IMG/VR virus record: IMGVR_UViG_3300034120_000351
Location: 1 to 53,614 of that record
Source of the DNA: a virus
Taxonomy: Duplodnaviria > Caudoviricetes
Strand: one strand, 5' to 3'
DNA length: 53,614 nt
Part shown: positions 1 through 53,614 of the stretch, one piece after another
Layout: every line of letters begins with the position of its first letter
Position numbering within the stretch: the first letter of the stretch is position 1
Position numbers and translations under genes: made by a program
Notes under the pieces: generated by a model
The model's database searches: none
What the model was told of the DNA's origin: nothing
The model's input: only the letters and a program-made list of their open reading frames with translations

Positions 1-263
1 CGGCAGTAGTTCCAAAGCTGAAGCGTATCAACCGGCAGGTCACCGTGCTCTGCCTGCCAGACGTAGGCGTGGATGGGTAGCTTGTCGTACAACGCGCCGT
101 AGGCGGGCAGCAGCGACTCAATGCGGAACACCTGACCACGCAGGGCTTTCAAGCTCACCCATACTGCAGGTTCAAGCTCGCCGTGTCCCTTTTGAAAGTT
201 GTACAAAAACTCCTTGCGCACGAAGCACTTGACCGGAGGTAGCGAGGCAACAATGTAGCTCAT
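1..263 (-). CDS. Hypothetical phage protein, 3' end truncated by the window edge
   Basis: Read manually (not in ORF track): ATG at 263 overlaps the stop of the upstream gene; open frame MSYIVASLPPVKCFVRKEFLYNF... runs to the window start. Confidence 0.65.
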   Translation of the reverse strand, partial: MSYIVASLPPVKCFVRKEFLYNFQKGHGELEPAVWVSLKALRGQVFRIESLLPAYGALYDKLPIHAYVWQAEHGDLPVDTLQLWNYC

Positions 264-487
264 GTGTTCTTCTCCTTAAGGGTTGACTGAGCCATAAGGA
301 TCGCCCACTCTACGGTCTGAGCATTGGCACGAATGGTGTCGACTTCTTTGTCGGTCAGATTTTGCCAGCCTTTAGATTTGCTAAGTGTTGGTTGAGTCAG
401 CACCGACATGATCTGGTAGTTCTGCTTTACGACCTGCTCATTCACTGCAAACATGCGGTGCAAAAACTCTATTTGGTCTTCAGTCAT
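260..487 (-). CDS. Hypothetical phage protein
   Basis: 75-aa ORF with AAGGAAG RBS, ATGA-coupled to both neighbours. Confidence 0.65.
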   Translation of the reverse strand: MTEDQIEFLHRMFAVNEQVVKQNYQIMSVLTQPTLSKSKGWQNLTDKEVDTIRANAQTVEWAILMAQSTLKEKNT

Positions 488-684
488 TTGTCTTCCTTAG
501 GTTTGACGGGCAGCGGAGCCCAGTGCGTCCACCATGGGTCTTTGCCGTGGTATTGACCGTACACGGCGACCCCACCCGCGCCGAGCAGCTGAACCTTTAC
601 TCCTCTGGGGCAGGTGTCCATCGGTTGCCAGTAGTACTCGCGGTCAACGGCTACGGTACGAGCGCTGTTGATCTCTACGGTCAT
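484..684 (-). CDS. Small phage protein (DUF551-like, WQPMDTCP...WTHWAPLP)
   Basis: Typical WQP/THW-PLP motifs; coupled to neighbours. Confidence 0.7.
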   Translation of the reverse strand: MTVEINSARTVAVDREYYWQPMDTCPRGVKVQLLGAGGVAVYGQYHGKDPWWTHWAPLPVKPKEDK

Positions 685-935
685 GCTTGTCCCCTTGCTC
701 GGATGGTGTCACGGTTATCAATACAAGCCGCCCATGCCGACTGCGTTGTTGAGTTTTGTTCAAGCCCCGCATATACATCAGCATGTTTCTTACAAACTTC
801 AGCACACGCCTCACGCTCATGTTGTGCTACTAGCTTGGCAAAGGCAGTTAACAATTCAACATTGCGCCCGAGCGTCATGACTTCGCGGTACATTCCCGCT
901 TGTACAGCCAACTCAATTATTTCATCTTTTGTCAT
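681..935 (-). CDS. Hypothetical phage protein
   Basis: FAKLVAQHEREACA...IRARG pattern common in small phage proteins; ATGA coupling. Confidence 0.7.
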   Translation of the reverse strand: MTKDEIIELAVQAGMYREVMTLGRNVELLTAFAKLVAQHEREACAEVCKKHADVYAGLEQNSTTQSAWAACIDNRDTIRARGQA

Positions 936-1123
936 GATTTCATGTCCCTCACGTAGCGGGCAAAGCTGGCAGCGGTATCGCCGAACGGCATGCGGTCGAA
1001 CTCACGCGCCACCTCCTCAAGCACCTCGTTGCGGTGCGCTGAGTTGTAGCACTTTGCGGGGGTCGGGCACTCAGCATGGTAACATCCTGGGCACACGAAG
1101 TCGAGCTTCAGTTGATCGGTCAT
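932..1123 (-). CDS. Hypothetical phage protein (start revised to MTDQL)
   Basis: GGAG RBS before ATG at 1123, which overlaps the upstream stop. Confidence 0.65.
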   Translation of the reverse strand: MTDQLKLDFVCPGCYHAECPTPAKCYNSAHRNEVLEEVAREFDRMPFGDTAASFARYVRDMKS

Positions 1124-1422
1124 TGTATTCTCCCCCGCATAGCGGCGACCTGCGCCCGCTGTTGATCCATCAACTCGTCGCGCTGACTGCACACCAGCTT
1201 GTACATCTCGTACAGGGTGTCAATTTCATCTTGCGCCTTCTCACGCTCGGCTTTGACAGCCGCCTGCACCAACACTTGGATGTTGTGACCAATCGCATTT
1301 AATACAAACTTTGCGGCGTCGTTAGCAGGAATATCAGGGTTAACCCAAATACCGTCTTTAGACAAGCGCAAAACTTCTACGCTTGGCTCGTTGCTGAAAA
1401 ATCGAATAGAGTCAGTTGTCAT
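1120..1422 (-). CDS. Hypothetical phage protein
   Basis: 100-aa ORF in a coupled chain. Confidence 0.65.
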   Translation of the reverse strand: MTTDSIRFFSNEPSVEVLRLSKDGIWVNPDIPANDAAKFVLNAIGHNIQVLVQAAVKAEREKAQDEIDTLYEMYKLVCSQRDELMDQQRAQVAAMRGRIQ

Positions 1423-1622
1423 ATTGTCGCCCTTCTTTGCGTGCGCGTTGTAGGTTCAAATTTTTCAGGCGGCGGGGGTGTCATCTTCTCGCTAGGCGGG
1501 GTCCAGCCGTACTTGCGCCAGAGCGCTTGCACGTCTGCGCCGGTTGTCCACTTGAAGTCAGGGTGACCTACAGGTATCCAAGGTATTGTCTTTTTCATTT
1601 CTAAGTTATCCTCTATTTTCAA
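1419..1622 (-). CDS. Hypothetical phage protein
   Basis: ORF coupled to the primase gene; start may be the internal MKKTIPW after GAGG. Confidence 0.6.
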   Translation of the reverse strand: MKIEDNLEMKKTIPWIPVGHPDFKWTTGADVQALWRKYGWTPPSEKMTPPPPEKFEPTTRTQRRATI

Positions 1623-3757
1623 ATGCCGAACTTACCGCGTTCGATTGCGGCAACCACTTCTTCATTCACACGCAGGTAGTGGTTGGCTCGTCCCTGCGGC
1701 TTCTCTAACTCAATGCGCTCGAGCGATCCGTCGTTCAGCAAACTGGTGACGGCGCGTTCTTTGCGCTCTTGAGATGCTTTGACACCGCCCTGTGCCACGG
1801 GCAGACGTTCGTAGTAGGAGCGGCTCTTGCCCGCGTCACGGCGTACGAGTTCAATAATGTCGTCGCAGATCCGTGACCATTGCTCCTGCTCTTTTTGTTC
1901 TTTGCGGTCTTCCTTCATTTGCGTGCGCTCTCCTGGTTTGAGAGGACGGGCAACGGAGTGGCTGAACCAGATCTCCTTGTCGTAGCCTAGCACGTCTTTG
2001 TGGTTCTCTCGGTTTGACACGAGGTCAAAGGTGAGTTCAGCAAAGGCGGTGGGGAACCTGACCTTTGTCGCTTTGAGCACGCGGGGTGCGTCGGCATGCT
2101 CGCCGTCTTTGAACACAGTGTACACACCTTGCGCATCGCCCGTCCACGCTGATGCACCGCGAGGTGAGAGGAAGTCTGACTCAGATGAGCCGAGCGCCTT
2201 TGCTGTATGGCTGACGATGATTATAGGGAAGGTGGCAAACGCCTGTTTGATGTACGCCATGGCTCGCCCGACCTCAGCGTTGTCGTTTTCATTTTCCAAA
2301 TCAAATACCGCGTTCGCAGTATCAAACACCACCAACGGCAGCGCCGCGTGATACGTCCCATCAGCCTTCTCATTGTCCACTGTCCATTCTTTGTACTCGT
2401 CAGCCACTTGGGCGACTATCTTGGGGTCTAACCTCTGCGCGTTAACGACTCGCACTCGCTCGTTGAAGTCATTAACGGACAAGCCAGTGTAACCCCACGA
2501 GTAGAGCGAGTAAATGACGCGTTGAACCTGCACGACCGACTCGGTGATGATGATCACGTTGCGACGCACGGCGGGCTTGAGCACGTAGTCATGCGGGCAG
2601 AGGTGCGCAGTGGCTAACGCCATAGGCACGATGAGGGTTGTCTTACCGACTCCAGGAGAACCGGCGACTACGTTGACACCGGTTGACATAAAGTCCTCGT
2701 ATACGTACTCAAAGACGTTGACTTCACCCGCGCCTGAGGCGACTGAGTTTTTGAGACTGAGCGGATGAACTGCGGGTTTGCCGTCAGGGGTTGTAGCGGC
2801 GGCTTGCGGAGCCTCGTGAGTGTTACCCGCCCAGCCGTTATCAATCGCCATGCGGAAGATTGAGCGGTAGGTGATTGAGTGAGGGGTGCTGATGTCACGC
2901 TCCCACTTACGCCTCTGCGCGGCGGCATCAAACTTCTCACTGGTCGCCGCCCACTCGGTCCAGATCTTGTAGCCGTTCTCGCCGTACGGCTTGAGCACCA
3001 TACCGACGTTGACCCACGTTGTGTAGTCGTCAGCGTCAACATGTTTGAGCGCGGAGCGCAGGTCATCAAAGGTTTGAGCCGTGGCCACCGGAACACCGCC
3101 ACGCTCGGTGAGGCTATAATTGACCGGAGGTCGTGCTTTACTCGCTATCAGCTGAGGCAAGGGAGAGGGCTTTGCCGGACGGGTTTGACTGAGCGGCGAG
3201 CGCCCTTGTTGCCATTTGTAATCACCGGACGGTCCGAGCGTAGGCGCGACGCAGATATAGCCATGGTGCTTCAGGTCAAGACCTTTGCCGAGCGTGCCAG
3301 GATACGTCATGTCCTCATCAGCGGTGAACAGCCGATGCTCCCCGCCGCCTTGAGTCACTGCCGTACAGTCAGAGTGCATGACGCCGTGTTCGGCTTCTAG
3401 CTCTGCCAGCGAGTCAACACCGCCGTTCTGCGGGTCAATGTCCAGCGCCAGCAAACCTGACTCGGCGAGCGAAATACCGATGCCCGCGTTGGGGTCAGTT
3501 GCCCACCAGTCTTTGATGATTTGTTCGTCAACAGTAGCGTCTTGATGTCCGTGCGGAACTAACTCAGACTGAGGGTGCTTACCCGCCTTGTGACCTTTCT
3601 CAGTGTTAGGGCGACCGCACCGGCATTGACCGTGATCATCCACTGACCACACCGGTAACACGTACCAACCGAGCTTTGCGTAGGCTAACGCATAGTCTAG
3701 GGTTTTTGGTCCGTCAGTGTCTACTGCCCAGACATGCTTAGGCGTCTTGCTCGTCAT
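1619..3757 (-). CDS. Primase-polymerase (Prim-Pol/bifunctional AEP) with PriCT-2 and AAA_25/RepA-like helicase domains
   Basis: LALDID, TQGGGEHRLF and GYICVAP prim-pol motifs; DYTTWVNVGMVL PriCT-2; Walker A GSPGVGKT; Walker B VVFDT. Confidence 0.88.
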   Translation of the reverse strand: MTSKTPKHVWAVDTDGPKTLDYALAYAKLGWYVLPVWSVDDHGQCRCGRPNTEKGHKAGKHPQSELVPHGHQDATVDEQIIKDWWATDPNAGIGISLAESGLLALDIDPQNGGVDSLAELEAEHGVMHSDCTAVTQGGGEHRLFTADEDMTYPGTLGKGLDLKHHGYICVAPTLGPSGDYKWQQGRSPLSQTRPAKPSPLPQLIASKARPPVNYSLTERGGVPVATAQTFDDLRSALKHVDADDYTTWVNVGMVLKPYGENGYKIWTEWAATSEKFDAAAQRRKWERDISTPHSITYRSIFRMAIDNGWAGNTHEAPQAAATTPDGKPAVHPLSLKNSVASGAGEVNVFEYVYEDFMSTGVNVVAGSPGVGKTTLIVPMALATAHLCPHDYVLKPAVRRNVIIITESVVQVQRVIYSLYSWGYTGLSVNDFNERVRVVNAQRLDPKIVAQVADEYKEWTVDNEKADGTYHAALPLVVFDTANAVFDLENENDNAEVGRAMAYIKQAFATFPIIIVSHTAKALGSSESDFLSPRGASAWTGDAQGVYTVFKDGEHADAPRVLKATKVRFPTAFAELTFDLVSNRENHKDVLGYDKEIWFSHSVARPLKPGERTQMKEDRKEQKEQEQWSRICDDIIELVRRDAGKSRSYYERLPVAQGGVKASQERKERAVTSLLNDGSLERIELEKPQGRANHYLRVNEEVVAAIERGKFGI

Positions 3758-5310
3758 TATTCTGTTTCTCCGTTGAAATACTCCTCAAGCACATTCCAAT
3801 AGCGCCCAGACTTGCGTACAGTAACCGCGACCGGTTGTCGAGCGCCTTTCAGTTGCCACGTGAGTGAACGAGCAGGGGAGGGTAAGTTTACCGCAAGTGC
3901 GCGTCTTTTGAAAAACGCCACCGATTGCGATGTGGGTGTTTCGGTGCTGATGAAAGTAGAAGCGTCAATACGCGCCCCCTCATCCGTGACGCATGCGTAC
4001 TGCACGAGCAACACCGGTTGATTAGGGTTACGCCGCGTGGGTAGCGCGACGCAGTTAACACCGCTGACTGTGACTTTGATGATTGAGTCATCGGTCGCCT
4101 CGAGTCCGGTCATAGGGTCGATAGGCTTCAAAGTGCGCACACCAGGATAGACCTTGCGCTCTTTCTTGACGTAAGGCTTAGTGGGCACGGCGGGAAGCTC
4201 CTCCGGTTCAGCGTCAAGGCTCTGCCGGTAGAAGTTGTCGTACATGTCGACGCCGCCCAGCCGTTGCAGGTTACCGACGAAGTCAAGCACGAGGCAGTTC
4301 TTTTTGCTGTCGTGTAGGCGCGTGCCCCGACCTTGAATCTGAACCCACAGAGAGGAGGAAAGAGTTGGTCTCAGGCACACGATGCAGTCGAGCGCGGGGA
4401 AGTCAAAACCGGTGGTAATCATATCAACCGAGCAGAGCACACGGCTTGCGCCGCTCAGGAACCGATCCAAAATGTAGTCCCTGTCCGCGCCCTTCAGGTT
4501 GCCCGCCATGACTTCCGTTGACCAGCCGGTGACCTTGGTGATTGCGTTAGCGGCTCGCATAGCGGCGGTAATCGTTGGGCAGTACACCGCAATATGTTTC
4601 CGGTTGCCGGCGAGAGTGACTAACGATTCAGCCATTGACTCAAGCCAATCGTTCATCTGCTTGTCACCGACCTCGGTTTGCACAAAGTCGCCGCTCACGC
4701 TCACGTCCTCGAGGTCAAGTTGAAACGCGGTCTCAACGCCCACTAGCGGGCAGAGCCAGCCGTCGTGAACGGCGCGGGGTACAGGGTAGTTATAGGCGAG
4801 GCGGTCAAACCAGAACTGCTCTCCGTCACCGTAAATGATTCCGTTGTCCATGCGCCACGGCGTAGCGGTCATAGCGACGCGTTGAGCAGCGGGGTAACGG
4901 CGTAGGATTGATTCGTAGAGCGTCGGTTCACCCTCGTTGTGCGGGACGCGGTGGGCTTCGTCTATGATGATGAGGTCAGGCGCTTGCATTTCAGCTAGGA
5001 CACCCATCATGCTTTGAATGGTACCGAAGGTAACGTCGCCGTCAACGTCCTTGCGGTTCAGTCCCGCGCACACTATGGACGGCTTGAGTCCGCTATAGCG
5101 CGTGTAGGTGGAAGCGTTTTGCTTGACGAGTTGCTGAACGTGGGTGAGTACCCAAGTGTTTTTGCCGAGGTCTCTATAGAGGCTAGCTATAGCGGCGATG
5201 ATGAGAGACTTGCCCGTACCGGTGGCGAGTTGAAGCACAGGGTTGACGCCTTTCCCTAGCGCGGCTATAGCGGCTTGGGTTGCTTCGTCTTGGTAGGGTC
5301 TGAGTTGCAT
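3757..5310 (-). CDS. Superfamily 2 DNA helicase (DEAH)
   Basis: LRPYQ Q-motif, ATGTGKS, DEAH, TATP, TGFD and QIQGRGTR motifs. Confidence 0.93.
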   Translation of the reverse strand: MQLRPYQDEATQAAIAALGKGVNPVLQLATGTGKSLIIAAIASLYRDLGKNTWVLTHVQQLVKQNASTYTRYSGLKPSIVCAGLNRKDVDGDVTFGTIQSMMGVLAEMQAPDLIIIDEAHRVPHNEGEPTLYESILRRYPAAQRVAMTATPWRMDNGIIYGDGEQFWFDRLAYNYPVPRAVHDGWLCPLVGVETAFQLDLEDVSVSGDFVQTEVGDKQMNDWLESMAESLVTLAGNRKHIAVYCPTITAAMRAANAITKVTGWSTEVMAGNLKGADRDYILDRFLSGASRVLCSVDMITTGFDFPALDCIVCLRPTLSSSLWVQIQGRGTRLHDSKKNCLVLDFVGNLQRLGGVDMYDNFYRQSLDAEPEELPAVPTKPYVKKERKVYPGVRTLKPIDPMTGLEATDDSIIKVTVSGVNCVALPTRRNPNQPVLLVQYACVTDEGARIDASTFISTETPTSQSVAFFKRRALAVNLPSPARSLTWQLKGARQPVAVTVRKSGRYWNVLEEYFNGETE

Positions 5311-5344
5311 TAAATAATTCTCCAGTTATACGTTATCACTGCGA

Positions 5345-5373
5345 ATTATGCCTGAGAATTTCAGAAAAAGCAA
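5345..5373 (-). promoter_or_regulatory. Sigma70-like promoter for the helicase/primase operon
   Basis: TTGCTT-17nt-CATAAT on the minus strand, preceded by an AT-rich tract. Confidence 0.7.
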
Positions 5374-5487
5374 ATTATTTGAAAAAACTTTTTGCGGCGA
5401 CATTGAATTAGCCACTGTGAAAAGCGTGCTTCCCATAGGGGGAATGGCTAATAACCAACTGCGGTGAAGGGTCATTAAAAATATCGC

Positions 5488-5517
5488 TTGGCGTTTCAGA
5501 AAATTTGAAACTATAAT
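5488..5517 (+). promoter_or_regulatory. Sigma70-like promoter for the rightward early operon
   Basis: TTGGCG-18nt-TATAAT. Confidence 0.7.
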
Positions 5518-5549
5518 TCAATCCATACCTTGATAACTGGAGAACTTGA

Positions 5550-5801
5550 ATGACACACGACCGCCGCTACGACAAATTAATCGCAGATTGCAGCAAGATT
5601 GAAAGCCGCAGCAATCGTCTCGCCGTTGACGAAATCATTGACAGCGCTCGCATCAACGCTAACGACACCGTCCGCGACGAAAAACTCCCCTTGTCTGACT
5701 GGGATCGTTTCTTCACTGCTACCCTCGCTAGCATTTTGAGCGAAGGCGGTCGTAATCACCACGTAGTTGCTTTTTTCACTAAGCGTGGCATCACTTTTTA
5801 A
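5550..5801 (+). CDS. Hypothetical early protein
   Basis: First gene after the promoter, with leader repeat/RBS. Confidence 0.75.
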   Translation: MTHDRRYDKLIADCSKIESRSNRLAVDEIIDSARINANDTVRDEKLPLSDWDRFFTATLASILSEGGRNHHVVAFFTKRGITF

Positions 5802-5826
5802 TAACTCAATAACTGGAGAACTCACC

Positions 5827-6126
5827 ATGAACATCAACAAAACAATCATCGCTCGCATCGAAGAGTACCGCGCTACTAACAAGAATCCTTGCAAGAGCTA
5901 CGCTACTGAAGCCGCTGCTGAGAAGGCTACCGCTCAAATGGCGCAGGACGCCGCTAACTACTTCCACAAAGAGCGCGGTGTTGAGGCTCGTCCCGCTCAG
6001 TACGTCGTCATATATAACGAGGCATGGGGTCGTTGGGTTGGTGCGGTCAACATGACCGAGCTGATTCAGCGCTCATCAAGCACTGGCGGCTACATCGGCT
6101 ACTGTACCGGCTTCTTCGTTTTCTAA
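5827..6126 (+). CDS. Hypothetical early protein (start revised to MNINK)
   Basis: Leader repeat with GGAG immediately before ATG 5827. Confidence 0.8.
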   Translation: MNINKTIIARIEEYRATNKNPCKSYATEAAAEKATAQMAQDAANYFHKERGVEARPAQYVVIYNEAWGRWVGAVNMTELIQRSSSTGGYIGYCTGFFVF

Positions 6127-6162
6127 TCGCCCTCTCAATAACTCAATAACTGGAGAACTCGC

Positions 6163-6363
6163 ATGTCTCAACCTATCACAAACACCACACTCTTAGTTAC
6201 CGTGAAAAATGTCTACGGTAAAGAGACGATCTACCCTGCTAACAGCACGGCTCAGATCTTTGCTGACCTCGCCCGTCAGTACACTCTGACTCGCGAGACG
6301 CTCAAACTCGCTAAGAGCCTCGGTTACGCCATTGAAGTCAAGCAGACCGAACTGGCTTTTTAA
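6163..6363 (+). CDS. Hypothetical early protein
   Basis: Leader repeat/RBS; VKNVYG...YPAN pattern. Confidence 0.8.
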   Translation: MSQPITNTTLLVTVKNVYGKETIYPANSTAQIFADLARQYTLTRETLKLAKSLGYAIEVKQTELAF

Positions 6364-6392
6364 TCAATAACTCAATAACTAGGAGAACTACT

Positions 6393-6602
6393 ATGAAACG
6401 CAAAGACCAAGGTAAGAAAGAATACGTCGTCATAATTAAAGACGAGGACGGCACACGCCGCGTCTTCTCTCGCCCAGTCACATCTAACCAAGCCGTGTTC
6501 CTGATCTGCGGCTCTAGCTTACCGCTGGACTTCGTCGCTATCCGTCACCTTGAAGAGCTGGGCATCAAGCCCCACGCAACTACGTTCAAGGAGGCAGCAT
6601 GA
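6393..6602 (+). CDS. Hypothetical early protein
   Basis: Leader repeat/RBS. Confidence 0.7.
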   Translation: MKRKDQGKKEYVVIIKDEDGTRRVFSRPVTSNQAVFLICGSSLPLDFVAIRHLEELGIKPHATTFKEAA

Positions 6603-6757
6603 ACACGTTATTCGCTTTAGAAGAACACTTGTGTATGTTGCTAGTTGAAGACAAGTTTTGTTTTGAAGAGGGCGACTGGGATCGCCTTGAAAGAATTCGT
6701 CTGGCAATCGATGACACCCGCGCTCAAATCGAGTTTTTGAAAGGGGTGAAAGCATGA
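6599..6757 (+). CDS. Hypothetical protein, 52 aa (MNTLFALEEH...)
   Basis: Read manually; AGGAGG RBS and ATGA coupling on both sides. Confidence 0.65.
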   Translation: MNTLFALEEHLCMLLVEDKFCFEEGDWDRLERIRLAIDDTRAQIEFLKGVKA

Positions 6758-6930
6758 CCTCACGCATCACATTCCTGCTCATCCTGATCGCGCTCGGCGC
6801 GGTTGGGACGTTTGATTACGACAGCGCGGTTGATGAGGAGATCGCGTATTGCGACCGCCTCAAAAACAAAGTGCACACCGACTACAACCGCATCAAGAGC
6901 ACCTGCGCGGCTCGCCACTGGAGCAAATAA
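6754..6930 (+). CDS. Hypothetical membrane-anchored or secreted peptide, 58 aa (MTSRITFLLILIALGAVG...)
   Basis: Read manually; N-terminal hydrophobic stretch; coupled start. Confidence 0.6.
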   Translation: MTSRITFLLILIALGAVGTFDYDSAVDEEIAYCDRLKNKVHTDYNRIKSTCAARHWSK

Positions 6931-6931
6931 C

Positions 6932-7633
6932 ATGAGAACACGAATTGTTTGGAGCACCGAAGAAAAAGCCGCTCACTATGAGCGCCTTGTGTTGCTGTTC
7001 AAGGGTAATCCCGCTCTTGACTCTAAGACCGCGTTCCGTGAGGCTCAAGACGCCCTGCGCTATGAGCGCCACCGCAAGATCACTGACGGCACGGTCTTCA
7101 CGCATAAGGTGATGATAGCTAAGGCGCGTGCTGAAGCTAAGCGCGACCCTATCCCGCAGCCAGCAGTGACTGCCGCACCGGTCGCCGCTGAACCCGCTAA
7201 CCCGCTGCTCAAGATCTTTGACGACCTGCTTGACTTGTTAGCTGACCGCATAGCGGAACGCCTTCGCCCGCAGATGACGTTCACTGAAGTCAAAGAGCAG
7301 ATTAACACTCAGTTTGACACGCAGTTCAAGCGCTACAAGGCTGAGGTAACACCGCCTAAGCCCCGCAAGCCCACTGTGTTGATCATCGGTTTGAACGGCT
7401 GTCAAATGTCGGTGGTGACCAGCAAGTACCTTGACGTTAAGTTCTCATTCATGACCGGTGAGGAGGCTGTGAGCCGTAACCGGTTTAATGCTGATCACAC
7501 AATCTTGATGACTAAGTTTATCAACCACAGCGCTCAAGCTAAGTACCGCACAGCGCCTAACCTCCATTACTGCAACGGCGGTGTGTCTGACTTGACTACG
7601 CTTATGCACATCATCATGAAAGGTTCAGTATGA
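6932..7633 (+). CDS. Hypothetical protein with DUF2325-like C-terminal domain (start revised to MRTRI)
   Basis: GGAG RBS; VLIIG...ADHTILMTKFINH...CNGGVSDL resembles DUF2325. Confidence 0.6.
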   Translation: MRTRIVWSTEEKAAHYERLVLLFKGNPALDSKTAFREAQDALRYERHRKITDGTVFTHKVMIAKARAEAKRDPIPQPAVTAAPVAAEPANPLLKIFDDLLDLLADRIAERLRPQMTFTEVKEQINTQFDTQFKRYKAEVTPPKPRKPTVLIIGLNGCQMSVVTSKYLDVKFSFMTGEEAVSRNRFNADHTILMTKFINHSAQAKYRTAPNLHYCNGGVSDLTTLMHIIMKGSV

Positions 7634-7740
7634 ACAACTGGCCATTCCCACCCCCAACCGGTCCCGTGCCTTGGACTGCTAAGCAGATTCGCGAATATGC
7701 ACGTAAGCGCATCGAGCAGACCGAAAAAGCCCCTTTTTAA
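7630..7740 (+). CDS. Hypothetical peptide, 36 aa (MNNWPFPPPTGPVPW...)
   Basis: Read manually; ATGA coupling. Confidence 0.5.
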   Translation: MNNWPFPPPTGPVPWTAKQIREYARKRIEQTEKAPF

Positions 7741-7765
7741 TCAGAATTTTCCTTGGAGATTTGAA

Positions 7766-8194
7766 ATGAATACAGTAAACTTTTCCAGCATGACGACCCC
7801 ACAATTAGTGTCGTTTTATAACCGCCACAGTACAACACCGGTCAAGCGCTTTAGCGACCGCAAAACCGCCGAAAGGCGTTGTGCTGAGGTCTTTGAGAGC
7901 TTGCTCTCCCCTGTACCTACTAGCAAAGTGATTAAACAAGTGGTTGACACCTCTACCCGCCCAGTCATGAAGGACTCGCTCAAGCTCGACCGCACGATCA
8001 TCTGCGTGAACACCGGCGCTACGTGGAAGAATGCGTATCAGATGTGGCGCGACAATCCTGACTGGATGACTAGCGCTCAGCAAGACCGCTTGACCGCCCA
8101 GCTCTACGCCGCCGCTAAGGTCGGTGAGCAGAAGATTATTGAAATCAATGACCGCAGCTTCATGTTGGTTAACATTAAAGGAGTAAAGAAATGA
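7766..8194 (+). CDS. Hypothetical protein (start revised to MNTVN)
   Basis: GGAG RBS before 7766; VKRFSDRKTAERR motif. Confidence 0.7.
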   Translation: MNTVNFSSMTTPQLVSFYNRHSTTPVKRFSDRKTAERRCAEVFESLLSPVPTSKVIKQVVDTSTRPVMKDSLKLDRTIICVNTGATWKNAYQMWRDNPDWMTSAQQDRLTAQLYAAAKVGEQKIIEINDRSFMLVNIKGVKK

Positions 8195-8415
8195 CTGAGA
8201 ACGCACCTGTGTTGGCGGGCATAAAGTGGTTCACGAGCGGTAAGGGTCTCGTGGGCGTAGCAGCGGTGCGCATTGAGACCGGCGACATCAAGTTCTACAT
8301 CGCCCCCGCTGATGGTTTCAACGAGGTGATCGACTCTAATTTGATCATGTCACACGGAGCGCCTTTCCCCGAGGACGCCGGTTACGCATTATTTGTAAAG
8401 GAAGAGTTAGCATGA
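8191..8415 (+). CDS. Hypothetical protein
   Basis: AAGGAG RBS; coupled. Confidence 0.7.
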   Translation: MTENAPVLAGIKWFTSGKGLVGVAAVRIETGDIKFYIAPADGFNEVIDSNLIMSHGAPFPEDAGYALFVKEELA

Positions 8416-9368
8416 ACACCGTATTTCCCGACCTGTCGCTTGACCGCAACGTCGTCAAGTGGGAGCAGCACCTTGGCACTCAGACGCCGTGGGAGAATCA
8501 CAAGGGCTTGTGGTTCAAGCGTGAGGATTACTTTGCGCCGCTCGGCTATAGCGGTCCCAACGGCTCTAAGATGCGCCAGCTGATTTGGTACGTCAACAAG
8601 TTCCGTCAAGGTAAGACCCACATCGTGACCGGCGCTAGCATTCAGTCCCCTCAGCTGAGCATGAGCGCTATCGTGGGTGCGCACTACGGCTTGCGCGCTC
8701 GGCAGATCGTCTATAGCAAACCTGAGACTGTGTTGCGTCATGAGAACCCTCGCATTGCCTACGGCTTTGATGCTGAGTTTGAGTACGCTTCTGGTCCGTA
8801 CAACCCTATCCTGCAGCGCAAGGTTGTTGACCTGACGCAACCTACCTCGCTCGTCGTAGAGTACGGCATTACCGTGCCACATGACCGCTACCCTGAGGAC
8901 GACGTGCGTAAGTTTCACGAGGTCGGCGCTCATCAGACAGCTAACATCCCGCCCGAAGTCAAGCGCCTCATCGCCCCTGCTGGGTCGTGTAACTCGCTGA
9001 CGAGCATTATGCTCGGCTTGAGCCGTGACTCGCACAATATTGAGGAACTGTTCACGATCGGCATCGGTCCCGACAAGCGCGGCTGGATGCGTGCTCGGTT
9101 AGCCTACATCGGCATTGACATTGACAAGCTGCCGTTCAAGTGGAAGCACTTTAGCCTGCACGACAGCGGCTACAGCAAGTACAGCGATCACTTCACCGGT
9201 GAGAATTTTGACGGCATCCGCTTTCACCCGACCTACGAGGCTAAGATGTGGCGCTGGTTGACACACAACAACCAGTTAGATTATGATGACCATACCGCCT
9301 TCTGGATTGTGGGCAGCGCCCCTGACACGAAGATTGTTGAACCCTTTTACACTAGGAAGTTTTCATGA
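8412..9368 (+). CDS. PLP-dependent enzyme (fold type II, ACC deaminase/D-cysteine desulfhydrase-like); probable DNA base-modification decarboxylase
   Basis: WFKREDY...GPNGSKMRQ PLP-lysine motif, PAGSCNS phosphate loop and HPTYEAK; adjacent to thymidine-modification genes. Confidence 0.8.
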   Translation: MNTVFPDLSLDRNVVKWEQHLGTQTPWENHKGLWFKREDYFAPLGYSGPNGSKMRQLIWYVNKFRQGKTHIVTGASIQSPQLSMSAIVGAHYGLRARQIVYSKPETVLRHENPRIAYGFDAEFEYASGPYNPILQRKVVDLTQPTSLVVEYGITVPHDRYPEDDVRKFHEVGAHQTANIPPEVKRLIAPAGSCNSLTSIMLGLSRDSHNIEELFTIGIGPDKRGWMRARLAYIGIDIDKLPFKWKHFSLHDSGYSKYSDHFTGENFDGIRFHPTYEAKMWRWLTHNNQLDYDDHTAFWIVGSAPDTKIVEPFYTRKFS

Positions 9369-9553
9369 GACAACAACAAGCATTCCCAAGTGAAGAATAT
9401 TACGGCATGAATTTGCGTGATTACTTCGCGGCTCAGGCTATGCAATCATTTACAGGAGACGTTGGCTGGAAATCTGACCAGAAATGGTTTGAAGAAATTG
9501 CAGAAGGCGCTTACAAGGTTGCAGACGCAATGATGAAAGCGAGGGAAGCATGA
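9365..9553 (+). CDS. Small hypothetical phage protein (LRDYFAAQAM...AYKVADAMMKARE family)
   Basis: Recognisable widespread small phage protein pattern; coupled on both sides. Confidence 0.75.
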   Translation: MRQQQAFPSEEYYGMNLRDYFAAQAMQSFTGDVGWKSDQKWFEEIAEGAYKVADAMMKAREA

Positions 9554-10551
9554 CCGATTATCGTCTACCTGAGAACCGCGCCGCGTATTTCTCGGCGCTG
9601 TACAAGATGAACCTTGAGCATGGTGTTATGCCAGGACTGGTTTATCTGTACATGCCTGAGTTAGCCCGCCGCTGCGAATGGGACGCTGAGCAGAAGCTCT
9701 GGTTCGCCTTTCTGAACGGCTTGACGCAGAACCCGATCACCTCGTTACGCTTGCTCAGCCGACTGCCGAGCGTGCCTCCTGCGGGCGCTCAGTTGACGCA
9801 GTTCAATGATTGGTTCAATGCTGAGTGGGATACGCTTCAGTTTGACACCGACCGCCGCTACCAGAAGCGCGACACCCTTGAAGCCATCAAGACTTACGCT
9901 AAGTTGGTCGAGGAGTTCGGCTCTCAGGAGGCAATGCTGACCGGTAAGCCTTACTCCGAGCTTTGGGATCTTGTGCGTAACCGCTACTACAGCTTCGGTC
10001 GTCTGTCATCGTTCAGCTACCTCGAGTATGTCTACCTGAACGGCTTCGGCGCTGACTGCGATGATCTGATGTTTAGCGACAAGTCGGGCAGCAAGTCACA
10101 CCGCAACGGAATGCTGTTTTTAATCGGCAGAGACGAGCTGGTGTGGGACAAGCGCCTGCCCAACGGACAAGACGGCAGCTACCCTAAGTTCAACCTGATG
10201 TGCGGCTTCCTCGCTGCGGAGGCTGACAAGTACATTGATAGCTTCAACGCCGCCAATCCTGGCATCGCTCACGCGGGTCGCTTCACTATGGAGTCAAACC
10301 TTTGCACGTTCAAGAATCATTTCTTCGGTCGTCGCTACCCAGGAGTTTACGCGGACATGGCGTGGGAGCGGATTGAGTGGGCTGAGGCGCGTGACCAAGG
10401 CGAGTACACCGAGGTGTTCAAGGACATGCGCTCACAGCTCTTGCCTGACTGGTTACGCGCTGAGTGTGAGACCGAGCCGTTGACCGTAAAACAGAAAGCC
10501 GCCGTGTTCCCTGAGACCGGTTCACCCTATAGAGCGGAGTACTTTTTATGA
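9550..10551 (+). CDS. Amino acid:DNA transferase (aGPT-Pplase2/ADDT family)
   Basis: FDTDRRY, FGRLSSFSYLEY, SHRNG and ESNLCTFK...RRYPGVYAD motifs plus gene context. Confidence 0.8.
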   Translation: MTDYRLPENRAAYFSALYKMNLEHGVMPGLVYLYMPELARRCEWDAEQKLWFAFLNGLTQNPITSLRLLSRLPSVPPAGAQLTQFNDWFNAEWDTLQFDTDRRYQKRDTLEAIKTYAKLVEEFGSQEAMLTGKPYSELWDLVRNRYYSFGRLSSFSYLEYVYLNGFGADCDDLMFSDKSGSKSHRNGMLFLIGRDELVWDKRLPNGQDGSYPKFNLMCGFLAAEADKYIDSFNAANPGIAHAGRFTMESNLCTFKNHFFGRRYPGVYADMAWERIEWAEARDQGEYTEVFKDMRSQLLPDWLRAECETEPLTVKQKAAVFPETGSPYRAEYFL

Positions 10552-11126
10552 AGCATATCATCCTGCGAATTGCCGGCACGTTCGGCTCGGGCAAGACCAC
10601 CGCGATGCGCGGCTTCTTCAACTACCCGCACACAGTTTTGATGAGCGGTAAAAAGATCGCCGGTTATCAAGTCGACGCCAGCTCTGCCGGAATCAGCGAG
10701 CCGATCTTTGTGGTTGGCAAGTATGACAACACGTGCGGCGGCACAGACGCCATCAAGACACAGGCTGAGATTGCCGAGAAGATCCTGAAAGCACACCCCC
10801 ATGGCCATGTGTTATACGAGGGCGCTTTAGTGTCTGCGAGCGGACTCGCCGGTCAGGTGACGCAAGCCATTCACCCTACCGGCTGCGATGTGTACGCCTT
10901 TCTTGACACTCCGCAAGACCTCTGCGTTGAGCGGGTTAAGGGGCGTCGCCTCGCCGCCGGCAACGACAAAGAGTTTGACCCGAAGAACCTGATTGACAAG
11001 TTTGAGTCGGTTGTCAACTGCTACAAAAACCTGCGCAAAGAAGGCACGTACGACGTGCGTCTGATTGACCACACAGACCCGCACCCCGCGCTAGTAGAAA
11101 TCATAAAGGAGTATGAAAATGCGTGA
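10548..11126 (+). CDS. P-loop nucleotide kinase, probable 5-hmdU DNA kinase catalytic part
   Basis: Walker A GTFGSGKTT, VGKY...CGGTD and LYEG motifs; context. Confidence 0.78.
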   Translation: MKHIILRIAGTFGSGKTTAMRGFFNYPHTVLMSGKKIAGYQVDASSAGISEPIFVVGKYDNTCGGTDAIKTQAEIAEKILKAHPHGHVLYEGALVSASGLAGQVTQAIHPTGCDVYAFLDTPQDLCVERVKGRRLAAGNDKEFDPKNLIDKFESVVNCYKNLRKEGTYDVRLIDHTDPHPALVEIIKEYENA

Positions 11127-12039
11127 CAATTGCCCTTACCCTATGCCGACGCCGGAGACAGTTTGCTCGATGGCGGGTCTGCTTTACTTCATCTGGGAGC
11201 GGGAGGCTATCCGCATCGCTCGTGAGAACGGTCACAGCGCTCCGTGGACTAAAGACCCTGTACTCGCTAAGTACAAGTTCACCAACATCCACCGCTGCGA
11301 TGATCGCGTTTCGGTTTGGGTGATTGATCGGTTGATTGAGCCAGCGACCGCTCGAGGCGATGAGCACTTGTGGTTCACGCTGTTGATCGCCCGCCTGATC
11401 AACTGGCCGCCCACGCTACAGGCGCTGCTTGACAAGGGGGTCATCCCCTGCGCTCCTGAAAACTTTGATGCTGACTTGTTTGAGCACACGCTTGAGCGTA
11501 TCAAGAAAGACGGCAACAAGGTTTACTCCGGCGCGTACATGCTCTACCCGACTAAGATGGAGCCAGGAGGCAACAAGTCTAAGGCGGTGGCAAAGTACAT
11601 CATCGGCAGCGCGGTTGAGAACGCTGACAATATTAGCGCGGCGCTGTGGAACGATGGCGGGATGATGTCTATTGAGCGGTTCGTAGCTGAACTGAGCAAG
11701 TGCTTCGGCATCAGCACCTTTATTGCCGGACAGGTCGCCGCTGACTTGACGTACACCGGCATGGACGTTGAAGACTTGTTCACTTACGCGCCTATCGGTC
11801 CTGGTAGCTCGCGTGGGCTAAACTATTTGCTCGGCAAGCAGCCGTTCGCCACGTGGAAGCAGAAAGAATTCAATGCCGAGCTGAGCAACATCTTCAGCGA
11901 GATCGTTGATAAATTAGAAATCGTAGACATGACGCTGCATGATGTGCAGAACTGCATGTGCGAGTTCAGCAAGTACTGCCGCGCCGTACTCGGCGAGGGT
12001 AAACCTAAAACAACCTACCAACCAGAAACGGAGTTCTAA
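11113..12039 (+). CDS. 5-hmdU DNA kinase helical-domain protein (aGPT-Pplase1 family)
   Basis: ERE.IR...PWTKDPVLAKYKFTNIHR.DDR, RLINWP, GAYM, F.AGQVAADL, GPGSSRGL and QNCMCEFSKY motifs. Confidence 0.85.
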   Translation: MKMRDNCPYPMPTPETVCSMAGLLYFIWEREAIRIARENGHSAPWTKDPVLAKYKFTNIHRCDDRVSVWVIDRLIEPATARGDEHLWFTLLIARLINWPPTLQALLDKGVIPCAPENFDADLFEHTLERIKKDGNKVYSGAYMLYPTKMEPGGNKSKAVAKYIIGSAVENADNISAALWNDGGMMSIERFVAELSKCFGISTFIAGQVAADLTYTGMDVEDLFTYAPIGPGSSRGLNYLLGKQPFATWKQKEFNAELSNIFSEIVDKLEIVDMTLHDVQNCMCEFSKYCRAVLGEGKPKTTYQPETEF

Positions 12040-12040
12040 A

Positions 12041-13078
12041 ATGGAGTTAGTCGTACGTAACGTCAATCAGGCTTTCAGTGAGATATTCTGGAAGCTCAAA
12101 GTGCTCAACCTTCAACCTGAGCAGACCCGCAATGGTCCCGCTATCGTGTACCCTGAGATGGTGACCACGGTCTACAAGTGCCCGTCTGAGCGCGTGCTGT
12201 TTCACAAGGGTCGTGATGCTAACCCGATCTTTCACCTCATGGAGTCGATCTGGATGCTGGCAGGGCGTAATGACGTTGCGTTCCTACAGCAGTTCAACAA
12301 GCGCATGGTCGAGTTCAGCGACGACGGCAAGACATTTAACGCCGCCTATGGTCACCGCTGGCGCAAGCACTTCGGTCATGACCAGCTTGACGAGGTCATT
12401 AGAACCCTGCGCCGCGACCCTAACAGCCGTCAGGCGGTTGTTCAGATCTGGGACGACGCTGATTTGAACAAGAAGACCAAGGACAAGGCGTGCAACATGC
12501 AGGTCATCTTTGACACTCGCGGCGGTCGTCTGAACATGACGGTGATCAACCGGTCTAACGATATCTGGTGGGGTGCGTACGGCGCTAACGCTGTGCATTT
12601 CAGTTTCCTGCAGGAGTTTGTAGCCGCTGCGATAGCGCACAGAATCGGCGTGTACCGTCAGGTGAGTAATAATTTCCACTTATACACAGAACTTTATAAC
12701 GCGAACAAATACCTCGTGACCCCGCCGGACGCTAACGACTATGACCATTACTCTAACGGCTCAGTGCGCCCCCTCCCGATCATGCTGAACGGCGAGTACA
12801 AACTGTTCCTAGCGGAGTGTGAGATGTTCTGCCACGACCCGTACAATGAGCGCATTCATTATGCTAACCCTTTCTTTGAGCACATCGCACGCCCCATGGC
12901 TATGATCAGTCGCGTACGCAAGATTCACGCAGGTGACGGTCGTAGCTATGCCGCTAAGATCCGCGCCGAGGACTGGCGTCGCGCAGCGTTTGATTGGATT
13001 GACCGCCGTGACCAAGCACGCAAAATCAAAGAGGAAGATGACGAGATAAATGAGCTGCGGAAGGCTGAGAAAAAATAA
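12041..13078 (+). CDS. Thymidylate synthase-fold enzyme, probable dUMP hydroxymethylase (start revised to MELVV)
   Basis: SRQAV, catalytic Cys in DKACN, RSNDIWWGAYGAN with the dUMP-specifying Asn, and NFHLY; context favours hydroxymethylase over ThyA. Confidence 0.82.
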   Translation: MELVVRNVNQAFSEIFWKLKVLNLQPEQTRNGPAIVYPEMVTTVYKCPSERVLFHKGRDANPIFHLMESIWMLAGRNDVAFLQQFNKRMVEFSDDGKTFNAAYGHRWRKHFGHDQLDEVIRTLRRDPNSRQAVVQIWDDADLNKKTKDKACNMQVIFDTRGGRLNMTVINRSNDIWWGAYGANAVHFSFLQEFVAAAIAHRIGVYRQVSNNFHLYTELYNANKYLVTPPDANDYDHYSNGSVRPLPIMLNGEYKLFLAECEMFCHDPYNERIHYANPFFEHIARPMAMISRVRKIHAGDGRSYAAKIRAEDWRRAAFDWIDRRDQARKIKEEDDEINELRKAEKK

Positions 13079-13079
13079 T

Positions 13080-13118
13080 TTGCGTGCTGTGAGAAATGTG
13101 AGCTATAATTGCTCACAT
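13080..13118 (+). promoter_or_regulatory. Sigma70-like promoter with an inverted repeat around the -10 box
   Basis: TTGCGT-18nt-TATAAT; ATGTGAGC (13096-13103) and GCTCACAT (13111-13118) flank TATAATT. Confidence 0.75.
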
Positions 13119-13141
13119 AACTGCTAACTGGAGAACTTTTT

Positions 13142-13630
13142 GTGAAACATACCCTCGATTTTATTCTGGCTGGAAGCGAAGTGAAGCGCTATCACACAGT
13201 CACCACGCTCGTGTCTGAGACCGTCGGTCATCATTCACACGGCGTTGCTATGCTGTGCTTGATGTTTGACCCGATGGCGAGCCGTCAACTGCTAATGGCT
13301 GCGCTGTTCCATGATTTGGCTGAACACCAAACCGGCGACATCCCCTCCCCTGCTAAGCGTGAGTTCGGCATCGGCGGCAAAGTTGACGAATTAGAGTTGC
13401 GCCTTATGAGCGCTGCCGGAATCGTCACACCGCACCTCTCACCTGAAGACAAGAGAACTCTCAAGCTCGCCGACGTAGCACAGGGTGCGCTGTTTTGCGC
13501 TCGGGAGATCTCACTCGGCAACAAACGCATGCGCCGCGTATTTGACCGCTACATCAGCTACGCGGAAGAGCTGATTCTGGTCGGTCGCGAGCGCGAAATT
13601 TTCAACATGATCAAGGAATACGCAGCATGA
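13142..13630 (+). CDS. HD-domain deoxynucleotide hydrolase (YfbR-like)
   Basis: VKRYH, ETVGHHS, LFHDLAE.QTGDIPSP and LKLAD motifs; GTG start after the leader repeat. Confidence 0.85.
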   Translation: MKHTLDFILAGSEVKRYHTVTTLVSETVGHHSHGVAMLCLMFDPMASRQLLMAALFHDLAEHQTGDIPSPAKREFGIGGKVDELELRLMSAAGIVTPHLSPEDKRTLKLADVAQGALFCAREISLGNKRMRRVFDRYISYAEELILVGREREIFNMIKEYAA

Positions 13631-13899
13631 GCGCGGCAAATCAAAAACAGATCGGTGGTAACCACTACAAGCACGGCGGCGAGGAACACTGGGACCGCGT
13701 CAATCGCTTGCGCCTGAATTACTTTCAAGCGGCGGCTACAAAGTACATTGAGCGTTGCTACCTGAAGGGTAACACTGTTCAAGACCTGCAGAAAGCCGTT
13801 CACTTCCTTGAGAAGCTGATTGAGATCGAGCAGCGTAAGGCTGATGCGGCTTGTGGTGACGGTAGCGAGCCTACCAGCGGCTATGTCAATCAAGACTGA
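13627..13899 (+). CDS. DUF3310 protein (T7 gp1.7-like, possible nucleotide kinase)
   Basis: QIGGNHYK...KYIER...KG...QDLQKAVHFL motif. Confidence 0.8.
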   Translation: MSAANQKQIGGNHYKHGGEEHWDRVNRLRLNYFQAAATKYIERCYLKGNTVQDLQKAVHFLEKLIEIEQRKADAACGDGSEPTSGYVNQD

Positions 13900-13900
13900 C

Positions 13901-15742
13901 ATGGGTACTTGGGTGTTTGATACTGAAACTCTGCCTAACCGGACTCTGTTCTGCGCAAAGAACATTGAGACCGGCGAGTGGTTTGACTTGTGGCGTCATT
14001 CTGACGACGCCCCTGCTCGCCTCACTCGGTTTGTGCAGCAGTCAGACAGCACGTTCATCGGCTTCAACAGCAAGTCGTTTGACAACGCGGTTGTGGCGGC
14101 GTTCTGCCTCGGTAGGACTGAGATTGAGATCAAGCGGATTGCTGATGACATCATCACGAACCGCCTGTCGCCTTGGAACGCGATGCGTAAGCACAACCTG
14201 CGTGACATCATCATTGATGACATTGACTTGATTGAGGTCGCTCCCTCGTTTGTAGGTCTGAAAGCCTACGGCGCTCGCATGCATATGCCTAAGTTGCAGG
14301 ACATGCCGATCGCTCACGACGAGATGATCGCCCCTGATCAAGAGCCGATGCTACTTGAGTATTGCCACAATGACGTTGACACAACTGCTGAGCTGTTGAA
14401 TCAACTCGAAGGCGAGCTTTTGCTGCGCGTTGAGATGAGCCGCCGGTACGGAGCTGACATGCGTAGCAAGTCTGACTCACAAATGGCGGAACAGGCGTAC
14501 ATCACCAGCATGGGTCTCAAACGTCAAGAGAATGAGATCCCTAAGACGGTCAGATATACGCCTCCGGCATTCCTGAAGTTTATGGATGCCGAGCTACAGG
14601 GTCTGCTTGATCGTGTCTCTGAGCACGTGTTCAATATGAACCCTGCCACCGGACACGTCCAGCTTCCAGACTTTCTCGGGCAGCGGACGATTAAATTTGG
14701 CACCGGCGAGTACCAGCTCGGCGTGGGCGGCATTCACAGCGTGCATGATAAACAGGTGTGCCACATCGCCGGTGATGATCACATGTGCGACCTCGACGCG
14801 GCTTCGTTCTACCCGAGTATCATTCTTGAGTGCGGGTTTGTGCCCGCCGCGCTCGGCAAGCGCTTCGTTGAGGAGTACCGCAAGATTTACGAGCGCCGCC
14901 TCGAGGCAAAGCGCAACGGCGACAAGATCACTGACGCGACGCTGAAGATTTCGCTGAACGGCACGTTCGGCAAGCTCGCCAGCCGTTACTCGGTGTTGTA
15001 CTCGCCGGACTTGATGTTGGCGGTGACGCTGACTGGGCAGTTCACCCTGCTCATGTTGATTGAGTGGCTTGAGCGGGCAGGGGCTTTGACCTTGTCAGCT
15101 AATACCGACGGCATCGCGATCAAGTTCACAAAGGAACAGAAGGAGCTAGTTGAGAAGGTTGTCAATAAGTTTAGTGAGGTGTCCGGTTTCGTGTTTGAGT
15201 ACACGCCGTATCGCGCCCTCGCTATGAAGGACGTAAACAATTACATTGCGGTCAAGCCTGACCGGAAGCTGAAAGTCAAGGGCATCTATGCGCCGCTCTC
15301 TCTTAAGAAAAACCCAACGGCTCAGGTATCGTCAGATGCTGTCGGCGCGTGGTTGGCAAGCGGTACTCCGTTCGAAGAGACGATTAAGTCTGCTCCGTTT
15401 ACGCACTTCATTAGCGCAAGGAATGTCACTGGCGGTGGCCAGCAAGCTGGGGTTTACCTTGGCAAAGTCGTACGGTGGTATCAATCAACGGACACTGGCG
15501 GCGAGCCTATCAAGTATGCTACGAATGGCAACAAAGTCCCTAAGACCGAAGGCGCTAAGGCGTGCATGACCGTGCTTGACAAGGTCGCTCACCCTGCTGA
15601 TCTCGACTATGAATGGTATAACAAAGAGGCGATAAAAATCGCCATAGCGGTTGGCTGCTCGCAGTACCTCACCCCTGAGCAACTCGCTTTAGTGGCACCA
15701 CCACCTAAGAAAACTAGGAAAGTTAAAAATGGAACACGGTAA
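13901..15742 (+). CDS. Family B DNA polymerase with 3'-5' exonuclease (start revised to MGTWVFDTE)
   Basis: ExoI FDTE, ExoII FNSKSFD, ExoIII YCHND; polymerase motifs DLDAASFYPSII, KISLNGTFGKL and ANTDGI. Confidence 0.92.
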   Translation: MGTWVFDTETLPNRTLFCAKNIETGEWFDLWRHSDDAPARLTRFVQQSDSTFIGFNSKSFDNAVVAAFCLGRTEIEIKRIADDIITNRLSPWNAMRKHNLRDIIIDDIDLIEVAPSFVGLKAYGARMHMPKLQDMPIAHDEMIAPDQEPMLLEYCHNDVDTTAELLNQLEGELLLRVEMSRRYGADMRSKSDSQMAEQAYITSMGLKRQENEIPKTVRYTPPAFLKFMDAELQGLLDRVSEHVFNMNPATGHVQLPDFLGQRTIKFGTGEYQLGVGGIHSVHDKQVCHIAGDDHMCDLDAASFYPSIILECGFVPAALGKRFVEEYRKIYERRLEAKRNGDKITDATLKISLNGTFGKLASRYSVLYSPDLMLAVTLTGQFTLLMLIEWLERAGALTLSANTDGIAIKFTKEQKELVEKVVNKFSEVSGFVFEYTPYRALAMKDVNNYIAVKPDRKLKVKGIYAPLSLKKNPTAQVSSDAVGAWLASGTPFEETIKSAPFTHFISARNVTGGGQQAGVYLGKVVRWYQSTDTGGEPIKYATNGNKVPKTEGAKACMTVLDKVAHPADLDYEWYNKEAIKIAIAVGCSQYLTPEQLALVAPPPKKTRKVKNGTR

Positions 15743-16097
15743 TCAACGAACTGTCTACGTAGTACAAGTAGACAACAATAAAGACCTCTCGGACGCGAAG
15801 AAGTACGGCGCGTTGCGTGCGGTCTTCGGTAACCCGCGCAAGCCCTACGACACGATGAGCATGATCGCTAAGGCGCGTCGTGTCATGTCTGAATGGCAAA
15901 ATGGTGACCATTTGTTGATGGTAGGCGACCCCACACTGTGTGCAGTATGCATGGTGGTGGCTAGCGAGCAGGACGACATTATCAATGTGCTGAGCTGGGA
16001 TCGTAACTCGTTCTCGTACATGCCTCAGCGTTGGGACTTTGGTCAGATGGGTCTCGACTACGACGATTTTGAAGCAGCGGATGACAAACCGCTTTAA
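15729..16097 (+). CDS. Conserved hypothetical phage protein
   Basis: 122-aa ORF overlapping the polymerase end, in the replication operon. Confidence 0.7.
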   Translation: MEHGNQRTVYVVQVDNNKDLSDAKKYGALRAVFGNPRKPYDTMSMIAKARRVMSEWQNGDHLLMVGDPTLCAVCMVVASEQDDIINVLSWDRNSFSYMPQRWDFGQMGLDYDDFEAADDKPL

Positions 16098-16116
16098 CCC
16101 ACGAAAGGAGAAAAAT

Positions 16117-16857
16117 ATGTCAAACTGGCAAGACGCCTTGAGAAAAGGTAAACAGGATGTACCGCCCCGTATTTGCATTTACGGGGGTCACGGTATCGGT
16201 AAATCCACCTTGGCTAGCAAGTTCCCAGCGCCGATTTTCATCAGCACTGAGGACGGTCTAGACTCGTTGGATGTTACCAGCTTCCCGCGTGCAACTAAGG
16301 TTGAGGACGTGGTCGAGAACATCAAGACCCTCATCAAAGAGGAACATGAGTTCAAGACCGTCGTAATTGACTCGGTTGATTGGCTCATCGAGCCGCTCAT
16401 CGTGAGCAACGTGGAATCGTCACACGACGCAAAAGACCTCGCCTACGGTAAAGGTCAGATGCTGGTTGCTGAGGAGTTCCGCGAGATCCTGCAGGGGTTG
16501 GACGTGCTGCGCGTAAAGCGCCGTATGAACATCGTGCTGATCGCTCACGCTGCTGTGGTGAAGTTTGAAGACCCGCGCACCGAACCCTACGACCGCTACC
16601 AGCCGAAGCTGCCTAACCGCTGCAACGCGCTGCTGCAGGAGTGGGCTGATGTGCTTGCGTTTGCCGCATTCAAGGTGATCATTCGCAAGTCTGACTCCGG
16701 TTTCAATAACCAGAAGAACCGAGGCGTAACGACAGGTGAGCGCTTGCTCCACTTTGTTGAGAACCCCGCGTTCGCTGCTAAGAACCGGTATACCTGTCCC
16801 GAAGAGATTGAGATGTCCATCGAAAATCTCGAAAAATTGATTCCCATTGCTAAATAA
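16117..16857 (+). CDS. AAA_24 / Sak4-like ATPase (start revised to MSNWQ)
   Basis: AAGGAG RBS; YGGHGIGKST, TEDG, TVVIDSVDW, LIAH and AKNR motifs. Confidence 0.85.
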   Translation: MSNWQDALRKGKQDVPPRICIYGGHGIGKSTLASKFPAPIFISTEDGLDSLDVTSFPRATKVEDVVENIKTLIKEEHEFKTVVIDSVDWLIEPLIVSNVESSHDAKDLAYGKGQMLVAEEFREILQGLDVLRVKRRMNIVLIAHAAVVKFEDPRTEPYDRYQPKLPNRCNALLQEWADVLAFAAFKVIIRKSDSGFNNQKNRGVTTGERLLHFVENPAFAAKNRYTCPEEIEMSIENLEKLIPIAK

Positions 16858-16873
16858 CTGAAGGAGCATTACC

Positions 16874-17374
16874 ATGGCTAAATTTGGATTTGACGTCTCT
16901 GACGTCGCCCCCGACACCGGTACTACCGGTGGTTCTTACGACCCCATCCCTGATGGTGAGTACATTCTGAAAGCGCTCGACGCTGAAGAGAAAACAACTA
17001 GCGCTGGTACGGGTTCGTACATCAAAGCGAAGTTTGAGGTCGTCAAGGGTGAGTTCGCCGGTCGCTTGATCTGGCAAAACTTCAACATCAACAACCCTAG
17101 CGAGAAGGCACAGCGTATCGGTCGTCAACAGCTGGTGGCTTGGTCTACCGCGTGTGGCAAGCCCGATGCCGACGACACTGACAAGCTGCTTGAGAAGCCT
17201 TTCCGCGCAGCGGTCAGCATTGAGAAGGGTACTGGTGGTTATTCTGACAGTAACCGCATCAAAGCGTTCTTGTTTGATCAGGAAGCCGCCACGCCAGCTA
17301 AGGCTGCACCGGCTAAAGCCGCCGCTCCTAAGGCAGCAGCCCCCGCCGCTAAGTCCGCTAACCCTTGGGACTAA
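16874..17374 (+). CDS. DUF669 single-stranded DNA-binding protein
   Basis: YDPIPDGEY motif; Ala/Pro tail ending NPWD; follows the AAA_24 gene. Confidence 0.8.
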   Translation: MAKFGFDVSDVAPDTGTTGGSYDPIPDGEYILKALDAEEKTTSAGTGSYIKAKFEVVKGEFAGRLIWQNFNINNPSEKAQRIGRQQLVAWSTACGKPDADDTDKLLEKPFRAAVSIEKGTGGYSDSNRIKAFLFDQEAATPAKAAPAKAAAPKAAAPAAKSANPWD

Positions 17375-17377
17375 ACC

Positions 17378-18214
17378 ATGGTAGCCATACCGCCCCGACC
17401 AGAGCAGCAGATCATCAATAGGGTGTACGCTGCTATTGAGAAAGAGAAGTCAAACCCTGACCTCTACCTCGGGCGGCTTGGCTCGTCTTTCATAGGCGAA
17501 GAATGCATACGACAAATCTGGCTTGACTGGCGCGGGTTCGCCCGCGAAGGTTTTGAGGGACGTATGCTTCGCCTATTTGAGACGGGACACCTGCAAGAAG
17601 AGCGGATCGTAGCTGATTTGCGCCGCGCAGGGTTTGCCGTCTGGGATAAGCGGGAGGACGGTCGTCAGTTTGAGTTCATAGATGACACAGGTCACTTTAT
17701 TACTAAGGTGGACGGAGTCATCAAAGATGTGCCAGACTGCGACACACCTCACGTGCTCGAGGTCAAGACGCACAACAAGAACAGCTTCAGCGGAGTCGTC
17801 AAGAAGGGTATTCAGGAGTCCAAGCCGTTACACTATGCTCAGGTGCAAATCAGCATGGCGCTCGGCGGGTTCACCCGCGCCCTCTACGTCGCAGTCTGCA
17901 AAGACGATGAACAGTTCTACGTTGAGCGCGTCAAGGAAGACAAGAGCGAGCAAAAGAAACTGCAACAGAAAATCATCAAGCTGACCGAGGCGCGTCTGCG
18001 CCCTGCCGGTATAAGTGATGACGGTAGCAGCTTCGGGTGTAAGTTTTGTAGCATGAAGGCGGTCTGCACTCGTGAGGCTGAACCCTTACGTCACTGCCGC
18101 ACATGCACTATGGCCACGCCGACCCCAGCAGGGACTTGGACGTGTGAACTCAACAAAGAAACTCTCAGCATGGACGCTCAACGAGCTGGCTGTGAGAATT
18201 ACGAGGCTTTATGA
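17378..18214 (+). CDS. Cas4-like PD-(D/E)XK exonuclease
   Basis: SFIGEEC.R, VDG...LEVKT, YAQVQ and C-terminal CKFC...C Fe-S cysteines. Confidence 0.85.
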   Translation: MVAIPPRPEQQIINRVYAAIEKEKSNPDLYLGRLGSSFIGEECIRQIWLDWRGFAREGFEGRMLRLFETGHLQEERIVADLRRAGFAVWDKREDGRQFEFIDDTGHFITKVDGVIKDVPDCDTPHVLEVKTHNKNSFSGVVKKGIQESKPLHYAQVQISMALGGFTRALYVAVCKDDEQFYVERVKEDKSEQKKLQQKIIKLTEARLRPAGISDDGSSFGCKFCSMKAVCTREAEPLRHCRTCTMATPTPAGTWTCELNKETLSMDAQRAGCENYEAL

Positions 18215-18687
18215 TTACAATCGGTATTGATCCAGGACTCAGTGGCGCTATCGGCGTTCTTCGTGATGGCGTGTACGTAGCCGTGGAAGATATGCCGGTC
18301 GTAGCCAAAGGCTCTGGTGCTGTGAAGAACGAAGTCGACCCCGCTGGGTTAATCACCCTGCTCAAGAAGCACGTCCCCGCTGAGGAGGCGGTATGCGTTG
18401 CGCTTGAGCGGGTGAACGCCATGCCTGGACAAGGGTCGTCTTCTATCTTCAGCTTAGGGGACAGCTTCGGCTCTGCCCGAGCCGCTATTGCGGGGTGTCG
18501 GTTTGAGACCGTCTACATGACTCCTTCGCAATGGAAGAAACATTTCAAACTGACCAGCGACAAAGAAATGAGCAGGGCGCTCGCGATTCGCATGTTCCCT
18601 GAAGCGCCGTTGAATCTGAAAAAGCATTCTGATCGTGCAGAGGCGTTGCTCATGGCTCGTTGGCTTTACGAGACGAGGTACAAATGA
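18211..18687 (+). CDS. RuvC-like Holliday junction resolvase
   Basis: IGIDPGLSGA, ALERV, PSQWKK and DRAEALL motifs. Confidence 0.85.
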   Translation: MITIGIDPGLSGAIGVLRDGVYVAVEDMPVVAKGSGAVKNEVDPAGLITLLKKHVPAEEAVCVALERVNAMPGQGSSSIFSLGDSFGSARAAIAGCRFETVYMTPSQWKKHFKLTSDKEMSRALAIRMFPEAPLNLKKHSDRAEALLMARWLYETRYK

Positions 18688-18923
18688 TTGAGACTCAGAT
18701 TAAGGGTATACCCTGCCAAGTCGAAATGACCGGCGGGTATTACCAGAGACCAGACTACAACACGTGGGCTAGCGACTGGGATTATTACGGCGGCTGGTTT
18801 GACGTGGAGTTTGAGGTGTATGACCGTAAAGGTTATAAGGCAAAATGGCTTGAGAAGAAGATGACCGCTGACGACGAGAAGCGTATCATCAGAGAACTAA
18901 CTGAAAACGCAGGAGAACATTAA
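18684..18923 (+). CDS. Hypothetical protein (start revised to MIETQ)
   Basis: GAGG RBS, ATGA coupling; DYYG...EFEVYDRKGYKAKWLEKK pattern. Confidence 0.7.
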   Translation: MIETQIKGIPCQVEMTGGYYQRPDYNTWASDWDYYGGWFDVEFEVYDRKGYKAKWLEKKMTADDEKRIIRELTENAGEH

Positions 18924-19105
18924 TGGAAAAATTTGAACCCGCATGCCCTTGGCATATTCGAGTCGGTGACTTGTTCATCGCTCCTGGTCGCATACCTAAC
19001 ACCGGCACGGTCTGGATTGGTGAAGTGGAAGGCGGCGAAGGTGGAGAGTTCAAGACTGAAGACCTCGCTGAAGTGCTGCGCAAATTTTATAACGAAAACT
19101 TCTGA
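18923..19105 (+). CDS. Hypothetical protein
   Basis: AGGAG RBS; coupled. Confidence 0.65.
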   Translation: MEKFEPACPWHIRVGDLFIAPGRIPNTGTVWIGEVEGGEGGEFKTEDLAEVLRKFYNENF

Positions 19106-19512
19106 TGGCTAAACTCGCCCCCACTCGGGTCAAGAAGCAAGTCGGTCTCAATCCGGTTGCTCAGCTGATGGCGCGTCAAACTATGCGTAAGGCTATCCTT
19201 GATCAAAAGATCCAGCTCTACATGCGTGACGAAGGCGCTCCTTGTGTTGACTTCTGCGTGCCGATGTGGATGACGTTTCGCGCCTTAGTTGGTGCGGCAG
19301 CAGCTGACCCGAAAGTGGGTGTTGAGAACTATGAAGTGAGAATCATTCGCGGGGCTATTTCCGCGCTTGAGCAGATGATAACTGATAACGAATACCGCCG
19401 CGTAAATATTATTTCACTTGAGACAGCGCTTGACTGCGCCTACGCACTAGTTAACAAGGTTAACTCCGTGCTGTTCAATCAAGAGTGGAATAGGCTCGCG
19501 GGCGGTGCTTAA
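19105..19512 (+). CDS. Hypothetical protein
   Basis: 135-aa coupled ORF. Confidence 0.65.
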   Translation: MAKLAPTRVKKQVGLNPVAQLMARQTMRKAILDQKIQLYMRDEGAPCVDFCVPMWMTFRALVGAAAADPKVGVENYEVRIIRGAISALEQMITDNEYRRVNIISLETALDCAYALVNKVNSVLFNQEWNRLAGGA

Positions 19513-19712
19513 TGCCGTGGGCGTATATTCGCTCACTGCTCGGACCAGGACTTCACTGGGACAGAACCCAGCGAGAGTTGTTAGACGCTATAGCTCGCGC
19601 TGATCGCGAGGGGCAACCTGACGCCGCTGATCACATTCGCATCATACTCAGGTTGCGTAACCGCGTGCTCATGGACGTTGAGCAAAAAGAAACCCCGCCG
19701 GAGCGGGGTTAA
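19512..19712 (+). CDS. Hypothetical protein
   Basis: Last plus-strand ORF; coupled. Confidence 0.55.
   Translation: MPWAYIRSLLGPGLHWDRTQRELLDAIARADREGQPDAADHIRIILRLRNRVLMDVEQKETPPERG
19684..19710 (-). terminator. Intrinsic terminator at the convergence of the two arms
   Basis: AACCCCGC-CGGA-GCGGGGTT hairpin followed by TCTTTTT on the minus strand. Confidence 0.75.
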
Positions 19713-19750
19713 AAGTGGCAACTGCTCTTGAGGAGACAGTGAGGTGAATT

Positions 19751-21787
19751 TTACTTCATTTTCTTGAGGTCTGCCTCGATGTCCGCATCAATGTCCGGAC
19801 CGGTCATCAAGTTGCCAGGGAAGTTACCGGTTTCAGGCGTGTCGATATCCTCCGGTTTAGCGTTAGGGTCAATGGGCGAAGGCGGGAACGCCGCCGTAGT
19901 ACCCATAATCGCGCCGGTTTCACCCTTACCGAGTCGGGCAGCACCCGCAGCGGCTTTCACGTCATACTGCTCGATCAATTTGACCGCTGCCGCAACTTCA
20001 TGCGGGTCGCTTGACATGAGCAGTTTTCCTACCTTCTCAGCGACTTCGTCAGTCATCGTGGCGCTACGTGCCAGACGCGCTGCCATATTCGTGAGAGACC
20101 CCCAGAATCCTCCCGAGACGGCATCCGCAACCGCTGTGCCCACACCTGAGCCTTCCTCAAAGCGTTCGCGTGCCTGAGTGCGTCTTCCGGTAGCCGCGCC
20201 ACCGAGAATGCGGTTGGATTGTTGGAACAACTGAGCCTCACGCTCAAGCGCGGACTTGAACATGTCAAACTTAGCGGGGCTGTCAAACAGCGGCTGCAAC
20301 TTAGCTTGCATCTCAGGAGAGCCGATGACGCGCTGGGCAGCGTTGATATTGCTTGACGGATCCATGATCTTGCTGTACAAATCGCGCACCACACCTGTGC
20401 GGAATGCGTCTTTCTCAGCGACACCCATTTTGCTGATCATGTCAATGACCTGCTCGTGGTCGAGCTTGTTGAAGTCATTCATACCCGCACGCATCGCATC
20501 AAGCACTTCCATGTCACCGGAGTAGGCTTGACGAGCTTTGAGATAAGGCGAGTTTGCGCCGCCGGTGGCTTCATCAATCGCGTTCACGTAGACGTTACGC
20601 AACTGCTTCAGGGCGTTAGCTTCAGCGCTGCTCATACCCTGAGCGCTCTTGTAACCGGCTTCAATCGTAGCGTCAATACCGCGCTTGATGTAATCAAGAG
20701 TGCGGACATCGGGCAATTTTGTCAACTCAAGGATCTCATTGCCGTTAGCGTCAAATTTACCGCTAGGTTTGTAGATTTCGGGCAGGGCAAACTTGCTGGG
20801 GTCTTCACCGCGCAACTTAGCCGCTTGAGCCTCAGTGTCGGCGATGCTACGCGCCTTACTCCAGAAATCTTGAAAGCGGGGGTTCTTCAAAGCATCGATG
20901 ATGCGGGGATCATCTACGTCACCGAAAGCGTACGCGTCGTCATAGAGCGTATTAGCTTGCTTACGCAGATCTGCCACCATTTTCTGTTCATCAGCGTAGA
21001 AGTTACCAGACTTGATACCTTTACGGGTCTGGGCGTAAGTGCGCTCACGAGCACCCGCTGTCTGCTCGCCGAGCTTCTTCTCAACCAGACGACCGCTGGG
21101 ACCGCTACGCTGGGCGACGGTCTCTGCGAGGTCAACCAGCGCGGGATCAGCGTTGGCGATTGTTGAGGGAATGTTACGAGCGCGATCCTGCAAGACCTTC
21201 TGCTCAATCTGCTGAGGGGTCATCCCTGATTCGTTGAAAGCGCGGGAGACTTTACCTACGGCGGCTTTAGTCACGCTAGCTTCGCTCGGGGCGAGTCTGT
21301 CACGCAGCCACTTAGCAGCCGCACCTGTTCCGCGAATAACTCCTGGAGCCGCTGTGCCGACGCCAGTGCCAATGACCGTGCCGGTCACAGCGCCTGAGCC
21401 GCGCTCATTAGGCTGGGCAGAACCCGCGCCGGAGATGCCGCCGGTTACGCCGCCGGTCACTGCGCCGCGCACATACGGGTTAGCGGCTAAGCGCGACAAC
21501 GCACTCGCGGCAACCGGCGCGGTAGCGCCTCCCGTAGCGGGAGCGGTCAACATCGCCGCCAGCGCGGGAGCAGCCCCGCCGCCGAACTCAAGAGCAGGAG
21601 CTACGAATGGGTTCTCCTTAGAATACTGCGCGTACTCTTGATTGATTCTAGCGAGTTCAGCCTCGTAACCTTTGCTACCGGCGAGCTTGGAGCGGAGCCA
21701 TGCTTCGGCTTCATCACCCCAGCCCATACCGAGACCTTGACCGATAGCGGCGCGAGCACCGCCCAAGTAAGGATTAGCTGTAGCCAT
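19751..21787 (-). CDS. Internal virion / DNA ejection protein
   Basis: 678 aa, Ala/Gly-rich N-terminus with hydrophobic segments, helical remainder; last gene of the structural arm. Confidence 0.65.
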   Translation of the reverse strand: MATANPYLGGARAAIGQGLGMGWGDEAEAWLRSKLAGSKGYEAELARINQEYAQYSKENPFVAPALEFGGGAAPALAAMLTAPATGGATAPVAASALSRLAANPYVRGAVTGGVTGGISGAGSAQPNERGSGAVTGTVIGTGVGTAAPGVIRGTGAAAKWLRDRLAPSEASVTKAAVGKVSRAFNESGMTPQQIEQKVLQDRARNIPSTIANADPALVDLAETVAQRSGPSGRLVEKKLGEQTAGARERTYAQTRKGIKSGNFYADEQKMVADLRKQANTLYDDAYAFGDVDDPRIIDALKNPRFQDFWSKARSIADTEAQAAKLRGEDPSKFALPEIYKPSGKFDANGNEILELTKLPDVRTLDYIKRGIDATIEAGYKSAQGMSSAEANALKQLRNVYVNAIDEATGGANSPYLKARQAYSGDMEVLDAMRAGMNDFNKLDHEQVIDMISKMGVAEKDAFRTGVVRDLYSKIMDPSSNINAAQRVIGSPEMQAKLQPLFDSPAKFDMFKSALEREAQLFQQSNRILGGAATGRRTQARERFEEGSGVGTAVADAVSGGFWGSLTNMAARLARSATMTDEVAEKVGKLLMSSDPHEVAAAVKLIEQYDVKAAAGAARLGKGETGAIMGTTAAFPPSPIDPNAKPEDIDTPETGNFPGNLMTGPDIDADIEADLKKMK

Positions 21788-24408
21788 TATTCAGTTCCTT
21801 CATCAATAGAGGGTGCTGCCGTGTCACGGTAGAGACCTGAGTTGATTTCGTTCAAGCGTTTGCGATGGCGCTCGCTAACAGTCTTGAGCGCGGCATAGCC
21901 GTTCTTCATGATACGTGCGCGTTCTTCTTTACTCTTAGCGCCCAGACCTTGAACGTCTTGCAGGGCTTTACGCTCGTCGTTAGAGATCGCTCCTGGGAAG
22001 GTTGCTTTCAGCTGAGACAAAGCGGCTTTTTCAAGCAAGTTCTCCATCTCACGAGTCGCAGCAACTTTAGGATCTTTTGACCCACCGGCTTCTAGCAACT
22101 TACGCTGAGCAACATCAACCAATGACGTGTCAAAGGTGTTAGGATTCAGCGCGTAAGCCTTCTTCAAATTGATGAGGGCTTGGTCAGTCTGAGCCAGCGT
22201 TTCTTCTGTTTCAGTTTTCAGCTTCAACTCAGGACCGGTCAGTTTAGCCTGTTGGGTCTTCTGGTTTTGGAACTTTTCTTGAGCCAAAGCCAAATTAGCA
22301 GCAGCTGTATTCACACCCGCCAAGGAAGCCGTAATCTGCGCCAGTTTACTCTCAATATTCATATTACCGAGAGCTTCTACGCGCTTCTGATACTCAGGCG
22401 TTCCTGGCTTCAGACCCTCATCTTTCGCCTGCTTACCCGCCGCAGACTGAGGCTCACCGGACTTGATGTAGTCTTTGATGAGTTCAGTAGCGATGGTACG
22501 CTTGTCTTTCATTTCCTCAGCTGACAGCGCTTGCAGGGTGCGGAGGTCATCCTTAGCCGCACCCATCTTCATCTCCTGACCTTTCAAAGCCAGAGCCAGT
22601 TTCTGTTGTCTAGAGGCGCGTTGCTCCTTAGAGTAATCGCCCAGCTCTTTACCAACCATACTCAGGTTTTCAGCAAAATGACCGGTCTTAGTGGGAGCGC
22701 CGAAAGCGGCTGCTAAACGGAAGTACATCTCCGCTTTAGAACTCTTTGCGTCCTCTGGGGTCTTCATAGAATCTGACAACAGCTTAGCAAAAGCGTCGCT
22801 CTCAGCCTTAGCGCTAGCGCGGGCGGCTTTGAGTTCTGCGCCGTATGCGCCATCTTTCGGACCGTACGCAGCGAGCAGGGCTTGAATGTTACCCATGCGC
22901 TCATCACCGAGCATCGCTGGAGGCTTCGGAATCTGAGGTTGAGCTACAGCTGCCGGAGCCATAGGCGCGGGAGCGGTGTTCATAGCAATAGTCGCCAGAG
23001 GCGCTTTAGCTGGCTCCATCACAACTGGCGGGGGAGGGTTAGCCATGTCAACAGGGCTAATCTCAACTGGGGCGCGGTCGCGCTCTTGGCGAGCGAGAAA
23101 ATCTGCTTCTTCCTCAGCGCTTCCGTAGCCGCTAGGTAAGCTCACGCTACCGGCGGTTTGATAATGTGTTTTCACTTGACCACCTTTAGCGTATGCTGCA
23201 GAACTCCAGTCATCATAACCTTTGATACCTCCGCCACCACCGCCACCGAAGTTGAAGTCGCTTCCGCTGAAATCATAATTACTATCAAATGAACTGCCGC
23301 CGAAATCAGAAGGATCAACGGCGACGAAATCGCTACCGGTATCGGTGGTCACCGCAGGGGTATCCGTTACAAGGTACTTGTCAAACTCTTCTGGCAATTC
23401 TTCTTGATTTTTAATCAATCCTCTTGACGGACCAACTTCTACGAAATCAGGGTCATCCCAGAAAGACTTGTCTTCTTTCGGAGTCTCGACTGTGAAGTCT
23501 GGCAACTCAAGGGGGAACTCAGGAGTGATCAATGGAATATTGTTCGGGTCAACAACGTCGTCAGGGATAGTGCTAATTATCGGTTTCGTGTAAATTGATG
23601 GTGTTTCAACCACCGGATCAACAACTGGGTCAACAACAGGGTCAACGACCGGATCTACCACGGGATCAACAACTGGGTCAGGAATCACGGGATCTACCAC
23701 GGGGTCGACCACCGGATCAATCACCGGATCAACCACAGGATCCACAACTGGATCAATTACCGGTGGTAAAATCGGCGGTAAAACAACCGGAGGCGGGGTT
23801 ACCACAGGAGGTTCAACAACCGGAGGTTGTACAATCGGAGGAACCACGGGAGGAACTACGGGAGGTGTTTGAGTGCCGTACTTAGGCGCTTGCAACACGT
23901 TGCCCCAACGATTCTGAGTTGCGTTGTAAATGTCTTGAGCGCCGATACCGTACTTGTCCGCGTACGCATTGATAGCGCTAGAATAAGCCGTAGGGTTCTG
24001 AGCAGCCCAGTCTTGAATGTTTTTGTTGAACTGCTTAACACCCATCCCTGAGCCGGTCTCAACATTCACGTCAGGTCTAGTTGCCCATTGCAACGCGGCG
24101 GACTTAGGTTCGTTACCGGTCTGGAACTGAGATTGCATGTACATCGGGGTGTTCATCAAACGAGTTTGATATTCCTTCTTGTACGCGTCATACGCCGCGT
24201 TGTCAGCAGGCGCGTTAGCTTTGTCAACATTGTACTTGCTTAGCAGCGCGTCGTAATCAGCTTGCGCAGTAGCTAACTTATCACCCGTCAGCGTGTCTGT
24301 GGCAACTGGGCGCGTGCCAGGATCAACCGGAGTCGCACCTGAGTAGTTGATTCTACCAGGAGTACCAACTCCGTACTGCTGCATTATTCTGTTTAATTCA
24401 AAGCCCAT
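21787..24408 (-). CDS. Internal virion / ejection protein with PVVD repeat region
   Basis: 873 aa; Pro/Val/Asp repeats, acidic linker, YAKGG motif, helical C-terminal half. Confidence 0.65.
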   Translation of the reverse strand: MGFELNRIMQQYGVGTPGRINYSGATPVDPGTRPVATDTLTGDKLATAQADYDALLSKYNVDKANAPADNAAYDAYKKEYQTRLMNTPMYMQSQFQTGNEPKSAALQWATRPDVNVETGSGMGVKQFNKNIQDWAAQNPTAYSSAINAYADKYGIGAQDIYNATQNRWGNVLQAPKYGTQTPPVVPPVVPPIVQPPVVEPPVVTPPPVVLPPILPPVIDPVVDPVVDPVIDPVVDPVVDPVIPDPVVDPVVDPVVDPVVDPVVDPVVETPSIYTKPIISTIPDDVVDPNNIPLITPEFPLELPDFTVETPKEDKSFWDDPDFVEVGPSRGLIKNQEELPEEFDKYLVTDTPAVTTDTGSDFVAVDPSDFGGSSFDSNYDFSGSDFNFGGGGGGGIKGYDDWSSAAYAKGGQVKTHYQTAGSVSLPSGYGSAEEEADFLARQERDRAPVEISPVDMANPPPPVVMEPAKAPLATIAMNTAPAPMAPAAVAQPQIPKPPAMLGDERMGNIQALLAAYGPKDGAYGAELKAARASAKAESDAFAKLLSDSMKTPEDAKSSKAEMYFRLAAAFGAPTKTGHFAENLSMVGKELGDYSKEQRASRQQKLALALKGQEMKMGAAKDDLRTLQALSAEEMKDKRTIATELIKDYIKSGEPQSAAGKQAKDEGLKPGTPEYQKRVEALGNMNIESKLAQITASLAGVNTAAANLALAQEKFQNQKTQQAKLTGPELKLKTETEETLAQTDQALINLKKAYALNPNTFDTSLVDVAQRKLLEAGGSKDPKVAATREMENLLEKAALSQLKATFPGAISNDERKALQDVQGLGAKSKEERARIMKNGYAALKTVSERHRKRLNEINSGLYRDTAAPSIDEGTE
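23605..23870 (-). repeat. Degenerate 12-nt coding tandem repeat (PVVD/PVID/PPVV)n
   Basis: Visible in both DNA and translation. Confidence 0.85.
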
Positions 24409-24417
24409 ATTTACTCC

Positions 24418-26187
24418 TTAACCGCCGAGGTTGTTCAGACCTTTGTACGTATAGAGACCGGTGGCCAGCTGAGACAGCGGCGAAGGTGAATACGTAGCGC
24501 CGGTTGTGGTGCCAGTGTTAGTCGTAACTTGCGGTGTGATTGGAGCCATGCCGCGAATCTGCGTATTGAGCCAATCCATTTGCTGCTTAGGATAGTTCTG
24601 CTGGTTGACGAACTGTTGCTGAGCAGCGTTGAGTTGCTGCTGCATTTGATTCTGCTGAGCCGCGCCCGCACCTTCAAGCGCCGCCACATCAGCTGAACGC
24701 ATAGCTTGCTCTTGCTGTTGCATGTTAGCGAAGTTCTGCAACGCAGACATCTGACGCTGGTAATCTTGAGCCTGAGCCGCCTGAGTAGCCTGAGCAGCGG
24801 TGAGACCGAACTGCTGTTGAGCTTGACCCGCACTGGTTTGCATCTGACCCAAGTTACCCAACTGAGACATCTGCTGGGCAGTGAGCTGACCTTGTGTTTG
24901 ACCGAGGTTGGTCAGGTTCTGTTGTTGCTGGCTTGTCAACTGACCGGTGGTCTGACCGAGGTTGGTCAAAGCCGAAGCCTGCTGCCCTGTCAGCTGACCA
25001 GCGGTTTGACCGAGGTTAGCCAACGCAGAAGCCTGCTGGCCAGAAAGTTGACCTTGTGTTTGACCGATGTTAGCTAGCGCTGAAGCCTGCTGACCGGTCA
25101 ACTGACCTTGAGTCTGTGCGAGGTTACCATACTGAGCACCGCCCTGAAGCACGCGAGAGAGGTCTGCGCCGGAAATACTACCGACCGTACCAGCCAACTG
25201 CGCTTGACGTGCGAGGTCTGCCTGAGAAGCACTGAGAGCCTGCCCGTAGCCTTGGTTAGCCAGTTGAGCCTGTTGGTTCAACACAGCTTCCTGAGTGTCG
25301 CGCAGAGCACGACTACCGAACTCGCCCATACGTGAGCCGCCGAACTGACCAGCTTTGATGAATGCGTCGGAGACGTTAGGTAGCAGGTTCTCACTGAGGT
25401 TGCGACCCGCCTGCTTAGCGAGCACATCCATAACCCCGCCTTGGTAGGGTGACATGTATTGGTTGATGCCGCCCGCAGCAGATTGAGCCGCTGCTGTGAG
25501 GTACGGATTAGCCGCGCTCAATGCTCGGTCAGAAAGCGCCTCTGCGGTCGTTTGACCGGCTTGGCTCATGTAAGGTTGAGCAGCGTTATAAATGTTACCC
25601 GCCGCAGTAGCGGCTTGGTTCATGTAAGGTTGAGCCGCGCCCGTGATGTTTCCGGCGGCGGTTCTAGCTTCGCCCAAATAAGGTTGCGCCGCACCCATGA
25701 TGTTGCCCGCCGCTAAGCCCGCTTGCGTCAACGAAGGTTGAGCAGCACCTACGGCATCCATCGCCATCGCTTTTGACAGCGCCGGTTGACCCGCCGCTAC
25801 GATGTCCATCTTACCCGCTCTGTCAAAATACCCTTGACCCGCGTCTAAGTTTTTACCGACTAAATCTTGACGCAAATACTGACTTTGCGCCTGCTTCAAC
25901 GCATCAGCCGTACCTTTACTGCCGAAGTCGTACATTCCGGACTGAGCTTTGTCAAGGTCACCCTGATAGAAACCTTGATTAGCTTGAACCTGCTTGTACG
26001 CTTGCTGTTGCAGAGGTGACAATTCAGCCACAGTGGGCATGTCATACGACTGGTAAGGCGCGTTGGCGATGTTCTGTGCCACTTGAATCTGATTGTAAAT
26101 CGCGTCCTGCATCCACTTAGGAGTCTCAGTGGATGACGTAGTGTAAGACGTAGCGGTCTGAGGCGACCCTTGGAATAAGCTGCCCAT
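24418..26187 (-). CDS. Gln-rich internal virion / DNA pilot-like protein
   Basis: 589 aa, Gln/Ala-rich, 18-aa repeats; position among ejection genes. Confidence 0.65.
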   Translation of the reverse strand: MGSLFQGSPQTATSYTTSSTETPKWMQDAIYNQIQVAQNIANAPYQSYDMPTVAELSPLQQQAYKQVQANQGFYQGDLDKAQSGMYDFGSKGTADALKQAQSQYLRQDLVGKNLDAGQGYFDRAGKMDIVAAGQPALSKAMAMDAVGAAQPSLTQAGLAAGNIMGAAQPYLGEARTAAGNITGAAQPYMNQAATAAGNIYNAAQPYMSQAGQTTAEALSDRALSAANPYLTAAAQSAAGGINQYMSPYQGGVMDVLAKQAGRNLSENLLPNVSDAFIKAGQFGGSRMGEFGSRALRDTQEAVLNQQAQLANQGYGQALSASQADLARQAQLAGTVGSISGADLSRVLQGGAQYGNLAQTQGQLTGQQASALANIGQTQGQLSGQQASALANLGQTAGQLTGQQASALTNLGQTTGQLTSQQQQNLTNLGQTQGQLTAQQMSQLGNLGQMQTSAGQAQQQFGLTAAQATQAAQAQDYQRQMSALQNFANMQQQEQAMRSADVAALEGAGAAQQNQMQQQLNAAQQQFVNQQNYPKQQMDWLNTQIRGMAPITPQVTTNTGTTTGATYSPSPLSQLATGLYTYKGLNNLGG

Positions 26188-27998
26188 TATGCAACTCCTT
26201 TCAAATAGCTGAGTGGTGACTTAGCGTTAGGGCTAAATTTACCCTTTGCCAACGCTTTACCTTTGTGTGAACGGATGCTTCCGCGCATAGCGTCGAGGCG
26301 TTTAGCTCCCTCTTTGTTAGAGCCATCACCGAGCATTGCAACTGTTTCTGCGTCAATCACGTATTCACCATCTGAGAGTTTAGCATCAATGGTGTCTGCT
26401 CGACCAGAACCTGCTCCTTGAGCGAATCGGGCAACAGCTGACAGAGCGCCACCTTGTGCCAGTTTTGGCGGATTGGTGGTCGCGGTTTGCATATTATAAG
26501 CGCCAGAAGTGATTTTTGGCCAACTCCGCGCCATGTATTCAGTCAGGCTCACGTTGTTTGCGTTGGCGTCGCTTTGCAGCTTGTTCCAGTCCCAGCTGAT
26601 TGAGGGGCGGTTAAAGTACTCCTGCTGCTCGGGCGACATCTTACTGACCGCCTGTTGAACCTGCGGAGGAGCGCTACCGAGACTACCTAAAAGCGTAGCG
26701 CCCATCAGCACGTTCTTCATTGATAAGGGGTTGCTAGAACCGGCTGTCGGCGCTGTTGTTTTGAGTTGCGCGAGGGGTGACTGAGGGGTCGTAGAAAGAC
26801 CACTACCCATGTCTTGACCGCCGAAACCTTGCGGTGCTACCGGCGCGGCTGGATTTGTCAAAGAATAATCAACTGCGAAGCTGTCCGGACCTTTGTAACC
26901 GGTCTGCCCTGTCAAATAGTTTGTAGTACCGTAACCGGCTTCGGGCACGCCGCTGTATGAATAATCGCTACCCTTGGGCATCTTCAGACCTTCAACTACC
27001 GCGTCAGAAGGTTTCAGACCCATGTTGCTGTTCTGTGTTTGAGCAGGGCGAGACATGCTGGTCGCCAGACCCGCCAAACCGCCGCCGATGATAGCGGACT
27101 TGGGGTCATAACCGGCAGCAATCATGTTACCGAACTGCTTACCACCCGCACCGAACGCTGCACTGCCCGTCAGATCGCCGAGCTGTTGACCAGCGTAAGA
27201 CCCGAGAGCGCCTGTAGCCGCGCCCTTCAAGAAGCCTTGACCGGTAGCCATACCCATACCGCCGCCCACGAGCGCGTTGCCGAGAACATTTTGGCCAGCT
27301 GTGCCTAAATTTAACCCTAAGCTACTGTTAACCGCTGAACCTGCGGCTTCACCTAGACCGCCGCCTAAACCACCCAACACCGCGCCCTTAAGCGGGTCGC
27401 CGCCAGTCAAAGCAGCCGTACCGCCACCGATAACTGCACCGCCCACCATCGTGGCGGCTGTACCGGTAAAGCCAAGAGAAGCACCAATTGCCGTACCCGC
27501 ACCAGGAACGATGAAGTCCAAAGCGATAGGAAGCGCGACGGCGAGAAACTTTTTGAACCAGCTGTACTCGGGGTATCCTGTTTGTGGATTTATAGTACCC
27601 GCACCACCCATACGCTTGAGCATAGCGGCTTCACGCGGATTGATGTGCGCTAACATGGTGTCGCCGTGGCGACCCATAGAAGCTAGACCGCCTTTAGCAA
27701 AACCTTTCTGCTTAGTACGCTCTTGCATTCCGTACAAAAGAACGAGCAGGGAGATGATAACTATGGGGTCAAACTGCGCAGGGAGATCACCCTCCTCAAC
27801 CATGTCATCTTTGATGGCTGAAGCTAAGATCTCTTCATAATTCTCAGGGTGATTGAGCGCAAACTCGAGCATCTGGACTAATTCATCCAAGCCCTCACCC
27901 GTGATCGGCATATCACCGATTTGATTCTCAAGCGTTAAAACCGCTTTTGAGAACCGAGGGTCGTTCTTCGCAATTTCAAGAATTTGCTGCTTATCCAT
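26187..27998 (-). CDS. Internal virion protein with glycine-rich membrane-type segment
   Basis: FAKGG and LAQGG motifs; GRHGDTMLAHINPRE and DTIDAKLSDGEYV modules; glycine-zipper region. Confidence 0.65.
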   Translation of the reverse strand: MDKQQILEIAKNDPRFSKAVLTLENQIGDMPITGEGLDELVQMLEFALNHPENYEEILASAIKDDMVEEGDLPAQFDPIVIISLLVLLYGMQERTKQKGFAKGGLASMGRHGDTMLAHINPREAAMLKRMGGAGTINPQTGYPEYSWFKKFLAVALPIALDFIVPGAGTAIGASLGFTGTAATMVGGAVIGGGTAALTGGDPLKGAVLGGLGGGLGEAAGSAVNSSLGLNLGTAGQNVLGNALVGGGMGMATGQGFLKGAATGALGSYAGQQLGDLTGSAAFGAGGKQFGNMIAAGYDPKSAIIGGGLAGLATSMSRPAQTQNSNMGLKPSDAVVEGLKMPKGSDYSYSGVPEAGYGTTNYLTGQTGYKGPDSFAVDYSLTNPAAPVAPQGFGGQDMGSGLSTTPQSPLAQLKTTAPTAGSSNPLSMKNVLMGATLLGSLGSAPPQVQQAVSKMSPEQQEYFNRPSISWDWNKLQSDANANNVSLTEYMARSWPKITSGAYNMQTATTNPPKLAQGGALSAVARFAQGAGSGRADTIDAKLSDGEYVIDAETVAMLGDGSNKEGAKRLDAMRGSIRSHKGKALAKGKFSPNAKSPLSYLKGVA

Positions 27999-28010
27999 TT
28001 GTCACTCCAA

Positions 28011-28238
28011 TTAAGACAGCGACTGCGCAAATCGCTCAGCCCAGTCACGCCAATCATCAAAGTCGTAAGGTAGAGGAAAGTTCCTACCTAGCGACGTATT
28101 ATTTAAAAACTGCATAGCCCAGTTCTGCCAGTCATCACCGTCCAACCGACTGAGCGCCCCGTAGCTGTCCAGATCGAGCGCGATCTGATCAGCCCAGTCA
28201 TGTAGCGACATGTACGAGGGGCGCGTGATCGTGGTCAT
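28011..28238 (-). CDS. Hypothetical structural-region protein
   Basis: 75-aa Trp-rich coupled ORF. Confidence 0.7.
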   Translation of the reverse strand: MTTITRPSYMSLHDWADQIALDLDSYGALSRLDGDDWQNWAMQFLNNTSLGRNFPLPYDFDDWRDWAERFAQSLS

Positions 28239-30070
28239 CCGAGCACCGTCCTGTCGCCGGAATCAACGTGTCCGATGATCTGACCCATCTGGTAATTGCC
28301 ACCCACAGCGTTTGACTCAAAGCGCACGCGCAACTCACGGCGCTGCTCTTTAAGCATCACGATCTGCTGATAAGGCTCTGTGGCGGTTTCAGGGAATGAG
28401 AACACGCTGCTGTAAACTTCAGGCGCTCGGGCGTTAGCGCGACCGGTGACTTGAACTGTCATCGGACCGTTCTGAATGAAGTCAGGCTCAATCTCCGTAA
28501 TACGCAAGTATTCGTTCTTACCCTGCGGCAAAGATGACAAGTCGGCTGTTTCAAAATAAGATTGAATCGGCAGGGTGGACTGACCTTCAACTTCGTCAAC
28601 ACCTTGCTCATGAATCCAGACGCGGTAACCACTTGCCGTCGGAATGCAATCCGTCAGCAGAGGCGCGGCGAAGCCGTTATTGTAACCGCCAGAAGCTCGA
28701 CCGGAAGCGGGCAGCGCCGTGTCATACCAAGAGTTCTCACGCACATTGTAAATAATGGCGTGGGTGCATTCTGTCGCGTCGTCGCGAGGGTAGCACCACC
28801 AGATTTCACCAAAGTGCGGGACTTTGAACGCGAATACTTTTGCCCTCTGACCTTCGTTAATGTTGTCAAAGAAATAGTTCAGATTCATCTGGTTAGGCAC
28901 TTCACGCACCACGCCGTTGAACATCAGGAAGCGGTCAACGCCTGCCCAGAAAAACACGCCATCATAATCAACCACGCAGTCGGGTGACATGATAGAAGTG
29001 TCCGTTGCGATTGTGTCAAACTGGAACACAGTTGCGCCGCCCGTAAAAGTTGCACGAATCACAGCGTCGTAAGCCCAGAACAAACCCGCAGGTGCGGAGC
29101 CTGAACCGGCGCGCAGCGGCATACCTTTGATAATTTTCTGTCCCCAAACTCGGGCGATACCTGATCCGGAGCCGCTCAGGTCAGTGAAGTCGCCGGCAAC
29201 AGACCAGCCGACAATACCCGCTGTACCGTAGTAAAACAGGTAGGGAAACAGCATCACAATACCGCCAGTGGTATTAGCGCCAGCAGGGAGGGGAATTTCA
29301 ACTAAGGGCGCAGTCCCTAGAATATCGCCGTAGAAAATCTGACCGCCGGTGTCGTTACAAATACATTCTAAATTAGGAGCTACGTGCGCGATTAACGAGT
29401 TGTTAGTCGTTGATGCGTCGTACGCGGTCTGGAACATCCATTGATTGTTATCGCTGACCGTCAAAGCGTCTAAGCCACCAGACATGTCGGTCACAGCGGT
29501 CGTGATAGTTGTCGTGTTAGCCACAACGACGAATCCGTTAGTAGCCTGCCCGACAGATGAGGCGGTGATTGTGATGACCGCGCCCACCGCGACTGCCGTG
29601 TAGTCAGGCGTAGACGCGTAAGCGTTGATATTCGCAGCAACGGCGGTGGCGGTCGTCGGTAAGTCAGTCGTGAACGAAACAGAGCCGGAGGTGATTGTTA
29701 CGCCGTTGACGGTGATGTTGTTAACTGATCCCGCGCCACCACCTGTCAGTGTGACAGAGCCGGTCGCGCTGACACCCACAGGTGTACGGTCGCTGATGAC
29801 AGAGCTATTTTTAGTGCTGTCAATCGTGAAGCGCTCAACAGTAGATGACCCCGCTGAGTGGCAATACTGTAAACCTTGTTGAGTAAAGCTGTTAAAACCC
29901 CTAGAGATTTCGGTCAGGTACTTGTTGATTGAACGATACCCTGCGATTTTTCTAGGAAGCCCGCGCTGAAACCGAACCCACTGCCCATCAATGTAGAAGT
30001 CACCTTCATACCTAGTACCGTCCCGCTTGATACCAGGTAGAGATTTTAGGACAATTGTAGATTCAGGCAT
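28235..30070 (-). CDS. Tail tubular/nozzle protein (packaged-DNA stabilisation type)
   Basis: PGIKRDGT...VRFQRGLPRKI N-terminus, FGEIWWCYP, IIYNVRENSWY and IEPDF; beta-rich. Confidence 0.7.
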   Translation of the reverse strand: MPESTIVLKSLPGIKRDGTRYEGDFYIDGQWVRFQRGLPRKIAGYRSINKYLTEISRGFNSFTQQGLQYCHSAGSSTVERFTIDSTKNSSVISDRTPVGVSATGSVTLTGGGAGSVNNITVNGVTITSGSVSFTTDLPTTATAVAANINAYASTPDYTAVAVGAVITITASSVGQATNGFVVVANTTTITTAVTDMSGGLDALTVSDNNQWMFQTAYDASTTNNSLIAHVAPNLECICNDTGGQIFYGDILGTAPLVEIPLPAGANTTGGIVMLFPYLFYYGTAGIVGWSVAGDFTDLSGSGSGIARVWGQKIIKGMPLRAGSGSAPAGLFWAYDAVIRATFTGGATVFQFDTIATDTSIMSPDCVVDYDGVFFWAGVDRFLMFNGVVREVPNQMNLNYFFDNINEGQRAKVFAFKVPHFGEIWWCYPRDDATECTHAIIYNVRENSWYDTALPASGRASGGYNNGFAAPLLTDCIPTASGYRVWIHEQGVDEVEGQSTLPIQSYFETADLSSLPQGKNEYLRITEIEPDFIQNGPMTVQVTGRANARAPEVYSSVFSFPETATEPYQQIVMLKEQRRELRVRFESNAVGGNYQMGQIIGHVDSGDRTVLG

Positions 30071-31272
30071 CAGAACGTCCCACCTACGACCACATTAGCG
30101 GGTGCGATACCTAGCGCAGCCCATGCCGCCGCTTCGTCAGTCGCGGTGAAAATAGCCGTACCCACGGAAGTCCCGCCGAGGTTGATCAAAGCCGCGCCTG
30201 CGTTTGTAGCCCCTGTACCACCCTGCGCGACAGAAATCGGATAGCTCGCGACTCGTGTGTCCGCGTTAACAACATCACTACCGTTACAATAATAAATTCC
30301 GCGAGAGCCTTGAGTAACGGCGATACCCGCACCGGCTGAAGTTTTAACCGTCAGTGTGTAAGCGCCGGTGGTCGCGTTGTCAACCCAATACTGCTGAACA
30401 GTTGAAGGGACAACCACGTTACGATTACCGGTTAACGTGCCGGTGAATTTATAAACAATACGGTTTAGCTCCGAACCGCTCAGCGTGTAAGTGCCGCTTC
30501 CTGCAATGTCGACCACCGTATAGTCAAAAACAAAAACCGAAGCCTGACCGAACCCTAATGTGTAAAAGTTAGTCCCGTCACTGATAATTACGGATGACTC
30601 ACTGGGTTGGTAATCTTTAGTTGCAGCCCCGTCAATCGTGTTGATGCCTGAAGGGGTGACCGTAACTTGACCGCCACCCGAGTTACGCAGGTACATGAAC
30701 CAGTCGTTACCGACCGTAGCAGCGCTAGGTAGCGTCAACACGCCTGAGCCTGAGCCGGTCCACAAATACATCTTGGCGCGGTCAGCTGTACCCGCCGTGT
30801 AATTCGTGTTGAACTGTGTAATAGGTACGGATTGAGACAACAGCGTACCAACCGCGACAATACCAGTACCCGCGAGAGCAGAAGCGTTGGCGTTAGAAAC
30901 TGTAGCGCCGAACTGGAGCGTTTCCCACAAGCCGTTCGTAGTTGTGTTGCTCGTCAAATAGACTTGCCAAACTGTGCCCGCAGCGATAGAAGCAACCTGC
31001 GTACCGCCCGCGTTTTTGACTATGAAAGTGTAAGCGCCTTGGTTGTTAAACAGGATCGTGTTACCTGTGCCGCTCTTCTGCGCATCTGGCAGGAAGATTG
31101 ACCAACCTGACGTAGATTCCGTCACGTCAATAATGCGGGTTGCTAAGTTCGTGTTAGTAGAGGTTTCCTCTGGCCAACTCAAAACAATATCGGCGGTCAG
31201 CGTGACTGCGCTGTAGCTGATTTCGCTCGGGTAGATGTTCGCTCCACCAAAGACGTCGTTATAGATAGGCAT
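30070..31272 (-). CDS. Tail or tail-fibre attachment protein
   Basis: Thr/Gly-rich beta repeats, VAQGGTGAT motif, C-terminal GGTF. Confidence 0.65.
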   Translation of the reverse strand: MPIYNDVFGGANIYPSEISYSAVTLTADIVLSWPEETSTNTNLATRIIDVTESTSGWSIFLPDAQKSGTGNTILFNNQGAYTFIVKNAGGTQVASIAAGTVWQVYLTSNTTTNGLWETLQFGATVSNANASALAGTGIVAVGTLLSQSVPITQFNTNYTAGTADRAKMYLWTGSGSGVLTLPSAATVGNDWFMYLRNSGGGQVTVTPSGINTIDGAATKDYQPSESSVIISDGTNFYTLGFGQASVFVFDYTVVDIAGSGTYTLSGSELNRIVYKFTGTLTGNRNVVVPSTVQQYWVDNATTGAYTLTVKTSAGAGIAVTQGSRGIYYCNGSDVVNADTRVASYPISVAQGGTGATNAGAALINLGGTSVGTAIFTATDEAAAWAALGIAPANVVVGGTF

Positions 31273-31904
31273 TACGCTTCACTCCTATTTGCTGTGCGAT
31301 CCATGATACGCTTCAAGTCTTCGCCATTCAGCGCCTGCGCCGCACGGTCGTACATGGCTTGCCAAGTCTGAATACGCTCGTCTTTCTTGAGGAACGGAGT
31401 CGCTTCAAGCAGGGTTGCGTACAATAGCACGTCAGGTGCATACTCGGTGAGCCAGTTAGTTTGCAGGTCATCACCCAGCAGGGCGGGCTGCTCGTAGTAC
31501 AAGATTTCAAGGGTCTGCGCTGCGGCGGGTGTCGGGGTAATCAGCCAGTGCTGATAATCGTAGTCGGCGTAAAACTGAGGAGCGGCGGTTTCGGCTTCGT
31601 CTGGCCAGTAGTTACGGCAATACTCGTATGCGCGGGCAAAAATGGGCGAGCCGTTGACCGTCATGCTGATTGTGTCGCGCCAGCGGTCAGGCTTCAGGTA
31701 GACCGCCACTCCGATTGACAAAGGGGTCGTCACAGCGCGGATAAAACCCTGAATTTTAAGTTCGCGGGCGATACGGCGCTCACCTAATGTGATTAGGCGA
31801 GGTAGCTGGTCGTAAACGATTTGGTCGCTCTCTTGCGTGAAACCACGTTCAAGGTAGCGACGCACGTCCACCAGCAAACTGTCGTACGTCATGCTATAGC
31901 TCAT
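31272..31904 (-). CDS. Head-tail adaptor (tail tubular A-like)
   Basis: MTYDSL...ERRIAREL, PTP...EILYY and NWLTEYAPDVLLYATLLEA motifs. Confidence 0.75.
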   Translation of the reverse strand: MSYSMTYDSLLVDVRRYLERGFTQESDQIVYDQLPRLITLGERRIARELKIQGFIRAVTTPLSIGVAVYLKPDRWRDTISMTVNGSPIFARAYEYCRNYWPDEAETAAPQFYADYDYQHWLITPTPAAAQTLEILYYEQPALLGDDLQTNWLTEYAPDVLLYATLLEATPFLKKDERIQTWQAMYDRAAQALNGEDLKRIMDRTANRSEA

Positions 31905-31954
31905 AAATACTCCATGGGTATTAGCAGCTGATTCAGCATGCGCCGTTTTGATGA

Positions 31955-31984
31955 ATTATAACCTTGAAACAGAGTTCAAGGCAA
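31955..31984 (-). promoter_or_regulatory. Sigma70-like promoter upstream of the adaptor gene
   Basis: TTGCCT-18nt-TATAAT with a CCTTGAA/TTCAAGG inverted repeat spanning -35 and spacer. Confidence 0.65.
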
Positions 31985-32000
31985 GCAGTTCTAATCCGCG

Positions 32001-32477
32001 TCATGAAAGGAACACAGCGCGTTCGTCAATCCGGCGCTTCTGAAGCCCCTTCAAGACTTTACCCCCCGCCATGCAATACTTCAAGAGTTCCTCAGCAGCA
32101 CCCTCTTTATCACCGCGTAGCAGCTTCTGACGCAACGTCGAACGCTGGAGTGTTCCCAGACCGACATTAAAAGCAAAAGACACAAGACCGTCAAACATCC
32201 CTTGTGTAAGAGGTACAGGACAGAAGCGTTCCACTCCACGCTCAAACCTGTTAAGATCGCTTCTGAGAATCCCATCTACTTCTTCTTTGGAAAATTGGCG
32301 GTTATCTTCTGCACGAAGCGCGTAAGCGCCTCTTTGATCGATTGGTAACTTGCCTTGATCTGGGTAAAGAACATGTCCAACTCCTATTGTCCACAGCTTT
32401 GCTGGGCACTGGTAAGGTTTAAACCGAACACCCTCATGGTGTTTGATCATCTCAATCGTTTTAGACGAGACGTTCAT
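32001..32477 (-). CDS. Endolysin, GH24 lysozyme
   Basis: HEG...Y.CPA..WTIGVGH catalytic region, FDGLVSFAFNVG and GLQKRR.DE motifs. Confidence 0.93.
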   Translation of the reverse strand: MNVSSKTIEMIKHHEGVRFKPYQCPAKLWTIGVGHVLYPDQGKLPIDQRGAYALRAEDNRQFSKEEVDGILRSDLNRFERGVERFCPVPLTQGMFDGLVSFAFNVGLGTLQRSTLRQKLLRGDKEGAAEELLKYCMAGGKVLKGLQKRRIDERAVFLS

Positions 32478-32989
32478 TTACCGAACGCCCGACCGCCGAA
32501 GTGGAACGCAATAATGCTAGCAAACAGGGCTTGCGTCTCACTGTCCCAGAGCATCTCTAGCAGGTCATTGAAAGGTACGCTCATGTAGTAGCCGTACCAG
32601 AAACCTGCGATGTCAACAAAAACCAGCAGGAAAAAGAAGCCGTATGTGACCACAGGGCGAACGCTGGCGCGGAGATTCTTCATCCACTGACTGGTTCCCT
32701 CGTTCAAGCTGGCGTCATGGGCGTAGATTGCCTGCATCTCTGCCTGCTGAGCGCCGATGAGGGCTTGGCTAGTGTTAGCTGCGCTTTCCGTTGCGAGCTG
32801 CTCTGAGCGTATATGCTCTACGCGCTCTTGAGCTTCAAAACCGAGCTTACGCATCTCAAGCTCGCGCTGGATCTGGAGTTGGGCAAGGGCTAATTCATGG
32901 GCTTTGTCTTGTTGACCTTGGAAGAATTCAAGAATCTTGGGCAGACCGCCCATCAAGAACGAAATCAGAGTTGAGAGTAGGGTTAGCAT
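32474..32989 (-). CDS. Holin-like membrane protein (3TM type)
   Basis: LRASVRPVVTY, several TM segments, FHFGGR C-terminus; directly upstream of the lysozyme. Confidence 0.7.
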   Translation of the reverse strand: MLTLLSTLISFLMGGLPKILEFFQGQQDKAHELALAQLQIQRELEMRKLGFEAQERVEHIRSEQLATESAANTSQALIGAQQAEMQAIYAHDASLNEGTSQWMKNLRASVRPVVTYGFFFLLVFVDIAGFWYGYYMSVPFNDLLEMLWDSETQALFASIIAFHFGGRAFGK

Positions 32990-32998
32990 AGTGATCCT

Positions 32999-33610
32999 TT
33001 ACTGTTTGCTTTTACTTAAAATATTACTCGCAATTTGCAACATGCTAATTGCTTTGTTCAGGTCTTTAGGCTCTTTATCCCAGCCAACAGTGATCTGCCC
33101 GACGAACCGACCTTGTTCCGGCGGCACACTCACACGGCAACCGAACGTCACGCCTTTTTCAATGTACCAAAGTCCAATCTCGCTCTGAGCCGTTGCGTAT
33201 TCACCGCAGGGTATTTCATTCGCCATCAGCGCAATCACATCACGATTATTGGCGGTGCTCTGTGTGAACAACCCCACGTCCAATCCGTCATGAGTTTTGT
33301 CTCTACCTTCTCGGGTGTAAGCGCGAAACAACACTCGCGTGCCGAACAGCGGGTTAACTTTGAATATAGCTATAACGGTCGCATCGGTGTTTTTAAACAA
33401 ATGCGCCGCGACGTCTTCAGCCCTCTCTTCTGCGATTGCCGGCAGCTTCTTGTTTTCCTTGTACGCCTCAAACAAAAACCCTTGGTTCTGCCAGAGGAAG
33501 TATCCGGAGAACGCGAACACTGCCATGAGCAGCAGCGCGAACAGTTTGAACGGACTATCTACGTAAGATAGAACTTTGCTCAAAGCGTCCGCTGGCTTGT
33601 CGTCACTCAT
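32999..33610 (-). CDS. Single-TM protein resembling T4 holin T (periplasmic GAF-like domain)
   Basis: One TM then WQNQGFLFEAYKENK, FVGQITVGW and QIASNILSKSK, which parallel T4 gpT segments as I recall them; lies in the lysis cassette. Confidence 0.55.
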   Translation of the reverse strand: MSDDKPADALSKVLSYVDSPFKLFALLLMAVFAFSGYFLWQNQGFLFEAYKENKKLPAIAEERAEDVAAHLFKNTDATVIAIFKVNPLFGTRVLFRAYTREGRDKTHDGLDVGLFTQSTANNRDVIALMANEIPCGEYATAQSEIGLWYIEKGVTFGCRVSVPPEQGRFVGQITVGWDKEPKDLNKAISMLQIASNILSKSKQ

Positions 33611-33756
33611 AACCCGAGCATCCCTAAAAACTTATTCACAATCTTGTCGGACAGGTCGTCCGGCAGGAAGCGTAAAAAGCCAAGCACCCACCAAACAATG
33701 CACAGCCGTACAAAGATTTTGAGAAACAGATCAAATTGCTTCTGGTACTCATTCAC
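33607..33756 (-). CDS. Small membrane protein, 49 aa (GTG start)
   Basis: Read manually: MNEYQKQFDLFLKIFVRLCIVWWVLGFLRFLPDD...; coupled on both sides. Confidence 0.65.
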   Translation of the reverse strand: MNEYQKQFDLFLKIFVRLCIVWWVLGFLRFLPDDLSDKIVNKFLGMLGL

Positions 33757-34253
33757 CGACCACACCTTGTCTTGGCGCATAGTTCCATGACTTCAGCAAT
33801 ACCCCAACCAACCGCGCCGAGGAACATGACGATGATCACAATCGCAACCGCCCACATCATTTGCTCTTCTTCAGCTTCTTTGCGCTTTTTCTCTTCAGCT
33901 TTTAACGCCGCCATCTCTTTGGCGTCGTCCCTGTCCATCTCGGCTTGACGGGCTTTGATTTTTTGCCAGACGTCAATCTTACCCGTCTGCATGAAAAGCA
34001 TCTTTAGCTCTTCTTCAAATGCGCGGGCTTGCTCCAACGCCATCTCAATCTGAAGCGCGGTTCCCATGTTGGAACCCTTCTTGTCCCGCTTAGCTTGAAG
34101 CATAGCTTTAGTCGCATTGCTCTTTGCATCAAAGAGCTTCCCAATCATGGGCGCGAGGGAACTTAAATCGTTAGCAACTTTGCTCGCTTTTTTAACGAGT
34201 CCAATCGCCTGATGTAAACCTTCTAGCGCTGTAATCGGGTCGATCGGAATCAT
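33753..34253 (-). CDS. Hypothetical protein with C-terminal TM (start revised to MIPIDP)
   Basis: Coiled N-terminal part and C-terminal hydrophobic helix. Confidence 0.7.
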   Translation of the reverse strand: MIPIDPITALEGLHQAIGLVKKASKVANDLSSLAPMIGKLFDAKSNATKAMLQAKRDKKGSNMGTALQIEMALEQARAFEEELKMLFMQTGKIDVWQKIKARQAEMDRDDAKEMAALKAEEKKRKEAEEEQMMWAVAIVIIVMFLGAVGWGIAEVMELCAKTRCGR

Positions 34254-34342
34254 GGCCACATCCAAACTACTGTAAATGTCCCCCAAACAATGAAGGCAAC
34301 AATCAAGGCTGCGGCAATAATTGCTTCAGCCCAGTCTCTCAT
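34250..34342 (-). CDS. Small membrane peptide, 30 aa
   Basis: Read manually: MRDWAEAIIAAALIVAFIVWGTFTVVWMWP; ATGA coupling. Confidence 0.55.
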   Translation of the reverse strand: MRDWAEAIIAAALIVAFIVWGTFTVVWMWP

Positions 34343-34344
34343 AC

Positions 34345-34539
34345 TTACAAACCTAAAATCTTTTTAACAAATTCTCCAGCAACTCCTGGACCAAACAATA
34401 CCGCCGCAATGACGATGTAAAGTAGATACTCGATCGTTTTCATACGGTCTTTTCCGCGATCAAGCGCGTCTTGTATTGAGCGATAGCGCTCCGTGCAGAC
34501 CGCCTCATGAACCGCCAACCGAGTATCTACTGATTCCAT
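34345..34539 (-). CDS. Small coiled-coil plus TM protein (lysis-region type)
   Basis: HEAVCTERY motif and C-terminal TM. Confidence 0.7.
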   Translation of the reverse strand: MESVDTRLAVHEAVCTERYRSIQDALDRGKDRMKTIEYLLYIVIAAVLFGPGVAGEFVKKILGL

Positions 34540-34775
34540 TATTGCACCTGCGCGCCAGTAACTGCCTCTTCAGGCTGTGCTTCCAACGCGTCTTTCAACA
34601 TTCTGAAAAAAGCATCTCGACCAACTTGAAGCTGATCCACGTTGAATCTTGCTGAGTCCAATTTACGATCCAAGTCAGCGACGTGGTTGAGCAGCATCTG
34701 CTGTTGCTGGCTCATGTCTTCAAACTTGTACTCTACGCCGTCAATAGTCACAGGGGTTTTTTCGTTTTTTCCCAT
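34539..34775 (-). CDS. Hypothetical protein (possible tail-fibre-associated chaperone)
   Basis: VTIDGVEY motif and coiled coil; AAGGA RBS. Confidence 0.7.
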   Translation of the reverse strand: MGKNEKTPVTIDGVEYKFEDMSQQQQMLLNHVADLDRKLDSARFNVDQLQVGRDAFFRMLKDALEAQPEEAVTGAQVQ

Positions 34776-34820
34776 GATGTTTCCTTTAATGCGCCACCAA
34801 GATCGGGTGGTGGCTTCCCG

Positions 34821-35120
34821 TTATGATGTTGCCCAAGGTGTTCCTGTAGCAGTCACAGGATTCTTCTGCAAGGCGATGTTAGCCGCTAAAGAGGCTTCAA
34901 TTGTGTCTTTGTCGCTACCGCTAGCCCACACCCACCCGAGCACCATTTCTTGCGTCAACTGATCGTAAGGCACCACGGGAGAGCCTAAAGGCCATGTCGT
35001 TGTTGAAAAAATAGAAGCGTTGTATGTGCCATCCACGGCTACCGCTTGCCAGTACGCTGTCGTGACGAAACCATTGTCAATTTCGTAAACGAGCTTAGAG
35101 ATGCTCCATGTAAAAGTCAT
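34821..35120 (-). CDS. Tail-fibre-associated small protein
   Basis: TWSI...PYDQLT..VLGWV...GTPW pattern; follows the fibre gene. Confidence 0.65.
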   Translation of the reverse strand: MTFTWSISKLVYEIDNGFVTTAYWQAVAVDGTYNASIFSTTTWPLGSPVVPYDQLTQEMVLGWVWASGSDKDTIEASLAANIALQKNPVTATGTPWATS

Positions 35121-35129
35121 AGTAATTCC

Positions 35130-36965
35130 TTAAGGGTGTGATAATTTGTAAGCATCGAACTCAGCTTTAAGCTCTTTGATAGCCGCGACTAAAAGTGGAA
35201 TTGTGTCTGTGTAACCCAACCACATCCGACCATCGTCAGCAATAGACACCGCCTCTGGAAGTACCTTCTGCACGTCCTGCGCAATTAAGAATGCGCGTGA
35301 TGCGCCCTCATTGTCAACAACGTACCGACCAGTTACGGCGCGAAGTGTCATTACTTTAGATAACCCGTTTTCAATAGGGACAAGATTGGTTTTGTGACGT
35401 TCGTCTGAAATCGAAGTCCACGACCCGCTTCCTGCCGTCAACCCCACCCCACCTGTACTACCGTTCATCAGGATTAAGTAACCGCTGTTTGCAGGGTTGC
35501 GAATTATTGGGTTTCCACTCCAACCCACGCCGCCAGCGTCACCAAAATAAAGGTTTGAGCCATCGCTAACATGAAACTTGGCACCAGGAGTTTTAGTCCC
35601 GATAGCTACGTTCATGTTCATAAACGTCATCACCTGCGACCAGCCAGCGGGGTTGAAAAAATTGTTACCCCAAACCAGACCACGAACTGGTGAAGAAGTA
35701 TAGTTCTCTAGCGAGTAGTAATAAGGACCAGTCGTCTCATTGAACCATCTAATCGAATCGGTTGAATTATTAACATACCTAAAGAAATTAAGGGAATTAG
35801 TCGAAGTAGGACTAAAGGTTACAGTTGTCCCGTTGGTTTCCATCATCGATGGCGCGGCGGCAAACGAACCAGCGTTGTTGTACTGGAATTGACCAGTAGA
35901 ACCCGCAGGGCTTCCACCACCGCCGCCACCAGCCGCCCAAATAGGGGGTGAGCCTGAACCTTGTGATGTCAGGACTTGACCGCTTGTGCCGTAGTTAGCA
36001 CCTGATAAGCCGATTGCGCCAGATGAAGCGATGCGAAGACGCTCTGTTGGTTCGGTGTCAGTATTTACACTTCTAGTGTAAAAAGCCAAATCACCATATG
36101 TTGTCCCTGCATTAAAAGTTTCAACAAAACCAAAATATGCAGGGTAATAATTATTTGTGCTTTTATACCCAAAACCAATTAAACGCTTTCCACCAACACC
36201 ATTTTCGGTTGCGCCAAGTCCCAAATATGTTGAACCATTACCAATAGCAGTTGCATTAGATTGAGCAACTTGAAGTTTTACATTAGGCGAACTTGTCCCA
36301 AGACCTAGATTACCTGCGGTATCAAAGGTTGCGCGAGCCGTATCGTTTGTTGTCAGATAAAGCGGGTGATTGCTACGCGCACCCATGTAAACCGCGCTGT
36401 TTGTATTACTAGAAATTGTCTGAGCAATAACAGATGTACCAGTAACAAGGCTAATTGCGTTGCCACTTGAGTTGGCAAGTTCTAAAGTTTTAAATCCGCT
36501 AAATGTAGTAGGCGAATTCGTCCCAATACCCAGATTGCCAGTAGAACCAACAAATCTTGCTTGCTCAGTTCCATTAACCTTGACAATAACATCTCGGTTT
36601 GCACCATTTGCATTTAGCGATAGGTCAGCACCAGATGATGATTGAACAGTAGCAAGAGCTTGTAAAGTTCCACCGCTAGTAATGTTCCCTGTGCACGAAA
36701 GATTAGTACCATCAAAAGTAAGCGCAGAGCCACTTGTCGCTTGGCCTGAGCTGTTGACGTACACAACACCATTAGTGGTGATCGGGGCGATAGCCCCTGT
36801 AGCGCCTGCTAACAGCGTTACCGTGCCAGAGTTGTTTTTGTAGTACAGCTTGCCGTCGGTGATGTTGATCGCCAACTCGCCGTTCTCTAAGCTCGTATTG
36901 ACAGGTACAGCCGACGCGGTCGTGCTGTAGTAGAGTTGGATGGGGGTGTAGCCAATAGCTGCCAT
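35130..36965 (-). CDS. Tail fibre/spike with C-terminal intramolecular chaperone (peptidase S74)
   Basis: GELAINITDGKLY N-terminal module, GNLGIGT.SP repeats, SDERHKTN...LIAQDV...LVAAIKEL. Confidence 0.88.
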   Translation of the reverse strand: MAAIGYTPIQLYYSTTASAVPVNTSLENGELAINITDGKLYYKNNSGTVTLLAGATGAIAPITTNGVVYVNSSGQATSGSALTFDGTNLSCTGNITSGGTLQALATVQSSSGADLSLNANGANRDVIVKVNGTEQARFVGSTGNLGIGTNSPTTFSGFKTLELANSSGNAISLVTGTSVIAQTISSNTNSAVYMGARSNHPLYLTTNDTARATFDTAGNLGLGTSSPNVKLQVAQSNATAIGNGSTYLGLGATENGVGGKRLIGFGYKSTNNYYPAYFGFVETFNAGTTYGDLAFYTRSVNTDTEPTERLRIASSGAIGLSGANYGTSGQVLTSQGSGSPPIWAAGGGGGGSPAGSTGQFQYNNAGSFAAAPSMMETNGTTVTFSPTSTNSLNFFRYVNNSTDSIRWFNETTGPYYYSLENYTSSPVRGLVWGNNFFNPAGWSQVMTFMNMNVAIGTKTPGAKFHVSDGSNLYFGDAGGVGWSGNPIIRNPANSGYLILMNGSTGGVGLTAGSGSWTSISDERHKTNLVPIENGLSKVMTLRAVTGRYVVDNEGASRAFLIAQDVQKVLPEAVSIADDGRMWLGYTDTIPLLVAAIKELKAEFDAYKLSHP

Positions 36966-36969
36966 GATG

Positions 36970-37314
36970 TTACCTCAAATTCTCAAGTTTGTACAAAGTT
37001 TTCATATGCATACCGGTGAGATCATCAACGATGTTCTCTAAGGCTGGGACACCTTTAGCAACTTTGCTACGGTTTTCATTCAGCCAAATTATATCATCAT
37101 GGATCAGTTTTGCGATGCTTTTTTCCTGTTCGCCAACTTCACCGATGATTCCGAAAGTACCTTGGTACGCCTCAATCAGCTCGTCCAGCTGCTCGATGAC
37201 ATCTTCGTAGTAATGACCGAGCGCTTTATGCTCAGAATATGACTTTGTTTTCCAGTGTGCGATGTGGGCTGCGTTTCGGGCGTGGAATAGACGCTCGATC
37301 AGTTCTTCAATCAT
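36970..37314 (-). CDS. Ferritin/Dps-like protein (DUF5856-like; start revised to MIEEL)
   Basis: HIAHW...EHKALGHYYE...DELIEAYQG motif. Confidence 0.7.
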   Translation of the reverse strand: MIEELIERLFHARNAAHIAHWKTKSYSEHKALGHYYEDVIEQLDELIEAYQGTFGIIGEVGEQEKSIAKLIHDDIIWLNENRSKVAKGVPALENIVDDLTGMHMKTLYKLENLR

Positions 37315-39947
37315 CAGAATGTGCCTCCAGAGATACCACTCCAAGTCGGAGCGCTTGAACCGGCAGACGTCAATACTTGTCCGGCAGTGCCGTTAGCTAG
37401 GAAAGCCGTTGCGCCTGAGCCGGTTTGGTAAGGAATCTGGCTAGCCGCGCCTCCGGCAAGGTTCGTCGCCGTACCGACAGCCAACGTAGACTGCGCCGCA
37501 TACGTAGGTGCTGTACCGTTAGATGTCAGCACGTAGCCGTTCGCGCCTATCGCTAATTGAGAAAGGGCTGTCGTACCTGATGCGTACAGCAGGTCACCGG
37601 TGGTGTAAGAGCCGATATTTGTACCGCCCTGCGCTACAGCGAGCGTGCCGGAGGTCACCTGCGATGCGGCGATAGCGATATTTGTATCCGCTAGCGCTGT
37701 TAACTGACCTTGCGCATTCACCGTCGCGGTCAGAGTTTTACTAGCGCTACCGTAAGCGGCGGCGGTCACAGCGGTGTTGGTGATGCTGAACTGCGTTCCG
37801 GTCAGCGTCAGACCTGTACCAGCGGTGTAAACCTGTGCGGAACTAATTTGCGCAAATGTGATAGCTGTCGTGCCAAATGTGATCGTGCCAACAGTCGTAC
37901 AGATGTAAGTCTCGCCAATACCTGTCGCACCAGCTTGCACAAAGAACGCATCGCCTTGACCGAGAGAATTTGGACTGAACGGCGCATAAGTGTCTGCGTC
38001 AGTCGCGCGGGTGAGCACCCAGTTAGTTGACCCATCACCAACTACGGTGACCGTGTAGACACCGTTCTCAGCTTGGTTGGTCTGGTTGTAGATCAACACA
38101 CGCATACCGACAGTGGTCAATACACCGTCAATGGTCAACGCTACTTGCGCGCCAGCGTTGGTCAATGTGGCTCCGACGCCTGACGCACCATTGTTGTACG
38201 TTGCGCTGAGATTGCCTACGGAGTCTGGCGACTCGAGATAAACAGGCGCATGATAGTGGATACCTGACGACGCAAGCGTGTCCACGTATTGTTTAGTCGC
38301 CAATTGCAAGGCGGTTGTTGGGTCTTGCGTCACGGCGACAGAAGTTAAGCCGCCGAGGGTCAAGCTAGAAGCGCCCAACGCGATAGCCGTTGTGCCCACA
38401 GTCACCGATGAGTTTGTCAAGCTCGCGTTAGCAATGTTTGTCAGCGTGTTCGCTGAGCCGGAGATAGAAACGCCGTTCAGCGTAGCTAACGTGCCGCCCA
38501 AAGAAAGTGAGTCGCTACCGATAGTGACTGAACTATTGGACAAACTACCATTGCCGATGTTGGTGAGCGTGTTGCTGGCACCGCTGATTGTTTTATTGGT
38601 CAGCGTTTGAGCGCCCGTCAACGTAGCTACGGTAGAGTCAATGCCGATAGTCACAGCAGTAGAACCGTCGTATGACGTGCCGGTCAAACCCGTACCGATT
38701 GTCAAGGGGTTCGTAGCTGTGGCGGTAACTGTAACCGAACTACCGAGGCTCACGGCAGAGCCATTGATAGTGATCGCGCTATTTGACAAACTACCATTAC
38801 CGATGTTGGTGAACGTGTTGTTTGCACCGCTCATTGTCTTACCGGTGAGCGTTTGTGCACCCGTCAACGTGGCGACAGTTGAATCAATCGCGATTGTGAC
38901 GGCAGACGAGCCGTCGTATGATGTGCCTGACAAACCAGTGCCGATGGTCAAAGCGTTTGACGCGGTGGCGGTTACAGTGACTGAACCGCCCAAGCTCACA
39001 GACGAGCCGTTGATCGTGATGGCACTATTGGTCAGGCTCGCATTACCGATGTTGCTGAAAGTGTTAAGCGAGCCGCTCATTGTCTTTCCGGTCAACGTGG
39101 ACGGGATGTCAGCGTTGACCAGCAAACGGAAAGCGGTGGGGGCGTCTACCCCGCTAGTCGGACCCGCATAAACATAGTTTGCAGGTTGGTCTGACACGAT
39201 CAGCGCAGAACCCCAGCTCGGGGCGGCTGTGCCGTTTGAAATTAGAACCTGACCTAGAGCACCGGCAGCACTGACGTACATGCCGTCAGCGCCTGACCAG
39301 ATTACGGCTCCTGGTTGCATCACCAAGCTACGCGCTGTACCACCATTACCTAACCCGAGAATATTGTCAACCTGATCATCGTCAGACAAGTCAAGAGCAG
39401 GGTGCTGGTGATCGCTACGGGCGAGGGTGTTCTCCGAGCCAGCCGAGCCGGTTTGAAAATTCGTTTGCGGCGCACTCGCGCTATAGCTGGCAGCGAGCGT
39501 AACATTACCGCTCAACGCACCACCGCCGGTCAAGCCGTTACCAGCGATAACCTGCGTGCTCGTAGGCACATAACCTGAGATAGCCACAGGGGTCGTAGTA
39601 GCGGCGGTCACGCGACCGGTCGTGTCAACAGTTACCACAGGAATGTTAGTGGCATCACCATAAACACCAGGAGTCACGCCTGAGCTAGCCAGCTGCGTAG
39701 AACCCACGCCGCCGTTAGCAATGCTCAACGTGACGTTGCTTGACAAAGCACCGCCGCCGGTCATACCTGTGCCCGCAATCACTTGGCGGCTCGTAGGAAC
39801 ACCGGCAACGCTGAGCAGGTCACCGACGCGGATCTGGTAGTTGTTACCCTGATACACGATCATCATCAGGCTGTTTTCGTCAGCCACAGGAGCGACGGGT
39901 AACTGCGTGAGTCGTGTCGGTATTAGATTGCTTGGGACATCAGACAT
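37314..39947 (-). CDS. Long tail fibre protein
   Basis: 877 aa Thr/Gly/Ser-rich; AGTGLTGGG, TVD..GRVT and QTLTNKT fibre motifs; C-terminal GGTF. Confidence 0.8.
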   Translation of the reverse strand: MSDVPSNLIPTRLTQLPVAPVADENSLMMIVYQGNNYQIRVGDLLSVAGVPTSRQVIAGTGMTGGGALSSNVTLSIANGGVGSTQLASSGVTPGVYGDATNIPVVTVDTTGRVTAATTTPVAISGYVPTSTQVIAGNGLTGGGALSGNVTLAASYSASAPQTNFQTGSAGSENTLARSDHQHPALDLSDDDQVDNILGLGNGGTARSLVMQPGAVIWSGADGMYVSAAGALGQVLISNGTAAPSWGSALIVSDQPANYVYAGPTSGVDAPTAFRLLVNADIPSTLTGKTMSGSLNTFSNIGNASLTNSAITINGSSVSLGGSVTVTATASNALTIGTGLSGTSYDGSSAVTIAIDSTVATLTGAQTLTGKTMSGANNTFTNIGNGSLSNSAITINGSAVSLGSSVTVTATATNPLTIGTGLTGTSYDGSTAVTIGIDSTVATLTGAQTLTNKTISGASNTLTNIGNGSLSNSSVTIGSDSLSLGGTLATLNGVSISGSANTLTNIANASLTNSSVTVGTTAIALGASSLTLGGLTSVAVTQDPTTALQLATKQYVDTLASSGIHYHAPVYLESPDSVGNLSATYNNGASGVGATLTNAGAQVALTIDGVLTTVGMRVLIYNQTNQAENGVYTVTVVGDGSTNWVLTRATDADTYAPFSPNSLGQGDAFFVQAGATGIGETYICTTVGTITFGTTAITFAQISSAQVYTAGTGLTLTGTQFSITNTAVTAAAYGSASKTLTATVNAQGQLTALADTNIAIAASQVTSGTLAVAQGGTNIGSYTTGDLLYASGTTALSQLAIGANGYVLTSNGTAPTYAAQSTLAVGTATNLAGGAASQIPYQTGSGATAFLANGTAGQVLTSAGSSAPTWSGISGGTF
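38580..39100 (-). repeat. Internal duplication of about 246 nt (about 82 aa) in the tail fibre
   Basis: TLTGKTMSG...NIGN.SL.NSAITINGS.VSLG.SVTVTATA.N.LTIGTGL.GTSYDGS.AVTI.IDSTVATLTGAQ occurs twice, then partial copies. Confidence 0.85.
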
Positions 39948-40250
39948 TTAAAACTCCAAGTAGCCATTACCGTCTTCGGTAATGAAAAACTCATCACCGG
40001 CTTCTTGAATGACGCCCGCAGGATGAGTGTTAATCGGGGTGTCCGGACGATTGAACGGAAGGACGATTTGATCAGGACGACGCGGCGCAAGGCGGTAAGG
40101 GTCGTACTCATCGCGGTCTTCTTCGCAGACCATGAGACCAGGATAGTTCGGGTCAGGAGCCAACTCAGAAAGCAACATCTTACGCGAGCAACGACCGCAG
40201 ATGGCGATACCATACGTCGGTTGTCCGCTCGGGTCAAGAAATACGCTCAT
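39948..40250 (-). CDS. Hypothetical structural-region protein
   Basis: AICGRC...LMVC motif; C-terminal IQEAG...ITEDG. Confidence 0.7.
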   Translation of the reverse strand: MSVFLDPSGQPTYGIAICGRCSRKMLLSELAPDPNYPGLMVCEEDRDEYDPYRLAPRRPDQIVLPFNRPDTPINTHPAGVIQEAGDEFFITEDGNGYLEF

Positions 40251-41227
40251 TTGGTGTAAACCCCAATACCAGGATTGATCTGAATAGGCGAGCCGTCATT
40301 GTCACCATCCCACGCACGCTGCAAGCTCATAGCGGCTCGTTGCTCAAGCATAGGGATGAGCTGGGCGTCAACTTGCGGGGTCTCGGAGGCGACCTTAGCG
40401 GTCAGGTTGTCAACAATCGCATTCAACCAGCGCTGAGGCACTTCTACGTCTTGCTGAAGGTTCGCAGTGTCCATGATCTGACGATGGCGCCAGAGGATCA
40501 ACTGAGCCTGCTCAGCAGCAATGAACGGCGCTGGCCAGAGGTATACCACCGGCTCAGGTAGGTCGCGCTGAAAATAATAATTGCTAGGACGACCAGGAAA
40601 CACTTTGTTGCTCTGGTTTACGTAGCTGTCGCGGTTCAGCTGCCCGAGGGGGATCTCTTGAGGCATATTGCCGAGGCTGATTACCGCATAGTTGAAAGTT
40701 GCCGTAGAGGTAATTCTGAAGTACTGGTAGGGCAATGCACCAGAAATGTCTGTCCACGTAATCTCGCCCGCGCTCGCGGTGTCTGAGTACGTCCCTACGG
40801 TAACCCAAACAGTTCCGTTCGTGCTCACCTGAAAGGTCAACGGAGTTGACGCACCGGACCATTCAACACCTACAGTGTCTACAACGGTCTGGGTGGTGAA
40901 GTTTACGGTGTACGAGGTTGACGTCGCTACGGTAGCGCCGGTCACAGGCTGGATGACGCGGTAATTCAGGTTGAGGACTTCGACCGTGCCGTTAGGTAAG
41001 GTGACAATCGGCTGGTTTTCGTACATAGGTAGAATCAGCTTCTCAATACACCAGCTAGGGGTTTTGATGCTCGCTAACTCAGACAGGAACAAATACAGAG
41101 ACTCTAGAGCATAGGTCTGCATTTCGCCTGTGATAGCCTGAGCGGGCAGACGACAACGCCTGAAGGCGTGGTCTACCACCTTCAGCGCGTTAAATGTCGT
41201 TGTGCTCACTGTGCCGGAATATGCCAT
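40247..41227 (-). CDS. Head-closure / adaptor-type virion protein
   Basis: MAYSGT...AFRRC, NK..PGRP.NYYFQR, YLWPAP and EVPQRW motifs. Confidence 0.65.
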   Translation of the reverse strand: MAYSGTVSTTTFNALKVVDHAFRRCRLPAQAITGEMQTYALESLYLFLSELASIKTPSWCIEKLILPMYENQPIVTLPNGTVEVLNLNYRVIQPVTGATVATSTSYTVNFTTQTVVDTVGVEWSGASTPLTFQVSTNGTVWVTVGTYSDTASAGEITWTDISGALPYQYFRITSTATFNYAVISLGNMPQEIPLGQLNRDSYVNQSNKVFPGRPSNYYFQRDLPEPVVYLWPAPFIAAEQAQLILWRHRQIMDTANLQQDVEVPQRWLNAIVDNLTAKVASETPQVDAQLIPMLEQRAAMSLQRAWDGDNDGSPIQINPGIGVYTK

Positions 41228-41283
41228 ACTAACCCCATTTTGTAGTCAGATGGCTGCTGTCCTAGCACGCCCGATATTGACGA

Positions 41284-41312
41284 ATTATAATTCAATATTG
41301 TTGAAAGACCAA
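41284..41312 (-). promoter_or_regulatory. Sigma70-like promoter
   Basis: TTGGTC-17nt-TATAAT. Confidence 0.6.
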
Positions 41313-41317
41313 CCAGC

Positions 41318-41737
41318 TCAGCAATTTTTACTACCGCCTTTGGGCATAACAGCGCCGCCCTTTTTCAGCATCATCTTGCCAGGGAGCTTAGGTGCGGTGT
41401 GCTTCGAGGTTTCGCCAGGATTCTTGTTACCAACAACACCCAACGTGCCTCGGTTTTTCAACATTTCACGACCGCCCGTATTCATGGCACCGCCTTTAGC
41501 CATACCCTTGAGTTCGTTCTTGTCGTAGCGCATTTCAGAACGGACACGAGACATCTCCTTACCGGCGTCGCGCTGCTTAGCGGAAACGCGGTTAATTTCT
41601 TCTCGCTCGTTGCGAATAGTGTCTCTGACTCGAGCCTCGCCACCTTTAGCGTAACCCTTAGCCATACCGCCTCCGCAGTAACCCACGGTCTTACCAGCGG
41701 ATGAGAAATCAAAATCTTTAACTTTTCCGATTGTCAT
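41318..41737 (-). CDS. Small basic protein with repeated xxKGG motifs
   Basis: YAKGG, MAKGG, LKKGG and MPKGG. Confidence 0.7.
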   Translation of the reverse strand: MTIGKVKDFDFSSAGKTVGYCGGGMAKGYAKGGEARVRDTIRNEREEINRVSAKQRDAGKEMSRVRSEMRYDKNELKGMAKGGAMNTGGREMLKNRGTLGVVGNKNPGETSKHTAPKLPGKMMLKKGGAVMPKGGSKNC

Positions 41738-41763
41738 AATTCACTCCTATAAATTTTCAGCGT

Positions 41764-42543
41764 TCACGCTAGCGTGTTTTTGATCAGAACCAAAATGAAC
41801 ATGGACGAAACAGCGTTATTGTTTGCGCTACCTATTGCTGTGGCTTCAATGGTGGTCTTTTCAGGAACCGCCAGAGGATACTCAAATACATAATTCGCCA
41901 CGCCGTTGTTGAGCGTGGTGATCGCGGCAGTCTGCCTAATGTTGTTGGAACCTCTAGTCAGCAATCTACCCTGAACCTGAGTTGACCCGCTGGCTTGACC
42001 GGTAGAAAACAGACCTTGAGCGACATACGCAGTGTAGCCCTCAGGCACCGTATAACTTCCCGTGGTTGTGTTGTTGTAGTCAAACTTGATGATGTCGTAT
42101 GCGGTCGCAGGAACGCCTGCGGTCACAGTGCCGGTGCCGATGTAGATGTCGCCAGCCGCGCTGTTACCAGAGCCTGCTGTAGCCACATAAGCATAGTTCA
42201 CACGAATCAACGCCGCAGTCATCGTCACAGCAGTCTGACCATTCATGGTGACTGTCTCAGTGACTTCGCTGTAGTTTGCGTCAAGACCTTGAACAACAAT
42301 CGTTCGCGCACCGGTACCAGCAGAAGTATCGTTCGCACTCGTTGAGCTGACCGTCATCTGAATAGCAGACGCAGGAAAAGTAATCAGGCTGGGCAAAGGC
42401 CAGACAGACACCTGAGTCGTGTCTACGTCTGGATTAAAACCGAACACTGTTACGTTTCTGTGCCCCTGAATTTGACCGCGAGAAACTTGAAGTTCAAACG
42501 GACCGAACTCTCCGAACTGAGTTACTGATGCAGGTGCGCCCAT
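41764..42543 (-). CDS. Putative virion structural protein
   Basis: 259 aa, beta/Thr-rich, in the head module. Confidence 0.6.
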   Translation of the reverse strand: MGAPASVTQFGEFGPFELQVSRGQIQGHRNVTVFGFNPDVDTTQVSVWPLPSLITFPASAIQMTVSSTSANDTSAGTGARTIVVQGLDANYSEVTETVTMNGQTAVTMTAALIRVNYAYVATAGSGNSAAGDIYIGTGTVTAGVPATAYDIIKFDYNNTTTGSYTVPEGYTAYVAQGLFSTGQASGSTQVQGRLLTRGSNNIRQTAAITTLNNGVANYVFEYPLAVPEKTTIEATAIGSANNNAVSSMFILVLIKNTLA

Positions 42544-42553
42544 ACTACACCCC

Positions 42554-42964
42554 TCACTGAGAAGCGTAGGTTTTCAAGCATTCGAGAATGATCGTATAAC
42601 GATCGCCCGAAGCCGCGCCCACTGTTGAAAACAACACGTCGCCAGTTTTACCCGCGCCCGCGTTATTTGGTAGACCGCCAAAATCTGAAAATGTCATCTG
42701 GTACATTTTGTCCGCAGGGACGGTTTCACAGATCAAATCAGTCGTCGCGTCCCAAAGAATATCCACGCCCATACCTTGTGTCAATGCCCAAATCTTGTTG
42801 ATTTTGACACCATTACACGCGAGATTAAATGAGTTAGGGGTCAGCGTAGAAACGTCAATTTTCAAAACAGCGGTTTCACCAGTGCCATCTGAAATATTGG
42901 TAAATTTGGCGATGAACAGGCGCTCACCGTCAAGAATCGTTTGCGATGTTACTGCATCAGCCAT
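42554..42964 (-). CDS. Putative virion structural protein
   Basis: MADAVTSQTI.DG...KFTNISDGTGE.AVLKIDVS pattern; AGGAG RBS. Confidence 0.65.
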   Translation of the reverse strand: MADAVTSQTILDGERLFIAKFTNISDGTGETAVLKIDVSTLTPNSFNLACNGVKINKIWALTQGMGVDILWDATTDLICETVPADKMYQMTFSDFGGLPNNAGAGKTGDVLFSTVGAASGDRYTIILECLKTYASQ

Positions 42965-42981
42965 GTCTATCTCCTGAGGTT

Positions 42982-43010
42982 AAAAATGAAAGGGGCGAAC
43001 CCCTCTCATT
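42982..43010 (-). terminator. Intrinsic terminator
   Basis: ATGAGAGGGG-TTCG-CCCCTTTCAT followed by a T tract on the minus strand. Confidence 0.75.
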
Positions 43011-43013
43011 CAA

Positions 43014-43409
43014 TTAAGCGGCAACAGCGCCGTTCAAGGCAACAATAGCCCAACCTGTAGCGGTGTAGACTAGCATGGCGGACTCACCGACGCCAGTGAA
43101 AGTGATAGTTGTGAAACCGATCTTAGTCGTGGGAGTCAAAACAGCAGAGCCGCCATCAACCACGTGGCTAATAATTTTGATTTGCCCAACAGTACCGTCA
43201 GCCAAGGTCAAAGCCTGTGCCGCACCGGTCGTTGTCAAGCTGGTCAACATGTCTGTGATGTTCACAGCGCCAGCGCCGGAAAGAGCTTGATTAGAAGCGA
43301 AGATATCGCCAGTGACGTTGCCGGTTACGTTACCGGTAATGTTACCAGTGACCGCGCCGATGAAACCATTTGTGGACGTAACTGGTCCGGAGAAGGTAGT
43401 AGAAGCCAT
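43014..43409 (-). CDS. Putative capsid-associated protein (MASTTFSGPV...)
   Basis: Directly downstream of the major capsid gene; GNVT repeats. Confidence 0.65.
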   Translation of the reverse strand: MASTTFSGPVTSTNGFIGAVTGNITGNVTGNVTGDIFASNQALSGAGAVNITDMLTSLTTTGAAQALTLADGTVGQIKIISHVVDGGSAVLTPTTKIGFTTITFTGVGESAMLVYTATGWAIVALNGAVAA

Positions 43410-43420
43410 TTTAAATTCCT

Positions 43421-43482
43421 CTCATGCGAGTAAAAGTGAAGTGTCTGTCTGCATGACGTCAGCTGGGACTGTCAGGCACTTC
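43421..43482 (-). ncRNA. Candidate structured cis-regulatory RNA (H-type pseudoknot) in the 5' leader
   Basis: GAAGTGCCTG/CAGACACTTC stem; loop TCATGC is complementary to downstream GCATGA abutting the RBS. Confidence 0.35.
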
Positions 43483-43493
43483 GGGGAAACCCA

Positions 43494-43520
43494 GAAAAAG
43501 AGGGGGACCGAAGTCCCCCG
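43494..43520 (-). terminator. Intrinsic terminator after the major capsid gene
   Basis: GGGGGAC-TTCG-GTCCCCC then TCTTTTT. Confidence 0.85.
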
Positions 43521-43525
43521 CTTTA

Positions 43526-44440
43526 TTAAACGCCAGCAGTACCGAACACGCCACGTGGGTCAGTCCAACCCAATGTGTAACGCTCAGTAGCCTTGTAGCG
43601 CATAGAGTCAGTCTCGAAGTCGCCTTCCATAGACTTCTCCAAGCCACGACGCATCAACAACTTCAAGCCTTCAGGCGCATCGGTCTGCACCCACCATGCG
43701 GTAGATGAAGTGATACGTGACAAGTTAGCTTGGCCATCAGCCAGCAAGCCCATGGACTTAACTGGGTTGATGTCGTTGTCGGCTGTGCCGGTGCGCAAGA
43801 CGCTCTTCAAGAGGACTTCTGCTTGGAACACGTTAGAAGGACCGGAAACGATCTTCTTAGGTGTCAAACGGATACGCTTACCGTTGTTGTCAACGGCGTT
43901 ACGGATCTGAATCAGCAACTGCTCAAGAGAGGTTTGTGACAAGTTAGCGGGGGTGCTCAGCTGATTGCTGAACGTGCCGTTAACGATTGGGTGGTTAGTT
44001 GCAACCAACGCCACACCGTCACCACCAACATACGCGCCGTTGAAGGCACGATTCAAGATGTTAGCTGCGAGGGTTTCCTTAGTCTCGATCAAAGACTGCG
44101 CCAAGTGCTTGGCGTAAGTCTGACCGATACGGATGTGGTCGCCGTCTTCCACCAAGACTTTGGTCAAGCTGAATGCCAGACCGTAGACTTTGTAGAGGTA
44201 GCGTTGCAAGAACAACACGCCACCAGACTGGTAAGAAACAGCCATACCGTCGGGCAGTTCAGGCGCTGCGCCAAAACCATAAAGAACAGGTTCTTCATGG
44301 TAGTTGCGAGGGATGCCTTTTTGCTCGCGGAAGACCATCTTCCACTCGTCAGCACGTTGGTCATAAACACCATCGAACACTTCGTTGAGGATAGGCTCAA
44401 CAACGGACCGGAAGTCCGTACTACGCATTGGGGTAGCCAT
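43526..44440 (-). CDS. Major capsid protein (HK97 fold)
   Basis: 304 aa; TKE..AANILNRAF...GGDGVAL...HP and GDFETD..RYKA.ERY..GWTDPRG motifs; strong RBS and terminator. Confidence 0.88.
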   Translation of the reverse strand: MATPMRSTDFRSVVEPILNEVFDGVYDQRADEWKMVFREQKGIPRNYHEEPVLYGFGAAPELPDGMAVSYQSGGVLFLQRYLYKVYGLAFSLTKVLVEDGDHIRIGQTYAKHLAQSLIETKETLAANILNRAFNGAYVGGDGVALVATNHPIVNGTFSNQLSTPANLSQTSLEQLLIQIRNAVDNNGKRIRLTPKKIVSGPSNVFQAEVLLKSVLRTGTADNDINPVKSMGLLADGQANLSRITSSTAWWVQTDAPEGLKLLMRRGLEKSMEGDFETDSMRYKATERYTLGWTDPRGVFGTAGV

Positions 44441-44455
44441 AATCTAGCCTCCTTA

Positions 44456-45049
44456 TTATACCGAGTTCACAGCAGCTTTGTAGTGGTGTTCGTTGATACG
44501 AACAGACACAACTACGTAGGCGTCAGTGAGCGAGTCGTTGATCTCATATCCAAAGCCGGTAATCTGGAATTGACCAGATGTGCTCTGAATGGCGGTCAGG
44601 TAAGTGTTTGACAAACCTGTTTGTGTTGAGCCACCAGGAGAGGCGACTGTCCAATCACACTCTTCGCCGACAGCTGTTTGCACAGTTGTACCAGCAGAAG
44701 GGTTGTTGTATTGAACATCAAACAAAGTTTCAGGGTCATCATACACCCATGCTGTGATCTCAGTACCAGTCGTGCCAGAAGGCCAGAAAGGAGAAATCGT
44801 GGGCTTGCCGGAAGCGTCCAAGTACTGAACACCTGCGAAGATGCCCAACAAAGAAACTCCGTCGGTCGTGCCTGAACGAGTACCGTCAGACGTGCCGAGT
44901 TGAATAACACCGTTATCAGTCAACTTTACGGGGTCACCGCTGAAGATGTTGGCTGCATAGGTGCTAGCGATTACATAGGCTTTTGGGCGCATCTGACCAC
45001 TGTTGTGGTAAGACGCACGAAAGCCAAAGGGTGCGCTTGTCGAAGACAT
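44456..45049 (-). CDS. Capsid decoration / minor head protein
   Basis: APFGF...IFSGDPV...GIFAGVQY...VYDDP pattern, directly upstream of the capsid gene. Confidence 0.65.
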   Translation of the reverse strand: MSSTSAPFGFRASYHNSGQMRPKAYVIASTYAANIFSGDPVKLTDNGVIQLGTSDGTRSGTTDGVSLLGIFAGVQYLDASGKPTISPFWPSGTTGTEITAWVYDDPETLFDVQYNNPSAGTTVQTAVGEECDWTVASPGGSTQTGLSNTYLTAIQSTSGQFQITGFGYEINDSLTDAYVVVSVRINEHHYKAAVNSV

Positions 45050-45078
45050 AGTTGCTCCTAATGGATTAAAAAGTTGCG

Positions 45079-45609
45079 TCAGGAAAGATCAAACTGAGCT
45101 TCCCGCTGTTGCCCTATTTCCATATTACCGTCTCCCATGGTCAAGCGCGACTTAGACGTACGAGCTTGCTGCTCGAGGAACTCTGCCGTGTCGGTGAGTT
45201 TCTCTTCTTCACGCAGGGGTGCATCGTGATGCGCCTCCTTCATGTATTTCTCATAAAGAGAAATAGGCAGCTTAAAAGCCAACATCTCATTCACCCCAAT
45301 GAACCCAACCCAGTCACCCGTCTTAAGGGTTGCGTATTCCCAGCCAGGAACGTCTTCTGGCTTCAAAGGCTCGTAGCCTAAGCGGATCCGCATCTGGATC
45401 GAATCACGAGGGTTAGTCGTGGTCAGCCAGCAACAATGCCAGCCGGAGAGTTTCGGTAAGTCCGGTAAAGAGGACTGAAAAAACTGCTGACGGAACATTT
45501 CAACCCGCTCATCTTCGGTAACCTCTCGGTTTTGTGTGATTGTACGATCTAACATCGCACGATTTTCACGACCGTCTCCTGCGGATTTTTTCAAGCGTTC
45601 GTCTGTCAT
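45079..45609 (-). CDS. Conserved hypothetical head-module protein
   Basis: AAGGAG RBS; between scaffold and decoration genes. Confidence 0.7.
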   Translation of the reverse strand: MTDERLKKSAGDGRENRAMLDRTITQNREVTEDERVEMFRQQFFQSSLPDLPKLSGWHCCWLTTTNPRDSIQMRIRLGYEPLKPEDVPGWEYATLKTGDWVGFIGVNEMLAFKLPISLYEKYMKEAHHDAPLREEEKLTDTAEFLEQQARTSKSRLTMGDGNMEIGQQREAQFDLS

Positions 45610-45639
45610 AATACTCGCTCCTTTCAGCGATTGAAACCA

Positions 45640-45668
45640 ATTATAGGGTTTGAAAATTAAAAAGCCAA
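45640..45668 (-). promoter_or_regulatory. Sigma70-like promoter driving the capsid genes
   Basis: TTGGCT-17nt-TATAAT. Confidence 0.7.
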
Positions 45669-45682
45669 ATCATTCAAGTGTT

Positions 45683-46654
45683 TCACGCTTTGTTAGCGCG
45701 GTCGTACTCGGAGTAACGCTTAGCGTACTTCATGCGCAGTACGGGGTCATCCCACACACCTGCGTCAATCAGTGCCTGCTTGCGCTCGGGACTGAGGTAG
45801 ATCTCCTTACGTGTTGACGCAGGGGCGTGCTCACGTCCGGAACCTACAGCGGGACCACCGCGTGGAGTGCGTTCCTCCCTAGGCTCGCGAGTGTCGCGGC
45901 GCTCGGTCTTGAACTTCTCGGGTAGGCGGCGGGCAGCACGCTTACGCAATTCATCCCAGTATTCCTCAGACTGTGGATTGTAACCGTCCTTGGCCAATGA
46001 TTGGTCAATAGCGATCACAATGGCTGAATCCTCATCACGACCTTGCGAGTCATACCATGGATTCTCTTTGATGAACTCGTTAGCGTAATGCATGGTCATG
46101 TCATCAAGCTGCTGACCCTGTGGCTGGGGGCGTTGCTGGGCGGCTTGTTGCTTGGCGAACTGGAGCTGCTGCACCTTCTGCATCGCCTGATCGCGATACT
46201 TCAGCGCCTGAGCTACGTCCTTGCCGTTGCCCGCCTCCACCGCCTTAGCGATGACGCGTTCCGCCATCTCGGCTTCCTTCGCCGCGTTGGCAATGTGCGC
46301 ATCATACGTGCCGAGGTCTACCTGATGTGCTCGTTGCTCCTGAGCAGATACGCGGCGCTCAAGGTCATCATTGCGTTTACGCAGGAAGTCCAGCTCGAGT
46401 TTGTCGCGTTTGATGGCTTGATCACGGCGCTCTTTGCGCTCAAGTTTCTCAAGTCGGCGTCTCTCGCGGATCGCCTCTCGCTCGTCGTCATTCCCGTCGC
46501 CGTCATCGTCGGCAGCGGTGGACGCCGTGCGGTCGTCTTCTTCATGATCATCATCCTGTTGATCATCCTGTCTGTCACTTAACTTTGACTCGTCTTCTAC
46601 GATGATGATTTCCTCACCACCGCGCTCGTCGTCTTCTTTCATTACATTAGCCAT
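45683..46654 (-). CDS. Capsid scaffolding protein
   Basis: Acidic N-terminus, long coiled coil, ENPWY and EEYWDEL motifs; between portal and capsid. Confidence 0.72.
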   Translation of the reverse strand: MANVMKEDDERGGEEIIIVEDESKLSDRQDDQQDDDHEEDDRTASTAADDDGDGNDDEREAIRERRRLEKLERKERRDQAIKRDKLELDFLRKRNDDLERRVSAQEQRAHQVDLGTYDAHIANAAKEAEMAERVIAKAVEAGNGKDVAQALKYRDQAMQKVQQLQFAKQQAAQQRPQPQGQQLDDMTMHYANEFIKENPWYDSQGRDEDSAIVIAIDQSLAKDGYNPQSEEYWDELRKRAARRLPEKFKTERRDTREPREERTPRGGPAVGSGREHAPASTRKEIYLSPERKQALIDAGVWDDPVLRMKYAKRYSEYDRANKA

Positions 46655-46667
46655 AAGTCATCTCCTT

Positions 46668-47081
46668 TCAGATGAATGCTCGGATTGCCAGCGGGTCACC
46701 AGTTACCTGCCCGATGATATCCAAGTCGTTAAAAATAACAAACATCGCAGAGTCGTCAGTGCCAGGAATCTTTACTTCCCAGCGGTCACCGCCGTACTTA
46801 GCCACGCGAACGTATTCACCAGCTTTGCACCACTCGCCCTCTGGCCACGTCTTCATGTCATTGCGGTTCTTGAAAGCCAGCGGACCCAAGGCAATTACTT
46901 TGCCAATTTGAGTGTTCCACTTTTCTGTTTCATTGTTACCCGCGATGTCGAGAATGATGCCCCCAGCGGACTTTTTCTTCGGTGTGCGAATCTGAATCAG
47001 AACACGGCTTCCGAAAGGCTGAATGCCAGCATCTACTGCTGGAAAAGCCTCCGCCATTGCGTTCTCATAAGTCATTGTCAA
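46668..47081 (-). CDS. GroES-like co-chaperonin
   Basis: IQPFGSRVLIQ, KSAGGIIL mobile loop, GKVIALGP, KYGG and NDLDIIG motifs. Confidence 0.85.
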   Translation of the reverse strand: MTMTYENAMAEAFPAVDAGIQPFGSRVLIQIRTPKKKSAGGIILDIAGNNETEKWNTQIGKVIALGPLAFKNRNDMKTWPEGEWCKAGEYVRVAKYGGDRWEVKIPGTDDSAMFVIFNDLDIIGQVTGDPLAIRAFI

Positions 47082-47262
47082 GGTTTTTCTCCTGGTCTAC
47101 AAGGTTTAAAAGTACGTTGATTGCCGCCTCATAACCGGCAACCATTCCCACGCGATACCCGTACTCAAAAGTGTCGCGAGTCTGAGGGCGTCTCAAGGCG
47201 TCAACAGCAAAGGACTGCTGTTCTGCCTTCAGACGATTCAGGAGTTGAGACTCAAGGTTCAT
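47065..47262 (-). CDS. Hypothetical protein
   Basis: 65-aa coupled ORF. Confidence 0.7.
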   Translation of the reverse strand: MNLESQLLNRLKAEQQSFAVDALRRPQTRDTFEYGYRVGMVAGYEAAINVLLNLVDQEKNLDNDL

Positions 47263-47396
47263 GCAGGAGTCTTAGGTGTAGAAGGCGCAGCGGGCAGGGT
47301 CTGACCGTTCAGCTTCTCACCTGCCGCTAGGCGGTGTTTCTGTTTCACAAATGCGCCAGTCATAGGGACTGTGCCTGGAGTGGGTTTGTCGCTCAT
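47259..47396 (-). CDS. Hypothetical peptide, 45 aa (MSDKPTPGTV...)
   Basis: Read manually; GAGG RBS, ATGA coupling. Confidence 0.6.
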   Translation of the reverse strand: MSDKPTPGTVPMTGAFVKQKHRLAAGEKLNGQTLPAAPSTPKTPA

Positions 47397-47406
47397 AATG
47401 TTTTCC

Positions 47407-49899
47407 TCAAGGGTTAGGGTTAATTCCGGTTCCGGTGCTCACTGCGACTCGCTCGCCCGTCGCCATCTCGGCAGCGGCTAACAGTTTCGCGGTGTCGTTG
47501 TCAGCCGTGTTCATGCGCTCGCGAGTCTCAAGGTCGGCGGCGGTGCGCTGGTTTTCGGCTTCTTGTCTCATCTGCTCAGCTTGCATCTTCTCAAAGTTGG
47601 CTTGCTGCTGGGCTTGTAACTTAGCGGCTTCAAGTTGCTGTTGTGACTGCATCTTCTGCTGTTCGATTTGCAACTTAGCTTGATCAATCTGACCGCGCTG
47701 CTGGGCGATCTGACCTTGCACCTGAGCGTTGAGCTGGGCAACCTCCATGCTACGGTCAGGCGGCATAGGTGGCTGGGGCTTGAACTGCTGAGCGGCTTGA
47801 TCCAGCTGTGCCAGCTCTTGACCGAAGTTACCGAGCTGTTGCTCGATGAACTTCTGCACTTCCAAGATGACTTTGACCTGCTCTTCGGCTTCTTCCTGAA
47901 TCAACTCCTCACGCTGTGCCTTGTCAACGGCGTTGTGCGCTTCGACGAGGTAGTAATTGAGCAGGTGATCACGCAAGTGCGTAGCGATCGGGTACAGAAA
48001 CGTCTTCGCAATGGCAGGATTTGACCCGAAAAGCGGAGATTTCAAGAAAGGTATGTGCGTCATCAAGTGCGCCATGTGATCTTGCGACGGGAGCACGTAA
48101 ATTGGGCGTCCCATAGCGGCGGCGACGTTCTCGCTCACCGGATCCATGTCCTCGCTTCCTGGCAACGGCTGCAGCACCTCATTCGCAGGCACTTTCATGT
48201 TGCGGAGGAACATTTCCTCTACTTTTCGCACATCATACATCTGCGGCATGGCTTGCGCACGCTGCATAATTGCCTGAGTTTGCGCAAAACGCTGGGTTTC
48301 GCTGAAAATTGCGGGGTCGCTGACAGGAATAACGTCAAGCGGACCATCAAAATCAGACGGATCGATGTCAAGACCCGCCGCTTGTGCCTCAATGTCCTCA
48401 ACAGTCAGGTATGCGCTGTTGATGCGGTGCAAAATCTTGAAGCAACGCGCCATCGAGCCATGCAAACGGCTGTGAATTGAGCTGAACACCACCATGCCCT
48501 GCTCAATGAGCGCCATGGTTGTGCCTACAGGCTGGTTAGGGTTCTGGTCAGAGAGCTTCTCAAAGGACGTTTGCACCACGCCCTTGCCTGCGTCTACGAG
48601 GAAGCCGAGAAGTTGGAACAGAGTTGGGCTGGGACCGTTGAACGGCAGTGGCATCGCCAGCTTGCGCACGTCATCAATCAGCGCTCCACCCTCCATCTCA
48701 ACGACTTCTGTCGGCTGGACGTTGAGGGTTTGCCCTCCTGGACCGCCTTTGAGCTTGAGCAGCGTGGGGACGTTCTGAATGTGAGCCGAGTCAAGCAGGG
48801 CGCGGAGTGCGCCGGTGGCTGCACCGCTCAGACCGCCAATCATGTGCGTCAGACCGATAGGGTACGCACCGCGCCAAGGCACGAATGGGAACTCCACAAT
48901 CCAATCAAGCTCAAGCTGACGGTCGTCATCAGGCTCCCAGTTACGGTACAAGCCCAAGCCGAGGTTGGTCGTCTTGTCAATGCTCAGAATGTACGGCTCG
49001 GGACCATCACCGAAGTCGAGGTATGTGTAAACTTCAAAGATCGTGCGTAAGCCGTCTTCGTTGTAGCTCAGGTCTTTGCGTCCCTCAATCTTGTCGTTAG
49101 CCTGAGTGGACTTGCTGAACTCGGGATCTTCCGGCATACCCAAGTCAACGTCGCGGTACATGCCTGACTTGACACGGCGCTCGTATTCAAACTTCGTAAT
49201 GTACTGCACGTGCGTCTTACGCTCGGCGGTGTAGAAGTTGGTCGCCGCGAACGGCAGGTAGACGTCATCAATAGCGATGAACTCTGCGCAGGGGCGGCGG
49301 TGGAGCGGGTTCCACATGAACTTCATGTACTGACCGCCGCCGAGCGGGAGCTGCGTGCTCAACTGCTCAAGCTCGCCACGGAACTCCACCATCTGCTCAG
49401 TCGTCTGCCAGTTCATGAAGTCCGCTTTACGCTGGGCTTTCTGAACCTTGGACTTGTCTTTCTCGCCGAGGATCTTGCTCTTTACGGGACCATTGGGCGG
49501 GAAGACCTCCTTCATGAAGCGGGCAGAGAAGTCCACGCACGCCTCGACGAGCATTGGGTGCACGACCTTGTTTGCGCCGGTGAACTGAGCACCTCCAGGA
49601 GCATCATCACCTAAGCCGGTGCGACGCAAACCCTCCTCGTACTGCTTGTCGCGCTTCTCACGAGCCTCTTTGTCGTTGCCGATCTTTTCTACGAGGTCGC
49701 TGATGGCGGTCTTGAGCAGGTCTTGATCGACCTCCTCGACGATATTGGCAAAGTGGGCGAGCTTTGTCGCGTGGTCGGTGTCGTTCTTCTCACGCAGGAT
49801 TGCGCCACCGTCCTCAGTGTCCTCGACCTCGTTGTCAACGTCCTCAAGCTGAATCGTTTCGCCTTCAGACATTTCGTCTTCTAATCTTTCAGTAGCCAT
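47407..49899 (-). CDS. Portal protein
   Basis: 830 aa; VHPMLVEACVDF, PPNGPVK, GAYPIGL.HMIGGL and PVGTTMALIEQG motifs; Gln-rich coiled C-terminal barrel typical of podovirus portals. Confidence 0.85.
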   Translation of the reverse strand: MATERLEDEMSEGETIQLEDVDNEVEDTEDGGAILREKNDTDHATKLAHFANIVEEVDQDLLKTAISDLVEKIGNDKEAREKRDKQYEEGLRRTGLGDDAPGGAQFTGANKVVHPMLVEACVDFSARFMKEVFPPNGPVKSKILGEKDKSKVQKAQRKADFMNWQTTEQMVEFRGELEQLSTQLPLGGGQYMKFMWNPLHRRPCAEFIAIDDVYLPFAATNFYTAERKTHVQYITKFEYERRVKSGMYRDVDLGMPEDPEFSKSTQANDKIEGRKDLSYNEDGLRTIFEVYTYLDFGDGPEPYILSIDKTTNLGLGLYRNWEPDDDRQLELDWIVEFPFVPWRGAYPIGLTHMIGGLSGAATGALRALLDSAHIQNVPTLLKLKGGPGGQTLNVQPTEVVEMEGGALIDDVRKLAMPLPFNGPSPTLFQLLGFLVDAGKGVVQTSFEKLSDQNPNQPVGTTMALIEQGMVVFSSIHSRLHGSMARCFKILHRINSAYLTVEDIEAQAAGLDIDPSDFDGPLDVIPVSDPAIFSETQRFAQTQAIMQRAQAMPQMYDVRKVEEMFLRNMKVPANEVLQPLPGSEDMDPVSENVAAAMGRPIYVLPSQDHMAHLMTHIPFLKSPLFGSNPAIAKTFLYPIATHLRDHLLNYYLVEAHNAVDKAQREELIQEEAEEQVKVILEVQKFIEQQLGNFGQELAQLDQAAQQFKPQPPMPPDRSMEVAQLNAQVQGQIAQQRGQIDQAKLQIEQQKMQSQQQLEAAKLQAQQQANFEKMQAEQMRQEAENQRTAADLETRERMNTADNDTAKLLAAAEMATGERVAVSTGTGINPNP

Positions 49900-49907
49900 T
49901 GCTTACC

Positions 49908-52900
49908 TCACATAAACTGGTTGAGTATTGCGTCCACGCGACTCGGGTCGTACGCTGTGACGCTGCCGCCTTCGGCGTAGTTACGCGGGGCGCTGATGCT
50001 GTTGATGATCTCATCGACTTGGTTCGGGTCGTAAGACACTGAGCCACCCTCGGCAAAACCTTTGCGCGTCAAGAACTCAACGGCTAAAGGGTTCATCGCC
50101 TTGTACACGTCTTTGTTGGACACCTGCGGTGCGATGTTCCTACCGCTGAGTTGCAATTCACCTCTGCCCAATCCTTGCGCTTTGCGCAGGTCAAGCATCG
50201 CCAGCGGCGCTAGGTTCTCAGCGAGATCACCCATAGTGCCACCGGCTTCAAAGTATTGGCGGAACCGAGGGTCATCCATGACCGACTTGAACGTCCCTTT
50301 GCTTCCGGCTCGCTGGAGTTCGTACACGGCGCTGTTCAGCGCTCGGCGGTCAAACACCTTGCTCGGATTGTCAGTAGCAAAGAACGAGTAAGACGTCGGG
50401 ACGCGCTCGGCTAAGTTAGCAGGAGACGCGATAATCGTACGCAACTCCCTGTTCTGTTTTCCTGGGAAGTACTCATTAGCGGCGAACCTGAAGTCTCCCT
50501 CGCTCGGTGCGACGTCAAACGCAGCTTGTGCTGCGCGGGGATGCGTGTGAAAATCTACGATAGGTCTGTCGCCCTTGACAGCGCGTAAGATGTCAAGCTG
50601 GTTCGGGTTTACAGAGTCCCAGTCCCCAGACATGATCGTGCCTGCGGGTCCTCGGTCACTAGAGCCGACGACGGAATGCTCAATGTCTTTTGAAAAAGCC
50701 CTGCCTAACGCTTCCCTGATCGTCTTAGCCTGAGCGGGGGCTTCCCGTGCGACCAGCTTCATCAACGAGGTTATGTTTCCGGCTTGAGCTTCTGCTGGCG
50801 CACCGGAGATGACTGCGGCGGCGAGGGTCTTGCCGACCTTGCCAAACGGGAGCAACATAGAAGCCAAGTCAACTGCGTCCTGCGGCATGAGGCTCGCGTT
50901 CAGCTTGTCGCCGATGTCAGACTTCTGGCTACGCTTACCGGCGTTGGGATAGATGCCAAACGCGGCTTGCTCATCTGCGTCAACCGAACCACCCTCCTTG
51001 TAACCTTGCTTACCCGCGTCAGGGTTGACAAATGCGCGGAACTGGCTCTCACTCATGAAGCGCGGTGCGTCAGGATTGAAGTTCGTGGCGTAGTTGAACT
51101 TGTCCATCCGCTCATGCGGCAGGTCGTAATCCAAAACATCCGCAAGCGCTTTCTGCACGCCAGACGGGTTACGCAGATCTACGATATCGTAGTGGTGCAA
51201 ATCTTTGACCGCACCCCACTCACCAGCGTTTAAAAACTTGAGCACCGACTCGGTAATCTTCTCTTTATACGCAGGGTCGCGCTTTGTGTACTCGCGGGCG
51301 CGTTCACTGCTGAAGGCGTTCTCAACCGGCTTCAACTCGGTGATGTCGAGCGGAGTTACACCTCTTTTAGGTAACATGCGCTCGGCTTGCTCATACACGC
51401 TGTTGAGAATGTCACGAGCGGCTTTAGGTAGCTCGCTCTCAGCGCCCGCCCCCAGCGTCATCGCTAAGTCTTCCGCATCTCCGAAGCCTCGGTCCGACAG
51501 AATCTGCCCCGCGTTGCGGTAGATCTGATCAGCGATGGCGTCTTCTTCGTCAAGCACATCACCTAGCTCTAAACCTTTGTTCTTAGATTTGGTGATCATC
51601 GCCTGAGCATGAGGGCGACCCTCAGCGTCAATCAGAGTTGTCAAGCTGTTTTCACCTGAGCCATAACGCTTGGCGAGACCCTCTCCCTGCGTACACCAAC
51701 CGGCTTGTCGACCGAGCGTTGTGCAGAGCTTCATAGCCGAATCGTCAACAGTCGCGGGAATGTCAATCCACTTCATTCCTGGCTCTTTGACGAATGACAG
51801 CTGCGCGTCAGGGATCTCAAGTTTCGGCGTGGCAGTCAGGTTACCCATCATGTCTTCTAGCTCTGCGTCAGATGCCGATTTGGCTCGCCACTTGTTGACT
51901 GCGTCAACCTTCTCCACCATCTGTTTAACCGATAGTTTGTCAAGCTGTTGAGGCGTCAAGCGTAACGCGGCGGGCAAGCCTGACTCGGGGTCAAGCATGT
52001 TCTGAATCTCATCCGCCATGTGACCGAACCCGAGGTTCTCATTGAGATCCATCGTGTTGTCAATCTTGTAAATCAGCGTCTCTGGGTCGAGCTTCTCAAT
52101 CCACGGATTACGCTCTGCTCGTTGCACAGCCCCCTTAGCGCCTTCCATGCTGGGTTTTTCCCGCGCCATACGAAACTGCTCTTGATAAGCTCCGGCAGGG
52201 CTTGACGTGATCTCCGTGTCCGCGAGGTTCTCCCACAACTCGGCTTTGCGAGTGTTGGCTTCCATATCCTCGGGATAACCCGCGTCGGCGTGCTTTTTAG
52301 CGGCGAACCCTTCCTCAGGGTAGCCCGCCTTGCGGCGCATAGTCGCCGTTTCCTCAGGCAACCATGCACCGAGTTCTTCAGCAGCGTTACCAGGAATGTG
52401 CGAATAGCCTTCCTCGTGTGCGAGACGGATTGGGTCGTCCGGTGTGCCCATCTCGTTACGGATGTACTTTTCGAGCTTGCTGTCAAGCCACTTGTTGACC
52501 GCGCCCCTCTCCTCGCCGACGAGCTTGTTCAAGACGTCAGGTCGGTTTTCCCGCAACCATGGGACAGGGTATTGGTAAACACCTTCGTCAATCATCTTTG
52601 ACCAAAGGTCTTCACCGGCGGCTTGGTTGATCAGATCTCCGCTGATGACTTCAGGATTGCGCTTTAAAGGGTACACCGACATTTTCACGCTATCTCTTGA
52701 ACCGAGCGTCGGTGCCCAATTACCACCCTTAGGCTTCACGGCATACGACTTCAGGGGTGAGGTTACGTTCTGAACAATGTCGCGGGCAACGTAAGGCGCG
52801 GTCTGCACGAGGTTAGTACCCACGCGCTTTGCGAGGCTCGTCAACGGCGGCGCGACCAACATCGCAGCTTCCGCAGTGTCATCGGGCAGCAGGGGGACGT

Positions 52901-53399
52901 TAGCCTTGTTGACGTTAGTGATCGGCTGTCCGTAGCTCAAGCGCTCAGTGGTGCGAGCGAGCGCTGGCACGCCGAGGAACTCCATCGTCCCCTGCATCTG
53001 CTGCGTGCGCTGAGGCGAGTAAGTCTGCTTGAGGAAGTTGGCAATCGCACCCAGTGCTGAGTTCTGCGGCTGTACGCGGACTGAGTCGCCCTTAGCGTAG
53101 TTGGTCCTGACGAACCCGCCGTCCGCCCACTTCACCTTGTTCGCCCAATACGCTGGGCTGCTCGGACCCTTGGCGATGTTCTTTGCGTGACGTGACTTGA
53201 ACGAGGCTCGCTTCGCCTTCATGCGGTCGGACTCGCCCTCCTTAGGCTTACCCGCCGTGCTAGCGCCCTGCTCGCCGAAGCGAATGATCTTCTCCTTGCC
53301 GTCCACCTTCGTCTTGACGATGTGGCTCTTAGTCGGATGATTAGGCGTGCGGCGCGGTTGATTGAGCGGCAAGCTGTCCTTGTCAACGCGGTCTGTCAT
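49908..53399 (-). CDS. Large multidomain (polyvalent-type) protein with C-terminal JAB/JAMM metallopeptidase-like domain
   Basis: 1163 aa; basic N-terminal module, central GWCT...LIDAEGRPH (PcfJ-like) region, E...HTHP-x11-SEGD motif; modules separated by [WYF]xxGG. Confidence 0.65.
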   Translation of the reverse strand: MTDRVDKDSLPLNQPRRTPNHPTKSHIVKTKVDGKEKIIRFGEQGASTAGKPKEGESDRMKAKRASFKSRHAKNIAKGPSSPAYWANKVKWADGGFVRTNYAKGDSVRVQPQNSALGAIANFLKQTYSPQRTQQMQGTMEFLGVPALARTTERLSYGQPITNVNKANVPLLPDDTAEAAMLVAPPLTSLAKRVGTNLVQTAPYVARDIVQNVTSPLKSYAVKPKGGNWAPTLGSRDSVKMSVYPLKRNPEVISGDLINQAAGEDLWSKMIDEGVYQYPVPWLRENRPDVLNKLVGEERGAVNKWLDSKLEKYIRNEMGTPDDPIRLAHEEGYSHIPGNAAEELGAWLPEETATMRRKAGYPEEGFAAKKHADAGYPEDMEANTRKAELWENLADTEITSSPAGAYQEQFRMAREKPSMEGAKGAVQRAERNPWIEKLDPETLIYKIDNTMDLNENLGFGHMADEIQNMLDPESGLPAALRLTPQQLDKLSVKQMVEKVDAVNKWRAKSASDAELEDMMGNLTATPKLEIPDAQLSFVKEPGMKWIDIPATVDDSAMKLCTTLGRQAGWCTQGEGLAKRYGSGENSLTTLIDAEGRPHAQAMITKSKNKGLELGDVLDEEDAIADQIYRNAGQILSDRGFGDAEDLAMTLGAGAESELPKAARDILNSVYEQAERMLPKRGVTPLDITELKPVENAFSSERAREYTKRDPAYKEKITESVLKFLNAGEWGAVKDLHHYDIVDLRNPSGVQKALADVLDYDLPHERMDKFNYATNFNPDAPRFMSESQFRAFVNPDAGKQGYKEGGSVDADEQAAFGIYPNAGKRSQKSDIGDKLNASLMPQDAVDLASMLLPFGKVGKTLAAAVISGAPAEAQAGNITSLMKLVAREAPAQAKTIREALGRAFSKDIEHSVVGSSDRGPAGTIMSGDWDSVNPNQLDILRAVKGDRPIVDFHTHPRAAQAAFDVAPSEGDFRFAANEYFPGKQNRELRTIIASPANLAERVPTSYSFFATDNPSKVFDRRALNSAVYELQRAGSKGTFKSVMDDPRFRQYFEAGGTMGDLAENLAPLAMLDLRKAQGLGRGELQLSGRNIAPQVSNKDVYKAMNPLAVEFLTRKGFAEGGSVSYDPNQVDEIINSISAPRNYAEGGSVTAYDPSRVDAILNQFM

Positions 53400-53560
53400 T
53401 TCTTCCTCGCTGCTCTCATGTTGTCAACGAGGTTGGGGTAAGGGCGTCCGGCGCTCTTTGCTGCCGCCTTTGCTGACGACTTAGCAGACGATGAGAGCGT
53501 CTTGCTCTCGCCGAGGCTCTTTGGTCTCGCTTTATCCCAGATCTGTTTCTTAGGCTGCAT
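53396..53560 (-). CDS. Small basic protein, 54 aa (...AGRPYPNLVDNMRAARKK)
   Basis: Read manually; GAGG RBS, ATGA coupling to the 1163-aa gene. Confidence 0.65.
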   Translation of the reverse strand: MQPKKQIWDKARPKSLGESKTLSSSAKSSAKAAAKSAGRPYPNLVDNMRAARKK

Positions 53561-53614
53561 ACGGATTTATCCTCGGCTTGTTTGAGATGCGTGGCTCGTC
53601 AACGTCCCTTGCTT
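53550..53614 (-). CDS. 3' end of a gene, probably terminase large subunit
   Basis: Frame ends ...DVDEPRISNKPRINPYAA*; position upstream of the portal; only about 20 codons visible. Confidence 0.4.
   Translation of the reverse strand, partial: ARDVDEPRISNKPRINPYAA

Follow-up and report, generated by a model that had tools for sequence, protein, structure and literature searches.

The uncultured phage and its thymine-modification genes

The DNA analyzed here, called the window throughout, is the whole 53,614-nucleotide stretch of IMG/VR record IMGVR_UViG_3300034120_000351, a 98%-complete, uncultured podophage of lake-water origin, and the 24 public runs in which this stretch occurs are all lake or aquatic metagenomes. 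Queried with 20 kb of the window, Megablast returned zero matches among isolated phages, and the part that the window has in common with its nearest isolates is the structural module only. By virion type it belongs with the podophages and is a relative of Caulobacter phage RW, to whose major capsid protein its own is 82% identical.

The genes of interest and the sites discussed below are collected in Table 1. The 5-hmdU hypermodification pathway calls for a kinase with a P-loop part and a helical domain, and for a transferase of either the AADT or the Pplase2 type, which puts an amino acid or amine in place of the phosphate. Both are present in the window, the kinase parts on adjoining ORFs and the transferase as an AADT for which a PDB sequence search gave no match. 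The helical domain has 64 related loci in IMG/VR, and the kinase is at most ~34% identical to that of any isolate. The thymidylate-synthase homologue, whose start we set at 12041 within the longer frame, finds as its best PDB matches a CMP 5-hydroxymethylase (3e-23) and then thymidylate synthases (5e-12), and is probably a pyrimidine hydroxymethylase with dUMP or dCMP as substrate. Judged by its domains, the HD phosphohydrolase likely serves nucleotide pool control, and the possible PLP-type product, encoded upstream of the transferase gene and without a match in Pfam or in a PDB sequence search, may tailor the appended group.

Table 1. Predicted genes of the candidate modification pathway, and GGCC and CCWGG sites, in the window
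Feature	Position	Strand	Evidence or detail
Possible PLP-type enzyme	8412..9368	+	phrog_3650 (function unknown) 7e-74; weak threonine dehydratase phrog_7093 3e-5
Amino acid:DNA transferase (AADT)	9550..10551	+	PF18724 66.2 bits, cut-off 26.2, E 4.6e-18
5-hmdU DNA kinase, P-loop part	10548..11126	+	PF18748 26.4 bits, just below cut-off 27, E 5.7e-6
5-hmdU DNA kinase, helical domain	11113..12039	+	PF18723 146 bits, cut-off 25, E 1.8e-42
Thymidylate-synthase homologue	12041..13078	+	PF00303 1.9e-22 (longer frame 11939-13078); phrog_5131 6e-105
HD-domain nucleotide phosphohydrolase	13142..13630	+	PF12917, PF13023, PF01966; phrog_7076 dATP triphosphohydrolase
Phage DNA polymerase	13820..15742	+	phrog_1252 2.4e-161
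21 GGCC sites	3083..46846		16 TGGCCA, 5 with T on one side, 0 unflanked
42 CCWGG sites	1086..52394		38 in-frame Pro-Gly; 37 TCCTGG on one strand
CCWGG starts, part 1	1086, 1932, 2652, 3297, 4142, 9631, 10258, 10339, 11563, 11800, 18232, 18424, 18983, 19545		
CCWGG starts, part 2	19815, 21342, 21992, 22403, 24317, 24356, 27502, 30033, 34385, 35584, 39310, 39667, 40138, 40269		
CCWGG starts, part 3	40593, 41379, 41415, 44634, 45344, 46762, 47091, 47374, 48158, 48737, 49595, 50461, 51778, 52390		
Unflanked CCWGG, exception 1	19815..19819	-	TTC CCT GGC on coding strand
Unflanked CCWGG, exception 2	30033..30037	-	CTA CCT GGT
Unflanked CCWGG, exception 3	41379..41383	-	CTC CCT GGC

CCNGG and GGCC sites and the codons around them

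Short palindromes are scarce in the window even when protein sequence and codon usage are kept in the null, for which we shuffled synonymous codons inside each gene 300 times. CCSGG (CCCGG/CCGGG) is absent against 61.9 ± 7.1 expected (shuffle minimum 44) and so is depleted rather than at its expected frequency, and CCWGG occurs 42 times against 114 ± 8.7, whereas CCGG is undepleted (198 against 198). An earlier sequence-only reading, made by eye, had described CCCGG and CCGGG as missing and CCGG as abundant, and had put CCWGG at about 40 sites between 1087 and 52395, with only 19815, 30033 and 41379 lacking a flanking T. Exact counting agrees on every point, down to these three exceptions, and moves only the ends of the range, by at most one (first site 1086-1090, last 52390-52394). 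At 19815 a synonymous TTT for the TTC codon would give a T flank.

A T precedes the site on at least one strand (TCCWGG) at 39 of the 42 CCWGG sites, a share of 0.93 against 0.39 ± 0.04 by codon shuffle (binomial p 3e-13), the latter matching the roughly 40% that had been guessed for chance. The earlier reading held that any T flank is tolerated and that it evades the enzyme, and here the counts depart from it. The tolerated form is TCCTGG, in which one strand carries both the flanking and the central T: the class TCCTGG/CCAGGA takes 37 of the 42 sites (null 26), TCCAGG alone takes 2 (null 20), and 3 have no T flank (null 68). Where just one of the two forms is present, TCCTGG outnumbers TCCAGG 31 to 2 (p 1e-7). 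T-flanked CCSGG is absent against 26.6 expected, and TCCTGG sites that could be recoded are themselves purged ~7-fold (3 against 20.2); because of this depletion, TCCTGG is the least-bad form and not a neutral one. Around CCTGG and GGCC only position -1 is constrained, and a longer motif was rejected on that ground.

Avoidance of CCNGG is strand-symmetric, is missing from relatives including Caulobacter phage RW and G001/G006, and is modular among close relatives, in keeping with the restriction target proposed from the sequence. A single ScrFI-like specificity, as first proposed, is compatible with the data but unnecessary, because avoidance of CCSGG and of CCWGG is seen one without the other among relatives (G017, G021, L037 and L044). 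Strict adherence to TCCTGG goes together with CCSGG avoidance; in G017, which does not avoid CCSGG, TCCTGG and TCCAGG are both tolerated (18 and 13). CCWGG has a central TG and yet is avoided, in the window and also in the kinase-carrying G021 (3 against 72); a single modified T on one strand would therefore be insufficient.

Most CCWGG sites (38 of 42) are obligate in-frame Pro-Gly pairs, at which CCNGG cannot be recoded away, and 34 of the 38 have the TCCTGG form (null 5.8). At these pairs Pro is always CCW (38/38 against 402/799 elsewhere; p 2e-11), and GGA, which is rare among other Gly codons (122/1355), is used in 19 of 38 (Fisher p 3e-10). The distortion suspected by eye is thus real, and the examples given for it are all in frame (CCA GGA at 9631, 10339, 11563 and 18232; CCT GGA at 18424). 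When Pro is CCA, GGA follows in 16 of 16 pairs, and when it is CCT, a T precedes in 18 of 22. Across the six genomes with the full signature (the window and five further genomes), Pro-Gly is CCW-GGN in 233/237 cases, with GGA after CCA in 90/108 and T before CCT in 103/125, whereas non-avoiding relatives are without such pairing (for example, GGA after CCA in 4/18, 1/12 and 1/21). The dipeptide itself is under-used in the window, at an observed/expected ratio of 0.55, compared with 0.97 for RW and 0.96 for the non-avoiding relatives.

Such patterns might be no footprint of defence at all. They could stem from biased mutation, from effects of codon pairing or of translation where Pro meets Gly, or from self-avoidance imposed by a nuclease that the phage encodes to degrade host DNA. 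Under-use of Pro-Gly at the protein level could be read this way, as could other biases of the window that have no obvious restriction cause (TCAA/TTGA 914 against 595, TCGA 95 against 231). However, NNT-CCT-GGN and its reverse complement CCA-GGA both occur in genes of one orientation, a strand symmetry that points to double-stranded DNA and not to translation. The choice also opposes codon preference, since CCT exceeds CCA overall (320 against 120) and pairs with no preceding T are nevertheless CCA GGA in 12 cases and CCT GGA in 1. With the pairing missing from non-avoiding relatives, and no restriction-type nuclease revealed in the window by Pfam or PHROGs, we regard a cause other than defence as highly unlikely.

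GGCC is reduced to 21 sites against 206 by codon shuffle, while TGGCCA is present 16 times against 19.4. Counting removable sites alone, TGGCCA stands at 11 against 18.5, half-flanked GGCC at 2 against 82 and unflanked GGCC at 0 against 98; TGGCCA is close to neutral, though any shield by T would be incomplete. Trp-Pro (TGG CCN) accounts for 9 of the 21 sites, 6 of them with CCA. Five of the eight classed Trp-Pro pairs in the window read TGGCCA (null 1.3), and in seven GGCC-avoiding genomes Trp-Pro is written with CCA in 51/61. Three bases before the flanking T of TGGCCA no base is preferred, and the idea that an upstream T governs the central T was rejected for this reason. Other words are scarce or missing as well: against a maximal-order Markov expectation the window has CCGCGG 0 vs 25, GGCGCC 1 vs 27 and AAGCTT 0 vs 16, and GAGCTC is at 0 vs 10.6.

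A phage or host methyltransferase that marks TGGCCA and TCCTGG could also leave only those contexts standing against GGCC and CCWGG cutters. A 6-bp methylase site would account for the near neutrality of full TGGCCA alone and the loss of half-flanked GGCC, some asymmetric methylases have sites resembling the asymmetric hexamer TCCTGG, and the relative RW has a gene annotated as a SAM-dependent methyltransferase. Against this, the 98%-complete window yielded no methylase domain by Pfam (43 ORFs), by PHROGs (37 ORFs) or in a six-frame search with PF00145, PF01555 and PF02086, and the comparison across genomes, to which we now turn, bears on it further.

Phage genomes with and without the kinase

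The set of avoided words differs among close relatives, as would be expected if it followed host restriction repertoires. Within the family, GGCC is avoided in 7 of 12 kinase-carrying genomes and 0 of 7 kinase-less ones; since no sampled kinase-less genome avoids it, the negative control for TGGCCA rests on other words. L084 and L088 were promising candidates for a kinase-less, GGCC-avoiding control, their GGCC survivors being TGGCCC or TGGCCT and none TGGCCA, but the L084 tail protein, used as a query, retrieved no long contig from this lineage. Kinase-less G012 and G013, of similar profile, were set aside with GGCC just mildly depleted.

We examined the surviving sites of words with an expected count of at least 12 and an observed/expected ratio of at most 0.35. 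In counts that pool related genomes and so are not independent samples, a 5' T stands on 463/648 flanks of surviving depleted GC-only sites in 15 kinase-carrying genomes and on 17/68 in 8 kinase-less ones, where 23% is expected in each. The preference is found in distant kinase-carrying members of the family (109/138 flanks of words starting with G) and in kinase-carrying isolates of other families (PAE1, RHph_TM26 and CN2; 53/90, 16% expected). It covers at least six GC-only words (GGCC, GCCGGC, GGCGCC, GCGCGC, GGGCCC and CCGCGG), and the same rule holds for different words in kinase-carrying Pseudomonas, Bordetella and Rhizobium phages. In RW and seven kinase-less relatives the target words have been purged, and T is not enriched beside the sites that survive. 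Like the counts, codon choices and gene content, this association with the kinase is directly observed, and it supports a tie between the T-flank pattern at CCNGG and the thymine-modification genes.

For methylation to produce a 5' T preference spanning these six words and three unrelated kinase-carrying families, many separate methylases would be needed. Kinase-less relatives from the same habitats are also without the enrichment, and two of them have zero TGGCCA (0 vs 23 and 0 vs 38). We consider protection by methylation quite unlikely.

Palindromic hexamers containing TG, pooled over related genomes in the same way, are strongly depleted in 0/173 kinase-carrying word-genome pairs against 18/100 kinase-less ones (Fisher p 5e-9), whereas TC-only hexamers are depleted alike (30/118 and 16/54). 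TC contexts give no general protection, as GAGCTC is purged in the window and TCCGGA in PAE1 (0 vs 33). Of the modification at TG and TC that the sequence-only reading predicted, the TG half is supported and the TC half is weak.

It could further be argued that the enzymes' own flank preferences, or longer specificities, shaped the survivors, with thymine modification irrelevant and the kinase associated through shared hosts. GGWCC survivors do favour a pyrimidine flank in which T is not specific (5' of GGTCC: C 20, T 14, G 5, A 1), with AGGTCC at 1 vs 17.9, a picture that resembles a longer RGGWCCY-type specificity, and because GGCC avoidance was seen in kinase-carrying genomes only, host and kinase are confounded. 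Yet we know of no enzyme that cuts every GGCC but TGGCCA. The recurrence of the 5' T rule for different words in phages of three host genera, the T-poor survivors of RW and its seven kinase-less relatives, and the TG hexamers, whose lack of strong depletion in kinase-carrying genomes flank preference cannot explain, lead us to think this account unlikely.

A proposed thymine shield and its counterparts in known phages

The reading that we favour, and hold to be probable, is restriction avoidance combined with shielding by a modified T, mainly in TG context; we infer the DNA modification itself, TG as its target, and restriction enzymes as the selective agent. Several host enzymes recognizing short GC-rich palindromes would press on the phage. 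Their putative targets are GGCC, GGWCC, a number of GC-only hexamers, and either CCSGG and CCWGG separately or CCNGG as a whole, and by analogy the enzymes could be HaeIII-, NciI/BcnI-, EcoRII/MvaI- or ScrFI-like. Nearly all sites removable by synonymous change would have been purged. The DNA is probably replicated with 5-hydroxymethyl-dU, which the kinase and amino-acid transferase would turn into a bulky modified thymine, mainly at T before G, and a modified T directly 5' of a GC-only site would shield that site, so that TGGCCA would be nearly neutral. Where a site must stay, a T would be brought next to it: NNT-CCT-GGN or CCA-GGA would be picked for Pro-Gly (always CCNGG) and TGG-CCA for Trp-Pro (always TGGCC), and Pro-Gly pairs would also be used less often.

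The choice of TCCTGG, with both Ts on one strand, over TCCAGG is left unexplained by this shielding model. Should the broader proposition set out next hold, the same-strand rule would reveal either an unrecognized feature of some CCNGG-type enzyme or a longer motif recognized by this kinase.

We would give an even chance to a broader proposition: that flanks of surviving sites report protected T contexts from sequence alone, that TG far outweighs TC across 5-hmdU-kinase phages, that a modified T shields adjacent GC-only sites beyond its own base pair, and that codon pairs are reshaped, with Pro-Gly and Trp-Pro depleted. Modification and site avoidance would then act jointly, not as alternatives, and restriction pressure would extend to amino-acid sequence. 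Flank statistics would offer an independent, culture-free read-out for any metagenomic phage genome, where context inference since 2018 has used restriction digests of a few isolates only, and would indicate safe site contexts for the engineering of such phages.

In classical restriction-site avoidance by phages, short palindromes are strongly under-represented and their set varies with the host. Avoidance in the window differs in being conditional on the neighbouring base and in reaching codon pairs and the use of Pro-Gly and Trp-Pro, a combination of which our literature search found no description. It is a known strategy in a new form, avoidance plus T placement at unavoidable sites.

M6, ViI, phiW-14 and SP10 hypermodify thymidine through the 5-hmdU kinase pathway, and their modification is partial, sequence-specific and protective against Type II enzymes (PMC5889632, PMC8989533). 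Set beside what these sources describe, the window likewise has a hydroxymethylase-like thymidylate-synthase homologue, a 5-hmdU kinase, a transferase whose predicted substrate is DNA with phosphorylated 5-hmdU, and its own polymerase; unlike those phages, it has a podophage virion and carries a kinase that, as noted, is at most ~34% identical to those of isolates. Pfam and PHROGs revealed no radical-SAM partner in the window, and the final base may therefore differ from theirs.

Which thymines these phages target was stated to be unknown in 2018 (PMC5889632). Flodman et al. then surveyed M6, ViI and phiW-14 DNA by restriction in vitro, found resistant sites enriched in TG/TC and proposed a preference for these contexts (PMC6449724). 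TG-specific alpha-dapT has since been described in Acinetobacter phage SH-Ab 15599, with the modification assigned to TG dinucleotides (PMC13458397). A TG/TC preference of such modifications is thus already published in these two reports, and relative to the former our genome statistics favour TG over TC. SH-Ab 15599 DNA is not cut by BstNI (CCWGG) (PMC13458397), whereas CCWGG is still strongly avoided in the lineage of the window despite its central TG, a difference that would reflect either a weaker shield here or a different host enzyme.

Cutters of GC-only sites, among them ApaI, NarI and NaeI, fail on M6 and phiW-14 DNA, for which a T 5' of the site (tGCCGGC) was offered as a speculative explanation and judged insufficient by the authors, a 5' T being expected at only 25% of sites (PMC6449724). 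In the M6-like phage PAE1, flanks of residual sites carry the T in 14/18 cases for GGGCCC, 4/6 for GGCGCC and 6/12 for GCCGGC, and selection would therefore have enriched exactly those contexts. This suggests a possible answer to the published puzzle, namely that the sites still present in M6-like DNA are the T-flanked ones, which would be why GC-only cutters fail on it.

Codon choice at CCNGG and GGCC sites

The sequence-only reading of this phage held that CCCGG/CCGGG is missing from a genome rich in CCGG, that CCWGG is nearly always T-flanked where chance would give roughly 40%, and that Pro-Gly codons are enriched in GGA. Each of these was borne out: set against a null of 300 within-gene synonymous-codon shuffles, CCSGG occurs 0 times (61.9 +/- 7.1 expected), with CCGG undepleted (198 observed, 198 expected); CCWGG occurs 42 times (114 +/- 8.7 expected), with a 5' T on at least one strand at 39 sites (exceptions 19815, 30033 and 41379), a share of 0.93 against 0.39 +/- 0.04; and GGA is used in 19/38 Pro-Gly pairs versus 122/1355 other Gly codons (p 3e-10), the named CCA GGA and CCT GGA examples matching their description. 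The idea that a T flank is what makes CCWGG tolerable stands only in a narrower form, because the favoured context is the hexamer TCCTGG/CCAGGA (37/42 sites, null 26) and not any T flank. TCCAGG-only sites number 2 (null 20) and sites with neither form 3 (null 68); among sites with exactly one form, TCCTGG outnumbers TCCAGG by 31 to 2 (p 1e-7). T-flanked CCSGG left no survivors (0 versus 26.6 expected).

In-frame Pro-Gly accounts for 38 of the 42 CCWGG sites. The Pro codon preceding Gly is CCA or CCT in 38/38 cases (402/799 elsewhere); GGA comes after CCA in 16/16 and T stands before CCT in 18/22, opposite to the overall preference of window Pro codons for CCT (320) over CCA (120). NNT-CCT-GG and CCA-GGA are reverse complements, which puts the constraint at the level of double-stranded DNA and not of translation. 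TCCTGG is read at 34/38 Pro-Gly sites (null 5.8), and the remaining sites comprise three TCCTGG (null 20.2), one TCCAGG-only (null 17.6) and no unflanked copies (null 55.5); TCCTGG is the least-bad form of CCWGG, not a neutral one. The Pro-Gly dipeptide is itself under-used (observed/expected 0.55, Poisson p 2e-4), the ratio being 0.97 in the Caulobacter phage RW and 0.96 in non-avoiding relatives.

The GGCC rule runs parallel to the CCWGG rule. The window holds 21 GGCC sites against 206 expected, of which 16 are TGGCCA, an almost neutral count (null 19.4), and removable sites with one T flank or none are nearly gone (half-flanked 2 versus 82, unflanked 0 versus 98). Trp-Pro (TGG CCN), the sole obligate source of GGCC, supplies 9/21 sites and uses CCA in 6/9; across seven GGCC-avoiding genomes it uses CCA in 51/61 cases. 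In replication-module regions flanking the kinase in full-signature relatives (L003, L004, L014, L015, L018, L020, L047, L048, L054, L057), Trp-Pro is seen 8 times versus 44 expected and Pro-Trp 60 versus 44; the whole-genome Trp-Pro effect is milder (ratios 0.59-0.92).

Other biases in the window include TCGA (95 versus 231 by codon shuffle, 161 by Markov), whose loss through C-to-T change is our guess, and TCAA/TTGA, the strongest 4-mer excess (914 versus 595), with GCTTGA-type words elevated (GCTTGA 105 versus 43.5). GGWCC (40 versus 75 by codon shuffle; 1500-53164) survives mostly at obligate Gly-Pro (GGW CCN). The base 5' of surviving GGTCC tends to be a pyrimidine (C 20, T 14, G 5, A 1), and AGGTCC stands at 1 versus 17.9, a pattern that resembles avoidance of a longer RGGWCCY-type target more than a T shield.

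Modular avoidance among relatives

Homologues of the 5-hmdU DNA kinase were found at 64 IMG/VR loci (43-99% identity), and the best 80 of many capsid relatives in IMG/VR were kept. The full signature recurs in close relatives and also in distant ones at 40-45% G+C (GGCC solely as TGGCCA, CCSGG lacking, CCWGG mostly TCCTGG). Other loci avoid GGCC but not CCSGG (L006, L007), CCWGG alone (L027, L028, L033, L036, L062), CCSGG without strong CCWGG depletion (L037, L044), or none of the three, a modular pattern that differing host restriction repertoires would give. Whole genomes were compared for further family members, 11 with the kinase and 7 lacking it by PF18723 search; the table below gives the six genomes with the full signature.

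Site counts in the window and five related genomes with the full signature
Genome	GGCC obs/exp	TGGCCA, half-flanked, unflanked	CCSGG obs/exp	TCCTGG, TCCAGG-only, none
Window	21/176	16, 5, 0	0/64	37, 2, 3
G016	18/212	15, 3, 0	1/73	38, 8, 4
G018	41/185	16, 22, 3	4/68	31, 7, 0
G019	28/181	18, 10, 0	0/70	27, 8, 1
G020	11/55	11, 0, 0	0/32	20, 4, 3
G024	24/89	23, 1, 0	1/34	54, 0, 5

Across the six, Pro-Gly reads CCW-GGN in 233/237 cases (CCA then GGA 90/108; CCT with T before it 103/125), at observed/expected ratios of 0.45-0.78; whole-genome counts gave no such Pro-Gly or Trp-Pro codon pattern in non-avoiding genomes.

A central TG is inherent in every CCWGG, yet the word is avoided, in kinase-bearing G021 too (3 versus 72), so a single modified T confined to one strand does not suffice. 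Genomes also lacking CCSGG require the same-strand T pair of TCCTGG; G017, which retains CCSGG, also tolerates TCCAGG (18 TCCTGG versus 13 TCCAGG). The same-strand rule could possibly come from a CCNGG-type enzyme in hosts of full-signature phages, or possibly from a kinase context that extends further; the sequence around the sites shows no longer motif. Host, base chemistry and restriction enzymes are here what we infer.

The likely protected thymine context

We scored the 5' base, on both strands, of survivors of depleted GC-only palindromes (4-, 5- and 6-mers, E>=12, O/E<=0.35). A 5' T occupies 463/648 flanks (71%; 23% expected from trinucleotide frequencies) in 15 kinase-bearing genomes (the window with 11 family members, plus three isolates, PAE1, RHph_TM26 (50 kb) and CN2 (50 kb)), and 17/68 (25%; 23% expected) in eight kinase-less genomes (seven family members and RW), where the words are more completely purged. 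T flanks on G-start and C-start words are 268/336 and 15/34 in close relatives, 109/138 (40/68 without GGCC) and 17/46 in distant family members, and 53/90 (16% expected) and 1/4 in the three isolates. Flodman et al. (PMC6449724) describe GC-only cutters as unable to cut DNA of M6 and phiW-14, naming ApaI/PspOMI and NarI/PluTI (GGGCCC, GGCGCC) in this connection and NaeI/NgoMIV (GCCGGC) for phiW-14, and judge a 5' T too rare (25%) to account for this. Residual sites of M6-like PAE1 have T flanks at 14/18 (GGGCCC), 4/6 (GGCGCC) and 6/12 (GCCGGC), and selection for T-flanked survivors offers an explanation for the cutter failure on M6-like DNA.

Modification had been predicted at both TG and TC. 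Among palindromic hexamers (E>=8), strong depletion (O/E<=0.25) of TG/CA-containing words occurs in 0/173 word-genome pairs of kinase-bearing genomes versus 18/100 of kinase-less ones (Fisher p 5e-9), with CTGCAG, CAGCTG, GTGCAC and TGGCCA among the latter, upholding the TG half; TC-but-not-TG hexamers are depleted similarly (30/118 versus 16/54), leaving the TC half without a contrast. That TG hexamers are spared only in kinase-bearing genomes, and TC hexamers are not, points on these statistics to TG as the protected context, agreeing with the TG assignment reported for phage SH-Ab 15599 (PMC13458397). The C-start survivors and the T in TCCTGG leave room for a weaker TC effect in the window's family.

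Strongly depleted in the window are AACGTT (0/9), AAGCTT (0/16), CCGCGG (0/25), GAGCTC (0/11), GGCGCC (1/27), CGCGCG (1/21) and GCGCGC (4/28), with GGTACC (2/8) and GCCGGC (5/18) slightly above the 0.25 line; none of the nine contains TG, and O/E is at least 0.63 for each of the 17 testable TG hexamers. GGTACC apart, this suggests further restriction targets. GCCGGC survivors carry T on 7/10 flanks.

TGGCCA is near neutral in kinase-bearing phages, unlike two complete kinase-less relatives, G012 (L243-L245) and G013 (L246-L248), which have 0 versus 23 and 0 versus 38; TGGCCA itself is therefore probably a restriction target in this habitat. In both, CCWGG and GGWCC are almost absent and Pro-Gly is encoded CCS-GGN.

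Gene content and known systems

The linear record (53,614 bp, 53.2% G+C, 98% complete by CheckV) is the entire assembly of an uncultured virus and was found in 24 public runs, all lake-water or aquatic metagenomes, as contigs only. It encodes an SU10-type adaptor, lysozyme and portal (Pfam, PHROGs), and its replication module comprises the table entries from the possible PLP-type enzyme to the primase-polymerase/helicase. Against solved structures, the thymidylate-synthase homologue matches CMP 5-hydroxymethylase better (3e-23) than it does thymidylate synthases (5e-12). Searches for a DNA methyltransferase came up empty (Pfam, 43 ORFs; PHROGs, 37 ORFs; six-frame PF00145, PF01555, PF02086), and neither Pfam nor PHROGs recognised a terminase.

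Features of the window
Feature	Coordinates	Basis or remark
Ferredoxin-like ORF	1-263 (-)	left end, extends past record edge
Region compared with RW	1619-19712	versus L001, L002; structural module shared, replication module different
Possible PLP-type enzyme	8412-9368 (+)	5' of transferase
The same plus 62-aa ORF	8412-9553 (+)	upstream of transferase
Predicted amino acid:DNA transferase	9550-10551	PF18724, 66 bits
Predicted 5-hmdU DNA kinase ORF 1	10548-11126	PF18748, 26.4 bits (cut-off 27)
Predicted 5-hmdU DNA kinase ORF 2	11113-12039	PF18723, 146 bits
Thymidylate-synthase homologue	12041-13078	Pfam/PHROGs
HD hydrolase	13142-13630	Pfam/PHROGs
DNA polymerase	13820-15742	replication module, Pfam/PHROGs
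Primase-polymerase/helicase		replication module, Pfam/PHROGs
1163-aa ORF	49908-53399 (-)	PHROG match limited to residues 11-91

Full-text literature searches, supplements of the cited papers apart, yielded no description of avoidance conditional on a neighbouring base, of Pro-Gly and Trp-Pro being engineered at the level of codon pairs and dipeptides, of a kinase-bearing versus kinase-less genome contrast, or of a protected context read from sequence alone. Restriction avoidance, thymidine hypermodification and TG/TC preference are already known.

Caulobacter phages RW, GB2A, RLK and KcrB have capsid proteins 82% identical to the window's, and capsids 87-98% identical occur in both kinase-bearing and kinase-less IMG/VR genomes. 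RW shares the structural module, but its replication module is wholly different: RW has a large polymerase alongside DUF2800/DUF2815 genes and lacks modification genes, and its G+C is 63.8%. The window carries the gene set described for thymidine-hypermodifying phages (PMC5889632, PMC8989533), and M6-like PAE1 and CN2 likewise have annotated PLP enzymes 5' of the transferase. Pfam and PHROGs showed no radical-SAM (photolyase-like) partner in the window, so the group appended to its thymine may differ from that of M6.

Follow-up and report, generated by a model that had tools for sequence, protein, structure and literature searches.

Gene content of the putative hypermodification cluster

The window, by which the whole stretch of analysed DNA is meant, is a whole phage genome of 53,614 bp. 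The phage is present in 24 lake-water runs as assembled contigs, and no tRNA genes were found in the window. A cluster of genes apparently devoted to thymidine hypermodification lies on the + strand and adjoins the gene of the phage DNA polymerase (13820..15742, +).

The first gene of the cluster (8412..9368, +) belongs to phrog_3650 and has no assigned role. Its product is weakly similar to fold-type II PLP enzymes and is a possible tailoring enzyme; at Pfam thresholds it matches none of the PLP, radical-SAM, FAD and acetyltransferase genes described so far. The next product (9550..10551, +) is a predicted amino-acid:DNA transferase (ADDT, aGPT-Pplase2), which is recognized by PF18724 with 66 bits in a match spanning positions 16-227 of the 232 in the profile. 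A catalytic Cys and Glu have reportedly been described for transferases of this kind, in work of 2021 ascribed to Lee. The candidate 5-hmdU DNA kinase is split, its P-loop and helical parts being encoded by separate adjacent open reading frames. The P-loop kinase (10548..11126, +) reaches 26.4 bits with PF18748 (5-hmdU DNA kinase), 0.6 below the cut-off of 27. The helical domain (11113..12039, +) matches PF18723 with 146 bits and aligns with the C-terminal half of SP10 gp186, which is listed as a 5-hmdU DNA kinase. The following gene encodes a thymidylate-synthase homologue (12041..13078, +; PF00303, 80 bits; phrog_5131, E=8e-105). It shares 42% identity with the SPO1 product that is annotated as dUMP hydroxymethylase, and its sequence is compatible with a methylase too. 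An HD-domain 5'-deoxynucleotidase-like protein (13142..13630, +) probably clears the nucleotide pool.

Depletion of GGCC and the flanks of the surviving sites

A full count gives exactly 21 GGCC sites, where the initial annotation had estimated about 21 against a few hundred predicted. The expectation is 269 from base composition and 176 from a second-order Markov model. In 1000 synonymous-codon shuffles, which preserve every protein and the codon usage of each gene, the mean is 204.8±11.0 and the minimum 172. No other 4-mer is nearly as depleted as GGCC (observed/expected 0.08; the next is TATA with 0.34), and among 4-mer palindromes it alone falls below 0.3 of the Markov expectation, both in the window and in the purged relatives. 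Such a depletion of a short palindrome relative to a protein-preserving null is the mark of type II site avoidance.

The avoidance does not extend uniformly to all copies of GGCC. TGGCCA stays near the null, with 16 observed and 20.1±4.1 expected from the codon shuffle (18.9 in the class-wise comparison), so that it is not depleted. The remaining nine NGGCCN classes together have 5 copies against about 185 expected, comprising AGGCCA/TGGCCT (4 against 28.0), CGGCCA/TGGCCG (1 against 36.0) and seven further classes (0 against about 121). In each of the 21 sites, one strand or both have a T directly 5' of GGCC: the observed and expected numbers are 0/96.6 for sites with no 5' T, 5/83.8 for those with one, and 16/18.9 for TGGCCA. 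Under the protein-preserving null the flanks depart strongly from a random distribution (this was the check proposed in the initial annotation), and the pattern is confirmed in a stronger form than was originally described.

The nine avoidable TGGCCA positions named there are all correct. They are, without strand assignment, 3082..3087 (Val-Ala-Thr, GTG GCC ACG, in the primase-helicase frame 1619-3757, - strand), 10802..10807 (His-Gly-His, P-loop kinase), 15436..15441 (Gly-Gly-Gln, DNA polymerase), 18111..18116 (Met-Ala-Thr, Cas4-like exonuclease), 24462..24467 (Leu-Ala-Thr), 25037..25042 (Ser-Gly-Gln), 27292..27297 (Ala-Gly-Gln), 43731..43736 (Asp-Gly-Gln, major-head-like frame) and 45991..45996 (Leu-Ala-Lys). 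Two more unstranded TGGCCA sites are found at 34253..34258 (avoidable, Val-Ala-Met, frame 33753-34286, - strand) and at 7639..7644, between the frames 6803-7633 and 7697-8194. The one avoidable site with a single 5' T is TGGCCT at 36742..36747 (unstranded; Ser-Gly-Gln), a position given correctly in the initial annotation. It borders a part of the tail-fibre gene (35130-36965, - strand) that has 42% GC, and the segment around it is found only in the window.

Trp-Pro codons and forced sites

Eleven sites had been considered forced by Trp-Pro codons. The recount gives nine, eight in long open reading frames and one, at 34990, in a frame of 102 codons; at 7640 and 34254 Trp-Pro occurs solely in frames of 37-61 codons. 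Four forced sites on the - strand are TGGCCA with the Pro codon CCA: 26517..26522 (conserved in relatives), 31171..31176, 31602..31607 (CCT in two relatives) and 40532..40537. The TGGCCA at 46842..46847 (unstranded) encodes Trp-Pro in open frames of both strands. The others are TGGCCG at 11404..11409 (+; CCG), where three relatives have TGGCCA, and TGGCCT (CCT) on the - strand at 42397..42402 (segment unique to the window), at 44780..44785 (conserved in relatives) and, in the 102-codon frame 34821-35120 (-), at 34989..34994, likewise in such a segment.

The forced sites, too, are mostly TGGCCA, an observation absent from the initial annotation. With curated gene calls CCA is used in 5 of 8 Trp-Pro pairs of the window, and with automatic calls in 5/7 (P=0.0008); CCA makes up 14% of Pro codons. 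The corresponding figures in the genomes G000-G003 are 5/7, 5/8, 6/8 and 9/12 over a baseline of 14-18%, and in two relatives without the cluster 4/13 (baseline 28%) and 0/8. The Trp-Pro dipeptide itself occurs 8 times in the window where 11.4 are expected, and is absent in SPO1 (0/15.2) and CP-51 (0/20.6).

Freshwater relatives

The same classes are seen in seven cluster-bearing freshwater genomes, some of them only about 70% identical: 3/512 for no 5' T, 50/490 for one 5' T and 113/127 for TGGCCA. In one genome, G014, all 11 GGCC sites are TGGCCA. In a quick tree of the kinase, these freshwater genomes fall into at least three to four separate clades. Two complete structural relatives without the cluster, G004 and G005, have 208 and 412 GGCC sites, undepleted and with all flanks present; the comparison with unmodified relatives proposed in the initial annotation thus finds no TGGCCA bias in them.

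Five of the avoidable TGGCCA sites (3082, 15436, 24462, 25037 and 27292) are specific to the lineage of the window and absent in three relatives 84-85% identical to it. This turnover implies that new GGCC sites arise and that only those flanked as TGGCCA persist. Five further cluster-bearing freshwater genomes are weakly depleted, with the class lacking a 5' T at 0.27-0.59 of the null, so that the cluster alone is not the cause of the purge. The purge turns on and off among close relatives, and some relatives specifically avoid TGGCCA. The MAG bins of the relatives name conflicting taxa.

Unrelated phages with and without the kinase

In the Bacillus and Lysinibacillus phages that carry the 5-hmdU kinase, the observed and expected numbers for no 5' T, one 5' T and TGGCCA are 1/53, 24/49.3 and 15/11.5 (SP10), 0/36.6, 0/39.9 and 33/18.1 (Nachito), 0/54.9, 1/59.5 and 37/21.9 (LysYB1), and 0/30.5, 23/41 and 55/24.1 (YungSlug). 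Acinetobacter phage nACB2 has 0/55.8, 25/67.4 and 26/25.4. Three Bacillus phages with 5-hydroxymethyluracil only and no kinase have purged GGCC and TGGCCA with it (SPO1 2/9.7, SP8 5/13.6 and CP-51 0/10.8; 7/34.1 in total). As judged from these genomes, the sparing of TGGCCA goes with the presence of the 5-hmdU kinase, and it does so in three phage groups that are unrelated. A Nodularia phage with a weak kinase-domain match and no transferase is depleted in TGGCCA (4/14). In the 5-hydroxymethyluracil-only phages TGGCCA is nevertheless kept relatively better, at 0.21-0.37 of the null against about 0.02 for the other GGCC classes, so that some of the bias may arise without hypermodification. SP8 DNA is fully cut by HaeIII in vitro, according to passages of PMC7653180.

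The exemption is polar. AGGCCT, in which the T follows the site, has 0 copies against 76.2 expected in nine purged genomes with the kinase. Other cores behave like GGCC: GCGC in Nachito gives 0/61.5 with no 5' T, 15/55.3 with one and 18/14.7 with a 5' T on both strands, and CCGG in nACB2 gives 1/43.3, 13/44.9 and 24/14.4, respectively. TCCGGA and TCGCGA are unspared in Nachito, LysYB1 and YungSlug. The sparing of TCCGGA in nACB2 suggests that the modified context there is T followed by G or C; in the window the context may be either TG or any T that immediately precedes the site.

Proposed mechanism and its alternatives

These patterns suggest, with a probability of roughly 0.8, that a GGCC-specific restriction activity acts on the phage and that hypermodified T protects the bases following it in the 3' direction. 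Hosts of the phage lineage would carry a HaeIII/BsuRI-like activity. T would be replaced by 5-hydroxymethyl-dU, which would then be phosphorylated in DNA and receive an amino-acid-derived group. Since GGCC contains no T, the modification would offer no protection from within, and selection would remove the site. Exempt would be TGGCCA, in which each strand has a modified T immediately before GG. From its position on C5 of this T, the side chain would lie in the major groove and point in the 3' direction over the two guanines read by the enzyme, so that two such thymines would cover the four base pairs. According to PMC6294506, a C5-tethered cation on T bonds to O6 of a guanine located in the base pairs that come next. 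A single shielded strand would be insufficient, sites with one 5' T being purged about tenfold or more, and a T on the 3' side, as in AGGCCT, would point away and give no protection. The initial annotation had already proposed that T-free GGCC is removed by HaeIII-like pressure unless both strands carry an adjacent modified T; the flanks, the relatives and the link to the kinase support that proposal.

Alternatively, the restricting enzyme might have its own flank preference, cutting VGGCC and leaving TGGCC, with T modification irrelevant. The same three classes would be predicted in the window, yet on hosts of the same genus the 5-hydroxymethyluracil-only phages purge TGGCCA and the kinase phages keep it (140/75.6). 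Phages of Bacillus, Lysinibacillus, Acinetobacter and freshwater hosts show the exemption, which also extends to GCGC and CCGG cores, and many enzymes sharing an odd 'not T' rule would be needed, which makes this explanation quite improbable.

Protection by a TGGCCA-specific methyltransferase, either a host orphan or phage-encoded, with other GGCC sites exposed to the endonuclease, is less probable again. TGGCCA-specific methylation is reported from a freshwater methanotroph (PMC7720504), and the relatives that avoid TGGCCA imply that TGGCCA systems circulate. However, PF00145, PF01555 and PF02086 have no match in the six frames of the window, and SPO1 and SP8, which are recorded on B. subtilis as are Goe26 and SBSphiC, near relatives of SP10, do not keep TGGCCA. 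The pattern, moreover, spans phages of 42% to 54% GC.

A GGCC nuclease encoded by the phage, for instance for host DNA degradation, would have to spare its own genome by avoiding its target. The switching of the purge among close relatives resembles gene gain and loss, and many open reading frames of the window lack an assigned family. No frame of the window, however, is present in all six purged genomes and in none of the seven weakly purged or unpurged ones, and no nuclease domain was found in the window beyond the Cas4-like recombination exonuclease, so that this origin is very doubtful. Least credible is a functional TGGCCA motif, for example a packaging signal or a protein-binding site, that positive selection maintains while other causes remove GGCC: the motif is commoner than the null predicts in YungSlug, LysYB1, Nachito and PhiW-14 (170/105.7), but it is at or slightly below the null in the clade of the window, its sites are scattered in coding sequence and turn over between relatives, and positions -2 to -6 show no preference (61 non-homologous sites).

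Shielding by hypermodified T does not alone predict the excess in YungSlug, LysYB1 and Nachito. In its general form, the rule is reasonably likely to be that a hypermodified T casts a 3'-directed shadow of one base pair, hiding a T-less site only with a modified T just 5' on both strands, and that this has shaped at least three unrelated phage groups and lifts the proteome-wide ban on Trp-Pro.

Implications

If this is correct, sequence alone discloses the hypermodification of a phage, the cutting specificity of its host, and how far and in which direction the protection extends. Both DNA chemistry and host restriction specificity could then be predicted for uncultured metagenomic phages. The signature bears on which thymines are hypermodified and on how partial modification protects a genome; the answer suggested by evolution is that protection reaches past the modified T by exactly one base pair, on its 3' side only, with both strands needed. 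In known phages only part of all T is hypermodified. Reliable protection of TGGCCA would then imply that the kinase has near-full occupancy at T before G (or before G/C). DNA modification may also loosen constraints on codon and even dipeptide usage. The predictions can be tested at the bench with the cultured phages SP10, Nachito, nACB2 and SP8.

Comparison with known systems

The scarcity of GGCC in SPO1 was noted decades ago. SPO1 is likewise purged relative to a protein-preserving null (4 GGCC against 204 expected). In contrast to SPO1, the avoidance in the window depends on the flanks: TGGCCA is at its expected count, and the ban on Trp-Pro is relaxed (8/11.4).

Pathways with a kinase and an amino-acid:DNA transferase have reportedly been described in M6, ViI, PhiW-14, PaMx11 and SP10, in work of 2018 and 2021 ascribed to Lee. 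The window has, beside its own DNA polymerase, a corresponding set of a hydroxymethylase homologue, a candidate kinase, a transferase and a putative pool-clearing hydrolase. It differs in that the candidate kinase is split into two open reading frames and that the tailoring candidate is unlike the published ones.

No printed report of the TGGCCA-sparing signature was found in the literature. The main text of Flodman 2019 (PMC6449724) describes resistance of some GC-only sites to in vitro restriction of M6, ViI and PhiW-14 DNA, and speculates that TG just 5' of such a site, modified by a TG/TC-preferring kinase, confers it. That text has no mention of HaeIII or MscI, results for which may be held in its supplementary tables. 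The idea of TG-adjacent protection is the same; whereas Flodman 2019 relied, in its main text, on in vitro digests, the rule proposed here derives from genome evolution and comes with polarity, a need for both strands, and controls.

Depletion of GGCC and the flanks of the surviving sites

The window contains exactly 21 GGCC sites, against 269 expected from base composition, 176 from a Markov model and 204.8±11.0 (minimum 172) from 1000 within-gene synonymous shuffles, which keep every protein and the codon usage of each gene. The initial annotation, which called GGCC nearly purged, is borne out by all three nulls (176-269), and GGCC is the most depleted 4-mer of the window by a wide margin. 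TGGCCA, which carries a 5' T on both strands, is found 16 times (codon-shuffle null 20.1±4.1), TGGCCT/AGGCCA 4 times (28.0), TGGCCG/CGGCCA once (36.0), and the seven other NGGCCN classes not at all (about 121). Because the flanks of the survivors are non-random relative to this null, the avoided target is GGCC unless it is part of TGGCCA, and TGGCCA itself is present at neutral frequency.

According to our own gene calls, 9 of the 21 sites are forced by Trp-Pro (TGG CCN), 11 are avoidable coding sites, removable by synonymous change, and one is intergenic. The site coordinates in the initial annotation were right and forced sites do exist, but its count of eleven was slightly high. The forced sites also offer an internal test that had been overlooked. 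CCA is the rarest proline codon of the window (120 of 834) and is the codon after Trp in 5 of 8 cases with curated calls and in 5 of 7 with automatic gene calls (binomial P=0.0008). Ala GCC (374) and Gly GGC (515) are still common codons, so the avoidance acts via codon context and not via codon loss. For the window itself, the sequence establishes no more than the importance of a T directly 5' of the first G. CCGG, GCGC and CGCG display no flanking-T dependence in the window clade, where these cores are not depleted. TCGA is found at about half of the codon-shuffle expectation in the window (95/223.7, observed/null), in three freshwater relatives, G013-G015 (77/191, 68/133 and 67/157), and in phages Nachito, LysYB1, YungSlug and nACB2, which may reflect either restriction avoidance or a general bias.

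Genome content and the modification cluster

The window is the entire virus record, a linear sequence of 53,614 bp with 53.2% GC, rated 98% complete, in which no tRNA was found. It occurs as assembled contigs in 24 lake-water or freshwater metagenome runs. Gene identities were taken from PHROGs and Pfam and include a primase-polymerase/helicase (1619-3757), an SF2 helicase, a DNA polymerase (13820-15742), a Sak4-like annealing protein, a Cas4-like exonuclease, a portal (47407-49899), a major-head-like protein and tail fibres. The closest match to the DNA polymerase has 40% identity, and a 20-kb portion of the window had no megablast match in the phage collection. The genome collection yielded 9 matches, all of them phage contigs binned into MAGs of conflicting taxa. 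A large terminase was not identified in the window; its gene probably spans the contig break, since ORF 3-263 (-) extends beyond the contig start (the window ends are 1-263 and 53396-53614) and the record is linear and 98% complete. ORF 49908-53399 (-), of 1163 aa, adjoins the portal. It has no Pfam family and a PHROG match limited to its first 91 residues (phrog_7595, function not known), and is recognisable in the closer relatives (68-76% identity) and faintly (23-27%) in the freshwater relatives G014 and G015.

The thymidine-hypermodification cluster occupies 8.4-13.6 kb. It encodes an amino-acid:DNA transferase (PF18724, 66 bits), a P-loop kinase (PF18748, 26.4 bits against a cut-off of 27), the helical domain of a 5-hmdU DNA kinase (PF18723, 146 bits), a thymidylate-synthase homologue with 42% identity to the SPO1 gene annotated as dUMP hydroxymethylase, and an HD hydrolase. 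The helical domain matches the C-terminal half of SP10 gp186, a protein that Lee et al. 2021 (PMC8989533, Table 1) list as a 5-hmdU DNA kinase. The cluster also contains a gene without a Pfam family at 8412-9368 (+) (phrog_3650), conserved in 11 of 11 checked cluster-bearing genomes with 56-95% identity. Its product has weak matches to fold-type II PLP enzymes (D-cysteine desulfhydrase, E=0.06; PHROG threonine dehydratase, 3e-5) and may be a new tailoring enzyme.

Turnover of sites among close relatives

Three near-complete relatives, G001, G002 and G003, are 84-85% identical to the window over about 42 kb and contain 41, 28 and 18 GGCC sites, respectively, against 251-306 expected, with TGGCCA accounting for 16, 18 and 15. 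The Trp-Pro sites of the window are conserved in these genomes. Five of its avoidable TGGCCA sites (3083, 15437, 24463, 25038 and 27293) are missing at the orthologous positions in all three. Since avoidable TGGCCA sites differ between relatives, new GGCC sites arise by mutation and only those within TGGCCA persist. The pattern is selected and ongoing, and the TGGCCA sites are not a conserved functional motif. Three of the five one-5'-T sites of the window, among them the only avoidable one, located in the AT-rich tail-fibre segment, fall within the 12% of the genome without alignment to the other purged genomes, which is consistent with recently acquired DNA in which the purge is still incomplete. 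When non-homologous surviving sites from purged genomes and loci were pooled, 114 of 117 had a 5' T on one or both strands (61 on both), and positions -2 to -6 exhibited no base preference.

Freshwater relatives and the modification cluster

Whole-genome codon-shuffle nulls were calculated for three flank classes: no 5' T, one 5' T, and TGGCCA. The observed/null counts, in this order, are 0/96.6, 5/83.8 and 16/18.9 for the window, 3/81.8, 22/83.2 and 16/21.4 for G001, 0/85.4, 10/80.4 and 18/21.6 for G002, and 0/102.9, 3/91.0 and 15/21.4 for G003. Three further cluster-bearing freshwater relatives give 0/85.4, 1/77.8 and 18/19.1 (G013), 0/23.4, 0/29.5 and 11/10.2 (G014), and 0/36.9, 9/44.8 and 19/14.4 (G015). 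Five more cluster-bearing genomes are weakly depleted with the same gradient, at 0.27-0.59, 0.72-1.11 and about 1.0 of the null, the exception being G019, in which TGGCCA is at 0.56. Two structural relatives without the cluster stand at 0.76, 0.93 and 0.96 (G004) and 0.86, 0.81 and 1.03 (G005) of the null. Neither Caulobacter phage RW nor MW202545, both structural relatives, is GGCC-depleted, and no annotated cluster genes are found in their first 50 kb. Because cluster-bearing genomes may be weakly depleted, the cluster is not the cause of the purge, which presumably depends on the host; what the cluster accompanies is the exemption of TGGCCA.

A portal search retrieved 80 IMG/VR loci out of 468 relatives, which form two classes, purged and not purged. 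A purged locus has a ratio of 0.2 or below, and its survivors are almost only TGGCCA, TGGCCT and TGGCCG. All 3 near-complete purged genomes have the kinase helical domain, and neither of the 2 complete or 92%-complete unpurged ones does; in these two, the entire replication and modification module is missing as well. The kinase was not found in five contig fragments, an uninformative absence since one of them was a purged fragment. The kinase domain as query retrieved 64 loci of both purged and unpurged lineages, and every purged lineage among them keeps TGGCCA near expectation. In a kinase tree, which was a quick tree and not a careful maximum-likelihood one, the purged state occurs in at least 3-4 separate clades (53%, 40% and 44% GC, plus locus L145).

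Locus L133 has a kinase gene almost identical to that of the purged locus L140, yet is not purged (ratio 0.84). The kinase of L132 is also near-identical to that of L140, and L132 is partly purged (TGGCCA 3, one 5' T 0, no 5' T 6). Both cases suggest mosaic genomes or a very recent change of host. The opposite pattern, with zero TGGCCA and otherwise normal GGCC, is found in the portal relatives L029 (= L171), L061, L030 and L176, where GGCC and TGGCCA counts are 60 versus 0 for L029, 37 versus 0 for L061 and 47 versus 0 for L176. This pattern points to TGGCCA-specific (MscI-like) restriction by some hosts. No kinase-domain match was obtained in the record holding L176.

Independent phage groups

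The Spounavirinae of Bacillus and Lysinibacillus all have a homologue of the SPO1 gene annotated as dUMP hydroxymethylase, and the 5-hmdU DNA kinase is present in only some of them. SP10, whose DNA is described as hypermodified (PMC5889632), is among the kinase-bearing phages. Observed/null counts for no 5' T, one 5' T and TGGCCA are 1/53.0, 24/49.3 and 15/11.5 in SP10, 0/36.6, 0/39.9 and 33/18.1 in Nachito, 0/54.9, 1/59.5 and 37/21.9 in LysYB1, and 0/30.5, 23/41.0 and 55/24.1 in YungSlug. The kinase-free phages give 1/59.3, 1/54.7 and 2/9.7 (SPO1), 0/64.6, 2/61.7 and 5/13.6 (SP8), and 0/48.4, 0/45.2 and 0/10.8 (CP-51). The TGGCCA totals are 140 versus a null of 75.6 with the kinase and 7 versus 34.1 without it. 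HaeIII is listed as cutting SP8 DNA, which contains 5-hmdU only, to completion in vitro (PMC7653180, Table 3), so plain 5-hydroxymethyluracil does not shield. A third, unrelated group is represented by Acinetobacter phage nACB2 (Ackermannviridae), which encodes the kinase domain as well as the transferase; its GGCC counts of 0/55.8, 25/67.4 and 26/25.4 agree with the pattern. The Bacillus/Lysinibacillus and nACB2 replicates and controls are judged decisive. GGCC is not depleted in Pseudomonas phage phi_M6, PhiW-14 or Klebsiella phage May, so these provide no test of the exemption.

The constraint on GGCC reaches the proteome. Observed/expected Trp-Pro dipeptides are 0/15.2 in SPO1, 0/20.6 in CP-51 and 3/15.7 in SP8, all kinase-free, and 7/15.6, 6/20.0, 5/18.8 and 13/19.6 in the four kinase-bearing Bacillus/Lysinibacillus phages; the window has 8/11.4. 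Every Trp-Pro in Nachito (6/6) and YungSlug (13/13) is written TGGCCA.

Polarity and other GC-only cores

In AGGCCT, both flanking base pairs contain a T, located on the 3' side of each strand. Summed over the nine tested purged kinase-bearing genomes, AGGCCT occurs 0 times versus 76.2 expected, and TGGCCA 230 times versus 164.4. The flank exemption is not peculiar to GGCC, judging from GCGC in Nachito (0/61.5, 15/55.3 and 18/14.7 for no, one and two 5' T) and CCGG in nACB2 (1/43.3, 13/44.9 and 24/14.4).

Nachito, LysYB1 and YungSlug spare neither TCCGGA nor TCGCGA. A rule in which TG but not TC is protected, based on this loss in Bacillus-type phages, was dropped: SP8 loses TCCGGA without a kinase, and nACB2 spares it. 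By flank class, SP8 keeps CCGG at 30/64.3 and 77/68.8 and has TCCGGA at 0/13.4; as it loses TCCGGA alone, a separate TCCGGA-specific pressure exists there. CGCG is also stripped from the 5-hydroxymethyluracil-only phages (SPO1, 0 in the first 100 kb versus 161 by composition; SP8, 1; CP-51, 0), as is CCGG from CP-51 (5 versus about 67). In phi_M6 (L251-L254), TCCGGA (null 19.4) and TCGCGA (null 22.2) are both at 0, other CCGG, CGCG and overall TCNNGA are normal, and AGGCCT is at 3 versus 20.5. A Nodularia phage record (L278-L285), with a weak kinase-domain match and no transferase match, is depleted in TGCGCA (0/11.9), TCGCGA (1/14.5), TCCGGA (3/14.1) and TGGCCA (4/14.0).

Proposed mechanism and alternatives

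The overall reading of the window pattern, protection of GGCC by a modified T on its 5' side, comes wholly from comparative sequence evidence. It is established that such phages replicate with 5-hmdUTP (PMC8989533); the 5-hmdU in their DNA is then phosphorylated as an intermediate step and modified further by an amino-acid:DNA transferase. When thymidine C5 bears a tethered cationic group, this group is reported to lie in the major groove and to bond guanine O6 in the following G:C pairs (PMC6294506); the title of an NMR study in the reference list of the same paper states a 3' orientation of a tethered aminopropyl chain. An adduct on the T of TGG would cover the two guanines read by a GGCC enzyme. 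TGGCCA would be fully covered, at all four base pairs, because the modified T lies 5' on both strands, and the adducts of AGGCCT would face outwards. A site covered on a single strand would still be cut often enough to be selected against.

An enzyme whose own flank preference is 'not T', for which thymine modification would be irrelevant, is consistent with the window taken alone, but misfits both the kinase-dependent contrast among Bacillus phages and the recurrence across hosts and cores. Protection by a TGGCCA-specific methylase is unlikely, as the three main DNA methyltransferase families were not found in six frames of the window and a host methylase would be expected to benefit SPO1 and SP8 too. 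A phage-encoded GGCC nuclease whose own target is avoided finds no gene whose presence tracks the purge. Positive selection for TGGCCA could draw on its excess over the codon-shuffle null in YungSlug (55/24.1), LysYB1 (37/21.9), Nachito (33/18.1) and PhiW-14 (170/105.7), but does not fit the site turnover and the neutral TGGCCA frequency in the window clade. One possibility is that, in purged phages, escape occurs by mutation of the flank rather than the core, which would funnel sites into TGGCCA; it is not the whole explanation, because PhiW-14, which is not GGCC-depleted, also has the excess.

Relation to known systems

A full-text search, with subscription journals and supplements outside its scope, gave no report of flank-dependent avoidance, of its polarity, of the requirement for both strands, or of the effect on Trp-Pro. 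Three elements are already known: avoidance of restriction sites, hypermodification of thymidine, and the suggestion that GC-only sites might be protected by a modified T in the flank. Flodman et al. put forward that the kinase prefers TG/TC, mentioned an unpublished result in which TG in SP8 DNA is modified by the M6 kinase, and speculated that TG located 5' of GC-only sites leads to resistance (PMC6449724).

Follow-up and report, generated by a model that had tools for sequence, protein, structure and literature searches.

A compact operon for probable ViI-like thymine hypermodification in an uncultured phage with a podovirus-like virion module

We found that an uncultured phage of ~54 kb carries a compact operon on the + strand (8412-13078) that would make the phage DNA carry hypermodified thymine via a route like that of Salmonella phage ViI, a reading to which we assign a probability of roughly 0.78. 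The window, by which we mean the whole stretch of 53,614 nucleotides that was analysed, is an IMG/VR record that is 98% complete. The core of the operon consists of five co-directional genes, encoding a PLP enzyme, an ADDT/aGPT-Pplase2 transferase, a P-loop kinase, an aGPT-Pplase1 protein and a TS-fold enzyme. Downstream of this core lie genes for an HD 5'-deoxynucleotidase and a DUF3310 protein, followed by a DNA polymerase gene. The ViI-like route is the best reading because the PLP enzyme is homologous to gp226 of ViI, a block of the operon is colinear with those of phages M6 and PaMx11, and no radical SAM, DAO or GNAT gene was found in the window. Thymidine hypermodifications block many restriction enzymes, and the gene set should belong to an anti-restriction type already known, with its transferase falling in an uncharacterised clade. 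The operon reveals no new principle. Each new donor chemistry would mean a new DNA base and new DNA-acting enzymes.

Operon layout and proposed pathway

The five nearly contiguous genes described in an earlier note on this DNA were all found on the + strand where it had placed them. Its assignment of the cluster to thymidine hypermodification of the ViI, M6 and PaMx11 kind was borne out by family matches, homology and synteny. Four of six gene junctions overlap, by 4-14 bp. The features are as follows:

8412..9368, +, fold-type-II PLP enzyme homologous to the decarboxylase gp226 of ViI, with K53 as Schiff-base Lys (PHROG, homology, alignment, AF2 fold)
9365..9553, +, 62-aa ORF, phrog_2201, between the PLP gene and the ADDT gene
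9550..10551, +, ADDT/aGPT-Pplase2 donor:DNA transferase (PF18724, AF2 fold, alignment, tree); sites by alignment: catalytic C252, metal pair E248-S249, pocket T253, K255, R262, Y263, D269
10548..11126, +, P-loop kinase that probably acts on 5-hmdU DNA (5-HMUDK), with the Walker A motif GTFGSGKT (homology, synteny)
11113..12039, +, aGPT-Pplase1/HMUDK_hel helical protein (PF18723)
12041..13078, +, TS-fold enzyme, probable dUMP hydroxymethylase, C151 and N183 (Pfam, PHROG, alignment)
13142..13630, +, HD-domain YfbR-like 5'-deoxynucleotidase (Pfam, PHROG; syntenic with M6 gp59 and PaMx11 gp52)
13627..13899, +, DUF3310 protein (Pfam match below threshold, phrog_5839; M6 and PaMx11 have a syntenic ORF behind their HD gene)
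13820..15742, +, DNA polymerase, phrog_1252 (PHROG); the start is that of a mechanical TTG ORF overlapping the DUF3310 gene, and the true start probably lies further downstream

An HMM search had been proposed as a check, and its outcome varied among the proteins. The ADDT (333 aa; PF18724, 66.2 bits against a cut-off of 26.2, E 4.6e-18) and Pplase1 (308 aa; PF18723, 146.1 bits against 25, E 1.8e-42) were above their cut-offs. The kinase (192 aa) reached 26.4 bits for HMUDK_HMUD1 (PF18748), 0.6 bit below the cut-off of 27, and the PLP enzyme (318 aa) had no match in the Pfam search but matched phrog_3650 at E 7e-74. The cluster had been called complete, which goes somewhat too far, as no dTTPase/dUTPase, dCMP deaminase or hmdUMP kinase was recognised in the window. 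A few genes may be missing, since no terminase was recognised in the record and it is 3-6 kb shorter than complete relatives. Two ORFs considered as terminase, one of 1163 aa before the portal gene and one of 678 aa at the end of the virion block, were ruled out on follow-up. Megablast of the cluster against the phage collection gave no match. The 62-aa ORF is probably outside the pathway, since it is present in just 2 of 80 related loci.

Building on the observed homologies, residues, folds, synteny and absence of tailoring enzymes, we infer the chemical steps, the donor and the extent of substitution as follows. Before replication, the TS-fold enzyme would convert dUMP to 5-hydroxymethyl-dUMP, and the HD 5'-nucleotidase, which may help shape the dNMP pool, would contribute to biasing the nucleotide pool against dTMP. 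The phage polymerase would have to accept 5-hmdUTP and would put 5-hmdU into DNA at the positions of T. Once the DNA is replicated, the P-loop kinase would add one phosphate to the hydroxymethyl group, giving 5-PmdU. Cys252 of ADDT would then attack C6, the phosphate would be expelled, aided by a metal bound to E248/S249, and a carboxylate-bearing donor would be added, most likely an amino acid joined via its side chain with the alpha-amine free. Finally, the gp226-like PLP enzyme, with its internal aldimine on K53, would join the adduct amine in a Schiff base and remove CO2. The single phosphate departs from the earlier note, which had 5-hmdU pyrophosphorylated on DNA: in Lee 2021, the product of the phage 5-hmdU DNA kinase is 5-PmdU with one phosphate, the only form detected, and no pyrophosphate is reported there.

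The transferase, the PLP enzyme and the donor

The catalytic residues of ADDT are well conserved. C252 aligns with PaMx11 C247, and E248-S249 with the metal-binding E243-T244; the Ser in place of Thr at position 249 is the same in 31 of 53 subfamily members. Among 53 family members, C252 and E248 are each present in 52 and Y263 in all 53. The AF2 model (pLDDT 96.8) has the all-helical HhH-containing fold of PUGT and YuA Pplase2, and PaMx11 gp46/PUGT was its sole convincing PDB fold (prob 1.00, TM 0.54/0.61). The top three PDB matches, to 8z2m/8z2n, had prob 1.00 and TM 0.52-0.61, and the next match had prob 0.09. As phmmer against PDB sequences gave nothing useful, the solved Pplase2 structures were reached only by profile and fold searches, the profile search extending to 25qc and 8z2m across an E-x-x-L-C-x-x-K motif.

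The sole characterised enzyme reached by phmmer was the ViI serine transferase gp247 (E 2e-30, 33% identity). Orthology with gp247 did not hold up, as the window enzyme lies in a separate clade and its donor-pocket residues differ. In a quick tree of 64 rows, the window ADDT clade (10 rows, support 100, long stem) stood apart from that of ViI (5 rows, support 100) and was nearer to uncharacterised actinobacteriophage enzymes. The residue after the catalytic Cys, described as a donor determinant in these transferases in Li 2026, is T253 in the window, whereas ViI has W there and the glycine enzymes have K; across the 53 subfamily members it varies (T 17, A 8, C 7, S 6, W 4, N 2, others 9). The glycine-pocket K159 of YuA corresponds to S156 in the window and N189 in ViI, in a pocket mapping that relies on remote sequence alignment. 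Because ADDT falls outside the ViI serine clade and differs at the Cys+1 position, serine is a candidate donor rather than a settled one.

The single most likely product is 5-(2-aminoethoxy)methyl-dU (5-NeOmdU) from serine, an assignment that we favour tentatively; another decarboxylated amino-acid adduct is nearly as likely. The earlier note had named a ViI-like, decarboxylated seryl adduct, which is a reasonable first guess given the gp226 homologue and is weakened by the position of ADDT outside the ViI serine clade. The same pathway with a different donor (threonine, homoserine, cysteine or a side-chain-linked basic amino acid) would lead to a new thymine derivative after decarboxylation. 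The separate clades, the variable Cys+1 and the changed K159 position point towards this reading, while the nearest characterised relative of the partner PLP enzyme acts on O-seryl-thymidine, serine is the sole side-chain-linked donor known so far, and the pocket residues were mapped remotely; we regard it as a real possibility that falls short of even odds. In a broader and marginally more doubtful form, the ADDT clade may attach a side-chain-linked amino acid other than serine or glycine, followed by gp226-like decarboxylation to a new thymine derivative, in a podovirus-like lineage without an isolate carrying the cluster. Relatives lacking the PLP gene would then keep the carboxylated form, giving two DNA types.

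The best 120 ADDT homologues listed are all 68-98% identical, and many are on contigs of 52-60 kb. This suggests that the window ADDT may represent a widespread, uncharacterised clade. IMG/VR had been mined for such clusters before, in Lee 2021, and either this contig type or the pocket logo of the ViI cluster may be on display in Figure 2 and the supplements of that paper or in Fig. 3E/H and Fig. S6 of Li 2026. The nearest cultured ADDT homologues (37% identity, shared L-C-T motif) are in Glutamicibacter phage Montesquieu and Mycobacterium Coopervirus phages, whose hosts are actinobacteria. Like the window, Montesquieu carries genes for Pplase1, a kinase, a TS/hydroxymethylase and an ACC-deaminase-like PLP enzyme. 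In Coopervirus a 'hydroxylase' gene replaces the TS homologue, and no PLP gene was found in the stretch inspected.

The PLP enzyme matches ViI orf00226, i.e. gp226, at E 6e-48 and 39% identity. Its K53 lines up with K92 of the ViI enzyme and K36 of YuA gp11, the counterpart of M6 gp52, and is invariant in 34 of 34 relatives. Lee 2021 (Table 1) lists gp226 as a proven O-seryl-thymidine decarboxylase and M6 gp52 as likewise acting on DNA. From the identity to gp226 and the position beside ADDT, the window enzyme would decarboxylate an amino acid:thymidine conjugate in DNA. The PLP enzyme could instead catalyse beta-elimination, beta-replacement or deamination, or make the donor from a free metabolite. 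The closest solved folds to its AF2 model (pLDDT 91.8), found by Foldseek with prob 1.00, are D-cysteine desulfhydrase 4d8t and the ACC-deaminase homologue 1j0a, which are not decarboxylases; the identity to gp226 is modest, the window's protein lacks the long insert of gp226, and the gene is absent from two 100%-complete relatives. We nevertheless consider these activities improbable, since gp226 and M6 gp52 share the fold and decarboxylate adducts on DNA, and the PLP gene lies upstream of ADDT within 3.5 kb in 53 of 67 related loci reaching 1.3 kb upstream of ADDT, directly upstream in 36 of them. The basic ADDT pocket (K255, R261, R262) also suggests a carboxylate-bearing donor and not a ready-made amine. 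The two relatives without the gene indicate that decarboxylation may be dispensable in the lineage, and this large uncultured lineage thus includes natural PLP-minus variants.

The hydroxymethylase, the kinase and comparison with known systems

The TS-fold gene most likely starts at ATG 12041 (345 aa); a start at 11939 was set aside in its favour. The protein matches PF00303 (80.4 bits, E 1.5e-22). Its Cys151 and Asn183, numbered by counting along the alignment, align with C146 and N177 of E. coli TS, in agreement with the dUMP-type Asn noted earlier; the cytosine-specific MilA has Asp where the window enzyme has the uracil-type Asn. Every TS in PDB (5e-12 at best) is more distant from the enzyme than the hydroxymethylase MilA (E 3e-23), and full-length identity to the TS homologues in M6, YuA and PaMx11 is 44-47%. 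DNA of M6 and PaMx11 carries 5-hmdU-derived bases (Lee 2021). The closeness to MilA, these phage homologues and the neighbours needing 5-hmdU favour 5-hm-dUMP as the product, and the enzyme is probably a dUMP hydroxymethylase, a group that sequence does not strictly separate from thymidylate synthase.

The kinase shares 37% identity with PaMx11 gp49 (E 5.5e-18) and 31% with M6 gp54 and YuA gp13. It precedes Pplase1, which is 34% identical to M6 gp55, and so occupies the same position as the M6 and PaMx11 kinases shown to act on 5-hmdU DNA. phmmer against PDB sequences found no significant relative of the kinase. An ordinary thymidylate synthase among nucleotide-metabolism or repair genes that do not act on phage DNA bases is very improbable: the Pfam and PHROG labels read thymidylate synthase and the kinase, under its Pfam cut-off, also touches a thymidylate-kinase PHROG, but no role is known for an intact-Cys ADDT, Pplase1 and a gp226-like PLP enzyme when DNA lacks 5-hmdU, and the TS-fold enzyme itself resembles the M6, YuA and PaMx11 homologues and lies nearer to MilA than to any PDB TS.

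In the ViI-like route that we prefer, the operon has the same enzyme classes as ViI (Vi01), which makes 5-NeOmdU with kinases gp67/gp243, Pplase1 gp160, serine:DNA transferase gp247 and PLP decarboxylase gp226; neither has radical SAM, and the PLP enzymes are directly homologous with the same Lys. In ViI the genes lie dispersed across a myovirus genome of 157 kb and include two kinases, whereas the window has a compact operon with one kinase, an ADDT of another clade with T for W after the catalytic Cys, and a PLP enzyme without the gp226 insert. The kinase-Pplase1-TS-HD-DUF3310 block is colinear with M6 gp54-60 and PaMx11 gp49-53 (26-54% identity). Of these Pseudomonas siphoviruses, M6/YuA make 5-NedU and PaMx11 makes 5-AcNmdU; the window differs in virion type and polymerase and has no counterparts of their glycine transferases, radical SAM isomerase, M6-type PLP enzyme, FAD lyase or acetyltransferase. 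An M6/PaMx11 core block with a ViI-like tailoring head would be a clear case of the modular shuffling proposed by Lee et al. With one kinase, Pplase1, Pplase2, a PLP enzyme and a hydroxymethylase alongside, the operon is more compact than any other ViI-type gene set in the loci compared, and a convenient five-gene set for in vitro reconstitution and donor assignment in the ADDT clade.

Related loci and virion type

The kinase, Pplase1 and TS genes follow ADDT in this order in 67 of the 69 related IMG/VR loci that reach 3.6 kb downstream of ADDT. This gene arrangement is far beyond chance. The earlier note saw no radical SAM, flavin lyase or acetyltransferase gene, and indeed the 98%-complete record has no gene for a radical SAM enzyme, a DAO-type flavoenzyme or a GNAT, nor did M6 gp51-53 or PaMx11 gp46-48 as queries match in the window. 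Among 12 near-complete relatives, radical SAM and DAO were each found in none and GNAT as one sub-threshold match in a single genome. Inserts of 0.5-3 kb between the PLP gene and ADDT are carried by 17 relatives. The seven insert ORFs scanned included no radical SAM, flavoenzyme or acetyltransferase; two were DHH/DHHA1 phosphoesterase-like, one was weakly MazG-like and four had no family.

The virion module looks podovirus-like, in that its capsid and portal belong to a type known from podoviruses verified by TEM. Its portal shares 32-33% identity with those of HTVC023P and HTVC027P, which are podoviruses by TEM, and the MCP is 40% identical to that of HTVC023P. Scanning of 40 window proteins against PHROGs gave no tape-measure, tube or sheath family match. 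The nearest isolate by capsid is Caulobacter phage RW (MCP 82%, portal 58% identical), first described in a paper with the podovirus genus Rauchvirus in its title. ADDT was not found in phage RW, which therefore cannot stand in for experiments. The suggestion that this cluster type is new to podoviruses was overstated. According to a 2022 mSystems report, HTVC023P-type Podoviridae, which share a related capsid/portal lineage with the window, have TS and aGPT-Pplase1, at times with a 5'-deoxynucleotidase, adjoining the polymerase. The set as described in the relevant passages comprises TS and Pplase1 as 'partner AMGs', the nucleotidase and a glucosyltransferase, with no Pplase2, kinase or PLP enzyme named there; TS, Pplase1 and the 5'-deoxynucleotidase beside the polymerase are the genes that it has in common with the window.

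Operon layout and its M6/PaMx11-type core

The window is the entire 53,614-bp IMG/VR record, which is classed as linear and has a CheckV completeness of 98%. Two divergent arms were found in it, a plus-strand arm at ~5.7-19.7 kb containing replication and nucleotide-metabolism genes and a minus-strand arm at 19.7-53.4 kb containing a long virion block.

Features of the window
1.6-5.3 kb, minus strand: primase/polymerase and helicase
8412-13078, plus strand: modification cluster (PLP enzyme, small ORF, ADDT, kinase, helical aGPT-Pplase1 protein, TS-fold enzyme)
9550-10551, plus strand: ADDT, the aGPT-Pplase2 donor:DNA transferase
32001-32477, minus strand: endolysin (phrog_7, E 8e-47)
43526-44440, minus strand: major capsid protein (MCP; Phage_capsid_4), 82% identical to a 'hypothetical protein' of Caulobacter phage RW
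49908-53399, minus strand: 1163-aa ORF immediately ahead of the portal gene

The five genes that an earlier note had read as a thymidine-hypermodification cluster were found at the positions it gave. The operon is tightly packed, with start/stop overlaps at 9365/9368, 9550/9553, 10548/10551, and 11113/11126, and genes abutting at 12039/12041. In related loci, matches to the TS-fold gene start at the equivalent of 12041, which makes ATG 12041 its most likely start (345 aa). Searching the protein families named in that note recovered ADDT with its Pfam profile (66.2 bits, cut-off 26.2) and HMUDK_hel at 146.1 bits, while HMUDK_HMUD1 reached 26.4 bits, just below its cut-off of 27. The TS-fold gene matched Pfam Thymidylat_synt at 80.4 bits. 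The first gene had no Pfam match but matched phrog_3650 (E 7e-74). A megablast search of the cluster against 50,697 phage records returned no match.

We compared the last three proteins of the cluster with reference systems. The kinase was related to PaMx11 gp49 (37% identity, E 5.5e-18), to M6 gp54 and YuA gp13 (31%, E 4e-9), and to a ViI locus (E 2e-7). The helical protein matched M6 gp55 (34%, E 2e-32) as well as PaMx11 gp50, PhiW-14, and ViI. Along its full length, the TS-fold protein shared 44-47% identity with the 'thymidylate synthase' of M6 (gp58), YuA, and PaMx11 (gp51) (E 1e-82 to 1e-88), and across residues 39-217 it shared 45% with the ViI homologue. Its best solved relative was the CMP hydroxymethylase MilA (E 3e-23), with the best thymidylate synthase far behind (5e-12), and it retains Asn where the cytosine-specific MilA has Asp. 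The pyrophosphorylation of 5-hmdU assumed in the earlier note did not hold, as M6 gp54 adds one phosphate to 5-hmdU in DNA, with no pyrophosphate seen (Lee et al. 2021).

We also searched in reverse, with every M6 and PaMx11 ORF of at least 90 aa from the cluster region as a query against the window. The kinase, Pplase1, TS, HD protein, and next DUF3310-like ORF had partners in the same order, whereas M6 gp51, gp52, and gp53 and PaMx11 gp46, gp47, and gp48 had none. These partners and gaps indicate that the operon is an M6/PaMx11 core with a different donor/tailoring head. Combinatorial clusters of kinase, Pplase2, PLP enzyme, and other genes near a dUMP hydroxymethylase were described by Lee et al. 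2021, who searched IMG/VR v2 and GOV2 with 5-HMUDK queries.

PLP enzyme, transferase, and donor

The first gene matched 348 phage records by tblastn at 29-34% identity, with Salmonella, Vibrio, Klebsiella, Escherichia, and Dickeya leading the host tally; among the matches listed, almost all were 150-163 kb records, a length matching ViI-like phages. The ViI match was orf00226 (YP_004327553; E 6e-48, 39% over residues 2-237), and ViI gp226 is the PLP-dependent decarboxylase of O-seryl-thymidine (Lee et al. 2021, Table 1). Window K53 lined up with two lysines, K92 of ViI and K36 of YuA gp11, the M6 gp52 counterpart, and was kept without exception in the 34 relatives aligned; ViI K92 and M6 gp52 K36 are the internal-aldimine lysines proposed by Lee et al. 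2021. The AF2 model (pLDDT 91.8) matched D-cysteine desulfhydrase and the ACC-deaminase homologue 1j0a (probability 1.00, TM about 0.62-0.66), the latter also a reported template for ViI gp226. With the PHROG and ViI matches, the alignment, and the model taken together, the first gene encodes a PLP enzyme despite the Pfam blank.

Six-frame searches of the window for Radical_SAM, DAO, and Acetyltransf_1 were blank, with positive search controls in 14 of 14 genomes, in agreement with the earlier reading that no radical SAM, flavin lyase, or acetyltransferase gene is visible. Among 12 related genomes (10 rated 100% complete), Radical_SAM and DAO were found in none and Acetyltransf_1 gave one sub-threshold match. 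We took the DAO family as a stand-in for the PaMx11 flavoenzyme, which was also covered by a direct gp47 query against the window. An N-linked glycine, without a radical SAM isomerase, offers the PLP enzyme no free amine (Lee et al. 2021). The lack of an isomerase thus makes a side-chain-linked amino acid the coherent PLP substrate.

The question of interest is the donor of this ADDT clade; in the main texts of the literature searched, no product was assigned to it. Among ORFs of seven reference loci, phmmer matched the window ADDT to three, Mycobacterium phage Lolalove (2e-54), Glutamicibacter phage Montesquieu (4e-51), and ViI gp247 (4e-31), and not to those of YuA, M6, PaMx11, or PhiW-14. 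Only 211 relatives were found at E <= 1e-3 among 1.84 billion cluster representatives. A profile built from 53 sequences reached two solved structures, 25qc ('amino acid:DNA transferase'; E 0.0045) and 8z2m (PaMx11 glycinyltransferase; E 0.45), both matches spanning the E-x-x-L-C-x-x-K motif. The AF2 model (pLDDT 96.8) had 8z2m/8z2n as its sole credible fold matches. C252 aligned to C247, the catalytic Cys reported for PaMx11 gp46, and E248-S249 to the metal-binding Glu-Thr pair.

We constructed a quick 64-row maximum-likelihood tree, comprising the window, 52 near-full-length proteins picked from 150 listed representatives, and 11 sequences that were references or relatives. The window ADDT fell in a clade of its own (10 rows, support 100) on a separate branch from the ViI clade (5 rows, support 100). 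A group of 60 rows holds both clades, with the glycine and putrescine enzymes outside, and a 40-row group (support 96) joins the window clade to actinobacteriophage enzymes.

Two positions set the donor preference, the one following the catalytic Cys and a Tyr/Asp 10-11 residues beyond, K/Y giving glycine and G/D diamines (Li et al. 2026). The pair is T/Y in the window and W/Y in ViI, and the first position varies within the subfamily (n=53: T 17, A 8, C 7, S 6, W 4, N 2). In a remote alignment, the YuA glycine-carboxylate lysines K159 and K248 correspond to S156 and T253. The conserved Tyr and the basic K255, R261, and R262, as placed by remote alignment, argue for a donor bearing a carboxylate and against a diamine. 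Because of the separate clade and the differing pocket residues, the donor is not assignable by orthology; in this respect the earlier interpretation of a ViI-like seryl adduct was qualified, while its observation and most of its interpretation stood.

Longer proteins of 567-1278 aa contain ADDT domains of this subfamily, so fused forms exist (P0249, P0250, P0252, P0254, P0260, P0268, P0269, P0272, and P0279). Coopervirus mycobacteriophages, such as Lolalove (MT818419 785-3462; L096), have, at the left end of the genome, a hydroxylase, an ADDT homologue, and a small kinase (genes 2-4), with annotations including 'nucleotide pyrophosphohydrolase' and 'adenylate kinase'. This trio probably forms a thymidine-modification module that has gone unrecognised and has a hydroxylase, in place of a TS homologue, as its starting point.

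Conservation and PLP-minus relatives

There were 855 ADDT homologues at E <= 1e-5; the best 120 of these were 68-98% identical and many were on 52-60 kb contigs. In a sample of 80 IMG/VR loci, ADDT was followed by the kinase, helical protein, and TS genes in 67 of the 69 loci reaching far enough downstream (exceptions L069 and L075), and TS by the HD gene in 70 of 73. The PLP gene was upstream of ADDT in 53 of 67 loci, adjoining it in 36 and separated by an insert of 0.5-3 kb in 17. It was missing from this place in the other 14, in three of which (L012, L013, L080) it was elsewhere in the locus or inverted.

We searched the whole records behind 5 of these 14 loci. Two records rated 100% complete, G001 (60,781 bp; L039) and G002 (57,497 bp; L060), had no PLP gene anywhere but retained ADDT, kinase, Pplase1, and TS. 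In G004 (L045) the gene was reduced to a 22-residue C-terminal remnant (73% identical), in another record it was elsewhere on a 102-kb contig, the lineage being otherwise 52-60 kb, and one fragment had none. The lineage includes natural PLP-minus variants. Judged by gene content, these should carry the undecarboxylated adduct, and relatives with and without the PLP gene form a natural contrast by which the donor could be settled.

The kinase (10548-11126; counterparts L003-L011, L076) occurred in two types, one about 91-100% identical and the other only about 48%, both in genomes whose neighbouring genes match the window at 78-98%. Identity to the window was below 55% in 29 loci and at least 55% in 47. 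It looks as though the kinase alone was swapped as an allele.

The inserts between the PLP and ADDT genes (for example L028:5029-7775, L033:6857-7795, L053:1885-2631, and L063:3424-4493) encode, among other products, phosphoesterase-like proteins of the DHH/DHHA1 kind, a weakly MazG-like pyrophosphohydrolase, and a protein of 248-255 aa that had no Pfam match and by eye looked like a DNA methyltransferase.

Virion genes and podoviral relatives

In Caulobacter phage RW and three near-identical isolates, the MCP and portal are 82% and 58% identical to those of the window; no ADDT was found in RW. The MCP and portal were 37-45% identical in Roseobacter phages CRP-901 and CRP-902. Among Pelagibacter phages, the portal was 32-33% identical (HTVC023P, HTVC027P) and the MCP 40% (HTVC023P); both are podoviruses by electron microscopy. 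A scan of 40 window proteins against PHROGs found no tape-measure, tail-tube, or sheath family. The proposed podovirus-like virion is therefore likely, as judged from genes. Direct terminal repeats were present in 4 of 12 relatives.

In HTVC023P-type Podoviridae, TS and aGPT-Pplase1 lie next to the polymerase, in some cases together with a 5'-deoxynucleotidase, and these genes have been related to the M6/PaMx11 versions (mSystems 2022). In contrast to the window, which has all three, no Pplase2, kinase, or PLP enzyme is named for them in the available part of that paper. No full set in a podovirus was described in the main texts searched.

The RW counterpart of the window MCP (MK929790 49833-50744) is annotated 'hypothetical protein', and the RW capsid gene was not identified in the 2024 Riverwalk cluster paper. 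By its similarity, this ORF is very likely the RW capsid gene.

Scanning 40 window proteins turned up no recognisable terminase, and complete relatives are longer than the record by 3-6 kb; the genes for packaging may therefore be situated past the end of the contig. The 1163-aa ORF was rejected as a terminase. Its N-terminal domain of 91 residues shares 55-75% identity with small roseophage and cyanophage proteins (phrog_7595), and its middle part is PcfJ-like. The endolysin gene lies within the central part of the virion block, flanked by tail-fibre-like and structural genes.
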